Positions 1 through 64,000 of a stretch of DNA of 64,000 nucleotides are shown piece by piece; positions within the stretch are counted from its first letter, which is position 1; each line of letters starts with the position of its first letter. Origin of the DNA: Thermodesulfovibrionales bacterium (lineage in GTDB: Bacteria; Nitrospirota; Thermodesulfovibrionia; Thermodesulfovibrionales; SM23-35). A model generated the notes under the pieces. That model made no database searches, was not told the origin of the DNA, and was given only the letters and a program-made list of their open reading frames with translations. The DNA is taken from positions 25,058-89,057 of the forward strand of contig JAVHLL010000001.1 of the NCBI GenBank assembly GCA_031082155.1, in the 5' to 3' direction. Position numbers and translations under genes: made by a program.

Positions 1-77
1 GAGGCCGGCTTGATTACAGGAGGCTCTTTGATCTCACGAAACAAAAGCTCATAAAGGAAAGAAACCTCGTCTTATGA
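1..77 (+). CDS. 3' end of an upstream ORF (partial; possibly a second DUF507-like gene)
   Basis: Frame 3 is open from the window edge to TGA at 75-77 (GRLDYRRLFDLTKQKLIKERNLVL*). The stop overlaps the ATG at 74 in an ATGA junction. It is too short for a family call. Confidence 0.3.
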   Translation, partial: GRLDYRRLFDLTKQKLIKERNLVL

Positions 78-358
78 TGCTCTCCGACGACAAGATTTCA
101 CACCTGTCCCATATACTGTTAAGGGGCCTCATGGAAAGAAAACTCGTCCAGGTTGAAGAAAACGAGGGAAAAGTAAGAACCGAGATCAAAAGGACGATCG
201 TTTCCGAACTGAAAGTGGGAGAAGCGATAGACGAGGTCGTCAGAAAGAAACTCCAGTCATTTTCGAAAAAGATGGTTGAGGGAAGCCCCGAGTGGGAAAT
301 TCTGTACAAAAAGTTTTACAGGGAAGAGGAGATAAAAAAAGGCAGGGCTTCCGGATAA
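74..358 (+). CDS. small DUF507-like protein
   Basis: 94-aa ORF. The MMLSDDKISHLSHILLRGL...SPEWEILYKKFYREEE pattern matches my recollection of the small DUF507 family. The start is ATG 74 or 77. Confidence 0.65.
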   Translation: MMLSDDKISHLSHILLRGLMERKLVQVEENEGKVRTEIKRTIVSELKVGEAIDEVVRKKLQSFSKKMVEGSPEWEILYKKFYREEEIKKGRASG

Positions 359-2331
359 AGGACGCACTCCCTTTTGTTTTTCTCTTTTTCACCTATCTCG
401 GCCTGCTCCTTGAATTTCCGACTGAAAAAACGGTTCTCTGGTTTTCCTTATGGACAGCGAATACCCTCCTCTGTAGTTTCTTTCACTTTTCCAGGAAGCC
501 ACGGCAGTATGCGCTTGAATTTCTTTTTTCTCTTGCCCTTCTGATTGCAGGGGCTGCGCAGGCATCCGGACTCCCGTGGCTGAAGATGCTCTATTTCCCT
601 TTTTTCTTGCTCCTCCCCATTTGGTATGACCAGCGGGCTCTGTTTTCTTTGGTGGTCCTTGTCCCTTTCCTGGATTTGAACCTTTTCCTGAAAAATGGTA
701 TTGAGGTCCAGGAAGTGGCTTTTTTCTCATCCCTTGCCCTTACGACAGGTATAACGCAAATTCTTGTGAAGACAATAAAGAAGAAGGCGGGATATGAGCG
801 AAACATCAACAGAGGCGCGGCAGGGAGTTTTGCTGAGACTGGCACAGAAATGTTTCCGGAAGAGACGGTCATCTCCCAGTATCTTGAATCGATGTTCAGA
901 CCGGATGAAGAAATACAGGAAGTCATCGGGATAACAAAAAACACTCTGGTCGCAGATTCGGTCCACCTCTTTCTGAATATCGAAGGGGGTCTCCGGTTGA
1001 GGGGTTCCAGCGAAGAGGCCGGCGGAATCATCCCGTCCCCAAAAGGTATAGTACCAGTCTCTTTCGAAGAGAAAAAACCGGCACTTTTCCTGGACATTGT
1101 TGAAAAGAAACGGGAAGTCGGATATCTGAAAAAGGAGAAGATTGCTTCTCTCCTTGCAGTGCCTGTGCTGGACGGGAATTTTGCATTCGGAGTTCTGGTT
1201 GCCGACAGCGGCCGGTTCCAGGCGTTCAACAGTGCTGACCAGGAAATACTTCAGACCTATGCAAACCAGATCGTGAGAATACTCCAGAGAGAGCGGGTGT
1301 ATCGCCAGATACAGCGTTCGTTCTCGAATCTTAAGGTGTTGAACGAGGAGAGTGCGAAACTTCTCTCCTCACTGAAAATTGAAGTCATTGCCCGCAATCT
1401 GATAGAAGGTATTTACAAAATCGCACCATGTGCAATAGTGTTCTGCCTGTCAAGGGGAAGGGAGTTCGAGATCATCAGCCAGCAGGGACTTCCGTCCCAG
1501 GAGAAACAGTCGTTTGGTCTGAAAGGTACCCTCCTCGATATGGCGGTAAAAAATTCTGATCCGCTCTATATCTCTGATTTAAGATCGTATCGGTCACCGA
1601 TACTTCCTTTTAAGACGGATGCCGCCGGCTCTCTCGTTATTTTGCCTATGCTTTACGAGAAAGAGGTGCTTGGCGTCCTCACGCTGATTTCGAAAGAAAC
1701 GGCTGCGTTCAGCACCTCGCAAATAGAATTCATTCAACTCCTTGCCAATCAGGCATCAACCTCCATTACGAACGCAAAATTTCATGAAGAGCTTGAAAAA
1801 CTGGCGATTACTGACGGTCTGACAGGTCTTTTCAACCACCGACATTTTCAGGAGAAACTTTCCCAGGAATTCAACCGTCTGGGGAGATTCTCTGGCCCGC
1901 TTTCACTGCTTCTCATTGATATCGATCATTTCAAGAAGGTCAACGATACCTATGGACATCCGGCAGGAGATGCAGTACTGAAAAAGGTTGCCGGGATTAT
2001 CAGAAAAACGATACGGAATATTGACGTCCCTGCGCGGTATGGCGGTGAGGAGTTTGCTTTAATCCTCCCTGGCACAGATTCTTCGGGAGCGATGAATATG
2101 GCTGAAAGACTGCGCAAGGCGATAATGGGCGCAAGTTTCTCCTCAGAGAAGGAGAAATTTACGATAACGGTCAGTACAGGCATTTCGACGAATGCTCAGG
2201 GTGGTACAGAGGTAAAGAACAAGGAGCAGCTTATTGAGCGCGCGGATAAAGCGCTCTATGAAGCGAAGAGAACGGGAAGGAACAACAGTGTGCTCTGGGA
2301 TGAGAGGCTGGAACGACCCGGTGGATCGTAA
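292..2331 (+). CDS. membrane-anchored GAF/GGDEF diguanylate cyclase
   Basis: 679-aa ORF with hydrophobic N-terminal segments, GAF-like middle regions and a C-terminal GGDEF domain. The GGDEF domain has DGLTGLFNHRHF and an intact RYGGEEFALILPG motif. The start is uncertain: position 292 is a GTG preceded by GAGGGAAG and overlaps the previous gene by 67 nt. The next in-frame ATG is about 97 codons later. Confidence 0.9.
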   Translation: MGNSVQKVLQGRGDKKRQGFRIKDALPFVFLFFTYLGLLLEFPTEKTVLWFSLWTANTLLCSFFHFSRKPRQYALEFLFSLALLIAGAAQASGLPWLKMLYFPFFLLLPIWYDQRALFSLVVLVPFLDLNLFLKNGIEVQEVAFFSSLALTTGITQILVKTIKKKAGYERNINRGAAGSFAETGTEMFPEETVISQYLESMFRPDEEIQEVIGITKNTLVADSVHLFLNIEGGLRLRGSSEEAGGIIPSPKGIVPVSFEEKKPALFLDIVEKKREVGYLKKEKIASLLAVPVLDGNFAFGVLVADSGRFQAFNSADQEILQTYANQIVRILQRERVYRQIQRSFSNLKVLNEESAKLLSSLKIEVIARNLIEGIYKIAPCAIVFCLSRGREFEIISQQGLPSQEKQSFGLKGTLLDMAVKNSDPLYISDLRSYRSPILPFKTDAAGSLVILPMLYEKEVLGVLTLISKETAAFSTSQIEFIQLLANQASTSITNAKFHEELEKLAITDGLTGLFNHRHFQEKLSQEFNRLGRFSGPLSLLLIDIDHFKKVNDTYGHPAGDAVLKKVAGIIRKTIRNIDVPARYGGEEFALILPGTDSSGAMNMAERLRKAIMGASFSSEKEKFTITVSTGISTNAQGGTEVKNKEQLIERADKALYEAKRTGRNNSVLWDERLERPGGS

Positions 2332-2336
2332 GTGGC

Positions 2337-2882
2337 TTACAAGGCCATGAGAACCATTATCATCTGGCGGCCTTCCATTTTCGGCGGTATTTCGACTTTT
2401 GCAATATCCTTTAGATCCAGCGACAGCTTGTTCAGCAGGTCCGCACCCAGTTCCTGACGGTTCAGTTCCCGCCCTCTGAAGCGGATTGTCACTTTGACCT
2501 TATCACCATGTTCGATAAAACTCCGCACATTCCTCTTCTTGAACTCATAATCGTGGGTGCCGATTAACGGGCGCATCCTGATGTTTTTGAGGGTGAGCGT
2601 CGCCTGCTTTTTCTTTGACTTCTGGAGTTTTTTGTTCTTATCGAATTTGAACTTCTGGTAGTCCATGATCTTGCAGACCGGTGGGTCGGCATCCGGGCTG
2701 ATTTCTACAAGATCCAGTTCCTGTTCCTCGGCCATCTTTAGCGCCGTCTCAATGTCCATGACGCCTATTTGTCCTTCATCGCCAACGACCCGAATCTGTT
2801 TGGCTTTAATCAGCCGAATCTGTTTGTTTACGCGTGTTTTATCAACAACCCTTACTGGAAATGCTTTTCGTCGATTAACTAT
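2337..2882 (-). CDS. infC: translation initiation factor IF-3, non-canonical start codon
   Basis: The tracked ORF (MDIETALKMAEEQELDLVEISP...KVTIRFRGRE...) is IF-3. The frame stays open upstream and encodes ...RVNKQIRLIKAKQIRVVGDEGQIGV, the conserved IF-3 N-terminus, with no ATG, GTG or TTG. An ATA at 2882-2880 sits 9 nt after GGAG. IF-3 genes classically use AUU/AUA-type starts. Confidence 0.9.
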   Translation of the reverse strand: MVNRRKAFPVRVVDKTRVNKQIRLIKAKQIRVVGDEGQIGVMDIETALKMAEEQELDLVEISPDADPPVCKIMDYQKFKFDKNKKLQKSKKKQATLTLKNIRMRPLIGTHDYEFKKRNVRSFIEHGDKVKVTIRFRGRELNRQELGADLLNKLSLDLKDIAKVEIPPKMEGRQMIMVLMAL

Positions 2883-3297
2883 TGTCTTTTTCTCCTTTTT
2901 CCTTCGAAATTCCTTGAGGATGAGAACTATATTTTATGGTGATCTTATAATCAATACGTGCATGCTGGGAGGGACGGTCGCTGATTTTTCCCTTGCAGGA
3001 AAGTTCTCCCTTTCCCGATTTTTCATGTTTTTTAACCATATGGGTAATCACTGAGGTGAGATCAAACCCGCCATCAACACAGTCTTTGATCATGCAATCC
3101 ATGTTGAAATATGCGTGGCGCGAGGGCCAGAAATTGACAGTACGGAGCATGGAAGCCTGTTTACATCCCTTCATATAATATGTCATCTCGATTTTTATAT
3201 CTGTTACATCAGGAAAGCATTCAGAAACCAAACCCGATTCAAGTCTGTGCTGTTTGTTCAGTTCCATTTTTTCCAGATAATTCTGCTTGTGTGCCAT
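2875..3297 (-). CDS. hypothetical Cys-containing protein
   Basis: 140-aa ORF between the cold-shock gene terminator and infC. Its stop overlaps the proposed infC start by 8 nt. I recognise no family. Confidence 0.5.
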   Translation of the reverse strand: MAHKQNYLEKMELNKQHRLESGLVSECFPDVTDIKIEMTYYMKGCKQASMLRTVNFWPSRHAYFNMDCMIKDCVDGGFDLTSVITHMVKKHEKSGKGELSCKGKISDRPSQHARIDYKITIKYSSHPQGISKEKGEKDNS

Positions 3298-3312
3298 TGT
3301 ACCTCAAAAGTA

Positions 3313-3343
3313 GAGCAGTCCCCTGATGGGCAGGGGACTGCTC
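3313..3343 (-). terminator. hairpin downstream of the cold-shock gene
   Basis: Perfect 13-bp stem GAGCAGTCCCCTG / CAGGGGACTGCTC with loop ATGGG, 8 nt after the csp stop. The U-tract on the minus strand is weak (CTACTTTTG). Confidence 0.6.
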
Positions 3344-3350
3344 CGGTCAG

Positions 3351-3551
3351 TTAATTTTTGATTACGTTGATTGCTTTGAGACCTTTTGGGCCATTTTCGG
3401 TATCAAAGGTGACAGAATCACCCTCGGCGAGGGATTTAAATCCGCTACCCTGGATGGAAGAATGGTGGACAAATACATCACTGCCGTCTTCACTTGTGAT
3501 AAAGCCGAAACCCTTGGAATCATTAAACCACTTCACTGTTCCTTTCGCCAT
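3351..3551 (-). CDS. CspA-family cold-shock protein
   Basis: [33 protein letters not shown] contains the RNP-1/RNP-2 cold-shock motifs. I chose the internal ATG at 3551, preceded by AAGGAGG, rather than the tracked start at 3578. Confidence 0.92.
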
Positions 3552-3595
3552 CTTGGACCTCCTTGTTCGAAAATTCAAATCTCAGAATAACCATT

Positions 3596-3631
3596 AAAAA
3601 AAGCCACAAAGCTAAAAGTCTTTGTGGCTTT
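3596..3631 (-). terminator. terminator-like hairpin inside the csp 5' leader
   Basis: The 12-bp stem AAAGCCACAAAG / CTTTGTGGCTTT is followed on the minus strand by a T-run. It lies about 45 nt upstream of the csp ATG, and no minus-strand gene lies upstream of it. Confidence 0.4.
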
Positions 3632-3823
3632 AGTCTACAAAAACTTCTGAAACTCTGGCGTTTATCTTGACATATGTTGTCGCAGAAGTCAATACATATG
3701 CGCATTTATATCTATTTATCAAAAGGTTGAGAGAGGTATGCTCTTGTGCATAAAATAGGTCGGTTCATTGGAGCCAAAGCCTCACTATTATTTTGGCCTT
3801 AAAAAACCGCTATCCGGGCACTC

Positions 3824-3853
3824 TTGACACGTCGATCAGTTAATTGTTAAATT
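3824..3853 (+). promoter_or_regulatory. sigma-70-type promoter of the hrcA operon
   Basis: TTGACA at 3824-3829, a 17-18 nt spacer, then TTAAAT/TAAATT at 3847-3853. CIRCE follows immediately. Confidence 0.55.
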
Positions 3854-3854
3854 A

Positions 3855-3881
3855 TTAGCACTTGACCATTGAGAGTGCTAA
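3855..3881 (+). promoter_or_regulatory. CIRCE operator (HrcA binding site)
   Basis: TTAGCACTT-N9-GAGTGCTAA against the consensus TTAGCACTC-N9-GAGTGCTAA. It ends 2 nt before the hrcA ATG. Confidence 0.92.
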
Positions 3882-3883
3882 AC

Positions 3884-4918
3884 ATGCAGAATTTAAGCGA
3901 ACGCAATAAAAAAATCCTCTATGCAATCGTGCAGAGTTACATAAATAATTTCGACCCCGTAGGGTCGAGAGTTGTAACCAAGCGCTATTCACTGGGCTTC
4001 TCTCCCGCTACGATACGGAATATCATGGCTGATCTTGAAGAAATGGGCTTTCTCGTGCAGCCCCACACCTCGGCGGGAAGAGTCCCTACCGATCTCGGAT
4101 ACCGGTTCTACGTCGATTCTCTCGCGGACGAAAGCGTTCATGAGTCAAACATGGAAGTCCTGCATGACCTTTACAGAAAACTCGAAGCATTAAGGAATAA
4201 TATCGATATGTTTCTTGGCGAGGCTACAAAAAGCATGTCGATGTTATCCCATTATCTTGGCGTAGCCATGTCTCCGGCTTCTGATCTCACCACGCTGAAA
4301 AAAATTGATCTCCTGAAATATACCGCGGGGAAAATAGCCGCCGTGCTCTTTACCGATGAAGGCCTGATCAAGAACAGGGTCATCACGATAGACGCGGATC
4401 TCTCACAGAAAGACCTTGCCAGAATTGCCGGATACCTGAATTCCGAATTTGCCGGATATCCCCTGGATGAGATACGCATGAAGGTGCTGAGGCAGATGTC
4501 GAGAGATAAGGTGAGATGCGACCATCTCCTCTCCAGGGCTATGCAGATCTGCCGGGATGCCCTCTCATTCCCTTATGGCGATCTCTTTGTCGCGGGGCTT
4601 TCCGGGGTGCTCGATCTTCCCGATTTTCATGACTTGAAAAAAATCAGGGAATTATCACGGGCCATCGAGGACAAACACATGATTATAAAACTGCTCGATG
4701 AGCTATCCGAATCTGAAGGAGTACAGGTCATCATAGGGTCTGAGAATGCCTCGGATGAAATGAAGCGGTTCAGTGTTGTTGCGTCTGCATGCCGGCAGGG
4801 TGACCGGCCGGTCGGTGTTGTCGGCATTATCGGTCCGACCCGTATGAACTATGCGAGGGCGATATACATTGTGGAAAACACTGCAAAATTCATCACTCAA
4901 ATGCTTGAAGGAAGGTGA
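3884..4918 (+). CDS. hrcA: heat-inducible transcription repressor HrcA
   Basis: MQNLSERNKKILYAIVQSYINNFDPVGSRVV...HTSAGRVPTDLGYRFYVD is typical HrcA. The start is moved to ATG 3884 because the tracked TTG at 3869 lies inside CIRCE. Confidence 0.95.
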   Translation: MQNLSERNKKILYAIVQSYINNFDPVGSRVVTKRYSLGFSPATIRNIMADLEEMGFLVQPHTSAGRVPTDLGYRFYVDSLADESVHESNMEVLHDLYRKLEALRNNIDMFLGEATKSMSMLSHYLGVAMSPASDLTTLKKIDLLKYTAGKIAAVLFTDEGLIKNRVITIDADLSQKDLARIAGYLNSEFAGYPLDEIRMKVLRQMSRDKVRCDHLLSRAMQICRDALSFPYGDLFVAGLSGVLDLPDFHDLKKIRELSRAIEDKHMIIKLLDELSESEGVQVIIGSENASDEMKRFSVVASACRQGDRPVGVVGIIGPTRMNYARAIYIVENTAKFITQMLEGR

Positions 4919-5532
4919 TCCATTTGCAGGAGTACGAAACAAACGAAACAAAGGAAAGAGAGATACAGGAGGCAGCAGAACCTGCTACTGGTACTGGTGA
5001 GATATCCCCTGAAGACGGGGGAGATGAGCAGGATCGCAGTGCTGCCGAACTGCAAGACATGAACAATAAATATCTGCGGCTTTATGCCGAATTCGAAAAT
5101 TATAAAAAGCGGGTTACGAAGGATAAAGAAGAACTTATTAAATACGGAAATGAGGGTCTCCTCTATGACCTTCTGCCCGTGGTCGACAGTCTGGAGATGG
5201 CGTTACAGCATGCAGCAGACGATGTATCTTCAGGTCTGGTACAAGGAGTAGAGTTAACGCTCAAGGAGATGAGGAAATCACTCGAGAAATATGGCCTCAT
5301 CCCGATTGAGGCGGAGGGGAAACCCTTTGATCCCGCGGTGCATCATGCGATGGCGCATCTTGAACGGGATGATGTTGAGGAAAATATTGTGGTAGAGGAG
5401 TACAGGAAAGGATATATGTTCAGGGATAAGGTGCTGCGCGCATCTCTCGTTGCAGTCTCTAAGAAGAACGAAGGATCAAAACAGGTAAACGGGGCGAATG
5501 AGAGAAACAATATGACAGAGGAGGAATCATAA
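4915..5532 (+). CDS. grpE: nucleotide exchange factor GrpE
   Basis: [20 protein letters not shown]...FDPAVHHAM...[14 protein letters not shown] are GrpE signature regions. The gene sits between hrcA and dnaK, and its GTG start overlaps the hrcA stop. Confidence 0.9.
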
Positions 5533-5533
5533 A

Positions 5534-7465
5534 ATGGGGAAAGCAGTTGGTATAGATCTTGGAACTACGAATTCAGTAGTTGCCGTAGTTCAGGGCGGTG
5601 ATCCCGTTGTTATCCCGAATCAGGAAGGATCCAGGACAACGCCATCTGTTGTTGCAATCACTGAAAAAGGGGAAAGACTTGTTGGACAGATAGCAAAGAG
5701 ACAGGCGATCACAAACCCCGAAAATACGATATTTTCCATAAAAAGGCTGATGGGAAGAAAGTTCAATGCACCGGAAGTGGAGCACGCGATGAAGAGATTG
5801 CCCTACAAGATTCTCGATGCCCCGAATGCCGATGCACATGTGGAAATACGGGGCAAACGCTACTCGCCCCCTGAGATATCCGCAATGATCCTGCAGAAAC
5901 TGAAGCAGGCGGCAGAGGATTACCTTGGCGAACCGGTAACAGAAGCCGTCATTACGGTCCCTGCATATTTTGACGACAGTCAAAGGCAGGCCACGAAAGA
6001 CGCAGGCAGAATCGCCGGACTTAATGTCCTGAGGATTATCAATGAGCCGACCGCAGCAGCGCTTGCCTATGGTATGGACAAGAAAAAGGAAGAAAAAATC
6101 GGAGTATATGATCTCGGCGGTGGTACGTTTGATATCTCAATCCTTGAGATTGGAGAAGGCGTCATCGAAGTCAGGTCGACAAACGGAAATACCTATCTGG
6201 GCGGCGACGATTTTGACCTAAGGATTATGGACTGGATGGTGGAGGAATTCAAGAAAGACCAGGGTATAGACCTCAAGAATGACAAAATGGCGTTGCAAAG
6301 GTTGAAGGAAGCTGCGGAAAAGGCAAAAGTGGAGCTTTCGACCGCAAACGAAACCGAGATAAACCTCCCGTTTGTGACGGCCGATGCGACGGGCCCCAAA
6401 CATCTTCTTATGAAACTCGCAAGATCAAAAATGGAGCAACTCGTTGGAGACCTGGTTGAGGGGACCATCGGACCGTGCAAAAATGCATTGGACGATGCAG
6501 GACTTTCAGCCTCGAATATAGATGAAATCCTGCTTGTTGGCGGGCAGACACGCACGCCCAAGGTTCAGCAGGTGGTGCAGAACTTCTTCGGAAGGGAGCC
6601 GAATAAAACGGTGAACCCCGACGAGGTAGTCGCTGTCGGCGCTGCTATCCAGGCGGCGGTTCTCAAGGGTGATGTGAAAGAGGTCCTCCTGCTGGACGTT
6701 ACTCCGCTTTCGCTGGGTATAGAGACGCTCGGAGGAATATTCACCAAGATCATCGAGAGAAATACTACCATCCCGACCAAGAAGAGTCAGATATTCTCGA
6801 CGGCCACAGACAGTCAGCCAGCCGTATCCATCAAAGTGTTCCAGGGCGAACGGGAGATGGCGGCAGATAACAAGATCCTCGGCAATTTTGAACTCATTGG
6901 CATTCCACCGGCGCCGAGAGGAGTGCCCCAGGTCGAAGTGACTTTCGATATCGATGCGAATGGCATTCTCCATGTTTCCGCAAAAGACTTGGGTACGGGA
7001 AAAGAACAATCTATCCGGATAACCGCCTCAAGCGGTCTGTCAGAAGAAGAGATCAAGAATATGGTGCGGGACGCAGAATCCCATGGCGAAGACGACAAGA
7101 CAAAGAAACAACTTGCCGAGGCACGGAATGAAGCGGACAACCTCGTATATACTGTCGAAAAATCCCTAAAGGAATACGGCGACAAAGTGAGCGAAGGCGA
7201 GAAGAAAGAGATCGAAGAAGCGGTTGAGCGATGCCGGAAGGCAAAAGATACAGCCACTACCGCATCGGAGATCAAATCCGCGACAGAAGCGCTTACGGCA
7301 AAATCTCACAAGCTCGCAGAACATCTCTACAAAGGCGCCGGAGCACAGGCAGGCGAAGGTCAGGCAGGTCCATCAGCCGAAGGACAGGGGCAGGAAGGTG
7401 CGAAGGGACCTGAAGAAGAGGTTGTTGAGGCAGAATTTGAAGATGTTGATAAAGATAAAAAATAA
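5534..7465 (+). CDS. dnaK: molecular chaperone DnaK (Hsp70)
   Basis: [25 protein letters not shown] and [13 protein letters not shown] are the Hsp70 signatures. 643 aa. Confidence 0.98.
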
Positions 7466-7516
7466 CAAACACTTTCACGGTATGATATAGGATCAGTGCT
7501 TGAAAGCGCGCACCTG

Positions 7517-7548
7517 AAAAGTCCTCCTCGAAATGAGGGGGACTTTTT
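7517..7548 (+). terminator. hairpin plus T-run between dnaK and dnaJ (partial terminator or attenuator)
   Basis: GTCCTCCTC / GAGGGGGAC stem with one mismatch and loop GAAAT, followed by TTTTT. Confidence 0.5.
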
Positions 7549-7626
7549 ATGAGGAGCAGATGACTCTGGTGAAAGGACTTTTCCGCCGGGAGATAAATTT
7601 CTTGAGTTTTATAGAATAGGGAGAGC

Positions 7627-8724
7627 ATGAAAGACTATTACGAAACAATCGGGGTGGCCCGCGACGCGTCAGAAGTTGATATCAAGAAAGCGTTCAGACA
7701 GCTAGCCATGAAATACCATCCTGACAGGAATCCGGATAATAAGGAGTCCGAGGAAAAGTTCAAGGAAATAAATGAAGCATATTCCTGTCTGATCGATCCT
7801 GAAAAAAGAGCGAACTACGACAGGTTCGGCACGGCGGAAGGCATGGGCGCCGGTCATAGCCCGTTTGGAACAGGATTCGGGGATGTGTTCGAAGATATCT
7901 TTGGAGACTTTTTTGGGACCTTTACCGGTAACCGGAGGCCAAGACCGGCCAAGGGAAATGACCTGCGGTATGATCTCGATATCACGCTCATGGAGGCTGC
8001 CCTTGGTACTGAGAAGACCCTGGAGATACCACGGTGGGAAGGCTGTTTTGAATGCAGGGGCTCCGGTTCGGCGCCAGGCAAGGCGCCGGTTGCCTGTCAG
8101 AATTGCAAGGGAGCGGGACAGGTCCGGATGCAGCAGGGGTTCTTCACCATCTCGAGGACGTGCGAAAAATGTGGCGGGGCAGGGAAGGTTATCACTGACC
8201 CTTGCAAAGAGTGTAACGGCCAGGGCAGAGTAAGGAAATACAAGAGCATCAGCATAAAAATCCCGGCAGGGGTCGACACCGGTTCACGGCTGAGAATGTC
8301 CAATGAAGGGGAGATGGGGCTCTATGGAGGTCCGCGGGGAGATCTCTACATCATCCTCAATGTCGAAGAGCATTCATTCTTCAAGCGGGATGGCAATGAT
8401 CTGTTCTGTGAGGTACCGATATCGTTCCCTCAGGCTGCGCTTGGAGCAGAAATCGAGGTGCCTACTCTGGACGGGACAGCAAAGATTAAAGTATCACCGA
8501 GCACACCTTCAGGAAGGATGTTCCATCTGAAAGGGAAGGGAATACAGAGACTTGGCGCTCATGGCAAGGGTGACCAAATTGTGAGAATCTATATAGATGT
8601 GCCCAAAAAACTCACGCTGAGACAGAAGGAGCTCCTTGAGGAATTTGCTCAAATAAACGGGGACGAGGTAAGCAAGTCTTTTAAAGAGAAGATCAAGGGC
8701 CTCTTTACCGGTGCAGAGAAATAA
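7627..8724 (+). CDS. dnaJ: co-chaperone DnaJ
   Basis: J-domain (YHPDRNP), a G/F region and four CxxCxGxG zinc-finger repeats. Confidence 0.97.
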
Positions 8725-8834
8725 TTATCCCTTACTATTTGTAAAGTCCGGGATAAAACCGCAAGGTTACCGCATACGCTGCGCTGAGACTCATCTCCGA
8801 CTTCTGAAAAAATGAGAAGAAAGGGATAACGGAT

Positions 8835-9566
8835 ATGCCGAGGATCTATCTCCCGGTGAAGAACAGGGAAGAGCATACCATTACGATCACCGGCGAGAAA
8901 GCGCATTATCTCATTACTGTCCTGAGATGCCGGAAGGGAGATGAAATTATTATTTTTGACGGATCGGGACACTGTTATAAGACGCGGATAGAGGGGATTG
9001 AGAGAAAAGTGGTTCTCGCAGAAGTGACTGAACAGTTCCCGTGCGGGAACGAACCGAGTGTCCGTATTACTCTTGTTGTGGGTCTCCTGAAAGGCGAGAA
9101 AATGGATATGGTAATACAGAAAGCCACAGAACTCGGCGTGTACGAAATCATCCCCGTTGTGAATGAGAGAAGCCAGATCAGGGAGACGAGGAAAATTTCC
9201 CGGTGGAAGAAAATAGCGGAAGAAGCATCGCGACAATCAGGGAGAAGCATTGTTCCTGAGGTGCGCGAAGCAGTGCAGTTTATCGACCTTCTCAAGGGTC
9301 GGGGGGCAAGGGTTCAGGGGCAAGGGTTCCTGTTCTATGAAGGAAAAGGGGCCAAATTTTCAGAAGCAGTCGCTTCCCTTCCCCGCCGTCCTTCATGTCT
9401 CTTCATTATGGTTGGCCCTGAAGGCGGTTTCACTCAGGAAGAAATCACGCTTGCACAAGCACAGGGCGCCATTCTTACCACTCTCGGGAAAAGGATCCTC
9501 AGGGCTGAGACTGCATCGCTTGCCGCTCTCTCAATAGTACAATTTCAGTTTGGAGGAATGGACTAA
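8835..9566 (+). CDS. rsmE: 16S rRNA (uracil1498-N3)-methyltransferase RsmE
   Basis: MPRIYLP...HYLITVLRCRKGDEIIIFDG...VGPEGGFTQEE...LGKRILRAETA is the RsmE/SPOUT pattern. Its position after dnaJ is common. Confidence 0.88.
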   Translation: MPRIYLPVKNREEHTITITGEKAHYLITVLRCRKGDEIIIFDGSGHCYKTRIEGIERKVVLAEVTEQFPCGNEPSVRITLVVGLLKGEKMDMVIQKATELGVYEIIPVVNERSQIRETRKISRWKKIAEEASRQSGRSIVPEVREAVQFIDLLKGRGARVQGQGFLFYEGKGAKFSEAVASLPRRPSCLFIMVGPEGGFTQEEITLAQAQGAILTTLGKRILRAETASLAALSIVQFQFGGMD

Positions 9567-9592
9567 CCCGGTTCGCCAAAGGTTACGCATCC

Positions 9593-9769
9593 TCAGGATA
9601 AAGCGTCTGCCTCCCTGATATCGGCAATTCTTTCGACTGGTATTACCATCCAGCCCATTTCTCCCTCGAGGTGTACCTCTTCTTCCCCGACTTCGACGAG
9701 TTTTCCTGTGTAAGTGATACCGTCCTCTGTCTCTACGATCACGATTTTTCCTGCAAGGTCAAAATCCAC
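9593..9769 (-). CDS. possible 58-aa small protein (hypothetical)
   Basis: Only the 3' part of the 158-aa tracked ORF avoids overlap with the REC-PAS gene. A GTG at 9769 is preceded by GGGAGG, and a TATAAT lies 20 nt further upstream. The product is VDFDLAGKIVIVETEDGITYTGKLVEVGEEEVHLEG..., possibly a beta-rich Sm-like fold. Support is weak. Confidence 0.3.
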   Translation of the reverse strand: MDFDLAGKIVIVETEDGITYTGKLVEVGEEEVHLEGEMGWMVIPVERIADIREADALS

Positions 9770-9925
9770 AAAACCTCCCGGATGGGTAACATTATACCGG
9801 GGGTGCAGCTGCTTGAGCAACAGGAAAAAATACAATCCCCTCCTCCGGTAGGGTTGACTATTTCCCCAGAAGGTGTATAGTGAAAATATTAGAAAAAAGA
9901 GAGTGATGAAAAGGGGGGAAGCTGT

Positions 9926-10873
9926 ATGATGGAAATACTCAACCGTGGAGAAGGCGAGGCAGGCAACGCGTGCATTTCGCACGGACGTCTGCTGATCGTT
10001 GATGACGAAATCGATACCCTGAGACCTCTCTGCGAGATTCTTGAAGAATGGGGGTATCAGGTCCTGCATGCCACATCGGGCAAAAATGCGCTGGAGATTT
10101 TGGAGACTGAGGAAGTTGATTTGTTAGTGACTGACCTTTCAATGCCTGAAATGAACGGTATCGAGCTTCTCAGAACAGCTTGTGAGCGAGACAGAGATCT
10201 CGTGTGTATCATAATCACTGCCTACGGGACTATTCAGAGAGCTGTTGACGCAATGAGTGCAGGAGCCTTTGATTTTGTCCTGAAACCGTTCGATTTTAAA
10301 ATGTTAAGATCGAAAATTTCCCGCGCAGTAGAAATGCGGAAACTGCGAGATTCAGAAGCAATTTACCGGTCAATAGTCGAGAATTTTCAGAGTGAACTGA
10401 TCTGTCGTTTTCTTCCTGATGGAACCTTGAATTTTGTGAATCAGGCTTTCTCCCGTTCCCTCGCGAAGAGGAAGCAGGATATCGTCGGGAGTACCTATCT
10501 GTCCTTCCTGTGTGAAGAAGACAGGGATAGAATCATAGGGGTAATAGCTTCCCTTGATCCGGATAATCCTGTTGTAAGGCTTGAGTATCGCGTCAAAGCC
10601 CCGTTCGGTGAAATACGCTGGCAGAGATGGACATTTACCGCTATTCTTGATGGAAACAATCAGGTGGCGGTAATCCAGGCAATCGGGTCTGATATCCATG
10701 ACCTGAAAATAGCCGAAGAGCAGCTTACAAAAAAAGAGAATGAACTAAGGAAAAAGATGAAGGACCTTGAGGATTTTTATCAAACAGCAGTCAGCAGAGA
10801 GTTAAGAATGAAAGAACTCAAAGAGGAGATCAAAGAACTGCAGAGAGAATTAGAGAGACAAAAAAATAAATGA
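9926..10873 (+). CDS. response regulator, REC + PAS + C-terminal coiled coil
   Basis: The receiver domain shows LLIVDDE...DLLVTDLSMPEMNG...FDFVLKPF. A PAS-like region follows (SIVENFQSELICRFLPDGTLNFVNQAF...IRWQRW), then a K/E-rich helix. Confidence 0.85.
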   Translation: MMEILNRGEGEAGNACISHGRLLIVDDEIDTLRPLCEILEEWGYQVLHATSGKNALEILETEEVDLLVTDLSMPEMNGIELLRTACERDRDLVCIIITAYGTIQRAVDAMSAGAFDFVLKPFDFKMLRSKISRAVEMRKLRDSEAIYRSIVENFQSELICRFLPDGTLNFVNQAFSRSLAKRKQDIVGSTYLSFLCEEDRDRIIGVIASLDPDNPVVRLEYRVKAPFGEIRWQRWTFTAILDGNNQVAVIQAIGSDIHDLKIAEEQLTKKENELRKKMKDLEDFYQTAVSRELRMKELKEEIKELQRELERQKNK

Positions 10874-11048
10874 GCGCCGTTTGAGCCTGCCTGAAATTTC
10901 CCGCGGTTTCTCCTTTTTCATTCCACTCAATGACTGATCGCCGGTTCCTTCATGGGCTTGTTTCCGGTAGGGATGCTGTGGTATTCTTAGTATGAGAAAA
11001 AGAGAGAACAGTCTTTAAAGAGCAGCATCCTAAGGAGGAGAACAAGCA

Positions 11049-11381
11049 ATGTCGTCGAGAAAAATCTATGTGGGGAACCTGCCTTATTCTGCAAAAGAGG
11101 AAGACATAAGAGAGGTATTTGAGAAGATCGGGGAGGTTCAGTCGGTAAGGGTTCTTATCGATTCAGCCACTGGACGTTCACGTGGGTTCGGGTTTGTAGA
11201 GATGGCTTCGGATGGGGACACAGACAGGGCAATTCAGGATCTCACCGGGGCGGTACTTATGGAGAGGACGCTTACTATAAGCGAGGCACGGCCACAGGAA
11301 GCGAGAGGAAAGACTGACATGTGGCGGAAACAAGGGGGGTCCTTCGACAGAGGAGGGAAGGGTTCAGGTAGTTGGAGGTAA
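11049..11381 (+). CDS. RRM-type RNA-binding protein
   Basis: RNP-2 (KIYVGNL) and RNP-1 (RGFGFVEM) motifs with a Gly/Arg-rich tail. A strong RBS (TAAGGAGGAG) precedes it. Confidence 0.85.
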   Translation: MSSRKIYVGNLPYSAKEEDIREVFEKIGEVQSVRVLIDSATGRSRGFGFVEMASDGDTDRAIQDLTGAVLMERTLTISEARPQEARGKTDMWRKQGGSFDRGGKGSGSWR

Positions 11382-11578
11382 AGGTAAGCGAAAACGGCCT
11401 TGAAAAAGCATTAAGGATCCTAAAAAAGAATCTGCAGAAGGATGGTCTCATGGGAGAATTAAAGAGGCGCCGTTATTATGATAAACCCTCGACCCGTCTC
11501 AAGAACAAAAAAAGGGAGGCGCAGAAGAGGAGAGCCAAGAGTGCCGGGCCCAGCGGCATCCAGGACCGGAGGCCCTGA
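11372..11578 (+). CDS. rpsU: 30S ribosomal protein S21
   Basis: VKVSENGLEKALRILKKNLQKDGLMGELKRRRYYDKPSTRLKNKKREAQKRR matches the bS21 pattern. The TTG start at 11372 overlaps the RRM gene stop. Confidence 0.8.
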   Translation: MEVKVSENGLEKALRILKKNLQKDGLMGELKRRRYYDKPSTRLKNKKREAQKRRAKSAGPSGIQDRRP

Positions 11579-11610
11579 GAAATCACTTCTTATCATAAAA
11601 GGGGAAAACA

Positions 11611-11802
11611 ATGAAACGTGCAGGTGCATATAAAAGTGAAAAGCGGAAAAAAGAACTACAGCGGAAGAAGCAGCAGGACGAGAAAAGGTTGAAACGAATT
11701 AAGAAGACCCATGAAAAAGACGAAGAGGAAAATCAGTCCGAAACAGCAGAAACTCCGCAAGGGGAAGAAGACAGTATAACAACAAGTGACGGACAAAACT
11801 GA
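11611..11802 (+). CDS. small highly charged protein (hypothetical)
   Basis: 63-aa ORF with RBS AAAAGGGGAAAA. The N-terminal half is Lys/Arg-rich and the tail is acidic. No family recognised. Confidence 0.4.
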   Translation: MKRAGAYKSEKRKKELQRKKQQDEKRLKRIKKTHEKDEEENQSETAETPQGEEDSITTSDGQN

Positions 11803-11950
11803 GAATATTTCTCATGCCCGGCTCTTGTGAATTGTTCCTTGCCTTGCGTTCCGTTTAGTGACGCTTCGATACATTATCTGCCTTATTAAAAACATTTTAT
11901 AGTGTGCTAAGCCTGCCAGCAATTTTGTGAATAAGAAAAGTGGGTGCAAT

Positions 11951-11981
11951 AAAAAAGCCCCCGCACCACGGGGGCTTTTTT
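11951..11981. terminator. bidirectional rho-independent terminator
   Basis: AAAAAA-GCCCCCG-CACCA-CGGGGGC-TTTTTT, lying between the convergent small ORF and glnA. Confidence 0.85.
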
Positions 11982-12004
11982 ATTGATCTTATTCTGCAGC
12001 GCTT

Positions 12005-13417
12005 TTAGATATCGTAATACAGGAAGAACTCATACGGATGCGGTCTGAGCCTCAGGGCGTCGACTTCTCTTGTCCTCTTGTAGTGCAGCCACATCTCGAT
12101 AACATCCTCGGTGAATACGTCGCCTTTTTTGAGGAAACTGTGGTCTCTCTCAAGGCAGTCAAGCGCATCTTCAAGCGAACCGGGAAGGTTCGGTACCTTT
12201 GCGAGTTCCTCGGGCCTGAGGTCATAGATGTCCTTGTCGAGCGGTTCTCCCGGATCGATTTTGTTCTCGATGCCGTCGAGACCCGCCATGAGCATTGCAG
12301 AGAACGCGAGGTACGGGTTGCATGACGGATCGGGGAACCTTACCTCTACCCTTTTCGCCTTCGGACTTGAAGAGTACATGGGGATTCTTATCGCAGCAGA
12401 TCTGTTCCTGCTGGAGTATGCGAGATTGATCGGAGCCTCATACCCGGGCACGAGCCTCTTGTAGGAATTTGTTGTCGGTGCGACAAATGCAGCGAGCGCA
12501 GCAGCATGTTTCAGAATTCCACCGATATAGTAGAGCGCAAGGTCCGAGATTCCTGCGTAGCCGTTCCCCGCAAACAAGGGTTTGCCGTTTTTCCAGAGGC
12601 TCTGGTGTGTATGCATGCCTGAGCCGTTGTCGGCGAAGAGGGGCTTAGGCATCATTGTCACGGTTTTCCCATGCCTCAACGCAACATTCTTGATGATATA
12701 TTTATACATCATCAGTTTGTCTGCCATATTCACAATTGGAGAGAATCTCATGTCTATCTCCGCCTGTCCGCCCGTAGCGACTTCATGGTGTTGCGCTTCT
12801 ACTTCTATCCCTGCCTTTTCCAGTTCAAGCACCATCTCGGTACGGATATCCTGCTGCTTATCCATCGGCGGGACAGGGAAATATCCTTCTTTGTGCCTTG
12901 GTTTATACCCGAGGTTCGGACTCTCTTCTCTCCCCGAATTCCATATGCCTTCGACAGAATCTACGAAGTGATACCCGCTGTTTGCGGTATAATCAAACCG
13001 CACATCATCGAAGATAAAAAACTCTGCCTCTGGGCCGAAGAACGCGGTATCCGCAACCTTGGTTGATTTCATGTATGCTTCAGCCTTCTGTGTTATGTAA
13101 CGCGGGTCTCTCGAATACGGTTCTTTTGTGATCGGATCGACAATATTGCAGATCAGACTGAGGGTAGGGTGCTGGGTGAAAGGATCCATCACGGCGGTAG
13201 ACGGATCAGGTATTACAAGCATATCGCTCATATGAATAGCCTGCCATCCCCGGATAGAAGACCCGTCAAAGCCCAGTCCGTCTTCGAACAGGCCTTCCGA
13301 GAGTTCTTTGGACGGGACGGAGAAGTGCTGCCAGAGTCCCGGAAAATCCATAAACTTCAGATCGACCATCACGACTTTGTTCTTCTTGGCAAATTCCATT
13401 ACTTCCTTTGGTTTCAT
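12005..13417 (-). CDS. glnA: glutamine synthetase type I
   Basis: 470 aa. [22 protein letters not shown] and the [16 protein letters not shown] region are GSI signatures. Confidence 0.97.
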
Positions 13418-13551
13418 TGTGCTGCCTCCTTTTATTCTGTGTGATAAAAAATAAGCTTGTCAGTCTCAGACAATCACTTTATCTGCCTCCGTCCCCTTTT
13501 TCCCGGGGGGAAGCAAGGGCATTGCATACCGTTCGTTTTTCACCTCCGGTA

Positions 13552-14886
13552 TTATAACGAATATCCGGTTTCCCCGTGCTGCGATATATCAAGCCCGGTC
13601 ACCTCCGCTTCTTCGTTAACGCGCAGTCCGATCACTTTATCAATGCCTTTCAGCAGGACAACGGTGACGGCAAACGAATAGACTGCGGTCACGAGTATGG
13701 CAATCAACTGCGTTTTGACCAGCGCAAAATTACCGAAAAATAACCCGTTGCCTCCTGCCGGGTTGATAACACTCTGTGCGAAAAGGCCGGTCGCGAAACT
13801 GCCGAGCACCCCGCCTACTCCGTGCACGCCGAACGCATCGAGTGAATCGTCATAGCCAAGCCTGCTTTTCATATTCAGGGATGCGTAACACACCGCTCCC
13901 GCTACCAGTCCGATGACCAATGATGACATGGGGCTTACAAAACCCGCGGCAGGCGTGATCGTTGCAAGTCCGGCAATCGAGCCGGTGGCTGCGCCGAAGG
14001 TGGTTGGCTTCCCCCTGTGCAGCCATTCGATGCATACCCATGCGAGTGTAGCGGCAACCGCGGACGTATGGGTTGCGACAAAGGCCATTGTGCTTAATGT
14101 CCCTGCAGACAGCGCGCTCCCGGCGTTGAATCCGAACCATCCGAACCAGAGGAGCCCTGTCCCCAGCACCGTCATGGGGAGATTATGGGGATACATAGCT
14201 TCCTGCAAATACCCTTTCCTCTTGCCGATAATCAACGCTGCTGCGAGTGCCGAGATGCCTGATATCAGATGCACTACGATACCGCCTGCGAAATCCAGCG
14301 CACCCATTTCCTTCAGCCACCCTCCTGTACCCCATACCCAATGTGCTACCGGGTCATATACGAGTGTTGACCACAACAGGGTAAAAACAAAGAATGCGGA
14401 AAATTTCATCCGTTCCGCAAAGGCGCCGGTGATGAGCGCCGGTGTGATGACCGCAAACATTGCCTGGTACATCATAAACGCGATATGCGGTACGGTCGCA
14501 GCGTAATCAGGGTTGGGTTCTACCCCAACGCCGTTCAATCCTATCCAGTCGAGGCTTCCGATGACGCCGTGTATATCAGGGCCAAAGGAAAGGCTGTAGC
14601 CGATAAGGATCCATTGCACGCTGATAATTGCGATCGCGACAAAACTCTGCATGATCGTGCCAAGCACATTTTTCCCCCTGACCATACCTCCGTAGAACAG
14701 TGCAAGCCCTGGGGTCATGAGCATGACGAGCGCGGTGGATACCAGTATCCATGCGGTGTCTCCTGTATCAATCTTCGGTGTAGCTGTTGTATCAATTCCG
14801 GCCTGGACAAGCTGATCTCCACCGAATACGCTTCCGGCTGCGCCCAGCATGACGAGCATCAAGAGAATACCAACAAATCCTTTCAT
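13552..14886 (-). CDS. amt: ammonium transporter (Amt family), copy 2
   Basis: 444 aa with a signal peptide. DTGDTAWILVSTALVMLMTPGLALFYGG, DFAGGIVVHLISG and LDAFGVHGVGG are Amt signatures. Confidence 0.95.
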   Translation of the reverse strand: MKGFVGILLMLVMLGAAGSVFGGDQLVQAGIDTTATPKIDTGDTAWILVSTALVMLMTPGLALFYGGMVRGKNVLGTIMQSFVAIAIISVQWILIGYSLSFGPDIHGVIGSLDWIGLNGVGVEPNPDYAATVPHIAFMMYQAMFAVITPALITGAFAERMKFSAFFVFTLLWSTLVYDPVAHWVWGTGGWLKEMGALDFAGGIVVHLISGISALAAALIIGKRKGYLQEAMYPHNLPMTVLGTGLLWFGWFGFNAGSALSAGTLSTMAFVATHTSAVAATLAWVCIEWLHRGKPTTFGAATGSIAGLATITPAAGFVSPMSSLVIGLVAGAVCYASLNMKSRLGYDDSLDAFGVHGVGGVLGSFATGLFAQSVINPAGGNGLFFGNFALVKTQLIAILVTAVYSFAVTVVLLKGIDKVIGLRVNEEAEVTGLDISQHGETGYSL

Positions 14887-14930
14887 ACTTCCTCCTTGAC
14901 GTATAGGTGGTTTTTCCTCATGGCACTTCT

Positions 14931-14950
14931 CTATCCACGAATCATGCCAA
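14931..14950 (-). promoter_or_regulatory. sigma-54-like promoter candidate for amt(copy 2)-glnA
   Basis: The minus strand reads TTGGCAT-GATTC-GTGGA about 45 nt upstream of the amt ATG. The -24 GG is present, but the -12 element reads GG instead of GC. Confidence 0.3.
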
Positions 14951-15013
14951 GCTTATAACTTAATGATTAATATAGGAAAAAAACAAAATACCGATTTGAA
15001 CGCGGGAATATAC

Positions 15014-15147
15014 TACAATATTGTCGGTACGGGACCGGGAGTTTTGAGAGCGGCATAGTTATTTTCCCTTATTTTTCAATATCCGGCGCGGATTAGGGCA
15101 TGTCAAAGAGCATTCCTACAAATTTGTATGAATAACAAATTTGTAGG
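15014..15147. promoter_or_regulatory. cluster of TACAA-N2-TTGTA palindromes (candidate enhancer or operator)
   Basis: TACAATATTGTC at 15014-15025, TACAAATTTGTA at 15117-15128 and AACAAATTTGTA at 15134-15145. The last two form the larger palindrome CCTACAAATTTGT-N7-ACAAATTTGTAGG. The 16-mer CTACAAATTTGTATGA recurs at 18113-18128. Confidence 0.45.
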
Positions 15148-15198
15148 ATAACCAAAAGCATCAATGAGAACTAAGAGAAACGACCCGGAAAGTCCAGA

Positions 15199-15546
<348 letters not shown>

Positions 15547-15570
15547 TTATTCTCTAAAAAGTTATTCGTC

Positions 15571-15621
15571 AATAGTCACCAGTCATGAGAATCAATGACT
15601 AATGACTATTGACTATTTTTA
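15571..15621 (-). promoter_or_regulatory. intercistronic hairpin and heptamer repeats between amt and glnK
   Basis: AATAGTCA-cc-AGTCAT / ATGACT-aa-TGACTATT inverted repeat with an 8-nt loop. Three tandem (A/T)TGACTA units follow at 15595-15616. Confidence 0.35.
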
Positions 15622-16995
15622 CAGACTGTATGCTTTTTCACCATGCTGGCTTTCGTCGAGCCCGGTGATCTCATGCTCAGCTTCAACTCTCACCCCGAGC
15701 ACCGCCCGGGCGATCGCAAAGATAATCAGGGTCATCACCCCACTGTATACGATTGTTATGCCCACTGCGATCAGCTGTGTGATCAACTGACCGGGGTTCC
15801 CGTAGAGGAGACCGGTACCGGCTTCGTTGATTGCAGGGTCTGCAAACACGCCGGTCAGTATGGCGCCGAGGATACCGCCGACACCATGGATGCCAAAGGC
15901 GTCGAGAGCGTCGTCATATCCGAGTTTCGGCTTAATGCTCGCAACTGCAAAGTAGGGCACGATACCTGCGAGGATACCGATTATTATCGCGCCTTGAATA
16001 TTCACGAACCCTGCAGCAGGGGTTATTGCAACAAGACCTGCTATTGCACCGGAAGCAAGACCAAGCACCGTGGGTTTCTTCGTGTGTAACCATTCCGTGA
16101 ACATCCATGACATTGCTGCGAGCGCAGTTGCGGTGTTAGTGTTGAGAAAAGCTACTCCAGCAAGTCCGTTCGCGGCAACGGCGGAGCCGGCGTTAAACCC
16201 GAACCAGCCGAACCACAGGAGCCCGGCGCCGGTGATAACAAGGGTCAGATTGCTCGGCTTGAGTGAAGCTTCGCGTCTCTTCCCGAGAACCAGGGCGCCG
16301 ACGAGCGCTGCAATCCCTGCGTTTACGTGTACCACGGTGCCGCCTGCAAAATCGAGTGCCCCAAGTTTTGCAAGAAACCCGCCGCCCCATACCCAATGGG
16401 CTACAGGCACATACACAACTGTCATCCAGAGTATCGAGAAGAAGACCCAGGCGGAGAATTTCATTCTTTCAATGTATGCGCCGCTTGCAAGCGCAACCGT
16501 TATGGCTGCAAATGTCATTTGATATACTATAAAAACATATTCAGGTATAGTCATCGAAAGGCTTTTGACGGTTACGCCGGACAGGAAGAGTTTCTCAGCG
16601 CTCCCAATGAATCCTCCAATGTCCGAACCGAAAGTGAACGTGTACCCGTAAGCAATCCACAGGAAACTTACGATGCAATACGTTACAAAAGACATTGCCA
16701 TGGTATTGAGTGTGTCTTTCCTTTTCGCAAGACCGCCGTAAAACAACGCGAGCCCCGGCAGTGTCATCAGCATTACGAGCGCGGTAGCAACAATCATCCA
16801 GGCGGTATCGCCTGTGTCGAGCTTGGGAGCAGGAGTCTCCTCCAATACCGGAACCGCTTCATCCGCAGGGGCTGGCTGAGCAGGCAAAGCCTGCTCAGCT
16901 GCTGGAAGGGAAGGAGGGTTAGCCTGCTCTTCAGCAAAAGCCCATCCGCTTAAAAGCATGAGTGCTAAAATCGTGAATATAACAATATTTTTCAT
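15619..16995 (-). CDS. amt: ammonium transporter (Amt family), copy 1
   Basis: 458 aa with a signal peptide and a Pro/Ala-rich linker. DTGDTAWMIVATALVMLMT.PGLALFYGG, DFAGGTVVHVNAG and LDAFGIHGVGG are Amt signatures. Confidence 0.95.
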   Translation of the reverse strand: MKNIVIFTILALMLLSGWAFAEEQANPPSLPAAEQALPAQPAPADEAVPVLEETPAPKLDTGDTAWMIVATALVMLMTLPGLALFYGGLAKRKDTLNTMAMSFVTYCIVSFLWIAYGYTFTFGSDIGGFIGSAEKLFLSGVTVKSLSMTIPEYVFIVYQMTFAAITVALASGAYIERMKFSAWVFFSILWMTVVYVPVAHWVWGGGFLAKLGALDFAGGTVVHVNAGIAALVGALVLGKRREASLKPSNLTLVITGAGLLWFGWFGFNAGSAVAANGLAGVAFLNTNTATALAAMSWMFTEWLHTKKPTVLGLASGAIAGLVAITPAAGFVNIQGAIIIGILAGIVPYFAVASIKPKLGYDDALDAFGIHGVGGILGAILTGVFADPAINEAGTGLLYGNPGQLITQLIAVGITIVYSGVMTLIIFAIARAVLGVRVEAEHEITGLDESQHGEKAYSL

Positions 16996-17007
16996 TCGTT
17001 ACCTCCG

Positions 17008-17775
17008 TTAAAAGCTCAGTGCCAGGTTGACACCGCCGTAGAAAATATCCTTGTCACCATCATCACTGATGTTTTTTATTGCCTCTTTTGCGTCACTGCT
17101 CAAGGGGAACGAGTATGCGATCTTCGGTGTTACGGTTACTGCCTTCCATACAGGGATAGTCATTGAGGAAGTGATTTCACCATTGTAGAAGTTGTTGAAA
17201 TCATCACCATTTTTGTCATATCCCATAACCTTGTTTTTGATGTTATAGCTCACCGATGCTCCCAGGTCCAGTGACATTTCTTTTATGACCTCGAAAGAAT
17301 GTCCGACTGAAACAACCACAAAGGCCCCCTGTCCTTCATCATAATCGTAGTAGATTGTGAGTGTCGGGCTGAGTAGAGTATCATAGCCTGCAGAGACAAA
17401 GAGTTCCTGTGTGTCATTCGCACTGTCCAGGGCATAATAAATATATCCGGCGGTAAGGGTGAGCTTGTCGATCGAGCGGGTATAGGTCAGGGTTACGTCC
17501 GTCTCTGTCATTTCGCCATGTCCGGTATCGCCGCTGGTTGCCTCGGGTCTGTCAGAGTCATAGCTTGCCCATATATTTGCTCCAAACACTCCATAGGCGA
17601 TGCCTACGGATGGCTGGACTACCCAGCTGTTGCTTAACTTCTGTCCTCTCCATACATAGTTGCTCATGACATCTGCCGAAACAGTTCCCTCGGCCTTGAT
17701 GTCTTCTGCATAGAGACTTCCTGCTGCCATTGCTGTGATGATCATTGCGAGAACCAAAATTCTTATACTCTTCAT
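17008..17775 (-). CDS. outer-membrane beta-barrel protein (porin-like, resembles the TIGR02001 'Gcw_chp' family from memory)
   Basis: Signal peptide ending SLYA, alternating beta-strand pattern, SNYVWRGQKLS...QPSVGIAY motif and a C-terminal LALSF. It lies 12 nt upstream of amt. Confidence 0.7.
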   Translation of the reverse strand: MKSIRILVLAMIITAMAAGSLYAEDIKAEGTVSADVMSNYVWRGQKLSNSWVVQPSVGIAYGVFGANIWASYDSDRPEATSGDTGHGEMTETDVTLTYTRSIDKLTLTAGYIYYALDSANDTQELFVSAGYDTLLSPTLTIYYDYDEGQGAFVVVSVGHSFEVIKEMSLDLGASVSYNIKNKVMGYDKNGDDFNNFYNGEITSSMTIPVWKAVTVTPKIAYSFPLSSDAKEAIKNISDDGDKDIFYGGVNLALSF

Positions 17776-17854
17776 TTTTTCCTCCTAAAAATTATTTTTG
17801 AAGGTAATTCTTCGTATTGTGCTTCATTTCATCCTTGGTGGTTCTTTTTACTGA

Positions 17855-18031
17855 TTACTGTTTTTCATCCTCCTTCCTGATGTCGTATTTTTTTATCTTG
17901 TACCCAATCATCCTTTCCGTTATGTCCAGCTTTTTTGCAGCCCTTGCCATTATCCAGTTACATGCTCTCATTGCATTGAGTATCTCTTCTTTCTCGATCT
18001 CTCTCACTTTTTCCCTTAGCGATCCCATCAT
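17855..18031 (-). CDS. stand-alone Fis/NtrC-type HTH_8 mini-protein (58 aa; below the ORF-track cut-off)
   Basis: Hand translation gives MMGSLREKVREIEKEEILNAMRACNWIMARAAKKLDITERMIGYKIKKYDIRKEDEKQ*. This matches the C-terminal DNA-binding helix-turn-helix of NtrC-family activators (E.E.I..AL....N...AA..LGI.R..L..K.KKY.I). The RBS is AGGTGGG. Confidence 0.55.
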   Translation of the reverse strand: MMGSLREKVREIEKEEILNAMRACNWIMARAAKKLDITERMIGYKIKKYDIRKEDEKQ

Positions 18032-18045
18032 CCCACCTGTTCTCT

Positions 18046-18066
18046 GTATATCGAAAACCGTGCCAG
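18046..18066 (-). promoter_or_regulatory. sigma-54-like promoter candidate
   Basis: The minus strand reads CTGGCAC-GGTTT-TCGAT about 15-35 nt upstream of the HTH_8 ATG. The -24 element is perfect and the -12 element is poor. Confidence 0.3.
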
Positions 18067-18110
18067 TTTTTAACTTATTGATTTAAAGAGATAAATATTA
18101 TTTATTTATA

Positions 18111-18146
18111 CTACAAATTTGTATGATGCTACAATCTTGTAGTACA
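18111..18146. promoter_or_regulatory. second pair of TACAA-N2-TTGTA palindromes
   Basis: TACTACAAATTTGTA-TGATGC-TACAATCTTGTAGTA. Both 12-mers are palindromic and nested in a larger dyad. The pair lies about 50-80 nt upstream of the TGGCAC element. Confidence 0.45.
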
Positions 18147-18492
18147 AAATAGTGGTACAGCAGTTTCGCGGACGAGAGGAGGGAAAGCCGGAATTTTATG
18201 AGCAAATCAAGTTCTTGAAACAATTGATGACAGCAACAAAATGCCTCAGCAGTCCCTGCTTGTCGGTTCTTCTAGGATGGTATATTGGCTCTGGGTTCTG
18301 TACGCAAGTCTCAGCAAGATCCATTATCCTGCAGAATTCACTGGAAGTATTGCAGCTTATCAGATAATCCCCTAGTGGGCTGTAAATTTTATGGCAGTTT
18401 TTATTCCCAGCCCTGAGCTCATTATCGGTTTAAATCAAACCTGCAGATCTATAGATAGTGAAAAGGTCTTCTTCCAAAAGCCTGAATATTTC

Positions 18493-20397
18493 TCACTCCC
18501 GCCCTTTCGGGATTGATTCCAGTAGCTCCCAGCGCTCATATGCTGCGGGGATCTCTTTATCGAGTTCTGCCATCCTCGCCGTAACTGTCGGGATACTTCT
18601 TCCTTCCTGCCTGTAGAAATCGGGGTCCGCAAGTGTCTCATAAAGGCCCGCCCGCTCGGCTTCCATGGACTCGATGAGCGCAGGCAGCGCTGCGATTTCC
18701 TTTTTTTCCCTGAATGTCAGGGTGCGAAGCCGCTCCTGCTGAGGCCGGGACTTTCCGGGCTTCTCCTTCTTTTTTACCTTTTCTGTCTCTCCCGGGGATG
18801 AAATACTGCGCTGTCGAAGCCAGTCATCATACCCTCCCACATATTCTACAAGCCTTCCATCGCCTTCAAATACTATTGTGCTGGTGACGATGTTATTAAG
18901 AAACTCTCTGTCGTGGCTCACCAGGAGAACAGTGCCCTGGTATTCCATCAGCATCTCTTCCAGGAGCTCCAGGGTATCGGCGTCTAAATCGTTCGTTGGT
19001 TCATCCAGTACCAGCACATTCGAAGGCTTCGTAAAAAGCTTTGCTAAAAGCGCGCGGTTTCTCTCTCCGCCGGAAAGGACCTTTACCGGCAACCGCGATC
19101 TTTCAGGAGGGAAAAGGAAATCCGCAAGGTAGCCGATTATGTGCCTCGTCCTTCCGTTGACCGTCACGCTGTCGTATCCGTCTCCAACGTTGTCCCTGAC
19201 CGATTTTTCGTCGTCCAGCTGCGCGCGGTGCTGGTCGAAATAGGCGACTTCGAAGCGGGTACCCGTGCGCACAGAACCGCGAAGGGGCGTGATCGAGCCG
19301 AGCAAGATATTGATCAGGGTCGTTTTTCCCGAGCCGTTAGGGCCTATGATGCCAATCTTGTCGCCTCTCCTGATGACCGCTGAGAAATCGCGGATCAAAG
19401 GACTGCCCTCGTAGCTGTGGCCTATTCCTTTGATCTCAAGAACCAGCTTGCCCGACCTTTTTGCCTCGTTCAGTTTCATCTCGGCGGACCCTGTCTGTTC
19501 AAGCCTTGATAGCCGTTCCCTCCTCAACTCCTTTAATGCCCTTACCCTTCCTTCGTTGCGGGTTCGACGGGCCTTGATCCCCTGCCGTATCCAGGCCTCC
19601 TCCTGCGCCAGTTTCCTATCGAAGAGTGAGTTGTGAGCTGCCTCTGCATCGAGTTCGGCCTGTCTTCTTGCCAGGTAGGTTTTGTAATCTCCCGGCCAGT
19701 CGGTGACCCTTCCCCGGTCGAGTTCTATAATGCGCGTTGCGAGGGTCTGGAGAAACCTCCGGTCGTGGGTTATGAAGAGTATGGCACCCCGGAATTCGAG
19801 AAGAAATTCCTCAAGCCAGCTGAGCGATTCGATGTCGAGATGGTTCGTAGGTTCATCGAGAAGCAGGAGGTCAGGCTCATTCACGAGCGCCCTCGCAAGA
19901 AGAACCCTTCTTCTGAAGCCGCCGGAGAGCCCGGCAGCAGCTGCATCAGGGTCCAGCCCGAGGCGGGAAAGGACCGTCTCGACTCGCTGTTGTATCTGCC
20001 AGCCGCCAGAGGAATCGATAAGATGTTGTACCCGTTCGAGGTCCGTTATAATGCCGGGATTGTGGCCCAAGGCGAGGCCGTGGACCAGGGAGCGATATTC
20101 GGAGAGCAGTTCGACGATGTCGCCGAGCCCGTCAGAGACGATATCGAAGACCGTTCCGGTCAGGTCCCGGGGCGCTTCCTGTTCGAGGGATGCGACCCGC
20201 GAGGCTCCCGCTCTTATAATCTCGCCTGAGTCAGGGGCGAGTTCACCGCCCATGATCTTTATAAGGGTGGATTTGCCCACCCCGTTTCTGCCGACAAGGC
20301 ATACCCGTTCCCCCCGCTCTATCTGGAGGGTAACCCCATCGAGAAGCTCGGGGCCGCCGAAGGCGATCCTCACCTCTTGCAAACTCACTAATGCCAC
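18493..20397 (-). CDS. uup: ABC-F family ATPase Uup
   Basis: 634 aa with two ABC cassettes (GRNGVGKST / GPNGSGKTT, LSGG signatures). The linker FDRKLAQEEAWIRQGIKARRTRNEGRVRALKELRRER is almost identical to the E. coli Uup linker as I recall it. The C-terminus is a coiled coil. Confidence 0.9.
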   Translation of the reverse strand: MALVSLQEVRIAFGGPELLDGVTLQIERGERVCLVGRNGVGKSTLIKIMGGELAPDSGEIIRAGASRVASLEQEAPRDLTGTVFDIVSDGLGDIVELLSEYRSLVHGLALGHNPGIITDLERVQHLIDSSGGWQIQQRVETVLSRLGLDPDAAAAGLSGGFRRRVLLARALVNEPDLLLLDEPTNHLDIESLSWLEEFLLEFRGAILFITHDRRFLQTLATRIIELDRGRVTDWPGDYKTYLARRQAELDAEAAHNSLFDRKLAQEEAWIRQGIKARRTRNEGRVRALKELRRERLSRLEQTGSAEMKLNEAKRSGKLVLEIKGIGHSYEGSPLIRDFSAVIRRGDKIGIIGPNGSGKTTLINILLGSITPLRGSVRTGTRFEVAYFDQHRAQLDDEKSVRDNVGDGYDSVTVNGRTRHIIGYLADFLFPPERSRLPVKVLSGGERNRALLAKLFTKPSNVLVLDEPTNDLDADTLELLEEMLMEYQGTVLLVSHDREFLNNIVTSTIVFEGDGRLVEYVGGYDDWLRQRSISSPGETEKVKKKEKPGKSRPQQERLRTLTFREKKEIAALPALIESMEAERAGLYETLADPDFYRQEGRSIPTVTARMAELDKEIPAAYERWELLESIPKGRE

Positions 20398-20592
20398 GTT
20401 TTTAGCTTAACATTCAGTGAAATTAAATTCTCACTGGCTAACGTTTAATCGGTTTAACCCCGGTTTCGACTCAACAAAAATAGAGCTTGAATGATAAAAT
20501 ATAGTAAATATATTTATTGTTTTTTATAGATCACAGGAAAGAGCTTTGTTGTAAAACAGGTTCAAACAACAGCCGGTAAAAGTTCGGGCTTC

Positions 20593-21051
20593 TTGAACAC
20601 TATTTGTAAGGGTGAATGGGCGCAACGGGTGGGCGAAGACAAGAACAGAAAAAGCGTGCCGAACGGCAAACATGATGCGCACGATTATGATGAGGAAAAA
20701 GAAAAAATCCTTTCTGTCGCGCTCGGGAATATGGTAATGATCAACGGGAAGGTGTACGGGCTGGAGGACGATTCTGAGCCGAATGCCTTTGTGGACTGCG
20801 CATCAAAAATTTCATCGTGCAGGGCCGGCTGTTGTTCTTATGTGTTTGCCCTGACGCAGGAGGAAGTAAAAAAAGGTTTTTACCCATACAATCCTGATCG
20901 ACCTTACTACATGGCAAGGGATGCGGATGGATTTTGCCCGTATCTTGACCGTGTGACCTTTTTCTGCCGTATCCACGAGAGGCGCCCCCTGCGATGCAGG
21001 AAATATACCTGCGAGCCTAATGTCCGCGGGTTTTTACAAAGAAAGGATTGA
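20593..21051 (+). CDS. YkgJ/UPF0153-type cysteine-cluster protein
   Basis: C-x-S-K-I-S-S-C-R-A-G-C-C plus FCPYLD...FFCRIHERRPLRCRKYTC. The start is uncertain: the TTG at 20593, or an internal ATG. Confidence 0.65.
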   Translation: MNTICKGEWAQRVGEDKNRKSVPNGKHDAHDYDEEKEKILSVALGNMVMINGKVYGLEDDSEPNAFVDCASKISSCRAGCCSYVFALTQEEVKKGFYPYNPDRPYYMARDADGFCPYLDRVTFFCRIHERRPLRCRKYTCEPNVRGFLQRKD

Positions 21052-21120
21052 GTCCGCCGCGAACAGAATGGAGAATGGATTCGCGAAACAAGATTAGACG
21101 GTAAGGCTCTCAAGGGAGAG

Positions 21121-21855
21121 TTAAATGACGTTCCTCTCGAGTTCAAAGAATATCTGGAATCTGTTTGGGCGTTTCTTCGAAACGGAATAGGCAACGATCG
21201 TGTCCCCCGAATAGAACTCCTGAGTGAGGAGCAGCACAGGAAACCCATTCGCCCCGATGATTCCGCTTTGCTCTTCAGTAAGATAGGTGATGTCAATATA
21301 ATTCCTGACTCTGGTGACTCTTATCCCGTATTTTTTTTCGAAGAGTTCAAAGAGAGACCGGTGCTCGATGTCGTCTTCTAACAGGAGGGGACAGACATGA
21401 TAAGGGACATAGATTTCCTGAAGAATAACGGGTTCCTCCCGGACTTTCCAGAGTTTCTTGATGTAAATAAGATGCTTGTCAGGAGTGATGTCAAGCTTTA
21501 CGTCGAGGCCGTCGACAGGCATCATGACTGTCCTGACAAGGACCTCGGATGTGGGCTCTTCATCATAGTCGAGGAGCAGTTCTTTCATGCTCGCATGCAT
21601 GGGGAATCCTTCGGAGAAAGCATTCCTTTTAATGAAAGTCCCTTTTCCCTGCTGCCGTTTTAAATATCCCTGCCTGGTGAGTTCAAGCACGGCTGTTCTT
21701 ACTGTTGCCCTGCTGACATTGAAAATCTTGCAGAGCTCTCCTTCGGTTGGAATCTGGGAGCCCACCTGCCATTCATTGGTCTCGATCTTTTTCTTGATTA
21801 TTTCGTAGACCTGGAGATAAAGTTTCTGATGGTCTTCTCTGTCAATTAATTCCAT
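21121..21855 (-). CDS. GntR-family regulator with UTRA effector domain, paralog 1
   Basis: MELIDREDHQKLYLQVYEIIKKKIETNEWQVGSQIPTEGELCKIFNVSRATVRTAVLELTRQGYLKRQQGKGTF is a winged-HTH GntR domain. The C-terminal half is UTRA-like. RBS AAGAGGAAA. It is divergent from the SulP gene. Confidence 0.9.
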   Translation of the reverse strand: MELIDREDHQKLYLQVYEIIKKKIETNEWQVGSQIPTEGELCKIFNVSRATVRTAVLELTRQGYLKRQQGKGTFIKRNAFSEGFPMHASMKELLLDYDEEPTSEVLVRTVMMPVDGLDVKLDITPDKHLIYIKKLWKVREEPVILQEIYVPYHVCPLLLEDDIEHRSLFELFEKKYGIRVTRVRNYIDITYLTEEQSGIIGANGFPVLLLTQEFYSGDTIVAYSVSKKRPNRFQIFFELERNVI

Positions 21856-21900
21856 TTGATGTTTCCTCTTTGAGGTTAAAATTCAGGAGTTTCCATAAAA

Positions 21901-21920
21901 ATAATAAAGTTATTACAAAC
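21901..21920. promoter_or_regulatory. candidate GntR operator palindrome
   Basis: ATAATAA-AG-TTATTACAAAC. It matches 57254-57273 upstream of GntR paralog 4 at 17 of 20 positions, and the two sites share the exact 11-mer GTTATTACAAA. Confidence 0.35.
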
Positions 21921-22126
21921 CATTAAATATAATAATGATATGCTTTTATCTTGTCAATTGAATTATTATTATAGAGTTTTATATGACATTATATAAAAAA
22001 TACATTTCAACCAATTAATATTAAAGGATTTATTGAATTATTGGGTGTTATCGGAATAAGTGCAGGGTTTTCTGTTCATCTTTAATCTTCAGCAAGAAAA
22101 AAACCTTGCATAAAAATTAGATAATG

Positions 22127-22160
22127 ATGTTATAATTATTCGGTTTTATTCTTATAACAT
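22127..22160. promoter_or_regulatory. inverted repeat upstream of the SulP gene
   Basis: ATGTTATAA-N16-TTATAACAT, about 80-110 nt upstream of the SulP ATG, in a 382-bp very AT-rich divergent intergenic region. Confidence 0.3.
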
Positions 22161-22237
22161 TATTTCATTTAAATTTGTTTTCACCATTTTTTTGAATATG
22201 CAATATTATATATTGGATCAATAAAGGAGAGAAGATC

Positions 22238-24367
22238 ATGTTGCAACACGTGTTCCCTTTTCTGGAATGGCTGAAAGGCTACAGATTCGACAAATTAAAG
22301 GCTGACGGAATAGCAGGGTTGACTGTTGCGTTGGTCCTTATCCCTCAATCCATGGCGTATGCCCAACTGGCAGGATTGCCCTCCTATTATGGATTGTATG
22401 CAGCATTCCTCCCTCCCATGGTGGCTGCGTTATTCGGTTCCAGCAGGCAGCTTGCAACAGGTCCTGTTGCGGTTGTTTCTCTCATGACCTCGGCGTCTTT
22501 AAGCCCGCTTGCTACTCAGGGAAGCGAAAGCTATATTGGATACGCGATTCTGCTCGCCTTAATTGTGGGATTGTTTCAGTTTCTTTTAGGTGTCCTGAGA
22601 CTCGGCCTGGTCGTGAATTTTCTCTCTCACCCTGTTGTGAATGGCTTTACCAATGCTGCCGCCCTGATTATTGCCACTTCTCAATTGTCGAAGATGTTCG
22701 GAGTATCCGTTGATAATGCAGAGCATCATTACGAGACCATCATGCGGGTTATTCAGGCGGCAATACATTATACACACTGGCCGACGCTGATTATGGGCAT
22801 TGGTGCGTTTGCACTAATGTTCATATTGAAAAAGATTTCTCCCAAAATCCCCAATGTCCTTGTCGCGGTTGCGATCACCACAGTTATTTCATGGGCGATA
22901 GGATTCGAACACAATGCCACGGTTGATATCACAAGAATCGAGTCTCCAAAAGCAAAAGAACTCATCACAAACTTTAATAGAACCCAGGAAGAAATTTCAG
23001 CGCTCGCCAAACAACGGACAGAGATTACCAATCAACTCGAAACACTCAAGGGGAGCAAGGATAAAATACCGTTTCTCAATGTGAAATTGAATGAAGAAGT
23101 GATAAACACCCAACTGGAAGAGCGGAAAGCAACAGAGGTATCTCAGCGGAGCGAGATACGGGACCTGCTCTTCTCAGGGGTCAAGCAGCCCGACGGCTCC
23201 CTGACTTTTTATCTGAAGGATGAAGTACCCCAGAATGTAGTTACTGACGACAGCGTATGGCGCATCAGAGTCGGGAACAAACCGATAGATGAGAATTCCC
23301 TGCAGCTGAAAAGCGGCGGCGCTGTGGTCGGAAAAGTCCCTGAAGGACTTCCCTCTTTTACAATCCCGACCATAACGGTAAAAAGTATTCTCCATCTCCT
23401 GCCGTATGCGATAATTATTTCCCTGCTGGGGTTCATGGAAGCGATCTCGATTGCAAAAGCCCTTGCCGGAAAAACAGGACAGCGGCTGGACCCTAATCAG
23501 GAATTGATAGGCCAGGGGTTGGCGAATATGCTTGGTTCTGTCGGGAAAAGCTATCCGGTTTCCGGTTCTTTTTCCCGTTCGGCGGTCAATTTTCAGGCAG
23601 GAGGACTCACCGGGCTTTCGAGTGTGTTTACAAGCCTTGCGGTATTGATTGCGCTGTTGTTTTTTACCCCGCTGCTTTATCATCTCCCACAGTCTGTGTT
23701 GGCGGCAGTCATCATGATGGCGGTTATCGGCCTCCTGAATGTTTCGGGCTTCATCCATGCCTGGAAGGCGCAGAAGTACGACGGGATAATCTCCGTTATA
23801 TCGTTTGTTGCCACCTTAGTCTTTGCTCCTCACCTTGACAAGGGTATTATGATTGGCGTTGCGCTCTCTCTTTCGGTATTCTTATATAAGAGCATGAAGA
23901 CGAAAATATCCCTGTTGTCAAGGCATGAAGACAAATCGCTTCGCTGCATAGATACCCACGGTCTGCAGGAATGCGAGCATATCGCGGTGATGAGATTCGA
24001 AGGCCCGCTGTTCTTTGCGAATGCAAGTTATCTTGAAGACAGCGTCAGGGGGATTATGCTGACAAAAAAGAAATTGAAACATATTGTCCTCCTCGCAAAC
24101 GGCGTAAATGAGATGGATGCCTCGGGCGAGGAAACCTTGTCGCTGCTTGTAGACCGGGTCAGAAGCGCGGGGATGGATATATCCCTGGCAGAAGTGAATG
24201 AAGCGGTCCTGAAAGTTCTCAGACGGACCCATCTGCTGGAAAAGATCGGACAGGACCATGTCCATCCAACCCTTGACCAGGCAATAAGCAGTGTTTATTC
24301 TGTTGCCCATCGGGAAACGACTGAGCAGCAATGTCCTCTTATGGCTGTATGCAGGCTGGAGACTTAA
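22238..24367 (+). CDS. SulP-family anion transporter with STAS domain and a ~130-aa inserted soluble segment
   Basis: The N-terminus reads DGIAGLTVALVLIPQSMAYAQLAGLP..YGLY. The C-terminal STAS region reads VMRFEGPLFFANASYLED...DASGEETL. A charged, coiled-coil-like insert (ITRIESPKAKELITNF...SLQLKSGG) sits before the conserved VPEGLPSF segment. Confidence 0.88.
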   Translation: MLQHVFPFLEWLKGYRFDKLKADGIAGLTVALVLIPQSMAYAQLAGLPSYYGLYAAFLPPMVAALFGSSRQLATGPVAVVSLMTSASLSPLATQGSESYIGYAILLALIVGLFQFLLGVLRLGLVVNFLSHPVVNGFTNAAALIIATSQLSKMFGVSVDNAEHHYETIMRVIQAAIHYTHWPTLIMGIGAFALMFILKKISPKIPNVLVAVAITTVISWAIGFEHNATVDITRIESPKAKELITNFNRTQEEISALAKQRTEITNQLETLKGSKDKIPFLNVKLNEEVINTQLEERKATEVSQRSEIRDLLFSGVKQPDGSLTFYLKDEVPQNVVTDDSVWRIRVGNKPIDENSLQLKSGGAVVGKVPEGLPSFTIPTITVKSILHLLPYAIIISLLGFMEAISIAKALAGKTGQRLDPNQELIGQGLANMLGSVGKSYPVSGSFSRSAVNFQAGGLTGLSSVFTSLAVLIALLFFTPLLYHLPQSVLAAVIMMAVIGLLNVSGFIHAWKAQKYDGIISVISFVATLVFAPHLDKGIMIGVALSLSVFLYKSMKTKISLLSRHEDKSLRCIDTHGLQECEHIAVMRFEGPLFFANASYLEDSVRGIMLTKKKLKHIVLLANGVNEMDASGEETLSLLVDRVRSAGMDISLAEVNEAVLKVLRRTHLLEKIGQDHVHPTLDQAISSVYSVAHRETTEQQCPLMAVCRLET

Positions 24368-24386
24368 ATTTCATGGAGGGAGCAAA

Positions 24387-25613
24387 ATGTCAATTATAAC
24401 AGTATTTGCAGGGAACTACTGTAATGAAGAAACCGCAATAAAGGAAATTCTCAAGCAGACAAGCTACAGGCATCTGACTGACGCTGATATCATTGCAAAA
24501 GCGACCGGCCTGTCGAACCTTTCTGAAAGCAAAATAACCAGGGCTTTTTCAGCAAAGACGTCTGTTTTCAATCAATTCACCCATGAAAAAGAACGTGCCA
24601 TTACATATCTTAAACTTGCCACAGCAGAATTATTCGCGGAACATAAGGACAAAATTCTTCTTACAGGGTTTACAAGTATCCTGGTGCCGGCAACAATAAG
24701 GCATGCCTTGAGAATTTGCCTTATCGCGGATATGAAGCACAGGGTTTCCGTAGCGTCTTCTTCAGGAATGTCCGAAAGTGAAGCGCTCAAACTTATCCAT
24801 AAGGGCGATGAAGAAAGAATGCTCTGGACACAAAGCGTTCTGGAGAAAGACGATCCCTGGGATGCCTCGATTTACGACATGGTATTGCCTTCCGATAAGA
24901 TGTCGTTTACGGAAATAGCAGATTTAGTAGGAAAGACTTTAGGCAAAGATATCCTGAAAGCTTCGCGTGCCAGTGAAAAATCAATCGAAGATTTTCTCCT
25001 GGCAGCGAGGGTTGGAACCGCATTGGCGAAAGAAGGACACTTTATCACCGCAGAGGCGGATGCGGGTGCAGTCACTCTCACAATCAATAAACATGTGCTG
25101 CTGTTACAGCGTCTTGAGGAAGAACTCCGGGCATTAGCTGTCAAGGTCCCTGGGGTAAAGTCAGTTTCAACAAAAGTAGGCAAGAAATTCTATCAGGCTG
25201 ATGTGTACAGAAAGTACGACCTTGAAAATCCTTCTAAACTGCTTCTTGTTGATGATGAGCGACAGTTTGTACAGACGTTGTCCGACAGATTACGCTTGCG
25301 GGAGATTGGTTCTGTCGTTGCATATGACGGTGAAAGCGCCCTCGATTTAATCAAGGAAGAAGAGCCCGATGTCATGATTCTGGACCTGAAAATGCCGGGG
25401 ATTGACGGCCTTGAGGTCCTGAAACGGGTAAAACAGACAAGCCCGAATATCGAAGTCATTATCCTCACCGGACAGGGCTCGGAGGCAGACAGAAAATTAT
25501 GTATGGAACTGGGGGCTTTTGCGTATCTCGAAAAACCGGTAGATGTGAATCTGCTCAGCGAGACCATTAAGAAAGCCAACGAAAAAATAAGGCAAAGCAG
25601 GGAGAATACCTAA
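24387..25613 (+). CDS. cytidylate-kinase-like (degenerate P-loop) + BON-like + receiver (REC) fusion protein
   Basis: The start is moved to ATG 24387 (RBS GGAGGGAG). The N-terminal ~200 aa follow the Cytidylate_kin2-like pattern, but the P-loop reads FAGNYCNEE. The middle has a BON-like GAVTLTINKH...VPGVKSVSTKV segment. The C-terminus is a REC domain (LLLVDDE...VMILDLKMPGIDG...YLEKP). Confidence 0.75.
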   Translation: MSIITVFAGNYCNEETAIKEILKQTSYRHLTDADIIAKATGLSNLSESKITRAFSAKTSVFNQFTHEKERAITYLKLATAELFAEHKDKILLTGFTSILVPATIRHALRICLIADMKHRVSVASSSGMSESEALKLIHKGDEERMLWTQSVLEKDDPWDASIYDMVLPSDKMSFTEIADLVGKTLGKDILKASRASEKSIEDFLLAARVGTALAKEGHFITAEADAGAVTLTINKHVLLLQRLEEELRALAVKVPGVKSVSTKVGKKFYQADVYRKYDLENPSKLLLVDDERQFVQTLSDRLRLREIGSVVAYDGESALDLIKEEEPDVMILDLKMPGIDGLEVLKRVKQTSPNIEVIILTGQGSEADRKLCMELGAFAYLEKPVDVNLLSETIKKANEKIRQSRENT

Positions 25614-25928
25614 CCCTAAAGATTATTCATCGCGGACGCTGTTCTCATTGGAATAAATCCCCTTTGGAAAAGGGGGACGGAGGGGGTTTAAGGAAAAATA
25701 ATGCTGCTTTTTATTTATGAAATCTCCCCGCTTCCCACCGTGCCAAAGAGGAGCCGTCCATCCCGGAAAAATCACCTCTGCAGGGATACCAATTATGCTG
25801 ATGCTCGTGCAGAGGGGAATTCCCTTTCATGTTGTATAAGGCTTCAATTGCTTTCTCCCCTCCACAACGAATAGAATGAAAGAATAGGACGATATTACCG
25901 ATACTCAGCGGATTTTAGTCATGATTCC

Positions 25929-28235
25929 ATGAAAGACGAAGAGAAGAAAAAATTGCCGCGCAAGAAAACTGCTGCAAGAAGCTCGCGAAAAAAGGTCAAA
26001 TGCTGGGAAGTTTTCGACTGTAAAGAGAAGGCATGCCCTGCATATAAGTCGAGTAACACCAGGTGCTGGTTATTTTCAGGAACCCACTGCCGGAGCGAGA
26101 TACAGGGTGAATTCATCGAGAAGATGGAACTCTGCACCCATTGTAGTGTTTTTCAGGAGAATATTGACCTGAACGCAATGACCAAGACCCTGAACACGAT
26201 TGACGAGCAATTCAGAGAATACAAGGGCATAGTACAGTCCCGCGATAGAGAACTTGAAGGGATGAGCATGGAACTGGCGCTGAGTCTCTCAGAAGTATTC
26301 GAGGCGCTCAAGAAGATCTCGTCAGGGGACCCCACGGTGAGGATACCGGAAGAATCTTCCATTGAACTGATAAACAGACTCAAGCATATTGTGAATCTTA
26401 CTGCCAGGGAGATCGGCGAGATCGTGGATCAGTCTCACGAATTTGCCATTGTGCTTGCAGAGCATTTCGATATATTGCATAAAGTATCAAAGGGTGATCT
26501 GAGCGCCCGCGTATTCGGAGAATCCCAGGTTGAGCTCCTCGAGTCCCTGAAAAGGGTCACGAATGAAACAATCGAAAGCATTTCGAACGAGATTACAAAA
26601 AGAAAACAGGCAGAAACAGAGCTGCTGCAGGCATATGATAATCTTGAACAGCGCGTAAGGGAACGGACTTCTGAACTGCGGGTCATTAATGAGAGACTGT
26701 GGCATGAAATAGCAGAACGGAAAAGAGCTGAAGAAAATCTCAGAGAGGCAGAGCTGCGTTATCGTACTATCGCAGATTTTACCCATGACTGGGAATATTG
26801 GGAATCGCCCGACAAAACGCTGCGCTATGTGTCCCCTGCGAGTGAACGGATAACGGGGCATAAAGCGTCTGAGTTTCTCGAAAACCCCGGTCTTCTTGAC
26901 GACATTATTTATCCGGAAGACAAAGAAATTTGGGCGTCCCATCACCATGAAGCGCTTCATGAGACTGACCTGCATGATATCACATTCCGTATCACCAGGA
27001 AGGACGGAACAGTCTGCTGGATTGAACATGTCTGTCAGCCGGTAATTGATAGCGGAGGGAATTTTCTTGGGGTGCGGGCGAGTAACCGGAATATCACTAT
27101 GCGCAAAAAAGCAGAGGAAAAACTCAGGGATGCGCTTTCCCTTCTCAGTACTACTCTTGAATCAACTGCCGACGGTATTCTTGTAGTAGACATGAACAGA
27201 AAAATAGTGAGCTTTAACCAGAAATTTCTCCATATGTGGAACATCCTGAAGCCCTTGACAGAGGAGACTGATTTCGATCATATCTTAACGCATATTCGCG
27301 GGCAGTTAAGAGACCCTGACAATTTTCTGCAACGGGTCAGGGAATTGTATTCCCAGGATGAAAAAGAGGCCTCCGATGTCCTGGAGTTCCTGGATGACAG
27401 GTTTTTCGAGTACTATTCTCACCCCCAGAGAATTGGTGATACCATCATAGGGCGGGTATGGAGTTTCCGTGATATTACTGAACGGAAAAGAACCGAGAAA
27501 GCGCTTCGGGAGTCAGAACAGCTGCTCCTCCAGGCCCATAAAATGGAAGCCATCGGCCGGCTTGCAGCCGGTATTGCGCATGAGATCAATAACCCGCTCG
27601 CAATTATTAATGAAAAGGCCGGCCTGATAAAAGATTTTCTCGAGTTCTCCGGGGACCTTGAACACGACAAGGAAAAATTCCTTGGTTTGATCCAGGGGAT
27701 TTTTGAAGGGGTGAATCGTTGCCGGACTATCACCCACCGCCTCCTGGGGTTTTCAAGGCGGGTAGATGTATCATATAATACGATTGATCTGAACAATACG
27801 ATAAAAGAGGTAATCGAATTTATTGAAAAGGAGATCCTGTACAAAAATATCCGTTTAGAGATGACACTGCGGGAAGACATCCCCGAAATCATTTCTGATA
27901 AAGGACAGCTCCAGCAGGTTTTTCTCAATATCCTGAATAATGCTATGGATGCTGTTGATAAGGGGGGGCTCATAAAAGTCATATCAGGGGTAAAGGATGA
28001 AGAAACTCTGACCGTTTCAATTCAGGATAACGGACACGGAATTCCGGAACATATATCGAAGCACATTTTTGAACCGTTCTATACAACCAAGGACAAGGGA
28101 AGAGGGACCGGGCTTGGCTTGTCGATTTCCTATGGCATTATACGGAAACTGGGTGGTAATATTCTCGTAAAAAGTGCAGTCAACCAGGGAACGACATTTA
28201 CCATTGAGGTTCCTGTAAAAGCCAAAACTGATTAA
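25929..28235 (+). CDS. sensor histidine kinase with N-terminal Cys-rich 'two-CW' module, HAMP-like repeats and PAS domains
   Basis: The N-terminus reads KCWEVFDCKEKACPAYKSSNTRCWLFSGTHCRSE...CTHCSVF. Two PAS regions follow. The H-box is AAGIAHEINNPLAIINE, the N-box NILNNAMDA, G1 DNGHGI and G2 GTGLGLS. Confidence 0.9.
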   Translation: MKDEEKKKLPRKKTAARSSRKKVKCWEVFDCKEKACPAYKSSNTRCWLFSGTHCRSEIQGEFIEKMELCTHCSVFQENIDLNAMTKTLNTIDEQFREYKGIVQSRDRELEGMSMELALSLSEVFEALKKISSGDPTVRIPEESSIELINRLKHIVNLTAREIGEIVDQSHEFAIVLAEHFDILHKVSKGDLSARVFGESQVELLESLKRVTNETIESISNEITKRKQAETELLQAYDNLEQRVRERTSELRVINERLWHEIAERKRAEENLREAELRYRTIADFTHDWEYWESPDKTLRYVSPASERITGHKASEFLENPGLLDDIIYPEDKEIWASHHHEALHETDLHDITFRITRKDGTVCWIEHVCQPVIDSGGNFLGVRASNRNITMRKKAEEKLRDALSLLSTTLESTADGILVVDMNRKIVSFNQKFLHMWNILKPLTEETDFDHILTHIRGQLRDPDNFLQRVRELYSQDEKEASDVLEFLDDRFFEYYSHPQRIGDTIIGRVWSFRDITERKRTEKALRESEQLLLQAHKMEAIGRLAAGIAHEINNPLAIINEKAGLIKDFLEFSGDLEHDKEKFLGLIQGIFEGVNRCRTITHRLLGFSRRVDVSYNTIDLNNTIKEVIEFIEKEILYKNIRLEMTLREDIPEIISDKGQLQQVFLNILNNAMDAVDKGGLIKVISGVKDEETLTVSIQDNGHGIPEHISKHIFEPFYTTKDKGRGTGLGLSISYGIIRKLGGNILVKSAVNQGTTFTIEVPVKAKTD

Positions 28236-28246
28236 GGAGGATCATT

Positions 28247-28627
28247 TTGCCAAAGACGAAAGTGCTTCTGGTAGATGACGAAGTGGAATTTGCCTCAGCG
28301 CTTGCCGAGAGGCTCCGGTTGCGCGGTTATGACACAAAAACCGTCTCCCGTGCCGAAAAAGCGTTGACGGTTATCCAGAATAATCCGCCTGACGTGATAT
28401 TGCTTGATTTCAGAATGCCCGGTATGGATGGTCTGGAGGCGCTGAAGAGAATCAAAGAGATCGCGCCTTCGATCGAAATTATCATGCTTACCGGGCTTGA
28501 AGATTCACAAAGCATCGAGGAAGCAAAAAAAAGCGGCGCTCCGGAATACATCATGAAGCCCGCTGATATTTACAACCTTATCGAGAAAATCGATCAGGCG
28601 AAGAAAAGATCCTCTGAACGGAAATAA
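28247..28627 (+). CDS. single-domain response regulator (REC only)
   Basis: VLLVDDE...VILLDFRMPGMDG...YIMKP. 126 aa, TTG start after GGAGGA. Confidence 0.9.
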   Translation: MPKTKVLLVDDEVEFASALAERLRLRGYDTKTVSRAEKALTVIQNNPPDVILLDFRMPGMDGLEALKRIKEIAPSIEIIMLTGLEDSQSIEEAKKSGAPEYIMKPADIYNLIEKIDQAKKRSSERK

Positions 28628-28648
28628 CCGGAAAGCGCAGTCCCCTTC

Positions 28649-29089
28649 CTACCAGCCCTTTGCCTGAAGGATCTCCTTCACATGTGCTTCATGTTTTTTC
28701 TCTACAAGAATGACCCTCTTGCGTTTCGCTTCCGCAACCTTCTCCATGATCTTGTTCAGGTCAGCAGGTTTTTCAAGGAAGTCAACCGCCCCTTCTTTTA
28801 TCGCCTCAACCCCTTTCTCAACAGAGCCGTGGCCGGTCAGCATGATAATCTGCACATCAGGGTTCTCGCTCCTGATACGTTTGAGGGCCTCCATGCCGCT
28901 CATCCCCGGCATGGCGAGATCCAGAATGATTGCGTCAAATTCTTTCCCTTTGACCTTTGAAAGTGCTTCCTCGCCGCTGCTGGATGTGTCGACCTTCATG
29001 CCGCGTCCTTCCAGCCTCTGTGAAAGGACTTTGAGAAACTGTTCCTCGTCATCTACTAATAAAATATCTGCTTTAATCTCTTCTGTCAT
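28649..29089 (-). CDS. single-domain response regulator (REC only)
   Basis: ILLVDDE...AIILDLAMPGMSG...LTGHG...FLEKP. 146 aa. Confidence 0.9.
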   Translation of the reverse strand: MTEEIKADILLVDDEEQFLKVLSQRLEGRGMKVDTSSSGEEALSKVKGKEFDAIILDLAMPGMSGMEALKRIRSENPDVQIIMLTGHGSVEKGVEAIKEGAVDFLEKPADLNKIMEKVAEAKRKRVILVEKKHEAHVKEILQAKGW

Positions 29090-29164
29090 GTTCTCCTCCT
29101 TTATGGGGTTCTTCCCCCGTATTTTTTACATTCTCTGAAAATTGCCACTTTGTCAGAAAAGTGC

Positions 29165-29554
29165 CTATGGAGTCCTGGTACACTTCTCTCTGAACGCATC
29201 TTTTATCTTGTCTGCCAGTGTCTCGATATCAGCAGGTTTTTTCAGGAAACCGAATCCCCCGAGCATTTTCGCCTCCTCCTCTTCCTTATCGGTCCCGTGA
29301 CCGGTAAGTATGATAACCTGAATATGGGAGTGGGTCTTTTTAACCTCTTTCAGTACTTCCATCCCCTGCATACCGGGCATCCTCAGGTCGAGCACCATAA
29401 CGTCCGGTTCTTCCTGCATTAGTCTGGATAAGGCTTCTTCTCCGTTATAGACGGTTTCAACCTGTAAATCTCTCATTTTCAGGCGCTGGGCAAGCGTATT
29501 GGCGAGTGCGACTTCATCATCTACTATCAGTACTTTAATGCCCGCCTGTTTCAT
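29165..29554 (-). CDS. single-domain response regulator (REC only)
   Basis: VLIVDDE...VMVLDLRMPGMQG...LTGHG...FLKKP. 129 aa. Confidence 0.9.
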   Translation of the reverse strand: MKQAGIKVLIVDDEVALANTLAQRLKMRDLQVETVYNGEEALSRLMQEEPDVMVLDLRMPGMQGMEVLKEVKKTHSHIQVIILTGHGTDKEEEEAKMLGGFGFLKKPADIETLADKIKDAFREKCTRTP

Positions 29555-29632
29555 GGGAAGCCTCCTTGGGACTGTTTAACTTTAACAACAAATCCTTTTC
29601 GCGGTCAAGTGGCGAAACCCCTCAAAACCCTT

Positions 29633-30304
29633 CTAGGAAGCCGTCAGAGGAAGCATAATGAAGGTCTTTCCCGTTCCCTCCCGTACAATGTTCCCATTCA
29701 GTTGTTTTATTGTCTTTTCGACCACTTCATGAGGGACCGAAGGAACTTCGCTCTCCATCGTCTGGACATTTCCTTCCGGAATAATCTTAATCTGAACTGC
29801 ATGATCAGCACCGGCAGTCTCTATCGTGATCCTGCTGTCTTTCTCAAGCGTCAGCAGCCCTTCATCAAGGACACTGAATACTATAAACTGAAGGAGAGAT
29901 GGGTTGCTGAAAAGTGAAGGGAGGTCTTCCTGAAAATTTTTTATAAGGGCTATCTTCTTTTGCTTTGCAAACCTGGTCAGGAGGGCAATGAGTTCTTCGA
30001 TACTCTCATTGAGACTGAAGGACGAGAGTTCAGTGTCCATTCTGTGGGCAAACCGGTTCAGTGCGCGGAAATGTTCGTTTGCCCTTTTGATCTGATCTTC
30101 AACAGAACGCACAATCTGAAGATACTCGGAGAGGTCCTTTTCGGAAGACTTTCCCATCTGTACCATATCCCCAATCAATCCGACAGATTCATTGATAATC
30201 GCAAGGTAATTTTTTGATTCGTGGGTGAATCCTGCCAGGATTTTTCCGATAAAATGCAATTGCAGAAGCTTTAACTCCTGTTCGGACCTGTCATTGCTAT
30301 GCAT
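29633..30304 (-). CDS. histidine-kinase-like protein with conserved H-box but degenerate ATP-binding domain (Spo0B-like phosphotransferase candidate)
   Basis: The DHp region LAGFTHESKNYLAIINESVGLIGD aligns with the H-boxes of both neighbouring kinases. The N-box (SVLDEGLLT), G1 (PEGNVQ) and G2 positions are all lost. It has no sensor or TM region. 223 aa. Confidence 0.7.
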   Translation of the reverse strand: MHSNDRSEQELKLLQLHFIGKILAGFTHESKNYLAIINESVGLIGDMVQMGKSSEKDLSEYLQIVRSVEDQIKRANEHFRALNRFAHRMDTELSSFSLNESIEELIALLTRFAKQKKIALIKNFQEDLPSLFSNPSLLQFIVFSVLDEGLLTLEKDSRITIETAGADHAVQIKIIPEGNVQTMESEVPSVPHEVVEKTIKQLNGNIVREGTGKTFIMLPLTAS

Positions 30305-30322
30305 GTGACTCTCCCCTCCCGA

Positions 30323-30700
30323 TCAGCCCTTCTCCTTTTTTTTCCGGGCCCTGTCGATCTTGGATGTGAGTTCATCGATGTCTATTGGTTTCATTATATA
30401 TTCGAGAACTCCGCTCTGCATCCCTTTTTGAACGCTCGCAACGTCACCATGCCCGGTGAGCATGAGCACCTCTATCGTAGGATCGAATTTTTTAATATTG
30501 CTGAGGATTTCCAGACCGTCCATCCCTGGAATTTTCAAGTCGAGCAGGACGACATCAGGAGTGGACTCGTGGAAGAGGGCCATCGCCTCCAATCCGTTTG
30601 ACGCGGTCCTTACCTCGTAATTCCGCATCTGAAGTCTCTCTGCGAGCGCTGATGCGAATTCTACCTCATCATCGACTAAAAGCACCTTCGTCCGAATCAT
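30323..30700 (-). CDS. single-domain response regulator (REC only)
   Basis: VLLVDDE...VVLLDLKIPGMDG...LTGHG...YIMKP. 125 aa, 12 nt downstream of the kinase gene. Confidence 0.9.
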   Translation of the reverse strand: MIRTKVLLVDDEVEFASALAERLQMRNYEVRTASNGLEAMALFHESTPDVVLLDLKIPGMDGLEILSNIKKFDPTIEVLMLTGHGDVASVQKGMQSGVLEYIMKPIDIDELTSKIDRARKKKEKG

Positions 30701-30712
30701 TTCCTGTCCTCC

Positions 30713-32431
30713 TTATTCCGATGTGGACGTTGTGGGTATCTCGATCGTGAATTTTGTCCCTTTGGTTGCTTCACTCTCAACGAGAATATTCCCACCGAGC
30801 CTTTTTATAATACCATACGAAATAAACAATCCGAGACCCGTTCCCTTGCCTTTCTCTTTTGTTGTATAGAAAGGTTCAAAAATTTTCTTTAGCTTGTCTT
30901 TCGGTATTCCATGGCCATTGTCACTTACAGACACCTTGATTTTCTGGTCATTCACGGTTGTTTTTATGGTAATGGTCCCCTCTTTCTCCTCCAGGAGCGC
31001 ATCGAGCGCATTGTTGAAGATATTCAGCAGTACCTGCTGGACCTGACCTCTGTCACTCATCACACGGGGTAGGTCTTCTGCAAGAACCAGGTCAAGACGG
31101 ATATTCCTGAACAGGATCTCTTTCTCGAGGAAGCCGAGGACCTCCCTGATTGCGTCATTCATATCGAAGAGTTCGTGGGCTGTATCCATACGCCGGGAAA
31201 AACCAAGGAGGCGGTGCGTTATCGTCCGGCAGCGGCTCACACTGTCGAAGATCGAATTGATCAGGCCGATAAACTTTTCCCTGCTCTTCGACTGATCTTC
31301 TGACGCCTCAAGAATATCTTTCATTAATCCTGCTTTTTCATTGATGATGGCGAGAGGATTGTTGATCTCATGTGCAACGCCGGAGGCAAGCCGTCCGACA
31401 GAAGCGAGTTTGCTCGCATGCTCACTCTGTGCAATCGCGTCTTCCCTCTCTTTTTCCGCTTCCTGAATGCGGTTAACAAGAGTATTGGCGATCCGTGTCA
31501 CCACGATGATGCCGACAATAATGCTGATAATGGTGATAAAGAAAAGTTCGTTCTTGAATATCCTGGGAATTTTCAGGTAAGGCGCCGACTGGATCATTGC
31601 CACCAGCACCCATGGTGAGTGCTTCAGTTCTGCATACCCGCATATGGTGCATGCATCAGATGAATCTGTTATTTCCTGGACTGTCGCACCCTGTTGTGAA
31701 CCCGGCAGTGGAAAACTGAGTTTTTCGAGAACGTTCCCATGGAACCGGGAAGGCGTTTGAATAACTCCCTCTTTGTTAATAAGAAACGCATCATCCTTGT
31801 TCCCCAGGTTCATCGCAGATGCAAATTTGCTCAATGTCTCCACATCAATGGTCGCCCGCAAAATCCAGAAGGTCCCCTGTTCAGGCAGTTCTCTCTTTAC
31901 TGCGATGGCAAAATGAGGGAGTTTTCGGTAGCCCATGAATACATCGCTTACATAGACATTCTTGACAGTGACCTCATCAAACCAGTCCTGATTCGAATAA
32001 TCTTTCCCCTCCAGTTTGTACGGGCCGACATATGCCTGCTGGATGCCGTTGGCATCAATGATGCCAATGTCTACCAGGCCGCTTACTTCTCTCTTGAATT
32101 TCAGAAAAACGTTTGCAAGTGTTTTCCGGTCAGAGAGCTGCTCATAGGTGAATGCAGAAGCGATAAACCTCAGCCCGGACACACGCTCTTCGATAAAAAA
32201 ATCGAGGGATTGTTTGGTATTCTCGATCTGCCATTTTATCTGGCTCCGGTAATCCTCTTTCAGGATGGATTGAAACCAGAAGTAGCTTGTTGTCACCACG
32301 ATGAACAGGGGAATGAGGGACAGGATTGCGTCCAGCAGAATCACCCGTATTTTAAGACTTTTATACGGGTCTGTGGCGCTAATACTGAACAGATCGCGTG
32401 GGTGCCTCAGGTCTTTTAAAATGTTTTTCAT
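30713..32431 (-). CDS. sensor histidine kinase with periplasmic Cache-like domain
   Basis: Two TM segments flank a ~260-aa extracytoplasmic region. The H-box is ASGVAHEINNPLAIINE, the N-box NIFNNALDA, G1 DNGHGI and G2 GTGLGLF. It is a paralog of the 25929 kinase core. Confidence 0.9.
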   Translation of the reverse strand: MKNILKDLRHPRDLFSISATDPYKSLKIRVILLDAILSLIPLFIVVTTSYFWFQSILKEDYRSQIKWQIENTKQSLDFFIEERVSGLRFIASAFTYEQLSDRKTLANVFLKFKREVSGLVDIGIIDANGIQQAYVGPYKLEGKDYSNQDWFDEVTVKNVYVSDVFMGYRKLPHFAIAVKRELPEQGTFWILRATIDVETLSKFASAMNLGNKDDAFLINKEGVIQTPSRFHGNVLEKLSFPLPGSQQGATVQEITDSSDACTICGYAELKHSPWVLVAMIQSAPYLKIPRIFKNELFFITIISIIVGIIVVTRIANTLVNRIQEAEKEREDAIAQSEHASKLASVGRLASGVAHEINNPLAIINEKAGLMKDILEASEDQSKSREKFIGLINSIFDSVSRCRTITHRLLGFSRRMDTAHELFDMNDAIREVLGFLEKEILFRNIRLDLVLAEDLPRVMSDRGQVQQVLLNIFNNALDALLEEKEGTITIKTTVNDQKIKVSVSDNGHGIPKDKLKKIFEPFYTTKEKGKGTGLGLFISYGIIKRLGGNILVESEATKGTKFTIEIPTTSTSE

Positions 32432-32823
32432 TGACTGGATGAACTTTTTCTGTATGGTTTCTCTGTAGATTTCTTTTCAATATTCTATCACAGAAGGTCG
32501 TCCTTGTACCAAGAAAGGGTTGCGCAGTGCTCATGCTGAATACCTGGCTGTTAGCGATTGCATATTCCCTCTCGTTTCCCAAGGCTGATGGTGATACACG
32601 GGACTGTTTTCTGTTTTGCACCCTGTCCAGCCCCTTTTTTGAGGAGGGGCTGGACAGTCAAAAAAAAGAGGGGATGAGTCAATTGTTATATCATAAAGGC
32701 ATAACATCTGAGCCAGATGTAGACGTGGCAGAGAATGACTGATTCGATCATCAAAGACATACCGTAGCGCATGAACTGTCTGAATGATATGGAGTTGCCC
32801 ATTTTTTCAGCCATTCTGCAGCC

Positions 32824-34104
32824 TCAGTGCACCAGGTTATATTGCACAATATAGGCAGCTATACCCGCGAAATATCCGGCGGCGGCGAGCGGCCCTATGC
32901 GGCGCGCATACCAGAAAAATTCGATCTTCTCCAGTCCCATTGCGGCCACACCCGCAGCCGAACCGATGATCAGGATCGAGCCGCCTGTTCCTGCACAGTA
33001 GGCCATGAACTCCCAGATAAAAGAGTCCGCCGGAAACTGCGCAAGCGGGTACATTCCCATGGAAGCGGCCACCAGGGGAATATTATCCACTATGGCGGAA
33101 ACAAGGCCGATGATAATGACGATCATGGTTTGATTGCCGAGCTTTGCATCCAGCCACCCGGCCAGTGCCGGAAGCATGCCGTTTGCGGAAAGGGTAGCCA
33201 CCGCTAAAAGGATGCCAATGAAGAACACGACTGACGCCATATCGATGCGCTTGAGTGCCTTGGTCAATCTGAGGTGATCGAAATCCTCTTCAGACTTGTT
33301 GCGATGAAGGAGTTCCCCTGTCAACCAGACAACACCAAGGGCCAGCAAAATGCCAAGATAGGGGGGCAGATGCGTAAATGCCTTGAATATCGGGACAAAG
33401 ATCAGTGCTCCCATGCCCATGAAGAACATCAGTTTCTTTTCGAACGGCGAACAGCTGGAAGCCCCGTTTTCGACCTTGTCCGGGGGCACAACATTGCCTT
33501 TGACCATGAATGAGGCTATGACCAAAGGTACCAGCAGATTGACCATGGAAGCAATCCAGGTAGTTTTCATGATATTGAGTGTTGTGATCTGTCCGCCGAT
33601 CCAGAGCATGGTGGTGGTCACATCGCCGATTGGTGACCAGGCGCCGCCTGCATTGGCGGCAATCACGATAATGCCAGCGAAGAAGAGGCGTTGTTTATGG
33701 TCCTTAAGAAGGCGTTTCATCAGGGCGACCATCACGATGGTGGTGGTCATGTTGTCGAGAATCGACGAGAGATAGAAGGTGATAAAGCCGATGATCCAGA
33801 GCAGGCTTGTCAGTTTGGTTGCCTTAATGCGCGTGGTGATGACCTCGAAACCGCCGTGGGAGTCTGTCACCTCGACAATGGTCATGGCTGAGATCAGAAA
33901 GAATACGATGGCCGCGGTCTCAGCCAGTTTTTCAGTGAGTTGATGGATTACTGTTTCCACGCCCAGCGGGTTTGCAAACGAGTACAAGGTCCACATTAGT
34001 CCAGCGGCCAACAGGGCCGTGGCTGATTTGTTAATTTTGATCGGGTGCTCGAGCGCGATCATTGAGTAAGCGAGCACGAATACAACTGCTACCATTGCCA
34101 TCAT
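32824..34104 (-). CDS. NhaD-type Na+/H+ antiporter (IT superfamily)
   Basis: 426 aa, polytopic. ANAGGAWSPIGDVTTTMLWIGG and AGTGGSILIIGSAAGVAAMG are NhaD-like motifs. RBS AAGGAGG. Confidence 0.8.
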   Translation of the reverse strand: MMAMVAVVFVLAYSMIALEHPIKINKSATALLAAGLMWTLYSFANPLGVETVIHQLTEKLAETAAIVFFLISAMTIVEVTDSHGGFEVITTRIKATKLTSLLWIIGFITFYLSSILDNMTTTIVMVALMKRLLKDHKQRLFFAGIIVIAANAGGAWSPIGDVTTTMLWIGGQITTLNIMKTTWIASMVNLLVPLVIASFMVKGNVVPPDKVENGASSCSPFEKKLMFFMGMGALIFVPIFKAFTHLPPYLGILLALGVVWLTGELLHRNKSEEDFDHLRLTKALKRIDMASVVFFIGILLAVATLSANGMLPALAGWLDAKLGNQTMIVIIIGLVSAIVDNIPLVAASMGMYPLAQFPADSFIWEFMAYCAGTGGSILIIGSAAGVAAMGLEKIEFFWYARRIGPLAAAGYFAGIAAYIVQYNLVH

Positions 34105-34235
34105 GGGTTTACTCCTCCTTTAACGCCTGATTTTTCATCATCCCTCTTTGCAGTGCTGAGGATGTTTGCAACTTCCCTGAGCGTCGTGTCAGGCTTCAGG
34201 CGCTCCTGAAAAGGTATAATTAACCCTTCTTCCAT
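34101..34235 (-). pseudogene. 44-aa remnant of a CBS-pair gene (N-terminal fragment only), still translationally coupled to the NhaD gene
   Basis: Hand translation gives MEEGLIIPFQERLKPDTTLREVANILSTAKRDDEKSGVKGGVNP*. It matches the first ~40 aa of the 162/163-aa CBS proteins at 38960 and 44031 at about 54 percent identity. RBS AAAGGAG. Its TGA overlaps the NhaD ATG (ATGA). It is below the ORF-track cut-off. Confidence 0.45.
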
Positions 34236-34371
34236 ATGATTATCTCCTTTGGCATGTTCAAGGGCTTCCTGACATAATCAACTTCCTTGAAAACCCTGCC
34301 AGAATTCTGTTTAAGCGCTTCTTCAGACCCCATAAAATCTCCCATTTATAATCTGCCTGTGAAGTAACCCC

Positions 34372-34406
34372 CCCCCATCCTCTCCTTACTAAGGAAAGGA
34401 TGGGGG
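34372..34406 (-). terminator. long GC-rich hairpin after the DASS copy A gene
   Basis: 17-bp arms CCCCCATCCTCTCCTTA / TAAGGAAAGGATGGGGG with one mismatch and a 1-nt loop, 19 nt after the stop. No U-tract follows, so this is not a canonical terminator. Confidence 0.35.
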
Positions 34407-34424
34407 AAGTGAGGGGTTATTTTC

Positions 34425-35939
34425 TTACTTAAGCGTTATTGGCATTCCCAGCATCGGCCAGAATGTTACTATCGCAAAGCCGATGATTGCCACAAGCACC
34501 ACACTCAACAATAAGCCATGTCTAAAAAATTCACCCGGTGTAAACTGTTTTGATTCATAGGCAATCGCGTTCGGTGCAGCGCCGATCAGAAGCACAAAAG
34601 GCATACCTGCAGTAATCAGGGATGAGTAGAAAATTACATCAGGGGCTACACCCAGATATGGTGCGATAACCAGCGAAACAGGCAACGAGATCGCTATCGC
34701 AGCTACGTTCATAATAAAGTTCGTCATAATCAGGACAAAGGTTGCGATGCTGAGAACGAATACAAGCCAATGGGCGTTCTGGAACATGACAAGCCACTGA
34801 ACTGCCATCCACTGCGCAGCTCCCGTCTGCCAGAGGCAGAAACCGATACTCATTGCGCCGCTGAAAAGAAGGATGATATTCCAGGGAATATCTTCAAGTT
34901 CTTTTACAGTCAGCACCTTGAATATAAAGAAAAGAAGCGTTGATACGAGCATTATTGCTGCCCTGTCCAACGACTTTAACGCAGGAACAAAGGACTGCAT
35001 TGACATTACCGCGATAGCGCCTAACACCGTAATGATGACGAATTTTTCATCCCTTGTCATAGGCCCGAGTTCCTTGGAGAGTTTCGTGACTCTTTCCCTG
35101 AGTCCGGGGATGACACTCTTTTCAGGCTTCAGAAACATCATGAGGTATATCCAGATCAGAAATACCATGATCCAACCAATCAAAAAAGAGAATTTTGTAA
35201 GCTCAAAGAAACCTACTGTCTTGCCGGTAAATTCTGCAAACATTCCGGCGCCTGCTGCAGCCCTTGCAGAACCGAGGAAGGTAATAACGCTTCCGGCTCC
35301 GGCAGCATAAGCCATGCCGATGAACAATGACTTGCCGAATTTTGTAGGTTTATCTCCTTCACCATAGAGAGCATTGATAGCAAGCAATATCGGAAATACT
35401 GTGGCTGCGGCAGCGGTATGCGCCATGACATGTGCAAGACCGGCTGTAACCACCAGCGCTCCCAGCATGATCATGCTTGTTTTTTCGCCCACGATCTGGA
35501 GCATCTTGTATGCGAGCCGCTTTGTAAGCCCTGATTTTGTAAAGGCAAGCCCTACAACAACCGATGCGAAAATGAACATGACGGACGGGTCCATAAAGTC
35601 TTTAAAGGCATCTTTTGCAGGGCGTATTGCAAAGAGAGCCTGAAAGACGCCGATTGCAATCGCAGTGACGCCGATAGGAACAACCTCAAATATCCACCAG
35701 GTGGAAGCCAGTATGAAAAGCGCTATAGATCCTTTTCCCTGCGGTGACAGGACAAAATGCTTGCCTCCCGGGTCAACCGCGTCAGGCCAAGGGGGCATAA
35801 AATAGATCCACAAAAAGAGGCCTAATCCAATAAGGATAAACATAACCCGTTTCCAGTCAAATTTGTCTTTGGTTTCTGCAAGAACAATTTCAGGCGGTGG
35901 TTGGGGTAACCCCTCTGATTGTTTTTTCTGATCAGCCAT
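34425..35939 (-). CDS. DASS/SLC13-like anion permease (IT superfamily), copy A
   Basis: 504 aa, polytopic. GMAYAAGAGSVITFLGS and LLIGAAPNAIAYES are hairpin-type motifs. It is about 80 percent identical to copy B by eye. Confidence 0.85.
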   Translation of the reverse strand: MADQKKQSEGLPQPPPEIVLAETKDKFDWKRVMFILIGLGLFLWIYFMPPWPDAVDPGGKHFVLSPQGKGSIALFILASTWWIFEVVPIGVTAIAIGVFQALFAIRPAKDAFKDFMDPSVMFIFASVVVGLAFTKSGLTKRLAYKMLQIVGEKTSMIMLGALVVTAGLAHVMAHTAAAATVFPILLAINALYGEGDKPTKFGKSLFIGMAYAAGAGSVITFLGSARAAAGAGMFAEFTGKTVGFFELTKFSFLIGWIMVFLIWIYLMMFLKPEKSVIPGLRERVTKLSKELGPMTRDEKFVIITVLGAIAVMSMQSFVPALKSLDRAAIMLVSTLLFFIFKVLTVKELEDIPWNIILLFSGAMSIGFCLWQTGAAQWMAVQWLVMFQNAHWLVFVLSIATFVLIMTNFIMNVAAIAISLPVSLVIAPYLGVAPDVIFYSSLITAGMPFVLLIGAAPNAIAYESKQFTPGEFFRHGLLLSVVLVAIIGFAIVTFWPMLGMPITLK

Positions 35940-37184
35940 AATATTGCCTCCTTATTCCTTGATAAGTGAATCGGAAATTTCATCAAAGACTTCGATCATC
36001 CGTACGAGACCGACGAACTTCTTCTTGTTCTCTAAAACCGGCAGGAGAACAAGGTCGTGATGCACCATCAGATATGCCGCTTTGGTTACCGGATCGGCCG
36101 GATCAACAAACTGTTTTGCAGGGGCCATTATCTCGCTGACCGGCTTCTCCGCAAGCTCTTTCGACTGTTTGGTGAAAAGCGTATCCCAGATTAAAGAGAG
36201 TTCAGATTCCTGTTCCTTGTATCCCTGAGCCTTTTCTGAACCCTGCATAAACCTTGGTTCCAGCCCTCTGAGGATATCCTTCAGGGTAAGGGTCCCCATG
36301 AGGTTGTACTTTTCGTCGAACACCAGTATCGCCATCGGCTCAGGGTACTTCTTCGAGCTGATAAACGACACCTTGATAATCCTTACCGCCTGGTTGATCG
36401 TAAACCAGTAAGGGATGTGGGGATACTCAAAAATACCGATCATTACATCTTTCACAAGTTTTCCGTCTGCCATAACACCCTCCTTTTTATGCAACCTTTC
36501 TTTCGAATTCCATGAAAATTCTGAACCTGTCCGATTTCTTCACCGACTGCATGTACATGATCAGGGTATCTCCCGAATAAAATTGCTGGGTGAGCAGAGA
36601 AGCGGGAGCGCCTTCGGGGAGGTTCAGCAAACGAGCCTCATCTGTTTTCAGATGGGTAAGCTCGATAAAATTCTTTACCCTGGTAATTTTTATGCCGTAT
36701 TTTTTTTCGAAGAGATCAAAAAGGGAACGGGTTTCGATGTCGTCTTCCAGGAGGAGAGGGCAGAGATGGTAGGGGATATAGCATTCCTGTACCATAACCG
36801 GCTCATCCTGGACGGACCAGAGTCTTTTGATATAGATGACATGCTTTTCAGGGGATATGTCGAGAAGAGTATCAAGGCCATTCAACGGCATCATGACAGT
36901 TCTGGCAAGGACCTGCGGGGAAAAGGGGATCCCCTCTTCGAAGCACAGTTCTCTGAGATGCGCCTGCATATTCAGCCCTTCAGCTTGAGAGGTCCTGGAG
37001 ATGAAAGTTCCTTTTCCCTGCTGACGCTTCAGGTACCCCTGCCTGACAAGCTCCATAACGGCTGTTCTTACGGTGACCCTGCTGACATTAAATGTTTTGC
37101 AAAGCTCTTCTTCCGTTGGAATTTGTGCGCCTAACACCCATTCGCTCTTCTCGATTTTATTCTTGAAAATTTCGTACAACTGGT
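35782..37184. repeat. 1403-bp perfect direct repeat, copy 1
   Basis: It appears identical to 40927-42329 (offset 5145). All six-frame ORFs inside are identical between copies, and spot-checked nucleotide lines match. Identity drops abruptly at both edges: G versus A at 35781/40926, and G versus A at 37185/42330. Confidence 0.9.
35952..36473 (-). CDS. CBS-pair domain protein (173 aa), copy A
   Basis: Two CBS motifs. The start is set at MADGKLVKDV (RBS AAGGAGG 5 nt upstream), by analogy with the paralog at 56485. Confidence 0.85.
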   Translation of the reverse strand: MADGKLVKDVMIGIFEYPHIPYWFTINQAVRIIKVSFISSKKYPEPMAILVFDEKYNLMGTLTLKDILRGLEPRFMQGSEKAQGYKEQESELSLIWDTLFTKQSKELAEKPVSEIMAPAKQFVDPADPVTKAAYLMVHHDLVLLPVLENKKKFVGLVRMIEVFDEISDSLIKE

Positions 37185-37224
37185 GATACAGCTTATGATG
37201 ATCTTCCCTGTCTATTAATTCCAT
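36487..37224 (-). CDS. GntR/UTRA regulator, paralog 2 (copy A)
   Basis: (M)MELIDREDHHKLYHQLYEIFKNKIEKSEWVLGAQIPTEEELCKTFNVSRVTVRTAVMELVRQGYLKRQQGKGTF. An alternative start lies one codon upstream at 37227. Confidence 0.9.
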   Translation of the reverse strand: MELIDREDHHKLYHQLYEIFKNKIEKSEWVLGAQIPTEEELCKTFNVSRVTVRTAVMELVRQGYLKRQQGKGTFISRTSQAEGLNMQAHLRELCFEEGIPFSPQVLARTVMMPLNGLDTLLDISPEKHVIYIKRLWSVQDEPVMVQECYIPYHLCPLLLEDDIETRSLFDLFEKKYGIKITRVKNFIELTHLKTDEARLLNLPEGAPASLLTQQFYSGDTLIMYMQSVKKSDRFRIFMEFERKVA

Positions 37225-37304
37225 CATTGGTATGTCCTGATAATATAAAGTTAAGTGGTCAAAATGTTTCTACAAACTTATCTTAATTCCACTGGCGAAT
37301 GTGA

Positions 37305-37352
37305 TTCAATCGGCTAAAGCCTGTATTTTACTCGGGTAGATGCTGTATTTTG
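37305..37352. promoter_or_regulatory. tandem 22-bp direct repeat upstream of GntR copy A
   Basis: TTCAATCGGCTAAAGCCTGTATTTTACTCGGGTAGATGCTGTATTTTG. It aligns with 42446-42494 at roughly three quarters of positions, inside otherwise diverged flanking DNA. Confidence 0.3.
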
Positions 37353-37490
37353 CGGCAATGAAGGGTAAATTTTTATTGAATTTATGGAGAGTTGAGGGAA
37401 AGTGCAGATAGCGGACACTGTATTTCGGGGAAAATGACCGCAAGGGCCATGACAGTCATAATATCCTCGCTGGTGGACGTCTTAGTAAGA

Positions 37491-37530
37491 AAATAAAAAG
37501 CCGTTAACCATTCATTATCAGGATAACGGC
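37491..37530 (-). terminator. rho-independent terminator (second of a tandem pair)
   Basis: The minus strand reads GCCGTTATCC-loop-GGTTAACGGC followed by TTTTTATTTTCTT. Confidence 0.7.
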
Positions 37531-37548
37531 TTTCTGCATAGCACGAAT

Positions 37549-37587
37549 AAAAAAGCCGCTATCCCGATTGTATCCCGGGATAGCGGC
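37549..37587 (-). terminator. rho-independent terminator after the ArsB/CitMHS-like permease copy A
   Basis: The minus strand reads GCCGCTATCCCG-GGATACAAT-CGGGATAGCGGC followed by TTTTTT. It starts 5 nt after the stop codon. Confidence 0.85.
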
Positions 37588-37592
37588 CCGAC

Positions 37593-38963
37593 TTATATCT
37601 TTAATACATAATATCTTAGCCAGACGTAAACGGTTGCAACGAGAACGGTCATGACCATTATGGGCATACCGTAGAGCATGAACTTCCCGAAGGAGATCCT
37701 TTTGCCGAGCTTTTCAGACATGCCGACAACAATAACATTTGCCGATGCACCGATTGCGGTCCCGTTTCCGCCAAGACATGCGCCAAGAGCCAGTGACCAC
37801 CAGAGCGGCATCAGATCAGCATGATGGAGAAGCTGTGTCCCCGAAAGGTCCGGCCAGAGCTGCTTTGCCATATCAACGATCAATGGGTTCATGGTCGCAA
37901 CATACGGGATGTTGTCAATAAAGGCTGATGCAAAGGCAGAAAACCACATGACAACCATTGAGGTTGCGAACATGTTTCCCTGTGTTAACTCAAGGACTTG
38001 CACAGACATCCATTTTATGAGCCCTACCTTCACAACACCCCCAATAATAATGAAGAGACCCATGAAGAAAAAGATTGTCGGCCATTCTACTTCTGCGAGA
38101 ATATGATGCGGTTCGTGGGTTTTTGAAAGAAGGAGCAGGAGACCGGCGCCGAATAATGCTACTGTTGCAGGCTGGAAATGCAGCACTCCATGGAATATAA
38201 AACCGGTCAGAACAATTGCAAGGACGAAGAGTGATTTTTTCAGCATAACCGGGTCTTTGATGGCCTCATTTTCCTCCATGGACATGATTCTTGTTTTCAG
38301 TTCCTCTTTTGTCTTGAGTTTCTTGCCCCAGATGAGTTTTATCGCAAAGACGTAAAAAACCATTATGATAATGACAATAGGAGACAGATGGTATATGAAA
38401 TCCATAAAGCTGAGCTGGGCCTTTGAAGCTATCATGATATTCGGGGGGTCGCCGATAAGGGTTGCGGTACCACCGATGTTGGAAGCTAAAGCGCAGGAAA
38501 TGAGATAGGGCAGAGCGTCCACCTGTAATGCATCTGCAATGAGAATGGTCACCGGGACGATCAGGAGTACGGTGGTAACATTGTCAAGAAGTGCGCTTAA
38601 TACGGCGGTGACAATAGCAAATATTACCAAGATTCTGAATGGCTCACCTTTTCCCAACTTGGCGCTTTTTACTGCTATATATTCAAATACGCCGGTCGGT
38701 CTCATCAGGTTGATGATGACCATCATCGAGATAAGCAGGAAGATGACATTCCAGTCAATCCCGAATTCCTCTACATGAAATGCCTCGTGCTGTTCAAGAA
38801 TCTTGAGAATAAGCATTACCCCTGCGCCGAAGACTGCAACAATCGTTTTATGTATTTTTTCCGATACAATAACTGCATAAGCGATCAGGAATATCGCGGT
38901 CGCTATCCAGAACGAAGAACCCATAACAACCTGGGTTGTGGCAGCAGCAACTTCTTCGGTCAT
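37593..38963 (-). CDS. ArsB/NhaD/CitMHS-like permease (IT superfamily), copy A
   Basis: 456 aa, polytopic. ASNIGGTATLIGDPPNIMIAS and GGNGTAIGASANVIVVG motifs. The start overlaps the upstream CBS gene stop (ATGA). Confidence 0.85.
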   Translation of the reverse strand: MTEEVAAATTQVVMGSSFWIATAIFLIAYAVIVSEKIHKTIVAVFGAGVMLILKILEQHEAFHVEEFGIDWNVIFLLISMMVIINLMRPTGVFEYIAVKSAKLGKGEPFRILVIFAIVTAVLSALLDNVTTVLLIVPVTILIADALQVDALPYLISCALASNIGGTATLIGDPPNIMIASKAQLSFMDFIYHLSPIVIIIMVFYVFAIKLIWGKKLKTKEELKTRIMSMEENEAIKDPVMLKKSLFVLAIVLTGFIFHGVLHFQPATVALFGAGLLLLLSKTHEPHHILAEVEWPTIFFFMGLFIIIGGVVKVGLIKWMSVQVLELTQGNMFATSMVVMWFSAFASAFIDNIPYVATMNPLIVDMAKQLWPDLSGTQLLHHADLMPLWWSLALGACLGGNGTAIGASANVIVVGMSEKLGKRISFGKFMLYGMPIMVMTVLVATVYVWLRYYVLKI

Positions 38964-39448
38964 TTTCCACCTCCTGTATTTTCATTGATCATCGACTTGG
39001 TAATTTCGTAAAACATATCCCGTTCATAAAGCATCCCTGTCACCCTGTGCTCTTTGTTCAGAACAGGCACCCTCTTCACTTTATTTTTCAGCATATGGTC
39101 TATGCACTCCATCAGCGTTGCATCCTCTTTTACCGTAATTACCTTTGAGGTCATAAGGTCCCTGACCTTTTTCCCGGAAGCTTTTTGTGCAAACGTCTCG
39201 ACCATCCCATCCCATGCAAAGCTGCCAAGGTTCATTAAATCCATATAGGCAGGGTGGACTGCCTTAAGGATATCGCCTATGGAGAGTATTCCAATAAGAT
39301 TTCCTGATGCGTCAAGCACCGGCAGGGCTTTCACCCCAATTTTTTCTTCTCCTCTCAGCGCTATCCTGAGAAGGTTTGCTGCTTCTTTAAGAGTGTTGTC
39401 CGGCTCTAAATATTCCTGTAGTGGTATCATCAAATCCTTTGCCTTCAT
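38960..39448 (-). CDS. CBS-pair domain protein (162 aa), type 2, copy A
   Basis: MKAKDLMIPLQEYLEPDNTLKEAANLL...VLDASGNLIGILSIGDILKA...VKRVPVLNKEHRVTGMLYERD. Two CBS motifs. Confidence 0.85.
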   Translation of the reverse strand: MKAKDLMIPLQEYLEPDNTLKEAANLLRIALRGEEKIGVKALPVLDASGNLIGILSIGDILKAVHPAYMDLMNLGSFAWDGMVETFAQKASGKKVRDLMTSKVITVKEDATLMECIDHMLKNKVKRVPVLNKEHRVTGMLYERDMFYEITKSMINENTGGGK

Positions 39449-39569
39449 AAGACCTCCATTCCGTAAACTAATAAAAAAATCTCTTGTCCGGTAATCCCTC
39501 AGGCCTTCCCAGCCGTGAACATCCCGTCAAGGGAGGGGAAGTATTGGGACATTGTGTATCTGTTGTTTC

Positions 39570-41084
39570 TTATTTCAGTAATATCGGCATCCCTAATATT
39601 GGCCATACCGTGAACAGTGCGATCCCGAGTACAACGATCAGAATAATGCTCAGGGGGATACCGTGCATAAAAAATTCACCTGTGCTGAACTGTTTAGACT
39701 CATAGGCAATCGCATTCGGAGCCGCGCCGATAAGGAGGATGAAAGGCATGCCCGCTGTCACGAGAGAAGCATACAGAATTACGTCAGGTGCTACACCGAG
39801 ATACCCGGCGACAACAAGAGAAACAGGTAATGCAATGGCAATTGCTGCCACGTTCATGATGAAATTCGTCATAATCAGGACAAAGGTTGCGATGCTCAAA
39901 ACAAATACGAACCAAGGGGCGTTCTGGAACATGACCAGCCAGTTAACCGCCATCCACTGGGCAGCGCCTGTCTTCCAGAGACAGAAGCCGATGCTCATTG
40001 CGCCGCTGAAAAGGAGGATGATATTCCAGGGGATATCTTCCAGTTCTTTCACTGTCAAAACTTTGAATATGAAGAACAGGAGCGTCGAAACGAGCATGAT
40101 CGAGGCCCTGTCCAACGACTTTAACGCAGGAACAAAGGACTGCATTGACATGACGACCACTACACCGAGAACACAAATGATTACAAACTTTTCGTTAAAT
40201 GAAAGAGGGCCCAGTTCACTGGATAATCTTTTTACCTTCTCCCTTAATCCTGTGATAACCTTTTTCTCTGCTTTCATGAATATCATGAGATAGCCCCATA
40301 TAATAAAGACCATAATCCAACCGATGAGGAACATATATTTGGTGAGTTCAAAAAAGCCGATATCCCTTCCGGTAAATTCCTTGAACATACCTGCTGCTGC
40401 CGGTCCACGCGCAGCTCCGAGAAACGTGATGATGCTCCCGGCTCCGGCGGCATACGCCATGCCGATAAAAAGAGATTTGCCGAATTTAGTCTGTTTATCA
40501 CCTTCCCCGTAAAGGGCATAGACTGCAAGCAGAATAGGGAAGACAGTGGCTGCCGCAGCCGTGTGTGCCATTAAGTGTGAGAGTCCGGCGGTTACCACAA
40601 GACAGCCCAACAGGATCATGCTCGTTCTCTCTCCGACTACTTCAAGCATTTTATAGGCAAGCCGCTTTGTGAGCCCTGATTTTGTGAATGCCAGCCCTAC
40701 GACTACAGAGCCGAAGATGAACATGACGGACGGGTCCATAAAATCTCTGAACGCATCTTTGGCCGTCCTGATTGCAAACAGTGCCTGAAAAACCCCGATA
40801 GCAAGGGATGTAACGCCAATTGGCAGAACTTCAAACACCCACCAGGTGCCGGCAAGCAAGAACAGTGCAATGGCTCCTTTCCCTTCCTTCGAGAGGGGGA
40901 ATGCTTTGCCTGTGGGGTCTAATGCATCAGGCCAAGGGGGCATAAAATAGATCCACAAAAAGAGGCCTAATCCAATAAGGATAAACATAACCCGTTTCCA
41001 GTCAAATTTGTCTTTGGTTTCTGCAAGAACAATTTCAGGCGGTGGTTGGGGTAACCCCTCTGATTGTTTTTTCTGATCAGCCAT
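39570..41084 (-). CDS. DASS/SLC13-like anion permease, copy B
   Basis: 504 aa. The first 54 aa are identical to copy A (inside the perfect repeat). The remainder is diverged. Confidence 0.85.
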   Translation of the reverse strand: MADQKKQSEGLPQPPPEIVLAETKDKFDWKRVMFILIGLGLFLWIYFMPPWPDALDPTGKAFPLSKEGKGAIALFLLAGTWWVFEVLPIGVTSLAIGVFQALFAIRTAKDAFRDFMDPSVMFIFGSVVVGLAFTKSGLTKRLAYKMLEVVGERTSMILLGCLVVTAGLSHLMAHTAAAATVFPILLAVYALYGEGDKQTKFGKSLFIGMAYAAGAGSIITFLGAARGPAAAGMFKEFTGRDIGFFELTKYMFLIGWIMVFIIWGYLMIFMKAEKKVITGLREKVKRLSSELGPLSFNEKFVIICVLGVVVVMSMQSFVPALKSLDRASIMLVSTLLFFIFKVLTVKELEDIPWNIILLFSGAMSIGFCLWKTGAAQWMAVNWLVMFQNAPWFVFVLSIATFVLIMTNFIMNVAAIAIALPVSLVVAGYLGVAPDVILYASLVTAGMPFILLIGAAPNAIAYESKQFSTGEFFMHGIPLSIILIVVLGIALFTVWPILGMPILLK

Positions 41085-42329
41085 AATATTGCCTCCTTAT
41101 TCCTTGATAAGTGAATCGGAAATTTCATCAAAGACTTCGATCATCCGTACGAGACCGACGAACTTCTTCTTGTTCTCTAAAACCGGCAGGAGAACAAGGT
41201 CGTGATGCACCATCAGATATGCCGCTTTGGTTACCGGATCGGCCGGATCAACAAACTGTTTTGCAGGGGCCATTATCTCGCTGACCGGCTTCTCCGCAAG
41301 CTCTTTCGACTGTTTGGTGAAAAGCGTATCCCAGATTAAAGAGAGTTCAGATTCCTGTTCCTTGTATCCCTGAGCCTTTTCTGAACCCTGCATAAACCTT
41401 GGTTCCAGCCCTCTGAGGATATCCTTCAGGGTAAGGGTCCCCATGAGGTTGTACTTTTCGTCGAACACCAGTATCGCCATCGGCTCAGGGTACTTCTTCG
41501 AGCTGATAAACGACACCTTGATAATCCTTACCGCCTGGTTGATCGTAAACCAGTAAGGGATGTGGGGATACTCAAAAATACCGATCATTACATCTTTCAC
41601 AAGTTTTCCGTCTGCCATAACACCCTCCTTTTTATGCAACCTTTCTTTCGAATTCCATGAAAATTCTGAACCTGTCCGATTTCTTCACCGACTGCATGTA
41701 CATGATCAGGGTATCTCCCGAATAAAATTGCTGGGTGAGCAGAGAAGCGGGAGCGCCTTCGGGGAGGTTCAGCAAACGAGCCTCATCTGTTTTCAGATGG
41801 GTAAGCTCGATAAAATTCTTTACCCTGGTAATTTTTATGCCGTATTTTTTTTCGAAGAGATCAAAAAGGGAACGGGTTTCGATGTCGTCTTCCAGGAGGA
41901 GAGGGCAGAGATGGTAGGGGATATAGCATTCCTGTACCATAACCGGCTCATCCTGGACGGACCAGAGTCTTTTGATATAGATGACATGCTTTTCAGGGGA
42001 TATGTCGAGAAGAGTATCAAGGCCATTCAACGGCATCATGACAGTTCTGGCAAGGACCTGCGGGGAAAAGGGGATCCCCTCTTCGAAGCACAGTTCTCTG
42101 AGATGCGCCTGCATATTCAGCCCTTCAGCTTGAGAGGTCCTGGAGATGAAAGTTCCTTTTCCCTGCTGACGCTTCAGGTACCCCTGCCTGACAAGCTCCA
42201 TAACGGCTGTTCTTACGGTGACCCTGCTGACATTAAATGTTTTGCAAAGCTCTTCTTCCGTTGGAATTTGTGCGCCTAACACCCATTCGCTCTTCTCGAT
42301 TTTATTCTTGAAAATTTCGTACAACTGGT
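40927..42329. repeat. 1403-bp perfect direct repeat, copy 2
   Basis: See copy 1 at 35782-37184. Confidence 0.9.
41097..41618 (-). CDS. CBS-pair domain protein (173 aa), copy B (identical to copy A)
   Basis: The translated ORF is identical to 35952-36494. Confidence 0.85.
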   Translation of the reverse strand: MADGKLVKDVMIGIFEYPHIPYWFTINQAVRIIKVSFISSKKYPEPMAILVFDEKYNLMGTLTLKDILRGLEPRFMQGSEKAQGYKEQESELSLIWDTLFTKQSKELAEKPVSEIMAPAKQFVDPADPVTKAAYLMVHHDLVLLPVLENKKKFVGLVRMIEVFDEISDSLIKE

Positions 42330-42369
42330 AATATAATTTTTGGTGGTCTTCCCTATCGATAAGTTCCAT
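41632..42369 (-). CDS. GntR/UTRA regulator, paralog 3 (copy B)
   Basis: MELIDREDHQKLYYQLYEIF... It is identical to copy A from about residue 15 onward. The start is set at MELID (42369) rather than the tracked 42390. Confidence 0.9.
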   Translation of the reverse strand: MELIDREDHQKLYYQLYEIFKNKIEKSEWVLGAQIPTEEELCKTFNVSRVTVRTAVMELVRQGYLKRQQGKGTFISRTSQAEGLNMQAHLRELCFEEGIPFSPQVLARTVMMPLNGLDTLLDISPEKHVIYIKRLWSVQDEPVMVQECYIPYHLCPLLLEDDIETRSLFDLFEKKYGIKITRVKNFIELTHLKTDEARLLNLPEGAPASLLTQQFYSGDTLIMYMQSVKKSDRFRIFMEFERKVA

Positions 42370-42371
42370 AA

Positions 42372-42389
42372 TATTACTATGTAATAACA
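42372..42389. promoter_or_regulatory. AT-rich palindrome abutting the GntR copy B start
   Basis: TATTAC-TAT-GTAATAACA. It contains the 10-mer TGTAATAACA, which is the reverse complement of TGTTATTACA in the 57254 palindrome. Confidence 0.25.
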
Positions 42390-42445
42390 ATATAATAAAT
42401 AATCGTTACAACAATATGCTATAGTATTTCAAGGACCCGATATGT

Positions 42446-42494
42446 TTCAATCGGGTACATACTGTATTTATATCGGGTATTTACTGTATATTTG
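42446..42494. promoter_or_regulatory. tandem 22-bp direct repeat upstream of GntR copy B
   Basis: TCGGGTACATACTGTATTTA at 42451-42470 and TCGGGTATTTACTGTATATT at 42473-42492. An overlapping dyad CCCGAT-N8-ATCGGG lies at 42436-42455. Confidence 0.3.
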
Positions 42495-42830
42495 AGTGCC
42501 TGTGCAATTTATTTAGCTTCAAAAATATAGATAAAAAACATATATGAATCAATCTATTATGCTAATTTAATCGCTATAGACAAGAATCAGGAAGGGCTAT
42601 GCTATCTGGTTCCCGAATGCATGGAAAGAGGGATTGACTCAAAAGGAGCAGTTTTTATCGCTGTTTTTTCAGTCAGAGAATGTCGTGAGCCATATTGACT
42701 GTTCTGTTTTTCCTCCTTTTCTTCATTTTAATCTTCGATTCGCTATGGTATAGTTCTATCATGAATCCCCCAAAGCCCATTTGGTATAGTAATTGTTGGG
42801 TGATGAACAAGCAATTGAGAAAGGAGCACA

Positions 42831-43580
42831 ATGACAGAACAATCTGAACAACAAAAATTCGCAGTGTTGATTGATGGAGACAATGCACAAGCTTCCCTTC
42901 TTCCTCAGGTTTTGGCGGAGGTGAGCAAGTTCGGGTTGATCACCATAAAGCGGATATATGGAGACTGGACGACGACCAGCATGAACAGCTGGAAGCCTGC
43001 ACTCCACAAGCATGCTATTCAACCGATTCAGCAATTTCGGTACACAGTTGGCAAAAACGCAACTGACAGTGCGATGATAATCGACGCGATGGATCTGCTC
43101 CATAGCAGTGATGTTGAAGGCTTCTGCATTGTTGCCAGTGACAGTGACTACACGCGGTTGGCAACAAGGATCAGAGAAGAAGGTCTCTTTGTCATTGGGG
43201 TCGGTGAAAAGAAGACTCCCGAAGCGTTCACCAATGCCTGCAATCAATTCGTTTACTGTGAGAACCTGACAGATACCCATAAGAAAAGAAGGAAGCAGAA
43301 TAAGGTTGAAGAGTCCAGCGCCCCGGATCCCATGCCCCTTCTTCTTCAGGCGTTCGAGACTGTTGTAAAGGATGAAGAATGGGTCCACTTGTCAGCGATG
43401 GGTTTTGTTCTCCATAAACTGGACCCGGCATTCGATCCTCGAACGTACGGTCACAAGAAACTTCAGTCCCTCATCAAGGACTATCCGGGCGCGTTTACGT
43501 TGAAACGAGACGATTCAACTAAGCCGCCAGTAGTCTATGTTGCCCTGACCGCCCAACAGGAGGATTCAGGCGACGCTTAA
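42831..43580 (+). CDS. NYN-domain (LabA-like) protein with C-terminal OST-HTH/LOTUS domain
   Basis: FAVLIDGDNA...IKRIYGDW...GKNATDSAMIIDAMDLL...FCIVASDSDYTRLATRIREEG..VIGVG is the NYN pattern. The C-terminal WVHLSAMGFVLHKLDPAFDPRTYGHKKLQSLIKDYP is LOTUS-like. Confidence 0.85.
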   Translation: MTEQSEQQKFAVLIDGDNAQASLLPQVLAEVSKFGLITIKRIYGDWTTTSMNSWKPALHKHAIQPIQQFRYTVGKNATDSAMIIDAMDLLHSSDVEGFCIVASDSDYTRLATRIREEGLFVIGVGEKKTPEAFTNACNQFVYCENLTDTHKKRRKQNKVEESSAPDPMPLLLQAFETVVKDEEWVHLSAMGFVLHKLDPAFDPRTYGHKKLQSLIKDYPGAFTLKRDDSTKPPVVYVALTAQQEDSGDA

Positions 43581-43956
43581 CTGCGCGCCTGTTTCTAAAC
43601 GGCATGAATTTCTCCTGATAATCCTCAAATATTTACCATTCATTCATCGGATTATTGGCAGGGGGCATTAAGAAAAATATGGTGTTTCTTCTGGAGAGAA
43701 AGATGCACAGCATAACCCGATAAGCATAAATTCAGGTGACAGCTTCCATTTCCGGGTATTTGTTACACCTGCCCTCTCTGTGGATGCAACTATGTATCCC
43801 CGGTTGCAAAATGTTATTTGTAGCAGTTCATATTCTTGAGAGATATTTATCGATATAATTACTGTTGATACCTTGACAGATTGATTCATTTAATAGGAAA
43901 ATATCATAGGGTTCAGAAATAGTTTTTATTTCTGAAGGGAGTACAAAAAGATAGTC

Positions 43957-43998
43957 GGGCCGCTATCAGGTGGATAGCCACTTGGTGCGGCCTTTTTT
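43957..43998 (+). terminator. terminator-like hairpin plus T6 upstream of the plus-strand CBS/permease pair
   Basis: GGCCGC...GCGGCC outer stem with an inner GCTATC-AGGTG-GATAGC, followed by TTTTTT. Its 5' part (AAAGATA-GTCGGGCCGCTATC) matches the stop-codon and terminator junction of permease copy A. Confidence 0.5.
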
Positions 43999-44030
43999 AT
44001 TTGCTGACAATTTATCTCAGGGAGGTGCGA

Positions 44031-44522
44031 ATGAAAGCTAAGGATTTAATGATACCTTTACAGGAATATTTAACTCCAGATCATACGCTCAAAGAAGCAG
44101 CTAATTTTCTCAGGATAGCCGGGAGAGGAGAAGAGAAGATTGGAGTTAAAGCTCTGCCTGTTCTTGATACGAAAGGGAAATTAATAGGTATTCTTTCGAT
44201 CGGCGACATACTCAAAGCCGTTTATCCGAAATATATGTATCAAATGGATTTGGGAAGCTTTACATGGGATGGAATGGTTGAAACAATTGCAAAAAAAATG
44301 GCTGATAGAAAAGTGAAAGATTTTATGACACAAATGGTTATCACAATTAGGGAAGATGCGCCAATCATGGAGTGTGTCGATCAAATGCTGAAACATAATG
44401 TTAAAAGAGTACCTGTACTGAATAAGGAGAACAAGGTCATCGGGATATTGTATGAAAGAGATATTTTCTTTTTCATTACAAATGCCATGCAGAACAGCGT
44501 GGAGGTGCAAAATGACGAATGA
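44031..44522 (+). CDS. CBS-pair domain protein (163 aa), type 2, copy B
   Basis: MKAKDLMIPLQEYLTPDHTLKEAANFLRIAGRGEEKIGVKALPVLD... It is a paralog of 38960-39448. The start is ATG 44031 after GGAGGTG. Confidence 0.85.
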   Translation: MKAKDLMIPLQEYLTPDHTLKEAANFLRIAGRGEEKIGVKALPVLDTKGKLIGILSIGDILKAVYPKYMYQMDLGSFTWDGMVETIAKKMADRKVKDFMTQMVITIREDAPIMECVDQMLKHNVKRVPVLNKENKVIGILYERDIFFFITNAMQNSVEVQNDE

Positions 44523-45882
44523 GCCAATTGTTTCTGCACAGCCTTTTGTAATGGATACTGCATTTTGGACAGCAACTGCTATCTTTCTTGTTGCCTATGC
44601 AATAATCGTATCCGAAAAGGTTCATAAAACAGTCGTAGCCATCTTTGCTGCCAGCCTTATGATTGTCTTAAAGATTCTTGAACAGCATGAGGCCTTTCAT
44701 GTTGAAGAGCTTGGCGTGGACTGGAATGTCATATTCCTTCTCATATCCATGATGGTGATCATAAACCTGATGAGGCCGAGCGGTATTTTTGAGTATATAG
44801 CGATAAAAAGCGCGAAGTTGGGAAAAGGTGAGCCATTCAGGATCATGGCAATTTTTGCTGTTGTCACGGCGGTTCTCAGTGCGTTACTTGATAATGTCAC
44901 AACCGTGCTTTTGATAACTCCCGTAACCGTTCTTATCGCAGACGCACTGGAAATCGATCCGATCCCTTATCTTATTTCATGTGCCCTTGCATCGAATATT
45001 GGCGGCACGGCAACGCTTATCGGCGATCCCCCCAATATTATGATTGCTTCGAAGGCATACCTTACCTTCATGGATTTTATCTATCATTTGACTCCAATCG
45101 TTATCGTACTGATGGTTGTTTATATTCTGACTATAAAAGTGATCTGGGGCAAGAAGCTCAAAACAAAGGATAGCCTGAAGAAAAGAATTATGGAAATGGA
45201 CGAAAGGGGAGCCATTAAAGACCCTGTTATGCTGAAGAAAGCTCTTTTTGTTCTAGCCCTTGTTCTGACAGGTTTCGTATTTCACGGCGCACTCCATTTA
45301 CAGCCTGCGACCATAGCCCTTTTCGGGGCAGGTCTCCTGCTGCTGCTTTCAAAAACCCATGAGCCACATCATATCCTGGCAGAAGTCGAATGGCCGACCA
45401 TTTTCTTTTTCATAGGGCTGTTCATAATCGTGGGGGGAGTAGTAAAAGTAGGTCTGATAAAATGGATGTCTCTACAAATTCTTGATTTGACCCAGGGCAA
45501 TATGTTTGCGACCTCAATGGTTGTCATGTGGTTTTCCGCCTTCGCATCAGCGATTGTGGATAACATACCCTATGTTGCAACCATGAACCCGCTGGTCATT
45601 GATATGGCAAAACAGCTCTGGCCGAAGCTCTCAGGATTACAATTGCTGCACCATCCTGACCTAATGCCTGTCTGGTGGTCATTGGCATTAGGTGCGTGTC
45701 TTGGCGGAAATGGCTCAGCCATTGGTGCATCTGCAAATGTGATAGTCATCGGTTTATCTGAAAAGGCCGGCAACAAGATTTCTTTTATGAAGTTCATGGC
45801 ATACGGAATGCCGATCATGATAATAACAGTGGCTATCTCGACTGTCTATGTATGGCTGAGATATTATGTGTTGAAGATATGA
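44512..45882 (+). CDS. ArsB/NhaD/CitMHS-like permease, copy B
   Basis: 456 aa from ATG 44512 (RBS GGAGGTG). It is about 80 percent identical by eye to 37593-38963 and overlaps the CBS gene by 11 nt. Confidence 0.85.
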   Translation: MTNEPIVSAQPFVMDTAFWTATAIFLVAYAIIVSEKVHKTVVAIFAASLMIVLKILEQHEAFHVEELGVDWNVIFLLISMMVIINLMRPSGIFEYIAIKSAKLGKGEPFRIMAIFAVVTAVLSALLDNVTTVLLITPVTVLIADALEIDPIPYLISCALASNIGGTATLIGDPPNIMIASKAYLTFMDFIYHLTPIVIVLMVVYILTIKVIWGKKLKTKDSLKKRIMEMDERGAIKDPVMLKKALFVLALVLTGFVFHGALHLQPATIALFGAGLLLLLSKTHEPHHILAEVEWPTIFFFIGLFIIVGGVVKVGLIKWMSLQILDLTQGNMFATSMVVMWFSAFASAIVDNIPYVATMNPLVIDMAKQLWPKLSGLQLLHHPDLMPVWWSLALGACLGGNGSAIGASANVIVIGLSEKAGNKISFMKFMAYGMPIMIITVAISTVYVWLRYYVLKI

Positions 45883-45961
45883 GAGAGAAAAGCGCTCATC
45901 CATACTTTCCATTTTTATCCGCCTTTGCAAAAAAAGGGCAGGTGAGGGGTCAATTTTATTG

Positions 45962-46960
45962 TTATTTCAAGATATAAAGCAGTATAAGGTTCAGGATATA
46001 GATAAGGACGATTCCCATCGAATCCCAGGCCAGAAATAACTGTTTTTTCTCTGCACGGTAAGTCAACCCGATAACTGCAATAGCCGTCATTGCGATAGCA
46101 GATAAAGCAGAAATAATATGATTCTGGTTCGCATATGAAAGGATCGGCCCTTTTATGAAAAATATATCGTCAATAGCAAGGATACATATATTGAAGATAT
46201 TACTTCCGAACAGATTGCCGACTGCGAGGTCAACCGCATCCATCTTCACTGCTGAAAAAGATACCACTACTTCAGGCAACGAGGTAGAAACAGCAACAAA
46301 AATATTTCCTACAAATGTCTGTCCAAGTCCTGTTATTTCTGCAATCCCTTCGCCGATCTTCGGTAGAAAAGTTGCCGCGACAATAACAATGATTGCATTC
46401 ATAACGTAATTCAGAACAGCAGTTCGCGTTGCAATATCCCTATATCTCAATTCAACAGCCTTTTCCTTCATGAGAGCGGCAATCTGTTTCTTTTCGTAAA
46501 AATAGACCAGGCGCATGGCAACCAAATAAATAATGATAAAAAATATGCTATATGGACCAATCCATCCCAACGATGCAATATAATTGCCTAAGAAGATACT
46601 GACTGATACGGTGCTAAGAAGGAGTATCCCGAAGGCAGCAGAAAGGATATTGCCCTGATGTGCCTTTGCTGAGATAGGCATAATTCGGTACTGAGCATCG
46701 AGCAATGCTATGATCAGCATATTAAAGACACAACTTCCAAGCACGTCACCTACAGCAATATCCGGCACTCCTGCGAATGTTACAGAACTTATTCCCGTCA
46801 CAAGTTCAGGGAGTGAAGTGACAGAGGCCATGAGAACCATGCCTGTCCATGCCCTTCCAAGCCCTGTCTTTTCAGCAATAATATCCCCATATTTTGACAG
46901 TTTTATTCCTGAATAAACGATTGCAGCTGTGCAAATTATAAAACCAAGCCAGAGCAGCAC
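45962..46960 (-). CDS. CaCA-family cation (Ca2+/Na+) antiporter
   Basis: 332 aa. The two alpha-repeat motifs are GDVLGSCVFNMLIIA and GNLFGSNIFNICILA. Confidence 0.85.
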   Translation of the reverse strand: MLLWLGFIICTAAIVYSGIKLSKYGDIIAEKTGLGRAWTGMVLMASVTSLPELVTGISSVTFAGVPDIAVGDVLGSCVFNMLIIALLDAQYRIMPISAKAHQGNILSAAFGILLLSTVSVSIFLGNYIASLGWIGPYSIFFIIIYLVAMRLVYFYEKKQIAALMKEKAVELRYRDIATRTAVLNYVMNAIIVIVAATFLPKIGEGIAEITGLGQTFVGNIFVAVSTSLPEVVVSFSAVKMDAVDLAVGNLFGSNIFNICILAIDDIFFIKGPILSYANQNHIISALSAIAMTAIAVIGLTYRAEKKQLFLAWDSMGIVLIYILNLILLYILK

Positions 46961-47202
46961 TATTTCCCTCCTTTAAAATAATACATGCCCATCATTTTTT
47001 CTGTACTATTTCAATAATACTCCATCCACTATTTAAATTTGAAATCAGGGACAGATCCTTTATTCTGCTTCAAGGAATAAGATTTTGCTCTGATTCTGTC
47101 GATGTGCTGCAGAAAATTGTGAGAATCTGCAGCAGCTTGAATAGTGAACTTCCCAGATGTTCCCTGCGAAAAACAATGAAATGTATTGTGAGTCTGACGG
47201 GG

Positions 47203-47832
47203 TTACTTTTCCAGGATGCCTGTTTTTATTGCATACCTTACAAGGTCGGCGGTTGTATGGACGTCGAGTTTTTGCATGATATTCGTCCGGTGGGTTTCCA
47301 CAGTTTTAACGCTAATAAACAGTTGACTGGCAATCTGTTTATTGGTGAACCCGGATGCGATGAGCTTTAATACTTCGCGTTCGCGGGTGGTGAGCGCATG
47401 GGCCTCTTTCCCCTCTTCAGAGGAAGCTTTCATCAGCCTCTCGGAAACCGAAGGGCTGATAAAGGTCCAGCCTGCGGAGACGGCTTTGACCGCATAGAGC
47501 AGATCCTCAAAGGCGTTGTCCTTGAGAACGTAACCGGATGCTTTCAGTTGCAGCGCCCTCCTGGCAGTGAGGGTCTCGTTATGCATGGTGAGGAAAATAA
47601 CCTTTGTGGGGATTCCCGTGCTCTGAATCTTCTGGAGGATCTCGAAGCCGTCAAGCCCCGGCATCGATATGTCGAGAATGGCGATATCTGGTTTCTCCCT
47701 GAGAATGAGATCAAGGGTTTCCGTCCCTCCACCCGCTTCTCCGATGACCGACAGGTCCGGTGCGGATTTCAGCAGATTCAGGAGCCCCTGTCTGAATATG
47801 ACATGATCGTCTGCGATAATAACCCTGGTCAT
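47203..47832 (-). CDS. NarL/LuxR-family response regulator
   Basis: REC (VIIADDH...IAILDISMPGLDG) plus a LuxR HTH (LTTREREVLKLIASGFTNKQIASQLFISVKTVETHR). Confidence 0.92.
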   Translation of the reverse strand: MTRVIIADDHVIFRQGLLNLLKSAPDLSVIGEAGGGTETLDLILREKPDIAILDISMPGLDGFEILQKIQSTGIPTKVIFLTMHNETLTARRALQLKASGYVLKDNAFEDLLYAVKAVSAGWTFISPSVSERLMKASSEEGKEAHALTTREREVLKLIASGFTNKQIASQLFISVKTVETHRTNIMQKLDVHTTADLVRYAIKTGILEK

Positions 47833-49676
47833 TTGAGTGGCACCTCGATAAAGATATTTGTCCCTATTTTATCAGAACTCTTTATCCTAATTATACCGCC
47901 GAGCAATTCGACCCTCTCTCTTATTGTATACAGTCCTAACCCATGGTCTTCTGTTTCGGGGCTGATGCGGGCGAAGCCCCTCCCGTTGTCCCGGATCTCC
48001 AAAGTAAGAAAATGTGCATCCTGTTTTAGGAGCACATCGACGATAGTTGCTTCCGAATGTTTCACTGCATTGTTCAGCGCCTCCTGAAATATCCGGTAGA
48101 AGTTTTCCTTGATCTTCGGACTCATATCGATTGTTTCTCCTGCGGTAATATTAATCTCAATCCCGGAACGTTCCTGTACTTTCCGCGCATGCCAGGTGAT
48201 GGCCTCTACAAGGCCCGTATTTTCGAGGAAAGAGGGTCTGAGATCCATGGACACCGCCCGCAGTTCGTCAATGACCTGGGTTATCTCCGATATGAGTTCG
48301 GGGAAAGCCTTTCTGTCAACCGGCATGCCGTCCTTTACCTGTGCTTCGAGCAATTGCAGTTTCAATTTTGTTGCAAGCAGTGAAGTACCGATGCCGTCAT
48401 GAAGTCCTCTCGCGAGCCTCTTCCGCTCTTTTTCATGGGCATCGAATATTTTTACCGAAGCAGACTGCAGTTCCCTGATCCTCGTGTAACGGGAGGTGAG
48501 CGCATACACCACGCAGATCATGAAAAAGGCGGTTGCATAGTCCCAGAGGAAAAACCCCGTAATCTGGAGCAGATCGAACCCTCCAAACGATTCAAGCACG
48601 AATCCCACAATCAGGCCCGTGATTCCGAGCAGGATGGTGCCTGATTCATAGAATTTCCTGACAAAGGCCTTGATCGCAATAAAAACCAGGAACGAAGCGG
48701 TCACGAGGAAAAGCACTTTCCAGAAGGTATAGATATAGATCCTCGCGGTATAGGAAGTGAAAAAGAGGGTGAGCGCCGCTATGCAGAAGAATGCCGCGGG
48801 AATCGCCCGTATGGGAGCTTTAAATTTTTCCTTGTAGAAGTGAAGAAGGAGCAGGAGCAGGCTTGCGGGGAGGAGCGCGGAAATTATGTTGATTGCCTTC
48901 TGTATGGTCCGGGTCTTCATCCCGGTATCATAGAATGTGACGCTCCCGAGAAAGAAAAGCGTACCATAGAGTGTTATGAAGAGCCAGAAATAAAAATATT
49001 CCCTGTCCCTCAGTCCCTTGATATAGAAGAAAAGACAGGCAAGGAAGAACAAGGAGAAGAAGGTAAAAAAACAGAATTCCCATATCAGGGTATTCTTGTA
49101 TTTTTGCAGCTTCACGATCAGAAGGTCCTTATATCCGCCGATATGTATCCCCCGGTCAAAAATACCCCCATTGAGATAGGTATTCATCACGCGGACGGCA
49201 AGGACGTTGTCTCCCCCGTAGTTGATATGCTCACGGGGAATATTGTAAAGCCTGTTGATTTTTGATGCTTCAATAAACGGTTCACCGATCAGGCCTTCTC
49301 CTCCAATCTTCATGCCGTTGAAAAAGACTTCGTCAGCGTCGCCGATTCTTCCGAGGAAGACCGCGGCCTGGACATTTTTGAAGCTCTCGGGAACAGTGCA
49401 ATGGATCCTGTACCATCCTATCCCGTTTGCCGCACGGATTCCCTGGGACTGCCAGCTCCCGGGGATGGCAATCTGTTCCCACCGGGAATCGTCATATGAA
49501 GGAGATGCATAGACGGAGTTGTCATCAGGGGAAAATTTATGGATGCCATCAAGCACTAGGGTGAAATCATTAGGTTCTGCCTGGAGGGGACAATCAAAGA
49601 AAAGAATACTCATGAACAAAAAAACCAGGATTATCCTTTTCACTGTTCCTGCAATCATATAATTACCATTCTTCAC
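47829..49676 (-). CDS. 7TM-DISM-type sensor histidine kinase (HisKA_3 class)
   Basis: Signal peptide, then an extracytoplasmic beta-sandwich-like domain (GWYRIHCTVP...FLGRIGDADEVFFNG) and about 7 TM helices. The H-box is LARGLHDGIGTSL. HATPase is present (NAVKHS, DNGRGF, GLGLYTIRERV). The gene overlaps the RR gene by 4 nt. Confidence 0.85.
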   Translation of the reverse strand: MKNGNYMIAGTVKRIILVFLFMSILFFDCPLQAEPNDFTLVLDGIHKFSPDDNSVYASPSYDDSRWEQIAIPGSWQSQGIRAANGIGWYRIHCTVPESFKNVQAAVFLGRIGDADEVFFNGMKIGGEGLIGEPFIEASKINRLYNIPREHINYGGDNVLAVRVMNTYLNGGIFDRGIHIGGYKDLLIVKLQKYKNTLIWEFCFFTFFSLFFLACLFFYIKGLRDREYFYFWLFITLYGTLFFLGSVTFYDTGMKTRTIQKAINIISALLPASLLLLLLHFYKEKFKAPIRAIPAAFFCIAALTLFFTSYTARIYIYTFWKVLFLVTASFLVFIAIKAFVRKFYESGTILLGITGLIVGFVLESFGGFDLLQITGFFLWDYATAFFMICVVYALTSRYTRIRELQSASVKIFDAHEKERKRLARGLHDGIGTSLLATKLKLQLLEAQVKDGMPVDRKAFPELISEITQVIDELRAVSMDLRPSFLENTGLVEAITWHARKVQERSGIEINITAGETIDMSPKIKENFYRIFQEALNNAVKHSEATIVDVLLKQDAHFLTLEIRDNGRGFARISPETEDHGLGLYTIRERVELLGGIIRIKSSDKIGTNIFIEVPLK

Positions 49677-49748
49677 CCTGCCATAGCAGGTTCATCCCTG
49701 AAAAAAGAATGACAGCAGTCCGGACCCTATCTTCCTGCCTGAGCATCA

Positions 49749-51734
49749 TTATATCTCCCCTGAAAAATATGTGAGAGCGTTATTCATATTTTCCCTGTCA
49801 CCTGTATAGAGCAGGAAATCACCAGTTTTCAGTCTGAAATCAGGCTCAGGGTTTGAATGTACCGTCTTCCCCCTTCTTACGGCGATAATGGTAACCCCGG
49901 TTTTTTTTCTGACCTGTAGTTCCTTGATCGTTTTTTCATCAAGATAAGACATTTCGTCAACCCGGTAACCGTCTATTTCTATCTCAGGCAGCCATTCATA
50001 TTTTTCAAAAAGATGCCGTCTCGGCACTTCAACGCTTCTCAATGCCGTGTAACTGTTGCTTCTGATTTTTCCCACCATGTCGAGTATCGCATTTCTGGGA
50101 AAACTGTAGCGGTGCAAAACTCGCGAAAAAATCTCGATAGATGTTTCGAACTCTTCGGGTATCACCTCATCCGCTCCGAGCGATTTAAGTTCATCTACTT
50201 CAACGAGATAGCGCGTTCTTACAATGATATAAATCTGCTGGTTTGCATGTCTGGCTATGGAAACGATCCTTCTTGTAGATACAGGGTCTGAAATCGCAAT
50301 CACCAGAAGCCTGGCTTTTTCGATGCTCAATTTATGGAGTATTTCCTGGCTTGTTCCATCACCGTAAAAGATAGGCTCACCTTTTTTTCTCATCTCCCTT
50401 ATGGTATCACTGTTCATTTCGAGAACAACATAGGGGACCTCAGCTTCTTTCAAAACTGTAGCAAGATTTCTGCCGTTGAGACCGAACCCCACAATGATGA
50501 CATGATCGTGTCTTCTTCGCGGGCTTCCCTCACCCTCCGAAGTCTTCCTTTTTCTGTTTAATTGTTTCAGTAAAGGGTTTTTCGCGACCCATTCAGATGC
50601 TGATGGAGCAGCATTCAACATGAACGGGGTTATTATCATCGTCACGACAGAAGAGGAAAGAAAAATCTGATAGAATTCTTCTGGGATCAGTCCCGAAGCC
50701 TTGCCGGCGCCTGCAAGCACGAAGGAGAACTCCCCGATCTGAGCAAGCCCCAGACCGGTAAAGACGGAAGGCCGCAGAGCACTCCCTGTCAAAAGGGCGG
50801 ATACTGTTCCTGTAACGATTTTCAATATGACTATCAGTGTAACGACCTGGGTTATTCTGAACCCGTTCCCGATTACAAACCCGGTATCCATCAGCATTCC
50901 TATGGATACGAAAAAAAGGCCCATGAAACTGTCCTTGAAAGGCAATATATCCGAAATGGCCTGATGGGCATACTCTGATTCGGATATGATAAGGCCTGCC
51001 AGAAAAGCGCCGAGGGCAAGAGAGAGGCCGAACTTCGATGTCAGTAGCGCTATCCCGAGACAGAGGAGGATAATAGTTGTCAGGAAAAGTTCCCGGCTTT
51101 TTGTGCGAACAACCTGGTGGAGCAGGGAGGGAACCAACCATCTGGCGCTCAATAAAACAACTCCTATGATTACAGCCGCCTTGCCCATCTTCACTCCTAC
51201 ATCAATGATGTCGATCCCTTCCCCCGACAGAACCGGAACAAGGAGCATAAGCGGCACGATACAGAGGTCCTGGAATATGAGTATTCCAACCATGGTGTGG
51301 CCGTGAGGCGAGTCTATTTCACCTCTCTCAGTGAGCAACTTCAGGACTATTGCGGTGCTGCTCAGGGCATAGAGAAAGCCAAAAAAGAGCGATTTGTTAA
51401 TATCCTCTATAGCGAGGTAAGTAAGCACAGCCGATACTCCTATGGTCAGCAGCACCTGTGCTCCGCCTCCACCCAAAACAGCCTTCTTGATCCTGAAGAG
51501 CTTTGCAATGGAAAACTCGATGCCGATTGTGAAGAGAAGAAGTATTACGCCAATTTCCGCGAGTATCTGTATGAAGTGGATATCTTTTATCAGCCCGACG
51601 CCATGTGGTCCGATGATGATTCCGGCTACGATGAACCCGATCAGCGACGGGATCTTCAGCTTGTACAGTAGCAGGATTACCGCCGCGGATGCGATGAAGA
51701 TCACTTCCAATGATTTCAGAAATTCATATTCCAT
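49749..51734 (-). CDS. CPA2-family cation:proton antiporter with RCK (TrkA-N/TrkA-C) domains
   Basis: The N-terminal Na_H_exchanger-type membrane domain is followed by VIIVGFGLNGRNLA (Rossmann) and a C-terminal TrkA-C-like segment. Confidence 0.9.
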   Translation of the reverse strand: MEYEFLKSLEVIFIASAAVILLLYKLKIPSLIGFIVAGIIIGPHGVGLIKDIHFIQILAEIGVILLLFTIGIEFSIAKLFRIKKAVLGGGGAQVLLTIGVSAVLTYLAIEDINKSLFFGFLYALSSTAIVLKLLTERGEIDSPHGHTMVGILIFQDLCIVPLMLLVPVLSGEGIDIIDVGVKMGKAAVIIGVVLLSARWLVPSLLHQVVRTKSRELFLTTIILLCLGIALLTSKFGLSLALGAFLAGLIISESEYAHQAISDILPFKDSFMGLFFVSIGMLMDTGFVIGNGFRITQVVTLIVILKIVTGTVSALLTGSALRPSVFTGLGLAQIGEFSFVLAGAGKASGLIPEEFYQIFLSSSVVTMIITPFMLNAAPSASEWVAKNPLLKQLNRKRKTSEGEGSPRRRHDHVIIVGFGLNGRNLATVLKEAEVPYVVLEMNSDTIREMRKKGEPIFYGDGTSQEILHKLSIEKARLLVIAISDPVSTRRIVSIARHANQQIYIIVRTRYLVEVDELKSLGADEVIPEEFETSIEIFSRVLHRYSFPRNAILDMVGKIRSNSYTALRSVEVPRRHLFEKYEWLPEIEIDGYRVDEMSYLDEKTIKELQVRKKTGVTIIAVRRGKTVHSNPEPDFRLKTGDFLLYTGDRENMNNALTYFSGEI

Positions 51735-51833
51735 AGTCTTTCACCCGCAACGCGACAGAGAAAGCTTAAAAAATTATTTTGCGCGATGATTTGTTTGAAA
51801 ATATTTCTGCAAAAGAGAAGCTGCTCTTTCTCA

Positions 51834-52730
51834 TCAGGGCTTGTAATCCGGATACTTCGATTCCATGAGGGTATTGATCCGGTCGTCCAGGTCCGGATGG
51901 GTTGCAAAGAGCGCTGCGAGCCCGCGTTTTTTCCCTCCGGAAATTCCGAATGCTGCCATCTGGTCAGGGAGATGAGGTTGTTGAATGGATGCTTTCAAAG
52001 ACTCGAGTGCACCTATCATCGGTTTTTTGCCGACAAAATCTGCAGCACCGCTGTCTGCACGGTACTCCCTTCTTCTCGAAAACCAGAAGACGATTATTGA
52101 AGCCAGTATCGAGAGGAATATCTCTGCGATGATTGTGGTTACCCAAAAGCCTATCCCGTGCCCTCTCTCATTTCTGAATATTACCCTATCGACTGTATAG
52201 CCGATAATACGCGCGAAGAAAATGACAAAAGTGTTCACAATACCCTGTATGAGAGCGAGGGTTATCATGTCTCCGTTTTGAATATGCGCCACTTCATGTG
52301 CCAGTACCGCCCGTATTTTCTCTTTGTCCATACGACGCAGCATCCCGCTCGAGACAGCGACGAGAGAATTGTTCCGCTTCATGCCTGTTGCAAAGGCATT
52401 CATGTCATCAGAGGGATATACGGCAACCTCGGGCATGCCAATGCCGGCACTGGAAGCAAGCTCTCCTATTGTTCTTACAAGCCAACGTTCTGCTTCGTTT
52501 GCAGGTGAAGTTATCACCTGGGCCCTTGTCAGTCTTTTTGCGCTCCACTTGGAGAGCGCAAGACTTATGAATGCCCCGCCCATACCGAAAACTGCCGCAA
52601 ATATAAGCAGTGACTGATAATTCAGTCCGTAAGCGGTCAGATATGGTTCAACGCCAAGAATTCTCAGCACAATCCCCAGAACTATTACTATCGCAAGGTT
52701 GGTTATCAAGAAATATATTACTCTGCGCAT
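51834..52730 (-). CDS. htpX: zinc metalloprotease HtpX (M48)
   Basis: The HEVAHIQNGD HExxH motif, TM helices, and the N-terminal MRRVIYFLITNLAIV typical of HtpX. Confidence 0.9.
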   Translation of the reverse strand: MRRVIYFLITNLAIVIVLGIVLRILGVEPYLTAYGLNYQSLLIFAAVFGMGGAFISLALSKWSAKRLTRAQVITSPANEAERWLVRTIGELASSAGIGMPEVAVYPSDDMNAFATGMKRNNSLVAVSSGMLRRMDKEKIRAVLAHEVAHIQNGDMITLALIQGIVNTFVIFFARIIGYTVDRVIFRNERGHGIGFWVTTIIAEIFLSILASIIVFWFSRRREYRADSGAADFVGKKPMIGALESLKASIQQPHLPDQMAAFGISGGKKRGLAALFATHPDLDDRINTLMESKYPDYKP

Positions 52731-52875
52731 TGTTCCCTCCTTTTGAAAACATTACTTGCCGGCTTTTTATGCTGCCGGGAAGCATGGTTATCACGCCTGA
52801 TCTTTCTTAGGATATTACAGGGTCTCATTCTGTGATTTTCTGATTGCTCATTTTTACTGATGAGTCATCGATGCT

Positions 52876-54825
52876 TTATTTTTGAGAACCTTCTTGCTTA
52901 AAAAACAATATTCCGAGGGGCGGCAGGGTAAGAGAAAGCGAATGGTGCCTGCCGTGAGAGGGAACCGGCGATGCCTCAAGTCCTCCTGCGTTTCCATGTC
53001 CGCTCCCGCTGTATACCGGCGCATCGCTGTTCAAAACCTCTTTCCAGAAGCCGCTCTTGGGTACACCGATCCGGTAGTGATACCTGGGAATCGGGGTCAT
53101 ATTGCAAATGACAAGGATCAGGGCATCGGGGCTGTTTCCTTTTCTGATAAAACTGATGACGCTCTCTTCCCAGTTATGGAAGTCGATCCACTGAAACCCT
53201 TCGTTACTGAAATCAAGTTCATAGAGCGCCCGTTCGGTTTTATAGAGATGATTGAGGTCTTTTACCCATCTCTGCACCCCCTGGTGATATGGATATTCAA
53301 GGGTATGCCATTCAAGGCTTTCCTCATGGTTCCATTCCTTCCACTGGGCGATTTCTCCCCCCATAAAGAGAAGTTTCTTCCCGGGATGTCCGTACATGTA
53401 CCCATAGAGAAGACGCAGATTCGCAAATTTCTGCCATTCGTCTCCCGACATCTTGCCGAAGAGTGACCCTTTGCCATGGACTACCTCGTCATGGGAGAGC
53501 GGGAGGATGAAGTTTTCTGAAAATGCATACCAAATGCTGAAGGTAAGCTGATTGTGGTGGTACTTTCTGAACACTGGGTCGTTCGAAAAATAGTCGAGTG
53601 TGTCATGCATCCAGCCCATATTCCATTTCATGCCGAATCCGAGTCCGCCGACATATGCAGGTCTCGAAACCATCGGCCAGGAGGTAGACTCCTCTGCAAT
53701 GGTCTGGACGTCTTCCAGGGAACTTGCATATATCCTCTCGTTAAATCTCTTGAGGAAATGAATGGCCTCGATATTTTCTTTCCCCCCGTATTCGTTCGGT
53801 ATCCACTCGCCTTCCTTCCTCCCGTAATCAAGATAAAGTATTGAAGCGACCGCATCGACCCTGAGCCCGTCGATATGGTATTTCTCGATCCAGAAGGTGG
53901 CGCTGCTGACGAGGAAGTTTCTTACCTCATTTCTGCCGTAATTAAAAATGTAGCTTTTCCAGTCGGGATGAAATCCTTTTTTCGGATCTTCATGTTCGTA
54001 AAGGTGTGTTCCATCGAAATAGATAAGTCCGTGTTCATCATCCGGGAAGTGAGAGGGAACCCAGTCAAGCACGACACTGATCCCATTCCGGTGGAGATGG
54101 TCCACAAGATACATGAAGTCCTGCGGAGTCCCGTACCTGCTCGTAGGCGCGAAAAAACCGGTTATCTGATATCCCCAGGAACCGTAAAAAGGATGTTCCA
54201 TTACCGGGAGTAGCTCTATATGGGTGAATCCCATCTCTTGTATATAATCGGCCAGGGAATGGGCGAGTTCACGGTAAGTGAGATACCTGTTCCCCTCTTC
54301 AGGTACCCTCCTCCAGGAGCCGGGGTGCAATTCATATATCGACCACGGGGCATTCAGCGCATTCTGTGAATGCCGCGAGACCATCCATTCACTATCATTC
54401 CATGTGTATTCCATGTCCCAGACAATCGAGGCGGTTTTTGGCGGGGGTTCACAGTGAAAGGCAAAGGGATCGCATTTTTCGACCTCGTAATTGTTGTGCC
54501 GCGAGGTGATGTGGTATTTATAAACAGTTCCATGCCCGATATCAGGGATAAACCCTTCCCATATGCCGGAACCGTCCCACCTTACTGCCATCGGATGTGA
54601 CTTTTTGTTCCACCCGTTAAAATCACCGATCACAGAAACTTTCTCTGCGTTCGGAGCCCAGACAGCGAATACCGTTCCGTGTTTCCTGTCAACTTTGATG
54701 CTGTGTGAACCGAGTTTATGGTGAAGGCCGAAATGGGCCCCTTCCTTGAAGAGATAAATATCATGTTCGGTGAGGAGGCTCACCCCGTGTATGATCTTCT
54801 GAACTTTTTTCTTTTTTGTGCTCAT
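52876..54825 (-). CDS. glgB: 1,4-alpha-glucan branching enzyme
   Basis: 649 aa. GH13 regions [31 protein letters not shown] and [11 protein letters not shown]. Confidence 0.95.
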
Positions 54826-54998
54826 CGTTTTTCCTCCAGTAAAGGGTGAATGCCGTTCAGAGGAATAATGACCCCGTCAGGGGGTTTTTTCAGTTCATGC
54901 CCGATTTTATAGATCGCTTCTCCCATCCGATATCAGATTTCGCGTCCCTTTCTGTAACCTTTCTCTTGGTTAACCTTTACTCTTTTTATCGCAGTGCG

Positions 54999-55715
54999 TT
55001 ATTGAATCTTGAGCACCTTTTTCTTCGACTTCAGGACTATGTATGACTTGTCCGGAACAATATAATTGCCGTCCGGGGCATGCACCTGAATCCCGGTAAT
55101 CATGGCATAATCACTCTTTGAGGTATCCACCACTTTTCCGATGGCATGTTCAAGGTCTTCCTGGATAACTTTGCGGGTTATCTGCGTGAGTTCAAGAAGA
55201 CTCGGGATGTCGCCATAGGTTATTTCCTTGATCAGTCTCCTTTTCAGAAGGCTCTCCTCTATGTCTTCTTCATCAATCTTAATATGGAGCTTGCCGGTGT
55301 AGAGTTCATCAAGGAACAGACAGAGCGCTCCGCAGGCGCTTGAGGCCTCCTTGATCCCCTTCCGCTTGCAGAATCCGGTCTTGCCGCCCTCATCGACCGC
55401 GATATGGGGGATGACATAGAACACATACCGTTCCCTCTTACCCACTCTCGGGGCATGATGAATTGCCGCCATCAGCCCTGTCTTGCCTGCGGTGAACATG
55501 CCGGCAAGGCTCGAAAAATTAAACGCTTCTCCCCATTTGCGTTTTATATGACTGCGGAGCGACTGGGAAATTTCATCCCTGCATACACACACAGAGGCAA
55601 GCGAGTTCTCTGCGGAAAACCCAAATTTCTCTAACGCAGCATACGTCTTCTGGATAAAATTCTGTTCGGTAAAAAATACGCTGAAATACTGTTTGATGAC
55701 GTGGTCAGGTGCCAT
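54999..55715 (-). CDS. conserved hypothetical; possible LCIB-like beta-carbonic-anhydrase-fold protein
   Basis: 238 aa from ATG 55715 (RBS GGAGG). It has a CRDE motif, then His 58 residues later and Cys 23 residues after that (VCVCRDE...VIPHIAVDEGG...SSACGALC). This resembles the Cys-His-Cys zinc site of LCIB-family proteins as I recall them. Not verified. Confidence 0.4.
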   Translation of the reverse strand: MAPDHVIKQYFSVFFTEQNFIQKTYAALEKFGFSAENSLASVCVCRDEISQSLRSHIKRKWGEAFNFSSLAGMFTAGKTGLMAAIHHAPRVGKRERYVFYVIPHIAVDEGGKTGFCKRKGIKEASSACGALCLFLDELYTGKLHIKIDEEDIEESLLKRRLIKEITYGDIPSLLELTQITRKVIQEDLEHAIGKVVDTSKSDYAMITGIQVHAPDGNYIVPDKSYIVLKSKKKVLKIQ

Positions 55716-55963
55716 AGATCCTCCATAAAAAATTAGGTATAGTTCAGGAAAAGGCACAGGGACGGGGAAACTCCTCAGCCCCTGTGCTTCCCCCCATCTC
55801 GTTGTATAACTGCTGCGCTTTCTGTCTCAATCCGGGAATATTCTTTTTCTCCGTCTTGAACCATATTAGCATAAATCTCCAGAGAAGAAATGTTCGGCAA
55901 TGACTTTTCGGGTGGTGGCTACAGTGACCCTTCCGGTTTCTTTTTATCTGCCATATGAACCTG

Positions 55964-56485
55964 CTATTCCCGCGTGATTGCGTTGGATATTTCATCGAAG
56001 ACCTCAACCATGCGGACAAGACCGACGAACTTCTTCTTGTTCTCAAGTACAGGCAGCAAAACGAGATTATGGTGGATCATGAGAAATGCCGCCTTGGTCA
56101 CCGGGTCGTTGGGATCGGCAAAATATTTTGCAGGAGACATTACCTCGCTCACCGGTTTCTCTGCAAGTTCCTTCGATTTCTTTGTGAACAGGGAATCCCA
56201 GATGAATGCCAGCCCCCTCTCGTCCTCTTCAGGTACCTGGGCTTTTGTGGTGGCGTGCATGAACCTCGGTTCAAGTCCCTTCAGGAGATCTTTGAGCGTA
56301 AGGGTTCCCATAAGATTATATTTCTCGTCAAATACGAGAATTGCCAGAGGTTCCGGGTAGTTTCTGGTGCTGATGAAAGAGATCTTGATAATCCTCACCG
56401 CCTGGTTGATTGAAAACCAGTAGGGGATATGAGGGTACTCGAAAATGCCGGTCATCAAATCTTTTACGAGTTTGCCGTCTGACAT
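55964..56485 (-). CDS. CBS-pair domain protein (173 aa), type 1, third copy
   Basis: MSDGKLVKDLMTGIFEYPHIPYWFSINQAVRIIKISFIS... It is clearly paralogous to 35952 and 41097. RBS AAGGAGGG. Confidence 0.85.
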   Translation of the reverse strand: MSDGKLVKDLMTGIFEYPHIPYWFSINQAVRIIKISFISTRNYPEPLAILVFDEKYNLMGTLTLKDLLKGLEPRFMHATTKAQVPEEDERGLAFIWDSLFTKKSKELAEKPVSEVMSPAKYFADPNDPVTKAAFLMIHHNLVLLPVLENKKKFVGLVRMVEVFDEISNAITRE

Positions 56486-56501
56486 AAACCCTCCTTAATT
56501 T

Positions 56502-57239
56502 CTATACGACTTTTCTTTCGAGTTCCACTGAAAAATGGAATCTGTCCGGCCTTTTCACTGACCGCGCATACATGATCGTGGTTTCGCCGGAATAAAAGTG
56601 CTGGATCAGCAATATCGCCGGTGAACCTTCCTCCAATCCGAAAACCCTGGCTTCATCTGCGCTTAGGCGGGTGATATCCATGAAGTTTTTTGCCTGTGTT
56701 ATCTTTATTCCGTACTTCTTGTCGAAAATCTCGAAGAGTGAATGATTCTCAATGTCATCTTCTAAAAGGAGAGGGCAGATATGATAAGGGATATAATTTT
56801 CCTGGAGCAATACCGGTTCATCCTGAACGGTCCATATCCTTCTTATATAGATGATATGTTTGTCATGAGTGATATCGAGCCTTTGATCCAGGTCATCAAC
56901 AGGCATCATGACAGTTCTGGCCAACACCCTTGGTGCGATTTCAATCCCTTCTTCCAGGAGAAGTTCCTTCAGGCTGGTCTGCATATTCAACCCTTCGGAA
57001 ATGATGTTTTTATTTACAAAGGTGCCTTTTCCCTGCTGGCGTTTCAGGTACCCCTGCCTGACAAGTTCAAGAATCGCTGTTCTGACTGTGGCTCTGCTGA
57101 CACCAAACATCCTGCAGAGCTCGTCTTCAGTAGGGATCTGTGCTCCGACTTGCCATTCACTGCTCTCGATTTTTTTTCTCAGAATTTCGTAGAGCTGAAA
57201 GTAAAGTTTTTGATGATCTTCTCTGTCGATTAGTTCCAT
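56502..57239 (-). CDS. GntR/UTRA regulator, paralog 4
   Basis: MELIDREDHQKLYFQLYEILRKKIESSEWQVGAQIPTEDELCRMFGVSRATVRTAILELVRQGYLKRQQGKGTF. It is divergent from the PEP-utilising enzyme gene. Confidence 0.9.
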   Translation of the reverse strand: MELIDREDHQKLYFQLYEILRKKIESSEWQVGAQIPTEDELCRMFGVSRATVRTAILELVRQGYLKRQQGKGTFVNKNIISEGLNMQTSLKELLLEEGIEIAPRVLARTVMMPVDDLDQRLDITHDKHIIYIRRIWTVQDEPVLLQENYIPYHICPLLLEDDIENHSLFEIFDKKYGIKITQAKNFMDITRLSADEARVFGLEEGSPAILLIQHFYSGETTIMYARSVKRPDRFHFSVELERKVV

Positions 57240-57253
57240 AATATCTACCTAAG

Positions 57254-57273
57254 GTAATAATGTTATTACAAAA
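57254..57273. promoter_or_regulatory. candidate GntR operator palindrome
   Basis: GTAATAA-TG-TTATTAC is a perfect 7-bp dyad of GT...AC type. It lies 15 nt upstream of the GntR ATG and about 45 nt upstream of the divergent promoter. It matches 21901-21920 at 17 of 20 positions. Confidence 0.4.
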
Positions 57274-57313
57274 TAATATTATTTTGCACTTATGGTAATA
57301 GTATCTCCTGAAC

Positions 57314-57342
57314 TTGTCAAGAGTTTTTGGCGCAGGTATAAT
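57314..57342 (+). promoter_or_regulatory. near-consensus sigma-70 promoter, apparently producing a leaderless mRNA
   Basis: TTGTCA at 57314-57319, a 17-nt spacer, then TATAAT at 57337-57342. The ATG at 57349 begins 6 nt after the -10 box, and no SD is present. Confidence 0.5.
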
Positions 57343-57348
57343 TATTTC

Positions 57349-59928
57349 ATGTTCAATATTTCGAAATTATTCAAAAAAAACGCCAAATCGGCACAACAGA
57401 CCGAGACTGCCAAAATAGTATTAACGCGCAGATATCATGCATTTCAGAAGCTCCTTGCAGCAAATAACCAGGTCCTCGAATTGATGGCGGATATGGAGGA
57501 AAAGTCTTCCGGTGAATACCTTTTTGATATGCATTACATCAAAACAAGTTCACGACTTATCGGTCATAAGGTCTTGACGATCATTAAAAGCCTGAACGAC
57601 CTCTCCAGGGACAAGTATCTGATATTTGAAAAAATTCATGAGAACATTCAGCAGGGAGTGGATGAAATACTCGAACATAAGATGGAAGTGCCTGTCAGTG
57701 ACCTTGTGATTCCCCTTGAAGAGCTCTCAAGCAGGGAGGTGACTGTCGCAGGAGGAAAAATCGCAAACCTGGGTGAGATAAAGGGAAGACTTAATCTTCC
57801 CGCACCCTGGGGATTTGTGATCAGTTCCTATGCATTTGTCAAATTCATGGATCATAACAAACTATCCGAAAAAATCAGTGAAAAACTTTTGTCACTCCGC
57901 ATTGATAATCTGGAAGAATTAAACAGGTTCAGCAAGGAGATTTACTCCCTGATCCTTGAATCTGAAATCCCGCCGGATCTTGATGAAGCCATACAGGGCG
58001 CATATTCAGGTCTTTTAAAGAAGGCTGGCAAACAGGCGATGGTATCGGTAAGAAGCAGCGCAATCAGGGAAGACAGCGAATTCAGTTTCGCAGGGCAGTA
58101 TGCCACGTTCCTTAACGTTACCGGCGATGCGATAGTTCAAAAATATAAAGAGGTTGTGGCAAGTCTTTTTACCCCGAGGGCAATGTTTTATTCCAAGACA
58201 AAAGGTTTCTCGCAGGATGAGATGGTCATGGCTGTGGGGGTTTTACATATGGTAGATGCGTCAGCCGGCGGGGTAATGTATACGAGGGACCCTACCGACG
58301 CTGAGAAAGACCACATATTAATAAACAGTGTCTATGGTCTAGGGAAGGCCGTTGTCGACGGAACGTTTTCAACCGATACTTTCACCGTTTCGCGGCACCC
58401 TGCCGGTTCCCTAATCAGCAGGAATATCGTGCATAAGGATAAGATGCTCATATGCAGGGAAGACGGCGGAATCGAAGAAATACCAGTCACGGAAGACCGC
58501 AGAGAGACCCCGAGCCTTACCGACGAACAGATAAACACCCTGGCGCACTATGGCCTCGAACTGGAAAATCACTTCGGTGCTGCCCAGGACATTGAATTTG
58601 CGGTGGGATCTGACGGGCAGATATATCTTCTCCAGTCAAGACCCCTGCAAATAGTTTTTTCAGGTGCTGCAACCGGGCCGTCTCTTCCCACGCGGATGGA
58701 AGGGTACAATGTTATCCTCGACAAGGGGGTCATCGCGAGCAAAGGGATTGGATATGGGAAGGCATTTATCCTCAAGGATGACGAGGAACTCAAAGAGTTT
58801 CCTGAAGGGGCTGTGCTCGTCGCAAAACATACCAATCCGAAATATGTCACGATCATGAACAAGGCTGCTGCTATCATTACCGATGTGGGCAGTGCCACAG
58901 GACATATGGCTTCTCTTTCGAGGGAATACCGGGTGCCGACCATTCTTGACGCAGAGGTTGCGACAGGCATCATCAAAGACGGGCAGGAAATCACAGTCGA
59001 TGCAATCAACTGCAATATTTACGAAGGCAAAGTAGACGAACTTATCGAATATGCGAGGAAAAAGAAAGAACCGTTCAGGGATACCCATCTGTTTAAAACA
59101 CTCGAAAAGATCCTGAAATGGATCGTGCCGCTAAGTTTAACTGATCCCCAGGGGGAGGACTTCAGCCCCCAGAATTGCAAGACTTATCATGACATAACCC
59201 GGTTTGCTCACGAAATGGCGATGCATGAAATGTTCAACCTTGGTGAAAGTCAGGACATGGATGAAGTGAAGCCCGTTACCCTTATCGCCGGAATTCCCGT
59301 GAATGTGCAGTTGCTGGATCTTGACGGAGGCATCAGGGAGAATATCAAGAAGGCAACACCGGAGGATATATATTCTGTTCCTTTTTCTGCGATACTGAAA
59401 GGCATGAAGAATATGAAATGGCCGGGGCCTCCGCCTGCGGATGCGAAAGGGTTTCTCGGCATGCTTGCTCATACTGCTTCTGTCCCTGAGAACCAGCTTC
59501 AGGAAATGGGGAAGAGCAGTTACGGAGTGGTATCGAAGCACTACATGAATTTCAGTATACGGCTCGGCTATCATTTTTCACTCATTGAAGCGTATGCGGG
59601 TGAGAACATCAATGATAACTATATCAAATTCTTCTTTAAGGGAGGGGGAGCTGCTCAGGACAGGAGATTGAGAAGAGTAAGGCTTATTACGGAGATTCTG
59701 AAACACATGGACTTCAGAGTTACTGTCACTGAGGATGTGATTGATGCAGTCATGACAAAATATAAACAGGAGAAGATTGAACAGAAGCTGATGATCCTGG
59801 GAAAATTCACTGCCTATACGAAACAGCTCGATATGGTCATGTATAATGACGCCATAACAGATATGTACATCGACCAGTTCGTGAAAGAACATATAAAAAA
59901 GCCGTCAAGCACGCCAGATGGACAGTAG
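57349..59928 (+). CDS. atypical PEP/pyruvate-binding, PEP-utilising (phosphohistidine swivel) enzyme with non-canonical C-terminal domain
   Basis: The PPDK_N-type ATP-grasp region reads VAGGKIANLGEI...VSVRSSAIREDS..SFAGQY. The swivel domain reads LVAKHTNPKYVTIMNKAAAIITDVGSATGHMASLSREYRVPTI. The last ~290 aa lack the TIM-barrel motifs of PpsA/PPDK that I know. The start is either 57349 or 57292. Confidence 0.8.
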   Translation: MFNISKLFKKNAKSAQQTETAKIVLTRRYHAFQKLLAANNQVLELMADMEEKSSGEYLFDMHYIKTSSRLIGHKVLTIIKSLNDLSRDKYLIFEKIHENIQQGVDEILEHKMEVPVSDLVIPLEELSSREVTVAGGKIANLGEIKGRLNLPAPWGFVISSYAFVKFMDHNKLSEKISEKLLSLRIDNLEELNRFSKEIYSLILESEIPPDLDEAIQGAYSGLLKKAGKQAMVSVRSSAIREDSEFSFAGQYATFLNVTGDAIVQKYKEVVASLFTPRAMFYSKTKGFSQDEMVMAVGVLHMVDASAGGVMYTRDPTDAEKDHILINSVYGLGKAVVDGTFSTDTFTVSRHPAGSLISRNIVHKDKMLICREDGGIEEIPVTEDRRETPSLTDEQINTLAHYGLELENHFGAAQDIEFAVGSDGQIYLLQSRPLQIVFSGAATGPSLPTRMEGYNVILDKGVIASKGIGYGKAFILKDDEELKEFPEGAVLVAKHTNPKYVTIMNKAAAIITDVGSATGHMASLSREYRVPTILDAEVATGIIKDGQEITVDAINCNIYEGKVDELIEYARKKKEPFRDTHLFKTLEKILKWIVPLSLTDPQGEDFSPQNCKTYHDITRFAHEMAMHEMFNLGESQDMDEVKPVTLIAGIPVNVQLLDLDGGIRENIKKATPEDIYSVPFSAILKGMKNMKWPGPPPADAKGFLGMLAHTASVPENQLQEMGKSSYGVVSKHYMNFSIRLGYHFSLIEAYAGENINDNYIKFFFKGGGAAQDRRLRRVRLITEILKHMDFRVTVTEDVIDAVMTKYKQEKIEQKLMILGKFTAYTKQLDMVMYNDAITDMYIDQFVKEHIKKPSSTPDGQ

Positions 59929-59983
59929 AAAGCTGATGCCTCACCAATCTGTCAGGTTTTTCTCTCGGTCACTCTTTCACTCG

Positions 59984-60403
59984 CTAATCGCCCTTTTTCA
60001 GCTGCTCCCTGAGCAGCTTGTTCTCTTTCTGTAAACTGATCCATTTCATTGCCCGGTCGATGGTGAAAAGTATCTGCTCTTTTCTGAACGGTTTGCTGAT
60101 GAAATCGAATCCCCCCTTCTGGATTGCCTCGGTTGCGGATTCCACCGTCGCATATGCAGTGATGAAAATAACAGGTATGTCCGGGTTGTCTTTTTTCACG
60201 GCATCGAGGAGTTCAATTCCGTCAAGCCCGGGCATCTTCAGATCCGTAATGACCAGGGCAAAGACTCCCTGCTTTGCGAGTTCCACTGCCTCGATAGGGT
60301 TATTGGTTGTGGTAACTTCGTACCCCGTCTTGTCCCTGAGCATCATGCTCAGAAGTTTCAGCATGTCAGGCTCGTCATCGACGACTAATATTTTCTCTGC
60401 CAT
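59984..60403 (-). CDS. single-domain response regulator (REC only)
   Basis: ILVVDDE...LVITDLKMPGLDG...FISKPF. 139 aa. Confidence 0.9.
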   Translation of the reverse strand: MAEKILVVDDEPDMLKLLSMMLRDKTGYEVTTTNNPIEAVELAKQGVFALVITDLKMPGLDGIELLDAVKKDNPDIPVIFITAYATVESATEAIQKGGFDFISKPFRKEQILFTIDRAMKWISLQKENKLLREQLKKGD

Positions 60404-60424
60404 TGAGACCTCCTCCCTGTGTTT

Positions 60425-62680
60425 TTACTGCTCAGTTTTTTTCTTTTGGAAAATTGGGATGGTTACGATGAATACTGTTCCCGGATTGTCTGATTCCTCT
60501 TTTGTCTGCGTCTCAAACGTTATCGATCCTCCATGCTTTGTGATGATTCCGTATGAGACAGAAAGCCCGAGTCCGGTCCCCTGTCCGACTTCCTTTGTAG
60601 TAAAGAGCGGGTCGAATATCCTGCCGCGGTGGTCCGGTTTAATGCCATGTCCGCTGTCGGCGATCCTTACCGTAACTTTCTCGTCCGGAAGTGAATTCGT
60701 CGTAATGGTTAATGTCCCGCCTCCTTTCATCGCATGAATTGCGTTATTAATGATGTTGAAAAAAACCTGCTGCAGTTCGCCGGAATCACCCCGGATCATC
60801 GGCAGGTCAGTCTTCAGGTTTTTGAAGATGGTTATCTTGGACAGGGTCAGCGTATTCCCCATGACCGCCAGAACGGTTTCGATATTCTTGTTGAGGTCAA
60901 CTTCCTCAAGCCGATGCTCCTTATGCCGTGCGAAACTGAGGAGATTCTCAACGACCCTCTTTGCGTTGAGGCCTTGTCGCTCTATTGTCTTTAAAAGGTC
61001 ATATGCCTCTGAATCAGGGGGCGCTTTCTCGATGAGCATGTCGGTGAACCCCAGGATGACGGTGAGCGGGTTGTTGATTTCATGGGCTACCCCGGCTGCA
61101 AGCGTACCCATCGATGCGAGTTTTTCTGTGTAATAACTGTGCTCCTCCATCTTTTTCCTCTCGGTGATGTCCCGTGAAATACCGAGGACAGCATAGATGT
61201 TCCCTGTCTCGTCCCATAACCTTCTGAGATTGGTGCTGAACCAGTATTGCTGGTCTTCTATGATTACCATGTGGATCAGATGTCTGCTTTCCTGCGCATC
61301 GAATACCTTCCGGATCATGAGCTGAATCACCTCTCCGCTTGGCCATGCGAAGATCTCTGACAGGTGAAGCCCGATTACCTCGGGTTCGTTTTTCTTGAAG
61401 AAATCCGCTCCGTATTTGTTTATGGAGAGGAAGTTCCCGTTGTAATCCACGGTGAAGATGATGTCTTCTGCGTTTTCGATGAGAGACTTGTACCGCTGCT
61501 CTGATTTTTTGAGTTCGATAGTCTTTTTTGTGACCTCCTGCTCAAGTGTATTCGACCAGCTCAGGATCATGAAGTTTATGAATAACCCGCCGAAAAGGAT
61601 GAGAAAGATGATGAGCGCCTGCAGGAGCATCTGCCGCTGCTGTATTTCGTGAATCGGGCCCTCAATCTCACTGACAGGCGCTACGACCGCTACGGACCAT
61701 ATACGGCCCTTCTCTTTCTCATCGAAGGAAATCGGGGTGTACGCAATCAGCTTTTTAATTTCCCCTTCAACCCCTCTGTGCCAGCCTGAAATATACCAGC
61801 TCGTCCCCTCTTCGCCTTTCAGCATTTTATCTTTCTGGATCTCATTGATCCTGGCAAATGAAATGGTGGGCTTTTTCCCTTTCCTCGCCTCGAACGCGTT
61901 TTTCCCGATGAACGATTCGTCCTGGTGGTAGAGGAACGTGCCATTTTCATCAATAACCCATGAGTAACCTGTTTTTCCCGAGCGGATCTCTTTGTTGATA
62001 TTGCCAATGAGCCTGCTTACGTCGAGCACAAAGACCAGGACCCCTGAAAACTTATTGGTCGCAACGGGGTGAGATTCGTCGACGGATATCTGCCATACGG
62101 GGATGACCATCCGCATAATCGGCCGCGGAGAGTCACCATTGAACTGCATGGTTGAGATGCTGGTAAAAATTATCTGACCGATATTTTCTTTTTTTTGAGC
62201 CCATGCTATATGTGACGCATCATCGGGATCCATCGTCTCTAAAGAACATACATGCTGGTCTGTTACGTGGTACACCCTCTCGTTTTTCGGTTCTATCAGG
62301 CGTATTTCGAGCGTACCTTCATGTTTGATGCTCGAGAATGCAATGTCCATCCTGTTGATCAGCCATGTTGTCTCTATATACTGAAGAGAGGGCGAGATGC
62401 TCAGGAGCTGGAGCTCTCTCTTCAGGGATTCGATGCTGTTTTCGATCTGAGTGGCTGCATGGCGCGCGAGCACCAGCTGCTGCTGGTTAAAATCCTCCGT
62501 AACAATCTCCTTCACCTTTTGTGAAGAGAGCCAACCGAGGATAAGGACAGTGCCCATGAGCAAAGTCATGATGATCCCTACGAGTGCCTTGAAATATTTG
62601 ATATTAAAAGGATGATATTTTTCGACAAAAGACAGGAATATCTGCCTGATATTCGAGAAGAAAGTCGTTTTGGCTGCCAA
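60425..62680 (-). CDS. sensor histidine kinase (Cache-like periplasmic domain, PAS, HisKA, HATPase)
   Basis: TTG start after AGGAGAA. Two TM segments flank a ~300-aa extracytoplasmic region. PAS is present (YKSLIENAEDIIFTVD). The H-box is AAGVAHEINNPLTVILG, G1 DSGHGI and G2 GTGLGLS. Confidence 0.9.
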   Translation of the reverse strand: MAAKTTFFSNIRQIFLSFVEKYHPFNIKYFKALVGIIMTLLMGTVLILGWLSSQKVKEIVTEDFNQQQLVLARHAATQIENSIESLKRELQLLSISPSLQYIETTWLINRMDIAFSSIKHEGTLEIRLIEPKNERVYHVTDQHVCSLETMDPDDASHIAWAQKKENIGQIIFTSISTMQFNGDSPRPIMRMVIPVWQISVDESHPVATNKFSGVLVFVLDVSRLIGNINKEIRSGKTGYSWVIDENGTFLYHQDESFIGKNAFEARKGKKPTISFARINEIQKDKMLKGEEGTSWYISGWHRGVEGEIKKLIAYTPISFDEKEKGRIWSVAVVAPVSEIEGPIHEIQQRQMLLQALIIFLILFGGLFINFMILSWSNTLEQEVTKKTIELKKSEQRYKSLIENAEDIIFTVDYNGNFLSINKYGADFFKKNEPEVIGLHLSEIFAWPSGEVIQLMIRKVFDAQESRHLIHMVIIEDQQYWFSTNLRRLWDETGNIYAVLGISRDITERKKMEEHSYYTEKLASMGTLAAGVAHEINNPLTVILGFTDMLIEKAPPDSEAYDLLKTIERQGLNAKRVVENLLSFARHKEHRLEEVDLNKNIETVLAVMGNTLTLSKITIFKNLKTDLPMIRGDSGELQQVFFNIINNAIHAMKGGGTLTITTNSLPDEKVTVRIADSGHGIKPDHRGRIFDPLFTTKEVGQGTGLGLSVSYGIITKHGGSITFETQTKEESDNPGTVFIVTIPIFQKKKTEQ

Positions 62681-63061
62681 GGATTCTCCTGCTGTGTGAC
62701 CGTTTTTGTTTTTTACAATAACAGATTATCGGGGAAAAGTTAAGGGGGATACCCCGGCGGAAATTCCCCTGTTGCAGTTATTCGGCAGTAACTTTAAGGA
62801 GAGGCTATCCATCACTTGATATCCAAATATTCAGTCATCCCTCGACGTGATCAGGGCATCCAGTCTTTTTAGTCAACAAAGAATCCCCCGATGCGCTGCA
62901 TCGGGACTAATATTTTCCTTAATTCTGTCGTTCATGGTTGACAGGAATCCTTCCGGGGTGATGCGTTCTCCACAACAATACAGTAAAGCAAAGAAAGAGT
63001 CCGGACAATCCGGAATGACAGCCAGAGACAAGGAGTCCCGTAGATCTTTGCTCCACAGTAC

Positions 63062-63090
63062 TTGACAGATACAGGGAGATAGTATAGTAT
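63062..63090 (+). promoter_or_regulatory. sigma-70-type promoter of the TrmB-family gene
   Basis: TTGACA at 63062-63067, a 17-nt spacer, then TAGTAT at 63085-63090, 20 nt before the ATG. Confidence 0.5.
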
Positions 63091-63110
63091 TCACTACCAA
63101 GGTAGTTAAT

Positions 63111-63917
63111 ATGGATAAGACGCTTTCTCATCTTACAGAACTCGGACTCTCGGAATATGAGGGAAGGGCGTATATTTCCCTGCTCAGGAACAGCCCGGTC
63201 ACTGCATATGAAATCAGCAAGCACTCAGGGATACCGACGTCAAAGGTCTACGAAGTGCTCAGGAAGCTTTCAGAAAAAGGGATGATTGCCCTCTTTGAGA
63301 GCGAAAAGACGAAGAGATATATCCCGGTCGAACCTGGAATATTTCTCGAACGACACAGAAGCAGAACAGAAGCTGTTGTAAAAACCCTGAAAAGTGAACT
63401 CACGGCCCTGGATGATACACTGGATTTTTCCTCGATCTGGAATATAAACGATTACGATTATCTGATGAACCAGGTCATTCAGATGATTCAAAGTGCGGCG
63501 CAGGTTGTGCTGCTGTCAATCTGGAAGGAAGAGCTTGAACAGATCGAGTCCGTTGTGCATGATGCCGTGTCGAGAAATATCAGGGTCGCTATTGTGCATT
63601 TCGGTCAGACACGGTTTAAATACGGGCAGCTTTACCAGCATCCCATCGAGGATACTCTCTATCAGGAAAAAGGAGGGAGAGGGCTCGTTGCGGTAACCGA
63701 TTCCAGTGAAGTACTGATGGGGACAATATTCAAATACAGGAGGGTGAACGGTGCCTGGAGCCGGAACAGGGGGTTTATTACCATGGCTGAGGACTATATC
63801 AAGCATGATATCTATATTATGAAAATCATCAGGCGGCATGACAATCTGCTGAAGTCCAGATTCGGCAGCAGATACGAAAAAATGCGTGATGTTTTTTCTG
63901 ACGAGGAGGTCGCATGA
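63111..63917 (+). CDS. TrmB-family transcriptional regulator
   Basis: [52 protein letters not shown] is the TrmB-type winged HTH. The C-terminal domain is TrmB-like. Confidence 0.8.
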
Positions 63918-64000
63918 AAGTTTACATTGACGGTAAATATTATGACAAGCCGGATGCCCGGATATCCGTATTCGACCACGGACTGCTCTATGGAGACGGG
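63914..64000 (+). CDS. ilvE: branched-chain amino acid aminotransferase (class IV), 5' end only
   Basis: [28 protein letters not shown]... is the typical class-IV aminotransferase N-terminus. The ATG overlaps the TrmB stop (ATGA). The gene is truncated by the window edge. Confidence 0.65.

Follow-up and report, generated by a model that had tools for sequence, protein, structure and literature searches.

The palindromes of the form TACAA-N2-TTGTA that precede two nitrogen operons in a Thermodesulfovibrionales bacterium are, with a probability of roughly 80%, enhancer sites (UAS) for a bacterial enhancer-binding protein (EBP) in a sigma-54 nitrogen-assimilation regulon of this order, most likely read by a protein of the NifA family. 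The initial annotation had proposed that they act as enhancer sites for the sigma-54 promoters of the two operons, and conservation, the -24/-12 element, and enrichment near nitrogen genes all support this proposal. The Thermodesulfovibrionales are mostly uncultured sulfate reducers that are abundant in groundwater and sediments. More tentatively, the master role in ammonium assimilation would in these organisms fall to a NifA-family protein in place of NtrC, acting via a new site, cTACAA-N2-TTGTAg; a protein of this family has apparently been recruited to ammonium assimilation in general, through a different DNA site. The switch itself would be of textbook type, its recognition sequence is one not described before, and the small DNA-binding protein attached to it is unusual. 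A literature search, with some databases outside reach, found no account of the motif, of this mini HTH_8 protein, or of nitrogen regulation in Thermodesulfovibrionales.

The window, which is the whole stretch of DNA analysed, is 64 kb long. The region containing the two operons lies entirely on the minus strand and is transcribed in the order mini HTH_8, porin-like protein, amt1, glnK, a 312-bp spacer, amt2, and glnA (Table 1). Exact copies of the palindrome (TACAANNTTGTA) occur three times in the window, against a mean of 0.07 in shuffled sequences, and none of 100 shuffles gave three. Allowing one mismatch brings the number to five, with a shuffle mean of 0.95 and no shuffle giving five, and all five are confined to the intergenic regions that precede amt2-glnA and miniHTH_8-porin-amt-glnK. 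The extended consensus is cTACAAwwTTGTAg. The positions that the initial annotation gave for the copies upstream of amt2 (15014, 15117, and 15134) were right and all three copies are present, but two of them are one mismatch off the motif; the starts given for the second locus, 18114 and 18132, were each 2 bp away from the true starts at 18112 and 18130. An exact 16-mer common to both loci had also been claimed and was found, CTACAAATTTGTATGA being identical at 15116-15131 and 18111-18126. Adjacent 12-mers spaced 17-18 bp apart and forming a larger dyad had been described as well, and the measured spacing is 17 bp for 15117/15134 and 18 bp for 18112/18130; each pair nests into a larger dyad, which for the amt2 pair spans 15114-15148 with a 14-bp stem.

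Table 1. Genes and predicted regulatory features of the two nitrogen operons in the window. Distances are upstream of the T of TGGCAY unless given from the ATG.
Feature	Position	Strand	Sequence	Remarks
Mini HTH_8, 58 aa	17855..18031	-		First operon gene; Pfam HTH_8, E 8e-13
Porin-like secreted protein	17008-17775	-		Matches no Pfam or NCBIfam family
amt1	15619-16995	-
glnK	15199-15537	-
amt2	13552-14886	-		Pfam Ammonium_transp
glnA	12005-13417	-		Pfam Gln-synt_C/N
Distal mini HTH_8 palindrome	18130..18141		TACAATCTTGTA	Exact; starts at -110 from ATG; centre 70.5 bp upstream of TGGCAC
Proximal mini HTH_8 palindrome	18112..18123		TACAAATTTGTA	Exact; starts at -92 from ATG; centre 52.5 bp upstream of TGGCAC
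IHF-type box, mini HTH_8	18071..18083	-	AATCAATAAGTTA	Exact WATCAANNNNTTR; 5 nt upstream of TGGCAC
Sigma-54-type promoter, mini-HTH_8-porin-amt-glnK	18065..18050	-	TGGCACGGTTTTCGAT (TGGCAC-GGTTT-TCGAT)	-12 is GA
Distal palindrome of amt2-glnA pair	15134..15145		AACAAATTTGTA (+ strand)	1 mismatch; centre 190.5 bp upstream of TGGCAT
Proximal palindrome of amt2-glnA pair	15117..15128		TACAAATTTGTA	Exact; 17 bp from partner; centre 173.5 bp upstream of TGGCAT
Sigma-70-like element	15078..15106	-	TTGACA-17-GATATT	10/12 matches; between pair and third site
Third, single amt2 palindrome	15014..15025		TACAATATTGTC	1 mismatch; centre 70.5 bp upstream of TGGCAT
IHF-type box, amt2	14956..14968	-	AATCATTAAGTTA	1 mismatch to WATCAANNNNTTR; 6 nt upstream of TGGCAT
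Sigma-54-type promoter, amt2-glnA	14949..14934	-	TGGCATGATTCGTGGA (TGGCAT-GATTC-GTGGA)	-24 good; -12 is GG, not GC

Sigma-54 promoters carry GG at -24 and GC at -12, exactly 10 nt apart (TGGCAC-N5-TTGCW). The TGGCA(C/T)-N5 elements with an imperfect -12 region that had been noted downstream of the arrays are present on the minus strand; both combine a perfect -24 half (TGGCAC, TGGCAT) with correct spacing, and the -12 dinucleotide is GA (18052-18051) at the mini HTH_8 operon and GG (14936-14935) at amt2. The transcription start predicted for the mini gene leaves a leader of only about 8-9 nt. Between the sites and each promoter lies a AAATCAAnnnnTTA box, newly recognised here as a putative IHF site, so that both regions have the common layout of site or sites, IHF-type box, and TGGCAY. 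Conserved dyads, usually in tandem, some 70-200 bp upstream of the promoter, with an IHF site or an intrinsic bend in between, are the arrangement expected for UAS; the dyad centres lie 52.5 and 70.5 bp upstream at the mini gene and 70.5, 173.5, and 190.5 bp upstream at amt2, and the intervening box is exact in the first case (18083..18071) and one mismatch off in the second (14968..14956). The distance from site centre to the T of TGGCA is identical, at 70.5 bp, for the single amt2 site and the distal mini HTH_8 site.

Homologues of the mini HTH_8 protein form 185 clusters of 52-88 aa, and those with names are from Nitrospirota/Thermodesulfovibrionia, for example Dissulfurispira thermophila. 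Their alignment retrieved 80 loci from one-genome-per-species contigs, nearly all of them Thermodesulfovibrionales/Nitrospirota metagenome-assembled genomes. The mini-porin-amt-glnK operon is kept across these loci, often with amt2-glnA or amt2-glnK after it. In 71 of the 80, the mini gene is preceded by a palindrome with one mismatch or none, mostly at -110 and/or -92 from the ATG, where mononucleotide shuffles predict 1.2 loci by chance; the other nine have degenerate, TACAAAAATGT-type versions instead. The pattern [TC]GGCA[CT]-N5-[TG]nG lies about 35 nt before the mini ATG in 75/80 loci (0.83 expected), and the exact IHF consensus WATCAANNNNTTR occurs in 27/80 (0.84 expected). Both the comparison of orthologous upstream regions and the search of those regions for sigma-54 promoters, which the initial annotation had put forward as checks, came out in its favour. 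When 78 upstream regions were anchored on TGGCA, information peaked only at the two palindromes, the IHF-type block, and the promoter, with the block, AAAtCAA..agtT at -19..-6 from TGGCA, corresponding to the IHF consensus. Most mini promoters of the relatives read TGGCAC-GnTTT-T(G/A/C)GCT, with GC at -12, and in the window and its closest relatives the last part is TCGAT; because most relatives have the proper GC, the imperfect -12 of the window is, on this comparison, a local deviation in a conserved, predicted sigma-54 promoter.

The plan of the amt2 spacer is likewise not peculiar to the window. It recurs in the glnK-amt2 spacer of 25 relatives as a 17-bp pair after the glnK stop, a gap of about 80-100 bp, a single third palindrome, an IHF-type box, and TGGCAY-N5-TnGC. 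The amt2 promoters of the relatives have the form TGGCAY-N5-T(G/A/C)GC/AT and are accompanied by an equivalent aaaTCAAnnnnTT box. Across the loci of the relatives, spacing from site to site is 18 bp in 39 cases, 17 bp in 17, and 19 bp in five.

An alternative reading is that the dyads act as RNA and are not protein-binding DNA at all; upstream transcripts would then end in terminator or attenuator hairpins. The pair at 15148..15114 is flagged as terminator-like and folds to -20 kcal/mol, and in eight relatives the third site tips a hairpin with a stem of 17-22 bp, whose arms covary and which is often followed by a T-run. However, the sites at mini promoters keep a fixed distance to TGGCAY whatever the upstream gene and whichever its strand, and the conserved feature is the sequence itself, beyond complementarity. 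Extended arms are found at 8 of 31 single sites between glnK and amt2, against 1 of 112 sites at mini promoters and 0 of 30 pairs, and are absent in the window. A reading as terminators only was rejected on this distribution, and an RNA function in place of protein binding is highly improbable; a hairpin role would at most be a secondary, lineage-specific co-option. Comparison with Rfam gave no RNA family, either for the window's nitrogen loci or for those of five relatives whose amt2 leaders are long.

Association of the motif with nitrogen genes extends beyond these two promoters. A scan of 931,684 bp, comprising the 80 loci and the window, returned 90 exact and 145 one-mismatch matches, of which 99 precede the mini gene, 56 amt2, and 21 a porin call; only four fall in annotated CDS. 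Pairs spaced by 18 bp also precede nrfH-nrfA (loci L017 and L018), a gene for an NMT1_2/NrtA-like binding protein with ABC components and glnK (L005), and YnfA plus a long amt (six loci). Metagenome contigs were searched for an exact tandem pair with a gap of 5-7, and at least 120 contigs matched. Among the 120 listed, 69 have amt, glnK, glnA, mini, porin, EBP, or nrfHA genes no more than 1.5 kb away, and one further pair sits before a glutamate synthase gene. Among the matches listed, TGGCAY stands at a fixed distance in 57 of the 69 contigs with nitrogen genes, namely 45-48 nt for pairs with gap 6 (mini-type promoters) and 163-166 nt for those with gap 5 (amt2-type). Nitrogen-gene neighbours, again among the matches listed, accompany 66/100 pairs with gaps 5 and 6 and 3/20 with gap 7, and the gap-7 matches look like unrelated repeats. 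The 51 of the 120 listed matches that have no recognised nitrogen gene adjoining include many other repeats, gap-7 pairs, or short contigs. Enrichment near nitrogen genes, which had been named as a test of the enhancer proposal, is therefore seen both in the metagenome contigs (69/120 listed) and in the loci of relatives (99 mini and 56 amt2 matches against four in CDS). The targets seen so far are amt, glnK, glnA, nrfHA, an NrtA-like transporter, and glutamate synthase, and the site should be usable for prediction of nitrogen regulons in metagenome-assembled genomes.

None of the familiar nitrogen-regulator sites accounts for the palindromes. Neither the half site nor the full site of NtrC (TGCACC-N5-GGTGCA) is present in either intergenic region, and the same two regions contain no match to NtcA (GTA-N8-TAC) or TnrA-GlnR (TGTNA-N7-TNACA), in agreement with the claim that the motif is unlike the NtrC, NtcA, and TnrA consensus sequences. 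The NifA UAS consensus, TGT-N10-ACA (PMC10590331), is also absent from both. The order within a site is ACA-N4-TGT, and across neighbouring sites TGT-N7/8-ACA and GTA-N5/6-TAC are formed.

The genes and the layout are nevertheless comparable to known systems. As in enterobacterial NtrC control of glnAp2 and glnK-amtB, the target genes are glnA, amt, and glnK, and tandem dyads lie upstream of a -24/-12 promoter; the differences are the site itself (cTACAA-N2-TTGTAg here, TGCACC-N5-GGTGCA for NtrC), the spacing of 17-18 bp, and the candidate regulator, which has a GAF input domain where NtrC has a receiver domain. The succession of UAS, IHF site, and sigma-54 promoter is that of NifA and nifH, with targets here being ammonium assimilation genes, not nif genes, and without TGT-N10-ACA. 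NorR is a GAF-type EBP with three enhancer sites that are all required for activation. The three dyads at amt2 (a pair and a single site) and the GAF-type candidate resemble this case, but the NorR site is GT-N7-AC, its signal is NO, its targets are others, and the mini promoter here usually has two sites.

The initial annotation had stated that the cognate regulator is not encoded in the window apart from the mini HTH_8 protein, and indeed tblastn with the EBP of a relative (E<=1) and a Pfam scan of large ORFs detected no sigma-54 activator gene in the 64 kb; rpoN is not in the 64-kb window either. Since the window has neither, the presence of an EBP and of rpoN in the source genome is inferred from relatives, whose Sigma54_activat proteins bear GAFTGA, so that rpoN should exist in the lineage. 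In L009, L053, L024, and L042 the operon is closely preceded by a gene for a GAF-Sigma54_activat-HTH_8 protein (511-539 aa), and genes of this architecture are also found on several metagenomic contigs. The linkage is occasional, as a GAF EBP lies within 7 kb in only about 5/80 loci. These candidate EBPs have the features of the NifA family, that is, GAF, a sigma-54 AAA+ domain with GAFTGA, and a C-terminal HTH_8 with a TPRQxxY[KR]I helix, and against the NCBIfam nifA equivalog model TIGR01817 (cut-off 528.85) L009 and L053 pass with 585 and 584 bits, and L113 and L160 fall just below with 511 and 514 bits.

The EBP genes have palindromes of their own. Those of L160 and L163 have a pair that overlaps both the start codon and a TTGACC-17-TACAAT promoter, a layout that would be expected for autorepression. 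NtrC sites overlap the sigma-70 promoters glnAp1 and glnL for repression, and the placement of sites over the sigma-70-like promoter of the regulator gene in L160 and L163 is similar. Three palindromes and TGGCAT precede the EBP gene in L107, and a single palindrome does so in L042, L113, and L197. Where no mini gene is present, in L113, L197, and L184, a pair lies across the EBP stop codon, and TGGTAT-N5-TTGCA and glnA come after it. The recognition helices of the EBPs have the form T[PSE]R[QM][ILM][GN]YK..KY, TERMLGYKIQKY in L160, and that of the mini protein is TERMIGYKIKKY, so the signature TxRxxGYK is common to the mini protein and the NifA-family EBPs. Because EBP genes adjoin the operon, sites occur at EBP genes, and the helix signature is common with the mini protein, the palindromes are assigned, with moderate confidence, to a NifA-family GAF-AAA+-HTH_8 EBP encoded outside the window.

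The activator could instead be a response-regulator EBP of NtrC type, belonging to an NtrBC-like two-component system; amt, glnK, and glnA are classically under NtrC control. Genes of this type do occur near nitrogen genes: in L152 a histidine kinase, response regulator, and glnK are followed by a pair and amt2-glnA, and in L030 a response-regulator EBP gene lies about 475 bp upstream of the mini gene. However, the recognition helices of the response-regulator EBPs nearby (L152, L030, L159) are unrelated, with DRVSLWRKLKRYG and SFRSFRHRLHKYG differing from the mini helix. No palindrome, with up to two mismatches allowed, accompanies the sigma-54 promoter that directly follows the response-regulator gene of L152, and palindromes are present at the promoters of GAF-type EBPs but absent from the single response-regulator upstream region that was inspected closely (L152). 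An NtrC-type activator is thus quite unlikely, and the GAF-type, NifA-family EBP is preferred.

The mini HTH_8 protein is the unusual component. Its gene has its own Shine-Dalgarno sequence (AGGTGGG), and the protein consists of an HTH_8 domain only (PF02954 at residues 9-49, 48.3 bits against a gathering cut-off of 22), with 22 invariant positions in the alignment of homologues. On sequence grounds, the gene is genuine and strongly conserved, and the product is a paralogue of the DNA-binding domain (DBD) of NifA-family EBPs that has retained the DBD only. Among NCBIfam models, the protein matches the C-terminus of nifA TIGR01817 best. Compared with the PDB, the profile matched best the 70-aa DBD 2m8g (E 1e-10), which we take to be that of A. 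aeolicus Nlh2, and also the NifA C-terminus 9qq6 and NtrC1 4l5e; 2m8g, 4l5e, and 3e7l/4fth are presumably all structures of A. aeolicus EBP DBDs. An AF2 model of the mini protein (pLDDT 90.6, helices merged) gave no significant fold match, the best being Fis and the NtrC4 and NtrC1 DBDs with E of about 0.5, and adds nothing beyond the sequence evidence.

With a recognition-helix signature common to both, the mini protein probably recognises the palindromes of the EBP. It could even be their only reader, as an autoregulatory repressor or a Fis-like architectural protein, with the activating EBP bound elsewhere or acting from solution. Consistent with this idea, the mini gene stands directly behind the best-conserved pair in 71/80 loci, and its recognition helix (ITERMIGYK) is as invariant as the site. 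Fis, moreover, is a stand-alone protein of the HTH_8 fold that is thought to be derived from the DNA-binding domain of NtrC. The mini protein resembles Fis in being a stand-alone HTH_8 domain, with Fis among its top, non-significant fold matches, but at 58 aa it has no N-terminal beta-hairpin arm, its gene is the first in an operon controlled by the sites, and its helix signature is that of NifA-type EBPs and differs from that of Fis. It is unlikely that the mini protein alone reads the sites, since contigs that lack a nearby mini gene (L113, L197, L184, L160, L163) also have pairs next to glnA and EBP genes, a conserved -24/-12 promoter in need of an activator follows the sites at about 50-190 bp, the anchored profile contains no other conserved block fit for a UAS, and EBPs have the same recognition-helix signature as the mini protein. 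The preferred reading remains one in which the NifA-family EBP binds the palindromes and the mini protein is an accessory.

A widespread stand-alone DNA-binding domain heads the main target operon, where it may be either a feedback competitor or a helper. As the first product of the activated operon, it may modulate the regulon most simply as a feedback competitor. A more specific and more tentative version is that this DBD-only paralogue is switched on first by the NifA-type activator and then occupies the palindromes or forms mixed dimers, a competitive 'anti-enhancer' feedback; to our knowledge, this control principle has not been described for EBP systems. That the mini protein is an efficient competitor is plausible but not assured, with mixed dimers or an architectural role as other options. 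The case for efficient competition is weakened because NifA DBDs, when isolated, are monomers with weak binding to a single UAS (PMC10590331).

The components can be combined into a model of the regulon. Under nitrogen limitation, which by analogy with NifA may be perceived through the GAF domain as 2-oxoglutarate or PII, EBP dimers would bind the palindromes as tandem pairs 17-18 bp apart, with a third site at amt2; the three dyads of amt2 would supply three dimers, enough for one hexamer. A predicted IHF bend at the AAATCAAnnnnTTA box would bring the activator over the closed sigma-54 holoenzyme at TGGCAY-N5-TnG(C/A), and ATP hydrolysis would open the promoter. The targets turned on would be miniHTH_8-porin-amt-glnK and amt2-glnA, and in relatives also nrfHA, the NrtA-like ABC transporter, and glutamate synthase. 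Site, IHF-type box, and -24/-12 promoter would together constitute a cis-regulatory code, with a candidate regulator, for nitrogen assimilation in Thermodesulfovibrionales.

The sigma-70-like element that separates the amt2 pair from the single palindrome is an uncertain candidate for a second, basal promoter, and its position among the sites is possibly a further likeness to the NtrC system. Sequence resembling this element is found only in the closest relatives, L002 and L003.

In the glnK-amt2 spacers of eight relatives, the third, single TACAA-N2-TTGTA palindrome sits at the apex of a hairpin whose 17-22 bp stem is perfectly paired. The arm sequences vary among these species while complementarity is kept, a T-run often lies 3' of the hairpin, and the predicted RNA folding energies range from -26 to -40 kcal/mol. 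Flanking extensions of at least 6 bp occur at 8 of 31 third sites, compared with one of 112 mini-HTH_8 promoter sites and none of 30 paired sites. The structure looks like an intrinsic terminator of the preceding operon built around the enhancer site. Long arms are absent at the third palindrome of the window (15014-15025).

Most loci have 33-39 nt between TGGCA and the mini-HTH_8 ATG (window 18031-18065, minus strand), and this conserved distance predicts a 5' leader of merely ~8-13 nt, which implies a Shine-Dalgarno sequence nearly at the RNA 5' end. Some relatives have amt2 leaders of 300-450 nt from the sigma-54 promoter to the ATG; these contain long inverted repeats, match no Rfam family, and could be inserted elements or leader RNAs of an unknown kind.

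Between the palindrome pair and the third site, the window has a sigma-70-like element, TTGACA-17-GATATT, 8 nt downstream of the pair. The sequence is retained only in the closest relatives (L002 and L003), while more distant relatives have another common block, ATGTTGATA, at this position. The arrangement resembles glnAp1/glnAp2, with a putative basal promoter flanked by putative activator sites.

The 255-aa secreted "porin" is a constant partner of amt in the mini-HTH_8-porin-amt-glnK operon and has no match in Pfam or NCBIfam. Its sequence is conserved, at 36-73% identity, in relatives as well as on metagenomic contigs. In L002, the closest relative with a long contig among those compared, ~4.3 kb including a 399-aa ORF separates the ABC-F gene from the mini-HTH_8 promoter, compared with only ~460 bp in the window, and therefore an indel adjoins the enhancer.

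In an AT-rich lineage, tandem palindromes span the stop codon of a NifA-like enhancer-binding protein (EBP) gene. The C-terminal end of the protein, …KKYKIVKTYKIV, is thus encoded by sites that it presumably binds itself, and these sites would also serve the sigma-54 glnA promoter downstream. In a close relative (L152, 1-1800), paired genes for a histidine kinase and an NtrC-type response regulator precede glnK and its sigma-54 promoter, TGGCATGGTTTTTGGA; TACAA palindromes are absent from this stretch, which suggests that the lineage of this close relative has a second, separate EBP circuit on PII genes.

Elsewhere in the window, an nhaA-I RNA (Rfam RF03057; 41.6 bits, gathering score 37) precedes a gene for a CitMHS-family transporter by ~480 nt. 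Two three-gene units are apparent duplicates with equal ORF sizes (504, 180, and 246/252 aa). In one of them, the first gene (34425-35939) encodes a Na_sulph_symp/CitMHS transporter.

Coordinates of features in the window and in relatives' loci (L-numbers)
Feature	Locus	Positions	Strand	Location
Third-palindrome hairpin	L014	4457-4545		glnK-amt2 spacer
	L005	9898-9985
	L018	10091-10180
	L017, L026, L035, L031, L008
Long amt2 leader	L005	10000-10444
	L014	4560-4899
	L018	10190-10637
	L026	10100-10346
	L023	10420-10639
Sigma-70-like element	window	15078-15106	-
"Porin"	window	17008-17775	-
ABC-F to mini-HTH_8 promoter	L002	2677-6956
Counterpart	window	18142-18492
Palindrome pair	L113	1804-1836		EBP stop codon
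	L197	10875-10907
	L184	4175-4207
nhaA-I RNA	window	43909-43968	+
Three-gene units	window	34425-37227; 39570-42390	-
Further CitMHS paralogues	window	32824-34104; 37593-38963; 44452-45882 (downstream of nhaA-I)

Follow-up and report, generated by a model that had tools for sequence, protein, structure and literature searches.

The stretch of DNA analysed here (the window, 64,000 nucleotides) carries four closely similar genes for GntR-type regulators, which raises the question of whether they run four separate circuits, each wired to a different output as a preliminary description had proposed, or act as one cross-regulated set.

Four paralogs of one HutC-type subfamily

The four genes were all found where they had been described, on the minus strand: copy 1 (G1 type; lone and divergent from a SulP gene) at 21121..21855, copy 2 (G2) at 36487..37224, copy 3 (G3) at 41632..42369 and copy 4 (G4 type) at 56502..57239. 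The start of copy 2 may be at 37227 or 37224, and the ATG of copy 3 at 42369 is backed by homology. Pfam searches detected a GntR-type winged helix-turn-helix (wHTH) in every copy (E values from 1e-17 to 1e-19; PF00392, 61-70 bits against a gathering cut-off of 27) together with a C-terminal UTRA (chorismate-lyase-like) effector domain (E values from 2e-22 to 7e-30; PF07702, 80-104 bits, cut-off 23.8), which agrees with the small-molecule-responsive part of the proposal. Protein alignment confirmed that MELIDREDH opens all four proteins and that their wHTH is almost invariant. Copies 2, 3 and 4 share 62-64% protein identity with copy 1, and copies 2 and 3 are about 99% identical, differing at 2 residues. 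Between paralogs, the wHTH is 78-80% identical compared with 55-63% for the UTRA domain. At the DNA level, the gntR regions form 4-copy repeat families of 71-75% identity, a resemblance far too strong to be due to chance.

An AlphaFold2 model of copy 4 (pLDDT 86.5) resembled full-length YvoA/NagR, DasR, YydK and PhnF in structure comparisons, and matched isolated UTRA domains with TM scores of 0.75-0.91 and rmsd values of 1.4-2.2 Å. The expectation that the C-terminal half would model as UTRA was thus borne out for this copy. The four genes constitute one HutC-type subfamily, which is real but conventional in build. In a neighbour-joining tree the regulators fell into three orthogroups, G1, G4 and G2/3, in keeping with the proposed expansion by duplication. 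Orthologs of G1 in related loci (L001-L003) are 89-96% identical and have the same context, and G4 has orthologs in L007, L008, L013 and L005. Among the sequences compared here the subfamily was encountered solely in Nitrospirota (Thermodesulfovibrionales), and related Thermodesulfovibrionales/Nitrospirota metagenome-assembled genomes (MAGs) hold 2-3 gntR copies each.

Comparison with known HutC-type regulators

The closest PDB relatives of the paralogs are NagR (YvoA) of Bacillus subtilis and DasR of Streptomyces coelicolor (PDB 2WV0, 4U0V, 4WWC, 4ZS8), which have the same two-domain architecture and fold but are only 27-28% identical. Pocket positions were mapped by aligning the sequences with that of NagR, at 27% identity. 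In this alignment, K/R91, K/R134, W136, Q146, S167-L-F169, Q213 and K229, which align with NagR ligand contacts, are the same in all four proteins; the residues at the aligned pocket positions are basic and nearly invariant, so that the suggested comparison of UTRA pockets gave a nearly identical core in the four copies. Variation near the pocket was seen at positions 89 (S/H), 223 (A/M) and 225 (S/M/A).

The anion clamp of NagR, consisting of a basic residue on strand betaE2 and the helix N-terminus at Ser165, appears to be kept in the paralogs, whereas the sugar-binding residues do not correspond (E145 to Q, E222 to M/A, Y228 to K) and R135 is replaced by W; R133 (as K/R) and S165 are the sole members of the tested pocket set that remain. 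In the DNA-binding domain, the base-/wing-contacting Arg48 (R48) and Gly69 (G69) of NagR are kept, and its base-contacting R38 aligns with G, E, E and D in the paralogs, differences that could tune operator preference. Given these replacements at R38, E145, E222, Y228 and R135, an identity as NagR/DasR amino-sugar repressors was rejected. As in NagR and DasR, the operator predicted for the paralogs is a 16-bp palindrome near the promoter; however, it is AT-rich and distinct from the dre site, and the putative targets are CBS/DASS/carbonic-anhydrase or SulP genes instead of amino-sugar genes. HutC, PhnF, TreR, FarR-like PRK11402 and Rv0792c showed a general family resemblance (E values from 1e-28 to 1e-37), and the named equivalogs (these five and PhnR) were also rejected, since scores were far under the NCBIfam cut-offs (for example, 129 vs 269 bits and 113 vs 212).

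A shared predicted operator

De novo expectation maximisation, in which 558 seeds converged, yielded one 16-bp palindrome, GTAATAAC-GTTATTAC (13 bits), located just 3' of the promoter at nearly every gntR. HutC members have the operator consensus GT-N-TA-N-AC, to which this palindrome is not a literal fit. All 22 matches of at least 12 bits in 292.5 kb of related loci are upstream of gntR, and none was found away from gntR upstream regions at that threshold in the same DNA. Many of the sites were in the training set of the position weight matrix (PWM); those independent of it are in L001, L002, L019, L020 and L025, all represented among the 22 matches, in L026, which has one match at -27, and next to SulP.

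In the window, 4 sites reach at least 13 bits, all of them in gntR upstream intergenic regions, where 0.2 were expected. The predicted operator of copy 1, O1 (GTAATAACTTTATTAT, 21901..21916, 15.8 bits), lies 13-28 nt downstream of the -10 box, was also found at 1 mismatch by pattern search and is the same in L001 and L002. On the SulP side of this region (22121..22166) there are two further operator-like sites, 22121-22136 (13.5 bits) and 22151-22166 (9.3 bits), with comparable ones in L002 and L003. Copy 3 has the predicted operator GTAATAACAATATAAT (42381..42396, 15.3 bits). The top-scoring site of the window is that of copy 4, the near-perfect palindrome GTAATAAT-GTTATTAC (57254..57269, 0 mismatches, 19.5 bits), which is adjoined by a second, weaker palindrome, AAAATAATATTATTTT (57270..57285, 7 bits); both are kept in L007, L008 and L013. 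At copy 2 there is a weak operator-like site of only 9.4 bits, GTAGAAACATTTTGAC (37258..37273), and its ortholog L021 carries a similar one. The predicted operators are positioned 3' of predicted -35/-10 boxes, and an operator downstream of the -10 box is typical of repression.

The predicted promoters fall into two classes: those of copies 1 and 4 are sigma-70-like, and those of copies 2 and 3 belong to a response-regulator-box type. The putative promoter of copy 1 (TTGACA-17-TATTAT, 21929..21957, minus strand) agrees with the sigma-70 consensus at 11/12 positions. Copy 4 and the divergent dikinase gene would be transcribed from back-to-back promoters with a common -35 region (57292..57342; TTGACA-17-TACCAT for gntR on the minus strand, TTGTCA-17-TATAAT for the dikinase on the plus strand), a layout kept in about 12 loci. 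A search upstream of copy 2 found no sigma-70-like promoter. Two ATACAG-N5-TACCCGA boxes, 22 bp apart, lie upstream of copy 2 (37310..37348, minus strand), and copy 3 has the same tandem boxes (42489-42473 and 42467-42451, within 42421..42489, minus strand) abutting a weak TTGAAA -35 element. These boxes look like NarL/LuxR-type response regulator sites and occur in all loci with a histidine kinase/LuxR pair ahead of gntR. The window encodes a 7TMR-DISM histidine kinase and a LuxR/NarL-type response regulator at 47203..49676 (minus strand), a pair that in related genomes is directly upstream of the G2/G3-type cassette.

Neighbouring genes and putative physiological role

The neighbours of the four genes are as first reported, each gntR heading or facing transport or carbon-related genes. 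Divergent from copy 1 is a SulP-family permease with a STAS domain (22238..24367, plus strand; Pfam Sulfate_transp and STAS). It passed the cut-off of NCBIfam TIGR00815 (sulP) and fell far under those of the BicA and DauA models, so that only the generic subfamily model fits. Copies 2 and 3 are each followed by genes for a CBS-pair protein (35952..36473, 173 aa from a conserved ATG, and 41097..41618, identical to it; Pfam CBS) and a DASS transporter (34425..35939 and 39570..41084), all on the minus strand. Copy 4 is followed by a third CBS-pair gene (55964..56485, minus strand), whose product is 77% identical to that of copy 2, and by a gene for an LCIB-type beta-carbonic-anhydrase-like protein (54999..55757, minus strand; Pfam LCIB_C_CA, PF18599, E 1e-53, 182 bits against a cut-off of 25). 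In an alignment with CrLCIC and CrLCIB, this protein retains the motifs with Cys (CRDE), His (PHIA) and Cys (ACGAL), and we take these residues to be the Zn ligands. The protein resembles LCIB/LCIC of Chlamydomonas and PtLCIB4 (PDB 5B5X, 5K5W, 5B5Y; E 2e-39 to CrLCIC) and has the same CRDE motif, but, unlike these algal proteins, it is a bacterial, cytoplasmic, operon-encoded putative enzyme.

Divergent from copy 4 is a PEP-synthase-like dikinase (PPDK_N/PEP-utilizers; 57349..59928, plus strand) made up of an ATP-grasp domain, a phosphohistidine domain and a C-terminal domain of about 300 aa. The ATG at 57349 is favoured because homologs are 849-857 aa long, and the mRNA is probably leaderless. 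Similarity to PEP synthase covers residues 137-595 (395 vs 598 bits for NF005057), and the C-terminal part gave no Pfam or PDB-profile match. Since similarity ends at about residue 595 and no C-terminal PEP/pyruvate-binding domain is recognisable, assignment as a true PEP synthase (pyruvate, water dikinase) was rejected.

We infer that these genes would take up or exchange an inorganic anion (bicarbonate and/or sulfate), in a process coupled to the interconversion of CO2 and HCO3-. In cyanobacterial inorganic-carbon uptake (CCM), BicA belongs to the SulP family and SbtA has the nucleotide-binding partner SbtB. The window resembles such modules in combining an anion transporter with a small nucleotide-binding regulatory protein, and a SulP-family member with a carbonic-anhydrase-type protein in one regulated neighbourhood. 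It differs from them in having a DASS transporter, a CBS pair instead of a PII-like protein, a HutC-type instead of a LysR-type regulator and an anaerobic Nitrospirota host, and its permease scored 139 bits with the BicA model against a cut-off of 880. It is rather doubtful that the cassettes instead import organic di-/tricarboxylates or pyruvate for gluconeogenesis or anaplerosis, in which case DASS would be the importer, PEP would come from the PEP-synthase-like enzyme, and HCO3- for carboxylation from the carbonic anhydrase encoded in the operon. Dicarboxylate transport is the best-known function of the DASS family, and both proteins (Pfam Na_sulph_symp, 150-156 bits, cut-off 27; TIGR00785, 175 bits, under the cut-off of 198.6) have VcINDY as top PDB match; however, neither of the SNT motifs with which VcINDY binds carboxylates is kept in them, AHT and MNV standing in their place. 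Likewise, the resemblance of the dikinase to PEP synthase stops short of the PEP/pyruvate-binding domain, and some cassettes do without DASS.

An ancestral cassette and its decay

Maps of 25 loci obtained by tblastn showed that a gntR-CBS-DASS-LCIB unit is present in about 15-20 related loci, which indicates that duplications took whole cassettes and are older than the lineage of the window. The unit, with or without DASS, recurs in two contexts, either divergent from the PEP-synthase-like dikinase or downstream of the 7TMR-DISM kinase/LuxR regulator pair. A third locus type, the lone gntR divergent from SulP, was found in 3 loci. L026 and L027 have gntR-CBS-LCIB without DASS, beside 1-2 dikinase genes. 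From gene order, the ancestral operon can be reconstructed as gntR, the CBS-pair gene, an optional DASS gene and the LCIB-type carbonic anhydrase gene.

The outputs of the cassettes in the window appear to differ mainly through later decay. Cassettes 2 and 3 have lost LCIB. Cassette 4 retains only remnants of DASS (the 5' end and a 103-nt internal piece, 55791..55963, minus strand; blastn against L007, L008 and L013); in its relative L007, at 92% identity, the DASS gene is intact.

One cross-regulated set or four circuits

The model that we favour, with some reserve, is that the four proteins are autorepressors with a shared operator and an anionic effector, governing cross-regulated ancestral cassettes and not four independent circuits. 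Each gntR is the first gene of its operon (G1 being lone and facing SulP) and probably represses it. A GntR dimer would bind the palindrome just downstream of the -10 box, and a small anionic ligand in the UTRA pocket would relieve repression. Since recognition helix, wing, operators and pocket residues are nearly the same, the copies most likely bind one another's operators and answer to one effector or to closely similar ones. Pointing against this model, copy 2 has only its weak site and lacks a sigma-70-like promoter.

It is unlikely that the four regulators have diverged so far that each reads its own small molecule and controls its own output (SulP; DASS; DASS; carbonic anhydrase/dikinase). 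The lower identity of the UTRA halves, the varied residue at the R38 position, the near-pocket variation and the unequal promoter classes would fit such a divergence. However, copies 2 and 3 are practically the same protein with one output, the carbonic anhydrase output of copy 4 belongs to a decayed form of the same cassette, and the output differences of cassettes 4 and 2/3 go back to recent losses in a single type of cassette. In addition, the predicted operator and the core pocket positions common to the paralogs argue for a single circuit with cross-talk and a common input. The claim of four separately wired outputs was therefore not upheld.

A role of the CBS-pair protein as the true sensor (of adenosine nucleotides, SAM or similar), with either the regulator or the transporter as its target, or of the GntR proteins as activators, seems quite improbable. 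The CBS gene follows gntR after 13-16 nt in essentially all G2/3- and G4-type loci, DASS-less ones included, conservation is higher in the CBS proteins (75-90%) than in the regulators, and copy 2 has no recognisable sigma-70 promoter, all of which would fit this reading. Nevertheless, G1-type regulators have no CBS partner and still keep the pocket residues, the operator position is that of a repressor, and a second CBS subfamily encoded ahead of CitMHS transporters without gntR favours a transporter-subunit role.

An identical tract in cassettes 2 and 3

A tract of 1403 bp (35782..37184) is 100% identical to 40927-42329 and spans the 5' end of DASS, the entire CBS gene and, from codon 14 on, gntR, whereas its flanks are only 72-74% identical. 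The closest relative, L021, has two tandem cassettes that are 77.6% alike, and no identical tract was found between them. Cassettes 2 and 3 have probably undergone recent gene conversion here, as a sharp-edged identical stretch between diverged paralogous sequences is its classic signature. Although related genomes are MAGs, in which repeats can be mis-joined or cross-polished, and perfect identity inside otherwise diverged units could suggest one locus, an assembly or polishing artefact and a genome with three paralogs, this is very improbable, since the flanks truly differ (DASS genes about 74% identical in DNA outside the tract, upstream regions unrelated) and L021 also has two cassettes.

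According to the cross-regulated model, whole ancestral cassettes would have been duplicated long ago, giving rise to orthogroups G1, facing SulP, G4, divergent from the dikinase, and G2/3, behind tandem response-regulator-like boxes. Loss of DASS from cassette 4, loss of LCIB from cassettes 2 and 3 and gene conversion between the latter would represent later divergence in this genome. The four regulators would thus amount to local autoregulatory loops joined by cross-regulation into one set, in which the promoter input differs and the signal does not.

The four regulators belong to one HutC-type subfamily

Gene annotation of the window located the four gntR genes at 21121-21855 (G1), 36487-37224 (G2), 41632-42369 (G3) and 56502-57239 (G4), all on the minus strand as in the preliminary description, whose account of the neighbouring genes was also correct. 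The four products matched Pfam GntR (PF00392) and UTRA (PF07702) far over the gathering thresholds and aligned end to end, with a common MELIDREDH start and an almost invariant winged helix-turn-helix (wHTH). Protein identity to G1 was 62-64%, G2 and G3 differed from each other in two residues, and the DNA of the copies made up four-copy repeat families of 71-75% identity. The nearest solved structures were those of NagR (YvoA) and DasR. An AlphaFold2 model of G4 (pLDDT 86.5) matched HutC-family structures, and its UTRA part superposed on isolated effector domains with TM values of 0.75-0.91 and an rmsd of 1.4-2.2 Å, so that the C-terminal halves model as the UTRA type first assigned to them. 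By architecture, modelled fold and operator logic, G1-G4 are thus classed as putative HutC-subfamily repressors.

A mobile element as the source of the copies was rejected, given that no transposase or integrase domains were annotated between 18.5 and 60.4 kb of the window. Orthology to NagR/DasR, HutC, PhnF or TreR was likewise ruled out, as the defining contacts are lacking or the scores fall below the curated cut-offs. Homologs of the subfamily at E ≤ 1e-20 numbered 885, and the best 120 of these are named only 'GntR family transcriptional regulator'. In the UTRA domain, H128, H153 and C155 (G4 numbering; motif PYHxCPLLLEDD) were invariant; this His/His/Cys set was kept across 30 subfamily members, was absent from ordinary HutC outgroups, and may have a metal or redox role.

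The predicted ligand pocket is common to the paralogs

The DNA and ligand contacts of B. subtilis NagR (PMC4333415) were carried through a phmmer alignment onto all homologs. Identity between the paralogs was 78-80% in the wHTH and 55-63% in the UTRA half. Among the DNA contacts, NagR Arg48 and Gly69 are invariant in the subfamily, and the counterpart of Arg38 is G in G1, E in G2 and G3, and D in G4. At the ligand-contacting positions, the subfamily has K/R for both T90 and R133 of NagR, W for R135 (R in sister genera), Q for E145, S-L-F for S165-I-Y167, Q for R211, M/A for E222 and K for Y228. These pocket positions were essentially alike in the four paralogs and across the subfamily, and different in ordinary HutC outgroups, which argues against the earlier proposal that each regulator is wired to a different output. 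NagR/DasR-type amino-sugar sensing was ruled out because the sugar-contacting residues are replaced. Judged from the aligned residues, the pocket appears to keep the anion clamp, to be more basic and to have lost the sugar-binding acidic residues, and we infer a small anionic effector that would be shared by all copies or differ very little between them.

A palindromic operator is predicted upstream of gntR

Motif discovery by de novo EM, run on 19 non-redundant regions of 200 nt upstream of gntR, led from many seeds to a single 16-bp palindrome of 13 bits, with the halves GTAATAAC and GTTATTAC, located 19-61 nt 5' of the gntR start codon. In the window, four sites scored 13 bits or more (21901-21916, 22121-22136, 42381-42396 and 57254-57269), all of them in intergenic regions upstream of gntR, compared to 0.2 expected by chance in composition-preserving shuffles; a simple pattern search for the palindrome gave six matches against 1.6 expected. 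In 292.5 kb of related loci, every match of at least 12 bits (22/22) lay upstream of gntR, and these included matches in five loci outside the training set (L001, L002, L019, L020 and L025). Another locus, L026, had a single match, at -27. The copies are likely to recognise each other's predicted operators.

Promoter predictions differed in type among the cassettes. Upstream of G1, a predicted promoter (TTGACA-17-TATTAT) is followed by the predicted operator starting 13 nt past the -10, and two additional operator-like sites lie nearer to the divergent permease gene sulP. The G4 promoter is predicted as TTGACA-17-TACCAT with the operator starting 22 nt past the -10, and its -35 overlaps back-to-back with the predicted promoter (TTGTCA-17-TATAAT) of the divergent gene for a PEP-synthase-like dikinase. 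Since the conserved ATG of the dikinase gene at 57349, a start that agrees with the lengths of its homologs (849-857 aa), is located 6 nt past the -10, this transcript is probably leaderless.

No sigma-70-like promoter was found upstream of G2, where the operator-like site reached only 9.4 bits, and G3 has a weak TTGAAA -35. Both are preceded by tandem direct-repeat ATACAG-N5-TACCCGA boxes 22 bp apart (37310-37348 and 42451-42489, minus strand), adjoining the -35 region of G2/G3-type cassettes. The boxes recurred in L006, L011, L012, L016, L021 and L025, and were present in every locus in which a pair of 7TMR-DISM kinase and LuxR regulator genes precedes gntR, and are therefore candidate sites for the adjoining LuxR/NarL-type regulator. 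In the window, the gene of the LuxR-type regulator is located at 47203-47832.

The regulators head a cassette conserved in related genomes

Scanning the paralog alignment against species-representative genomes yielded 25 loci, nearly all from Thermodesulfovibrionales/Nitrospirota MAGs and up to 96% identical, with two or three regulator copies in several MAGs. When the window proteins were mapped onto them, the recurrent order was gntR, a 173-aa CBS-pair protein, a DASS anion transporter and an LCIB-type carbonic anhydrase, often followed by a second module of CBS-pair and CitMHS genes. This unit occurs either divergent from one or two dikinase genes (L005, L007-L010, L013-L015, L018 and L022) or directly 3' of genes for a 7TMR-DISM histidine kinase and a response regulator of the LuxR type (L006, L011, L012, L016 and L025). 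A third type (L001-L003) has a lone gntR divergent from sulP, followed by a cytidylate-kinase-like/REC fusion and a PAS kinase. On two further contigs a gntR-CBS-LCIB operon without DASS lies beside dikinase genes, and DASS is therefore an optional component.

In a comparison of L010-L012, L014, L015 and L018 with the window copies (34425-35939 and 39570-41084), identity across MAGs was 90-93% for the DASS proteins and only 60-72% for the adjoining GntR proteins, which suggests unusually strong constraint on the transporter gene, or its lateral exchange or conversion. In the window, the region 24291-30700 downstream of sulP encodes a fusion of cytidylate-kinase-like and receiver parts, a PAS histidine kinase and, on both strands, four stand-alone proteins with receiver domains, and a dCache kinase gene comes next (30713-32431); the first three genes of this cluster keep their synteny with sulP in L001 and L003.

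A neighbour-joining tree divided the window copies among three orthogroups, G1, G4 and G2/3, all of which include orthologs from other MAGs, so that the cassette duplications are older than this genome. Expansion of one regulator subfamily by duplication, as initially proposed, is thus upheld, and its timing is placed before this genome.

Decay and probable gene conversion account for the differences among cassettes

Cassette 4, headed by G4, aligned collinearly with L007 (92% DNA identity) over the dikinase gene, gntR, the CBS gene and about the first 70 nt of DASS. Past that point, only a 103-nt internal fragment of DASS remains, and the LCIB gene that comes next is 67% (DNA) and 44% (protein) identical to that of L007. 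The CBS and LCIB genes of cassette 4 therefore represent a DASS-deleted, rearranged form of the common cassette. LCIB is missing from cassettes 2 and 3.

The segments 35782-37184 and 40927-42329 of cassettes 2 and 3 were 100% identical over exactly 1403 bp, within surrounding sequence of 72-74% identity and with unrelated upstream regions; the two matching cassettes of the closest relative were 77.6% identical and had no identical tract. An assembly artefact is a possible source of such a tract. The simplest reading is a recent gene conversion that extended over the 5' end of DASS, the CBS gene and, from its codon 14 onward, gntR. For genome annotation, this indicates that the seemingly different outputs within the window stem from recent decay and, probably, gene conversion, and do not reflect regulatory innovation. 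The context-A (dikinase) and context-B (histidine kinase) GntR copies of one MAG (CAVZMO; L012 and L015) grouped together in the tree, not by context, and this clustering is a hint of recurrent concerted evolution between cassettes beyond the window's own tract.

Cassette 3 is flanked by an inverted duplication of the CBS-pair and CitMHS module (37592-39448 and 44031-45883, 71-75% identity), which points to an inversion when compared with L012 and L015, where the order is collinear. An Rfam nhaA-I RNA (43909-43968, plus strand; 41.6 bits, with the gathering score at 37) was found directly 5' of the CBS-pair and CitMHS genes at 44001-45882, and no riboswitch was detected at E ≤ 10 upstream of the paralogous pair at 37593-39448. 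The nhaA-I class has been reported to be a riboswitch that senses Li+ and serves cation transporters (PMC9646797); it thus appears that these modules are cation transporters under riboswitch control, outside the GntR circuit.

Possible roles of the neighbouring genes

The LCIB-like protein keeps the Cys (CRDE), His (PHIA) and Cys (ACGAL) motifs, which we take as the zinc-binding motifs of LCIB-type enzymes. In the copy at 54999-55757 (minus strand), the first zinc-ligand Cys is followed by Arg, as in Chlamydomonas LCIB and LCIC. The PDB holds a structure of the PtLCIB4 S47R mutant, a substitution that reportedly lowers activity, so the catalytic competence of the LCIB-like protein is uncertain. 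The DASS proteins are only distantly related to VcINDY (E 1e-26), and in them the two SNT motifs of VcINDY are replaced by AHT and MNV, which makes a dicarboxylate substrate doubtful, and SulP passed only the generic sulP model.

The dikinase (57349-59928, plus strand), whose gene is tandemly duplicated in some relatives, shows similarity to PEP synthase as far as about residue 595. The C-terminal stretch of about 300 aa is highly conserved (e.g. the FKGGGA...DRRLRR motif), with no Pfam match at E ≤ 1 and no match of its profile in the PDB (best E 0.5). An AlphaFold2 model built from a 26-sequence alignment had a mean pLDDT of 59.8, falling below 50 over residues 436-743.

The presence of a carbonic anhydrase within anion-transporter operons suggests, as our favoured hypothesis, that the cassette handles bicarbonate or sulfate. 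A more specific proposal, which we consider improbable, is that CBS, the DASS with non-canonical motifs and LCIB, beside a dikinase with a new C-terminal domain, would constitute an undescribed inorganic-carbon or anion-exchange module of anaerobic Nitrospirota. Such a module could import bicarbonate, or exchange sulfate for bicarbonate with HCO3- made by the carbonic anhydrase as the driving force, and its multi-copy repressors would sense the transported oxyanion, or a metabolite close to it, by means of a UTRA pocket that is unusually basic.

Paralogous, autoregulated HutC repressors at the head of transporter operons are a familiar design; new here are the subfamily, its predicted operator and the tie to the CBS-DASS-LCIB cassette in anaerobic Nitrospirota. 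Our literature search found no description of bacterial LCIB cassettes or of GntR-controlled sulfate transporters in sulfate reducers, and a survey of sulfate reducers listed neither SulP nor DASS candidates for its single Nitrospirae genome, that of Thermodesulfovibrio yellowstonii (PMC5840216). Collectively, these results provide an uncharacterised regulator subfamily with a testable model, comprising a predicted operator, promoter classes and candidate pocket residues, and identify a CBS-DASS-LCIB carbonic anhydrase cassette conserved in the Thermodesulfovibrionales, whose sulfate/bicarbonate uptake systems are poorly known.

Follow-up and report, generated by a model that had tools for sequence, protein, structure and literature searches.

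Results and discussion

Gene content of the locus

The analysed window, 64,000 nucleotides of a contig from a Thermodesulfovibrionales bacterium (JAVHLL010000001.1), contains a run of five minus-strand open reading frames between positions 28649 and 32431, each present where the first-pass annotation had placed it. They encode a sensor kinase (HK1), a 223-aa kinase-like protein (pHK) and three receiver-only proteins (REC1, REC2 and REC3). The features of the run and of its surroundings are as follows.

22238..24367, plus strand: SulP/STAS anion transporter, 709 aa (Sulfate_transp 2.5e-106, STAS 4.7e-16)
24387..25613, plus strand: CMPK-REC, 408 aa (Cytidylate_kin2 4e-13, Response_reg 2.3e-27)
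25929..28235, plus strand: kinase HK2, 768 aa, with two-CW, two PAS, HisKA and HATPase_c domains (Pfam and NF045718)
28247..28627, plus strand: receiver REC4, 126 aa (Response_reg 9.1e-29)
28649..29089, minus strand: REC3, 146 aa (Response_reg only, 1.5e-33)
29165..29554, minus strand: REC2, 129 aa (Response_reg only, 8.3e-30)
29633..30304, minus strand: pHK, 223 aa, a DHp hairpin plus a lid-less pseudo-CA domain
29636..30025, minus strand: pseudo-CA domain of pHK, residues ~94-223, from alignment to kinase cores
30167..30235, minus strand: H-box of pHK and the half of its DHp helix 1 that docks receivers, residues 24-46, AGFTHESKNYLAIINESVGLIGD
30323..30700, minus strand: REC1, 125 aa (Response_reg only, 1.2e-31)
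30713..32431, minus strand: HK1, 572 aa (Pfam dCache_1 4.5e-15, HisKA 2.1e-07, HATPase_c 2.2e-28)
32824-34104, minus strand: CitMHS transporter gene (Pfam CitMHS 4.1e-31)
34425-35939, minus strand: DASS transporter gene (Pfam Na_sulph_symp 2.9e-45)

The five genes are separated by gaps of 12, 18, 78 and 75 nt, a strong Shine-Dalgarno site precedes each of them, and terminator prediction on the minus strand found none inside the run. HK1, an AtoS/ZraS-type kinase (NCBIfam) in which the H, N, G1, F and G2 boxes are all intact, has two predicted transmembrane segments, read from the sequence, around an extracytoplasmic dCache_1 domain. HK2 is soluble and convergent to the operon; its earlier description as a paralogous two-CW kinase with its own receiver was borne out by a match to the two_CW_domain model NF045718 (37.8 bits vs a cut-off of 35), a core 60% identical to that of HK1 and a docking helix, HEINNPLAIINEKAGL, identical in both kinases. 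Conservation of the HK2-REC4 pair beside the module is confined to close relatives.

The acceptor Asp, the acidic pair, the Thr and the Lys are kept in all receiver classes. REC1 has an intact active site (DD, D, T, K) with Asp54 as the proposed first phospho-acceptor residue, REC2, also with an intact active site, is the candidate acceptor downstream of pHK, and REC3 is an NtrC-type receiver with a C-terminal tail of ~25 residues. By its sequence REC4 is a recent paralogue of REC1, its closest one (54% identity), and the two share all of the first 14 residues from the acidic pair onwards into helix α1, DDEVEFASALAERL. The β4 strand of REC1 carries an ordinary NtrC/FixJ-like LTGHG with an aromatic switch residue and not the FATGUY-type motif, a feature counted against a relay reading; several relay intermediates carry this motif, the significance of which has been called unresolved (PMC9981736).

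pHK is a kinase derivative with a degenerate ATP-binding domain

Pfam gave no HisKA or HATPase_c match to pHK at E<0.1, and full-length kinase models matched its residues 16-178 (AtoS, 3.8e-12, NCBIfam). When pHK was aligned with the cores of HK1 and HK2, to which it is 29-30% identical with the LAIINE…GL motif in common, FTHESKNYLAIINE paired with AHEINNPLAIINE of the two kinases. The DHp helix and its phospho-accepting His are therefore retained, as had been claimed, and the H-box is intact (His28, Glu29, Asn32; His28 codon at 30221-30223, minus strand). In the same alignment, Ser and Asp/Glu stand at the Asn positions of the N-box, the G1 (DNGHG) and G2 (GTGLGL) segments are missing from pHK, the F box (FEPFYTTK) is lost, pairing only with unrelated pHK residues, and ~14-19 residues stand in place of the ~32-residue ATP lid. 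The AF2 model (pLDDT 91.2) shows a DHp hairpin spanning residues 2-87 and, after it, an α/β domain with no lid, in which the last strand pair is joined to helix 192-201 only by residues 178-191, of low pLDDT; the DHp helix begins at residue 2, leaving no sensor region. The proposed loss of the N, G1 and G2 boxes and of a sensor is thus borne out, and alignment, HMM comparison and structure prediction all found no intact ATP pocket. On sequence and model, pHK is a histidine-kinase derivative predicted to be no longer able to bind ATP.

The top Foldseek matches of the model were the DHp-CA cores of HK853, ZraS and DivL (E about 1e-11), the closest sequence relatives were AtoS (3.8e-12), ZraS (4e-10) and ThkA (5e-10), and RetS was present among both sequence and fold matches.

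Conservation of the pHK family

The family of pHK is conserved and uncurated; it numbers about 203 clusters at 50% identity (E≤1e-30), and nearly all its members are stand-alone proteins of 205-245 aa. A word-index-free, unbiased search provided 143 full-length representatives, among which H28 and N32 (H+4) are kept in 143/143, G42 and D46 are also invariant and E/D29 (H+1) is found in 140/143. Surface conservation peaks in the half of helix 1 that docks receivers. A Pro at H+5, present in all module kinases, occurs in no family member, which fits a protein that keeps docking but has lost the mechanics of an autokinase. A CA-domain HMM built in this analysis scored 0 on 80/80 GTDB family members and ≤11.5 bits on every family representative but one, a true kinase, and HATPase_c was not among the 25 Pfam families listed for 40 family members. 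With no ATP-binding motifs, no sensor and no Pro at H+5, pHK cannot be expected to act as an autokinase. The His is nevertheless retained under selection in this family, and its invariance argues for chemistry at that residue.

Lost catalytic motifs and the lack of a Pfam domain could also describe a decaying, functionless remnant of a duplicated kinase gene. The number of clusters, the uniform length, the many invariant residues, the synteny kept across phyla, the strong ribosome-binding site and the confident fold speak so clearly against it that we regard this reading as effectively refuted by conservation.

Two further readings draw on the relatives of pHK. Like RetS with GacS, pHK might heterodimerise with the DHp domain of HK1 or HK2 and block their autophosphorylation, or have His28 phosphorylated in trans by their CA domains: its DHp clearly comes from the same kinase subfamily, as the identity to both cores indicates, RetS is among its matches and its gene is always encoded with a kinase. 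Mere blocking, however, needs no invariant His, E and N, and the top conserved surface is that which docks receivers, and we consider such a modulator improbable. We give very little credence to a DivL-like scaffold or sensor, which would bind a phosphorylated receiver and relay its state allosterically while carrying no phosphate. The DHp-CA of DivL ranks with the best fold matches, yet DivL tolerates Tyr instead of the His that all pHK representatives keep, and pHK lacks extra domains to signal through. A precedent for it is the reversed flow of information documented for bacterial histidine pseudokinases (PMC4211667).

Gene order across genomes

The order dCache kinase-REC-pHK, with an HK1 orthologue directly upstream, was found in 57/67 GTDB species loci, usually followed by stand-alone receivers, and 7 further loci have SulP and CMPK-REC inserted (64/67 counting this variant). 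Loci with kinase-REC-pHK occur in Nitrospirota, several Desulfobacterota orders and Gemmatimonadaceae, and the five-gene signalling operon is conserved in at least two bacterial phyla; since dozens of species-level genomes share it, the arrangement lies far beyond chance. The receiver orthogroups on the two sides of pHK are distinct, REC1/4 upstream and REC2 and REC3 downstream. A REC1/REC4-class protein lies directly upstream in 53/67 cases, REC2-class proteins lie downstream in 31 cases and a REC3-class protein in 46/74 loci. At least one receiver follows pHK in 60/74 loci, REC-REC fusions occur downstream in some, and 14/74 have no receiver within 3.5 kb downstream.

In Ca. Magnetomonas the module genes overlap or abut and run CMPK-REC, dCache kinase, REC (1/4-like), pHK, REC (2-like, 53% identical to REC2) and REC(3-like)-σ54-HTH. 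For the receiver of the last protein, REC3 is the best match (41% identity, 92 bits vs ≤70 for the other classes), and this fusion of a REC3-type receiver to a σ54 activator marks REC3 as the proposed terminal receiver. Linked σ54 activators were found in many genomes. The earlier statement that the terminal receivers lack an output domain holds for the operon itself but not for the extended module, which adds a receiver fused to a cytidylate-kinase-like domain and partnered by a SulP transporter and, in other lineages, σ54 activators.

Comparison with known systems

pHK had been likened to Spo0B, and in anatomy the likeness stands: in each, a DHp-like helical hairpin bears the phospho-His, predicted for pHK, and leads into an α/β domain without ATP binding, and the protein is placed between two receivers in a chain of separate proteins with a stand-alone first receiver (KinA-Spo0F-Spo0B-Spo0A). 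Homology did not hold up. The PDB profile search of pHK returned no Spo0B chain at E≤1 and no sequence match to ChpT, the SPOB Pfam model was not among the 25 families listed for family members, and no Pfam model of ChpT was matched; pHK was thus rejected as a homologue of either. Its closest relatives are kinases of the ZraS/AtoS/ThkA type; the likeness to Spo0B is accordingly convergent, and pHK is, as far as sequence tells, an independent derivative of NtrB/AtoS-type kinases. In contrast to Spo0B, it stems from NtrB/AtoS/ZraS-type HisKA kinases, the phyla differ and a DNA-binding domain is missing from the terminal receivers here. In Bacillus the genes of the relay lie scattered, whereas those of the pHK module form one operon. 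With NtrB, AtoS and ZraS, its closest relatives, pHK shares the fold and NtrC-type receivers, but it lacks their sensor, ATP-binding motifs and Pro at H+5.

[quoted passage not shown] Its donor, however, is the receiver of a hybrid kinase, whereas the intermediate receiver here is a separate protein, and its taxonomy and biological role are unrelated. The four-step logic proposed here has an experimental counterpart in the PhyT system, in which a kinase, a single-domain receiver, a degenerate-ATPase kinase-like protein and a response regulator are connected by His-dependent transfer (PMC5898713). PhyT is membrane-anchored with a periplasmic domain, is of the HWE/HisKA_2 type (HRxxN) and has a partner-switching regulator as output, while pHK is soluble, has no sensor and carries a HisKA-type HExxN box.

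The Myxococcus xanthus RedCDEF "four-component" system resembles the module in that a single operon encodes the membrane kinase, the proteins made up of receivers only and the soluble kinase-like protein (kinase, dual receiver, soluble kinase-like protein, single receiver). By published description, RedE His24 lies near the N-terminus like pHK His28. RedE does not autophosphorylate, is phosphorylated by a receiver and acts as a phosphatase on the output receiver RedF-P, ADP-dependent as reported (PMC2755868). The systems differ in the order and number of receivers and in the absence of nucleotide-binding motifs from the pHK family.

Phosphotransferase or phosphatase

Degenerate kinases serve as phosphotransferases in Spo0B, ChpT and PhyT (PMC5898713), and RedE takes phosphate from a receiver (PMC2755868). 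[quoted passage not shown] The relay proposed in the first-pass annotation gained from the invariant His, the cross-phylum gene order and the Ca. Magnetomonas REC3-σ54 fusion; anatomy, loss of ATP motifs, fold, conservation, synteny and receiver orthology are shown by the data, and its phosphotransfer steps, direction of flow and target are what we infer. HK1 would autophosphorylate, and so, in this lineage, would its two-CW/PAS paralogue HK2; the phosphoryl group would pass from HK1 to REC1 and from HK2 to REC4. REC1~P or REC4~P would then dock on the DHp helix of a pHK dimer, giving His28~P, from which REC2 and REC3, and possibly also the receiver of CMPK-REC, would be phosphorylated.

The docking helices are nearly identical among the three DHp domains of the kinases and pHK, and helix α1 is almost the same in all five receivers; a relay might thus be unnecessary, since HK1 could phosphorylate all receivers directly. 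No covariation signal was extracted. The HisKA phosphatase motif consists of an E at H+1 and an N at H+4, and a phosphatase role fits the HExxN motif of pHK equally well. A serious rival, although we judge it rather unlikely, is a dedicated or gated RedE-like phosphatase, in which the HExxN face of pHK dephosphorylates receivers: the kinase would phosphorylate several receivers directly, pHK would reset them, and transfer from REC1~P to His28 would only switch its activity or accessibility. The near-invariant E and the invariant N of the motif, the likeness of receivers and docking helices, which makes direct kinase-to-receiver transfer plausible, the redCDEF-like operon with a phosphatase itself phosphorylated by a receiver (PMC2755868) and the downstream REC-REC fusions are in its favour. 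The RedE His is, however, dispensable for phosphatase activity in vitro (PMC2755868), whereas that of the pHK family is absolutely invariant, and the reported ADP dependence of RedE on RedF-P contrasts with a family devoid of any nucleotide-binding motif. A pure phosphatase would also leave the upstream/downstream split of the receiver orthogroups unexplained.

Linked transporters and possible outputs

CMPK-REC, a conserved module companion present in 25/80 pHK loci, has three parts, namely an N-terminal degenerate cytidylate-kinase-like domain without the Walker-A GK[ST], an α/β domain in the middle and a receiver at the C-terminus; its N-terminus follows the pattern G-x-[FY]-C-N-E-E, its homologues mostly have 403-412 aa, and the ORF is also callable from a GTG at 24291. 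The SulP/STAS gene adjoins it immediately upstream in the window, SulP lies directly upstream of CMPK-REC in 18/26 cases, and in Syntrophobacteraceae SulP is located within the signalling module; gene linkage makes SulP a likely partner or target. The CitMHS and DASS genes lie directly upstream of HK1 on the same strand and are possible regulatory targets. A DASS homologue was found within ±8 kb of the pHK gene in 34/80 loci; counting any of four transporter types, the figure is 48/80.

In the proposed relay, REC3 would be the terminal receiver, and as it stands alone here, its output in this organism would be exerted through protein-protein interaction. Its likely targets would be the linked anion transporters (SulP, DASS and CitMHS) or else an activator without such linkage.

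Operon anatomy of the window

[quoted passage not shown]

Genes of the operon and of the convergent kinase pair
30713-32431, minus strand: HK1, sensor kinase with Pfam dCache_1, HisKA and HATPase_c domains
30323-30700, minus strand: REC1, receiver protein, Pfam Response_reg only
29633-30304, minus strand: pseudokinase, 223 aa, zero Pfam kinase domains
29165-29554, minus strand: REC2, receiver protein, Pfam Response_reg only
28649-29089, minus strand: REC3, receiver protein, Pfam Response_reg only
25929-28235, plus strand: HK2, convergent two-CW/PAS kinase
28247-28627, plus strand: REC4, receiver of HK2

Spacers within the five-gene run measure 12, 18, 78 and 75 nt, a strong Shine-Dalgarno site precedes each of the five genes, and no minus-strand terminator was predicted inside the run. 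As expected from the earlier reading, Pfam found no output domain in the operon's receivers, and the convergent kinase carries the proposed two-CW domain (NF045718, above cut-off) besides two PAS domains. The HK2 core is 60% identical to that of HK1, and the closest paralogue of REC4 is REC1 (54% identity). A scan of 28-33 kb for σ70 promoters and terminators gave counts equal to the shuffle expectation and therefore yields nothing usable. Two minus-strand features (~32625-32665 and ~32470-32505) were seen by eye: a 13-bp hairpin after a T-run, in the interval between the CitMHS transporter gene and HK1, and a possible promoter with an extended -10 element (TTGGTA-19 nt-TGaTAGAAT) that lies ~65 nt ahead of where HK1 starts. 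At 29102-29131, inside the REC2-REC3 spacer, the plus strand carries a hairpin that with its T-run resembles a terminator. It is antisense to the operon and lies 475 nt past the point where the convergent REC4 gene stops; matches of this kind in the region occur at chance frequency.

The pseudokinase keeps the H-box and has lost the ATP site

Direct alignment of the pseudokinase to the two window kinase cores confirmed the retained H-box, with FTHESKNYLAIINE opposite AHEINNPLAIINE of HK1 and HK2, so that the phospho-accepting histidine on DHp helix 1 is present (THESKN paired with AHEINN). The claimed losses were also evident in this alignment: Ser and Asp/Glu stand in place of the N-box asparagines, the protein has a deletion at both G1 (DNGHG) and G2 (GTGLGL), and only unrelated residues align with the F box (FEPFYTTK). 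Full-length kinase models of NCBIfam match the protein from the DHp to midway through the CA domain (AtoS 3.8e-12, residues 16-178). HATPase_c was found neither on the window pseudokinase nor among the 25 Pfam families listed for 40 family members, in 16 of which HisKA matched below threshold only (best E 0.0033). On all 80 family members from the GTDB species scan the CA-domain HMM score is 0.

AlphaFold2, run with the family alignment, gave a model of high confidence (pLDDT 91.2, pTM 0.87) consisting of long helices 2-49 and 55-87 followed by an α/β domain, in which the position of the ATP lid is taken by ~14 poorly ordered residues (178-191), compared with ~32 in kinases. With the motifs gone from the alignment and no lid in the model, no intact ATP pocket was found. 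Foldseek against the PDB matched the model to the canonical DHp-CA cores of HK853, ZraS, DivL and RetS (E ~1e-11), and the PDB-sequence profile search returned ZraS (4e-10), ThkA (5e-10) and RetS. The predicted fold, a two-helix hairpin plus α/β domain, is not the monomeric four-helix bundle of HPt proteins, and PF01627 is absent both from the matches of the window pseudokinase and from the list of 25 families obtained with 40 members.

A conserved, uncurated protein family

A word-based search yielded 120 relatives of the pseudokinase, all of 190-243 aa and none with a precomputed Pfam domain, and an identical sequence is present in a Thermodesulfovibrionales MAG as "hypothetical protein". 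When 1.84 billion cluster representatives were searched with HMMER, independently of any word index, 203 relatives reached E≤1e-30, and almost all of them are stand-alone proteins 205-245 aa long. In this unbiased set, with seven N-terminal fragments put aside, the proposed acceptor His28 and Asn32 occur in 143/143 representatives and Glu/Asp29 in 140/143, and a true CA domain appears in one 557-aa outlier only. Proline at H+5 is present in every module kinase and in zero family members. Judged by this residue conservation, the pseudokinase is a real, conserved family, and the possibility that it is a decaying pseudogene was excluded. The family descends from NtrB/AtoS-type kinases; it is sizeable, uncurated in Pfam or NCBIfam, and labelled either "hypothetical protein" or, wrongly, "nitrogen-specific histidine kinase". 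A literature search for an earlier account of the family or module found none, which does not prove absence. A second histidine, H87, lies in the motif FAHRMD (residues 85-90) at the junction of the DHp and pseudo-CA domains in 144/149 members, where the kinases carry GFSRRMD.

The invariant histidine, together with a conserved receiver-docking surface, bears on two further roles for a kinase-derived protein. The pseudokinase might heterodimerise with the kinases, or it might serve as a non-phosphorylated scaffold in the manner of DivL; both features argue against either role, so that we consider the first very unlikely and the second even less probable.

Module order and receivers across genomes

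Our scan, in which a single genome stood for each GTDB species, revealed 157 loci with pseudokinase relatives; we analysed the best 80, annotated with HMMs made from the window proteins. These 80 come from Thermodesulfovibrionales and other Nitrospirota, Desulfobulbaceae, Desulfurivibrionaceae, Desulfocapsaceae, Syntrophobacterales, Desulfohalobiaceae and Desulfomonilaceae, and include two Gemmatimonadaceae MAGs. Among the 67 of the best 80 with sufficient upstream flank, the order dCache kinase-REC-pseudokinase was found in 57, and a further 7 have the same genes with a SulP gene and a cytidylate-kinase-like receiver gene inserted ahead of the pseudokinase; the remaining loci are one permuted and two damaged. 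A kinase, a putative intermediate receiver and a putative second histidine carrier are thus encoded together in 57 to 64 of these 67 loci. At least one receiver protein lies within 3.5 kb downstream in 60 of the 74 best-80 loci with downstream flank, a REC3-class protein of ~146 aa being found in 46 of them. The receiver orthogroups in the best 80 are positionally distinct: a REC1/REC4-class protein stands directly upstream of the pseudokinase in 53/67 cases, and REC2- and REC3-class proteins stand downstream. In all receiver classes the acidic pair, acceptor Asp, Thr and Lys are retained in the large majority of members.

Downstream fusion proteins in the best 80 loci are REC-REC or Usp-REC and never DNA-binding (L017 7020-7994, L070 863-1867, L076 8683-9588, L019 8742-9527, L021 8758-9534), and in L001 a tandem-Usp protein precedes the kinase. 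An apparent natural REC-pseudokinase fusion (L045 7725-8651) was rejected as a clean Rosetta-stone fusion: in this single open reading frame a REC1-like receiver, truncated after ~95 residues and joined by deletion, runs into the pseudokinase just ahead of the H-box, which has the appearance of a deletion or an assembly artefact and not of a fusion by design. The FATGUY / Rec-inter criterion for separating intermediate from terminal receivers (PMC9981736) did not discriminate, because all five window receivers carry LTGHG and an aromatic switch residue.

Proposed terminal receiver and σ54 links

The complete Ca. Magnetomonas plexicatena genome has the genes abutting or overlapping, in the order cytidylate-kinase-like REC, dCache kinase, REC, pseudokinase, REC and REC-σ54 AAA+-HTH. 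The kinase-proximal, post-pseudokinase and σ54-fused receivers belong in turn to the REC1/4, REC2 and REC3 classes, the receiver of the σ54 activator being 41% identical to REC3 (92 bits; other classes ≤70 bits). Furthermore, a REC-less PAS-σ54 activator is encoded just upstream of the kinase in 28 Desulfobacterota loci of the best 80, 19 of which have a REC3-class protein nearby. Given this fusion and this linkage, REC3 is best read as a terminal NtrC-type receiver that is split from its effector in most lineages. In Syntrophobacterales-type loci, conserved σ54-type promoter-like sites were found ahead of the kinase and ahead of the downstream receivers.

The PAS-σ54 activator gene is located at 2045-3806 in L004 and at about 3.8-5.5 kb in L031-L064; in L004 a 114-aa open reading frame with a weak Nitro_FeMo-Co (NifX-like) match separates it from the dCache kinase gene. 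The promoter-like sites preceding the dCache kinase read TGGCACGATAATTGCT (L052, L056, L062), and those preceding the genes of the downstream receivers read TGGCACGGTCATTGCT or differ slightly from it (L052, L054, L056, L060, L062); they lie at about 5470-5490 and 8845-8925 in the L052, L056, L060 and L062 set and about 4077 in L054.

For the window itself a σ54 output was rejected, as the 64 kb hold no σ54 activator and the sole promoter-like match has a mismatch, with 3.64 expected by chance. Thus the effector is either unlinked here or not transcriptional.

Proposed phosphotransfer and relation to known systems

The pseudokinase probably works in a His-Asp-His-Asp relay, a reading that we hold with modest confidence. 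A relay is the simplest account of four facts: the histidine is invariant, the ATP site is dead throughout, the pseudokinase keeps its place between two receiver orthogroups, and in one lineage the REC3-class receiver is joined to a σ54 regulator. A pseudokinase dimer would take phosphate from REC1~P, and from REC4~P, on His28, and His28~P would donate it to REC2 and REC3.

Multi-step phosphorelays with a kinase-derived phosphotransferase are already known as a kind, and the pseudokinase family would be a new, independent instance. Experiments have demonstrated relay phosphotransfer by PhyT, a degenerate kinase, and the same role is accepted for both Spo0B and ChpT (PMC5898713, PMC9981736). 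The likeness to Spo0B put forward in the first-pass annotation held for architecture, the predicted model sharing a histidine-bearing helical hairpin (helices 2-49 and 55-87) and a C-terminal α/β domain without ATP motifs; by the sequence and fold searches it is not a likeness of descent. The Spo0B Pfam models (SPOB_a / SPOB_ab) were found neither on the window pseudokinase nor in the 25-family list for the 40 members, and no Spo0B or ChpT chain was returned by the PDB profile search at E≤1 or among the top 50 fold matches. ChpT likewise combines a DHp with a degenerate CA domain and no sensor domain, and sequence homology to it was not found.

The main rival is a role like that of RedE. In the redCDEF system of Myxococcus a receiver phosphorylates a soluble kinase-like protein, which acts as phosphatase on the output receiver (PMC2755868); RedE is soluble and kinase-like, with an N-terminal histidine, does not autophosphorylate and is encoded between receivers, a description that the pseudokinase matches in architecture and operon logic (PMC2755868). 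The pseudokinase would likewise be phosphorylated by a receiver and would dephosphorylate the output receiver. The invariant HExxN motif fits such a role, as do the docking helices, which are all near-identical, so that HK1 could reach every receiver directly. A covariation test over the best 80 of 157 loci, pairing helix α1 of the receivers with the first DHp helix of the kinase or of the pseudokinase, gave no signal and had no power, because these helices are almost invariant. We regard the RedE-like role as unlikely and continue to prefer the relay.

Linkage to anion transporters and the CMPK-REC receiver

The window is an anion-transporter island: a SulP/STAS gene lies on one side of the signalling genes, and CitMHS and DASS genes immediately precede HK1 and share its strand. 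Each of the additional CitMHS/ArsB and DASS genes has CBS and GntR companions.

Transporter island (22238-45882) and the associated receiver gene
22238-24367, plus strand: SulP/STAS transporter
24387-25613, plus strand: CMPK-REC, cytidylate-kinase-like receiver protein
32824-34104, minus strand: CitMHS transporter
34425-35939, minus strand: DASS transporter
39570-41084: DASS transporter
37593-38963 and 44452-45882: CitMHS/ArsB-type transporters, 81% aa identity to each other; CBS and GntR/UTRA genes interleaved

A GntR-CBS-DASS cassette of 2.7 kb is duplicated in tandem (~34523-37224 and ~39668-42369, 88% nucleotide identity), with a CitMHS/ArsB and CBS pair between the copies. Elsewhere in the window lie clustered genes for glutamine synthetase and two ammonium transporters (12005-16995, minus strand) and unrelated two-component pairs at 47203-49676 (HisKA_3 / 7TMR-DISM kinase and REC protein) and 59984-62680.

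Within ±8 kb of the pseudokinase gene in the best 80 of 157 loci, DASS was found in 34/80, SulP in 19/80 and any of four transporter types in 48/80, and a cytidylate-kinase-like receiver protein is encoded in 25/80. In 18/26 cases, from two phyla and covering Nitrospirota and Syntrophobacteraceae, a SulP gene stands immediately upstream of the CMPK-REC gene (22238-25613 in the window; L067 4529-7926 and similar loci), and in Syntrophobacteraceae the pair lies inside the module, between the REC1 and pseudokinase genes. The Cytidylate_kin2 domain of CMPK-REC has G-x-[FY]-C-N-E-E in place of the Walker-A GK[ST], with C12 and N13 invariant among the homologues listed, all ≥70% identical to the window protein; given this replacement, the domain is probably not a kinase. 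The AlphaFold2 model of CMPK-REC was too poor for a fold search (pLDDT 64), being better only in a middle α/β domain (residues ~195-265).

The linkage to SulP, DASS and CitMHS suggests that the module governs anion uptake, with the ion left unspecified by these links. Members of the DASS and SulP families also carry carboxylates. Candidate sulfate transporters of sulfate reducers are DASS and SulP proteins, and the comparative-genomics paper describing them gave no match to regulator terms (PMC5840216). A PDB sequence search with the dCache sensor of HK1 for a ligand clue returned a single match at E=0.5.

Significance

The pseudokinase family is widespread in Nitrospirota and Desulfobacterota. 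What makes its module distinctive is that the proposed outputs are receiver-only proteins, that one receiver carries a pseudo-nucleotide-kinase domain and that transporter genes are linked to it. The fullest interpretation, a phylum-spanning and fully split phosphorelay built on an independently evolved phosphotransferase, whose receiver-only outputs include the SulP-paired CMPK-REC and which would control anion, possibly sulfate, uptake both post-translationally and via σ54 in sulfate-reducing Nitrospirota and Desulfobacterota, seems to us quite unlikely to hold in full. We regard the finding as a well-founded lead of moderate interest, with a mechanism that can be probed in vitro at little cost. 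Since all relay components are separate small proteins encoded in one operon, they offer an unusually clean substrate for phosphotransfer profiling in vitro. Only a handful of kinase-derived histidine phosphotransferases have been characterised (Spo0B, ChpT, PhyT and partly RedE), and the pseudokinase, if the relay is true, would represent a further independent origin. Its carriers are anaerobes of environmental importance, and their signalling has hardly been studied. The linkage to SulP, DASS and CitMHS provides a testable lead on the control of anion uptake, possibly of sulfate, and the module, if this is true, would be a candidate for the system by which dissimilatory sulfate reducers regulate sulfate transport.
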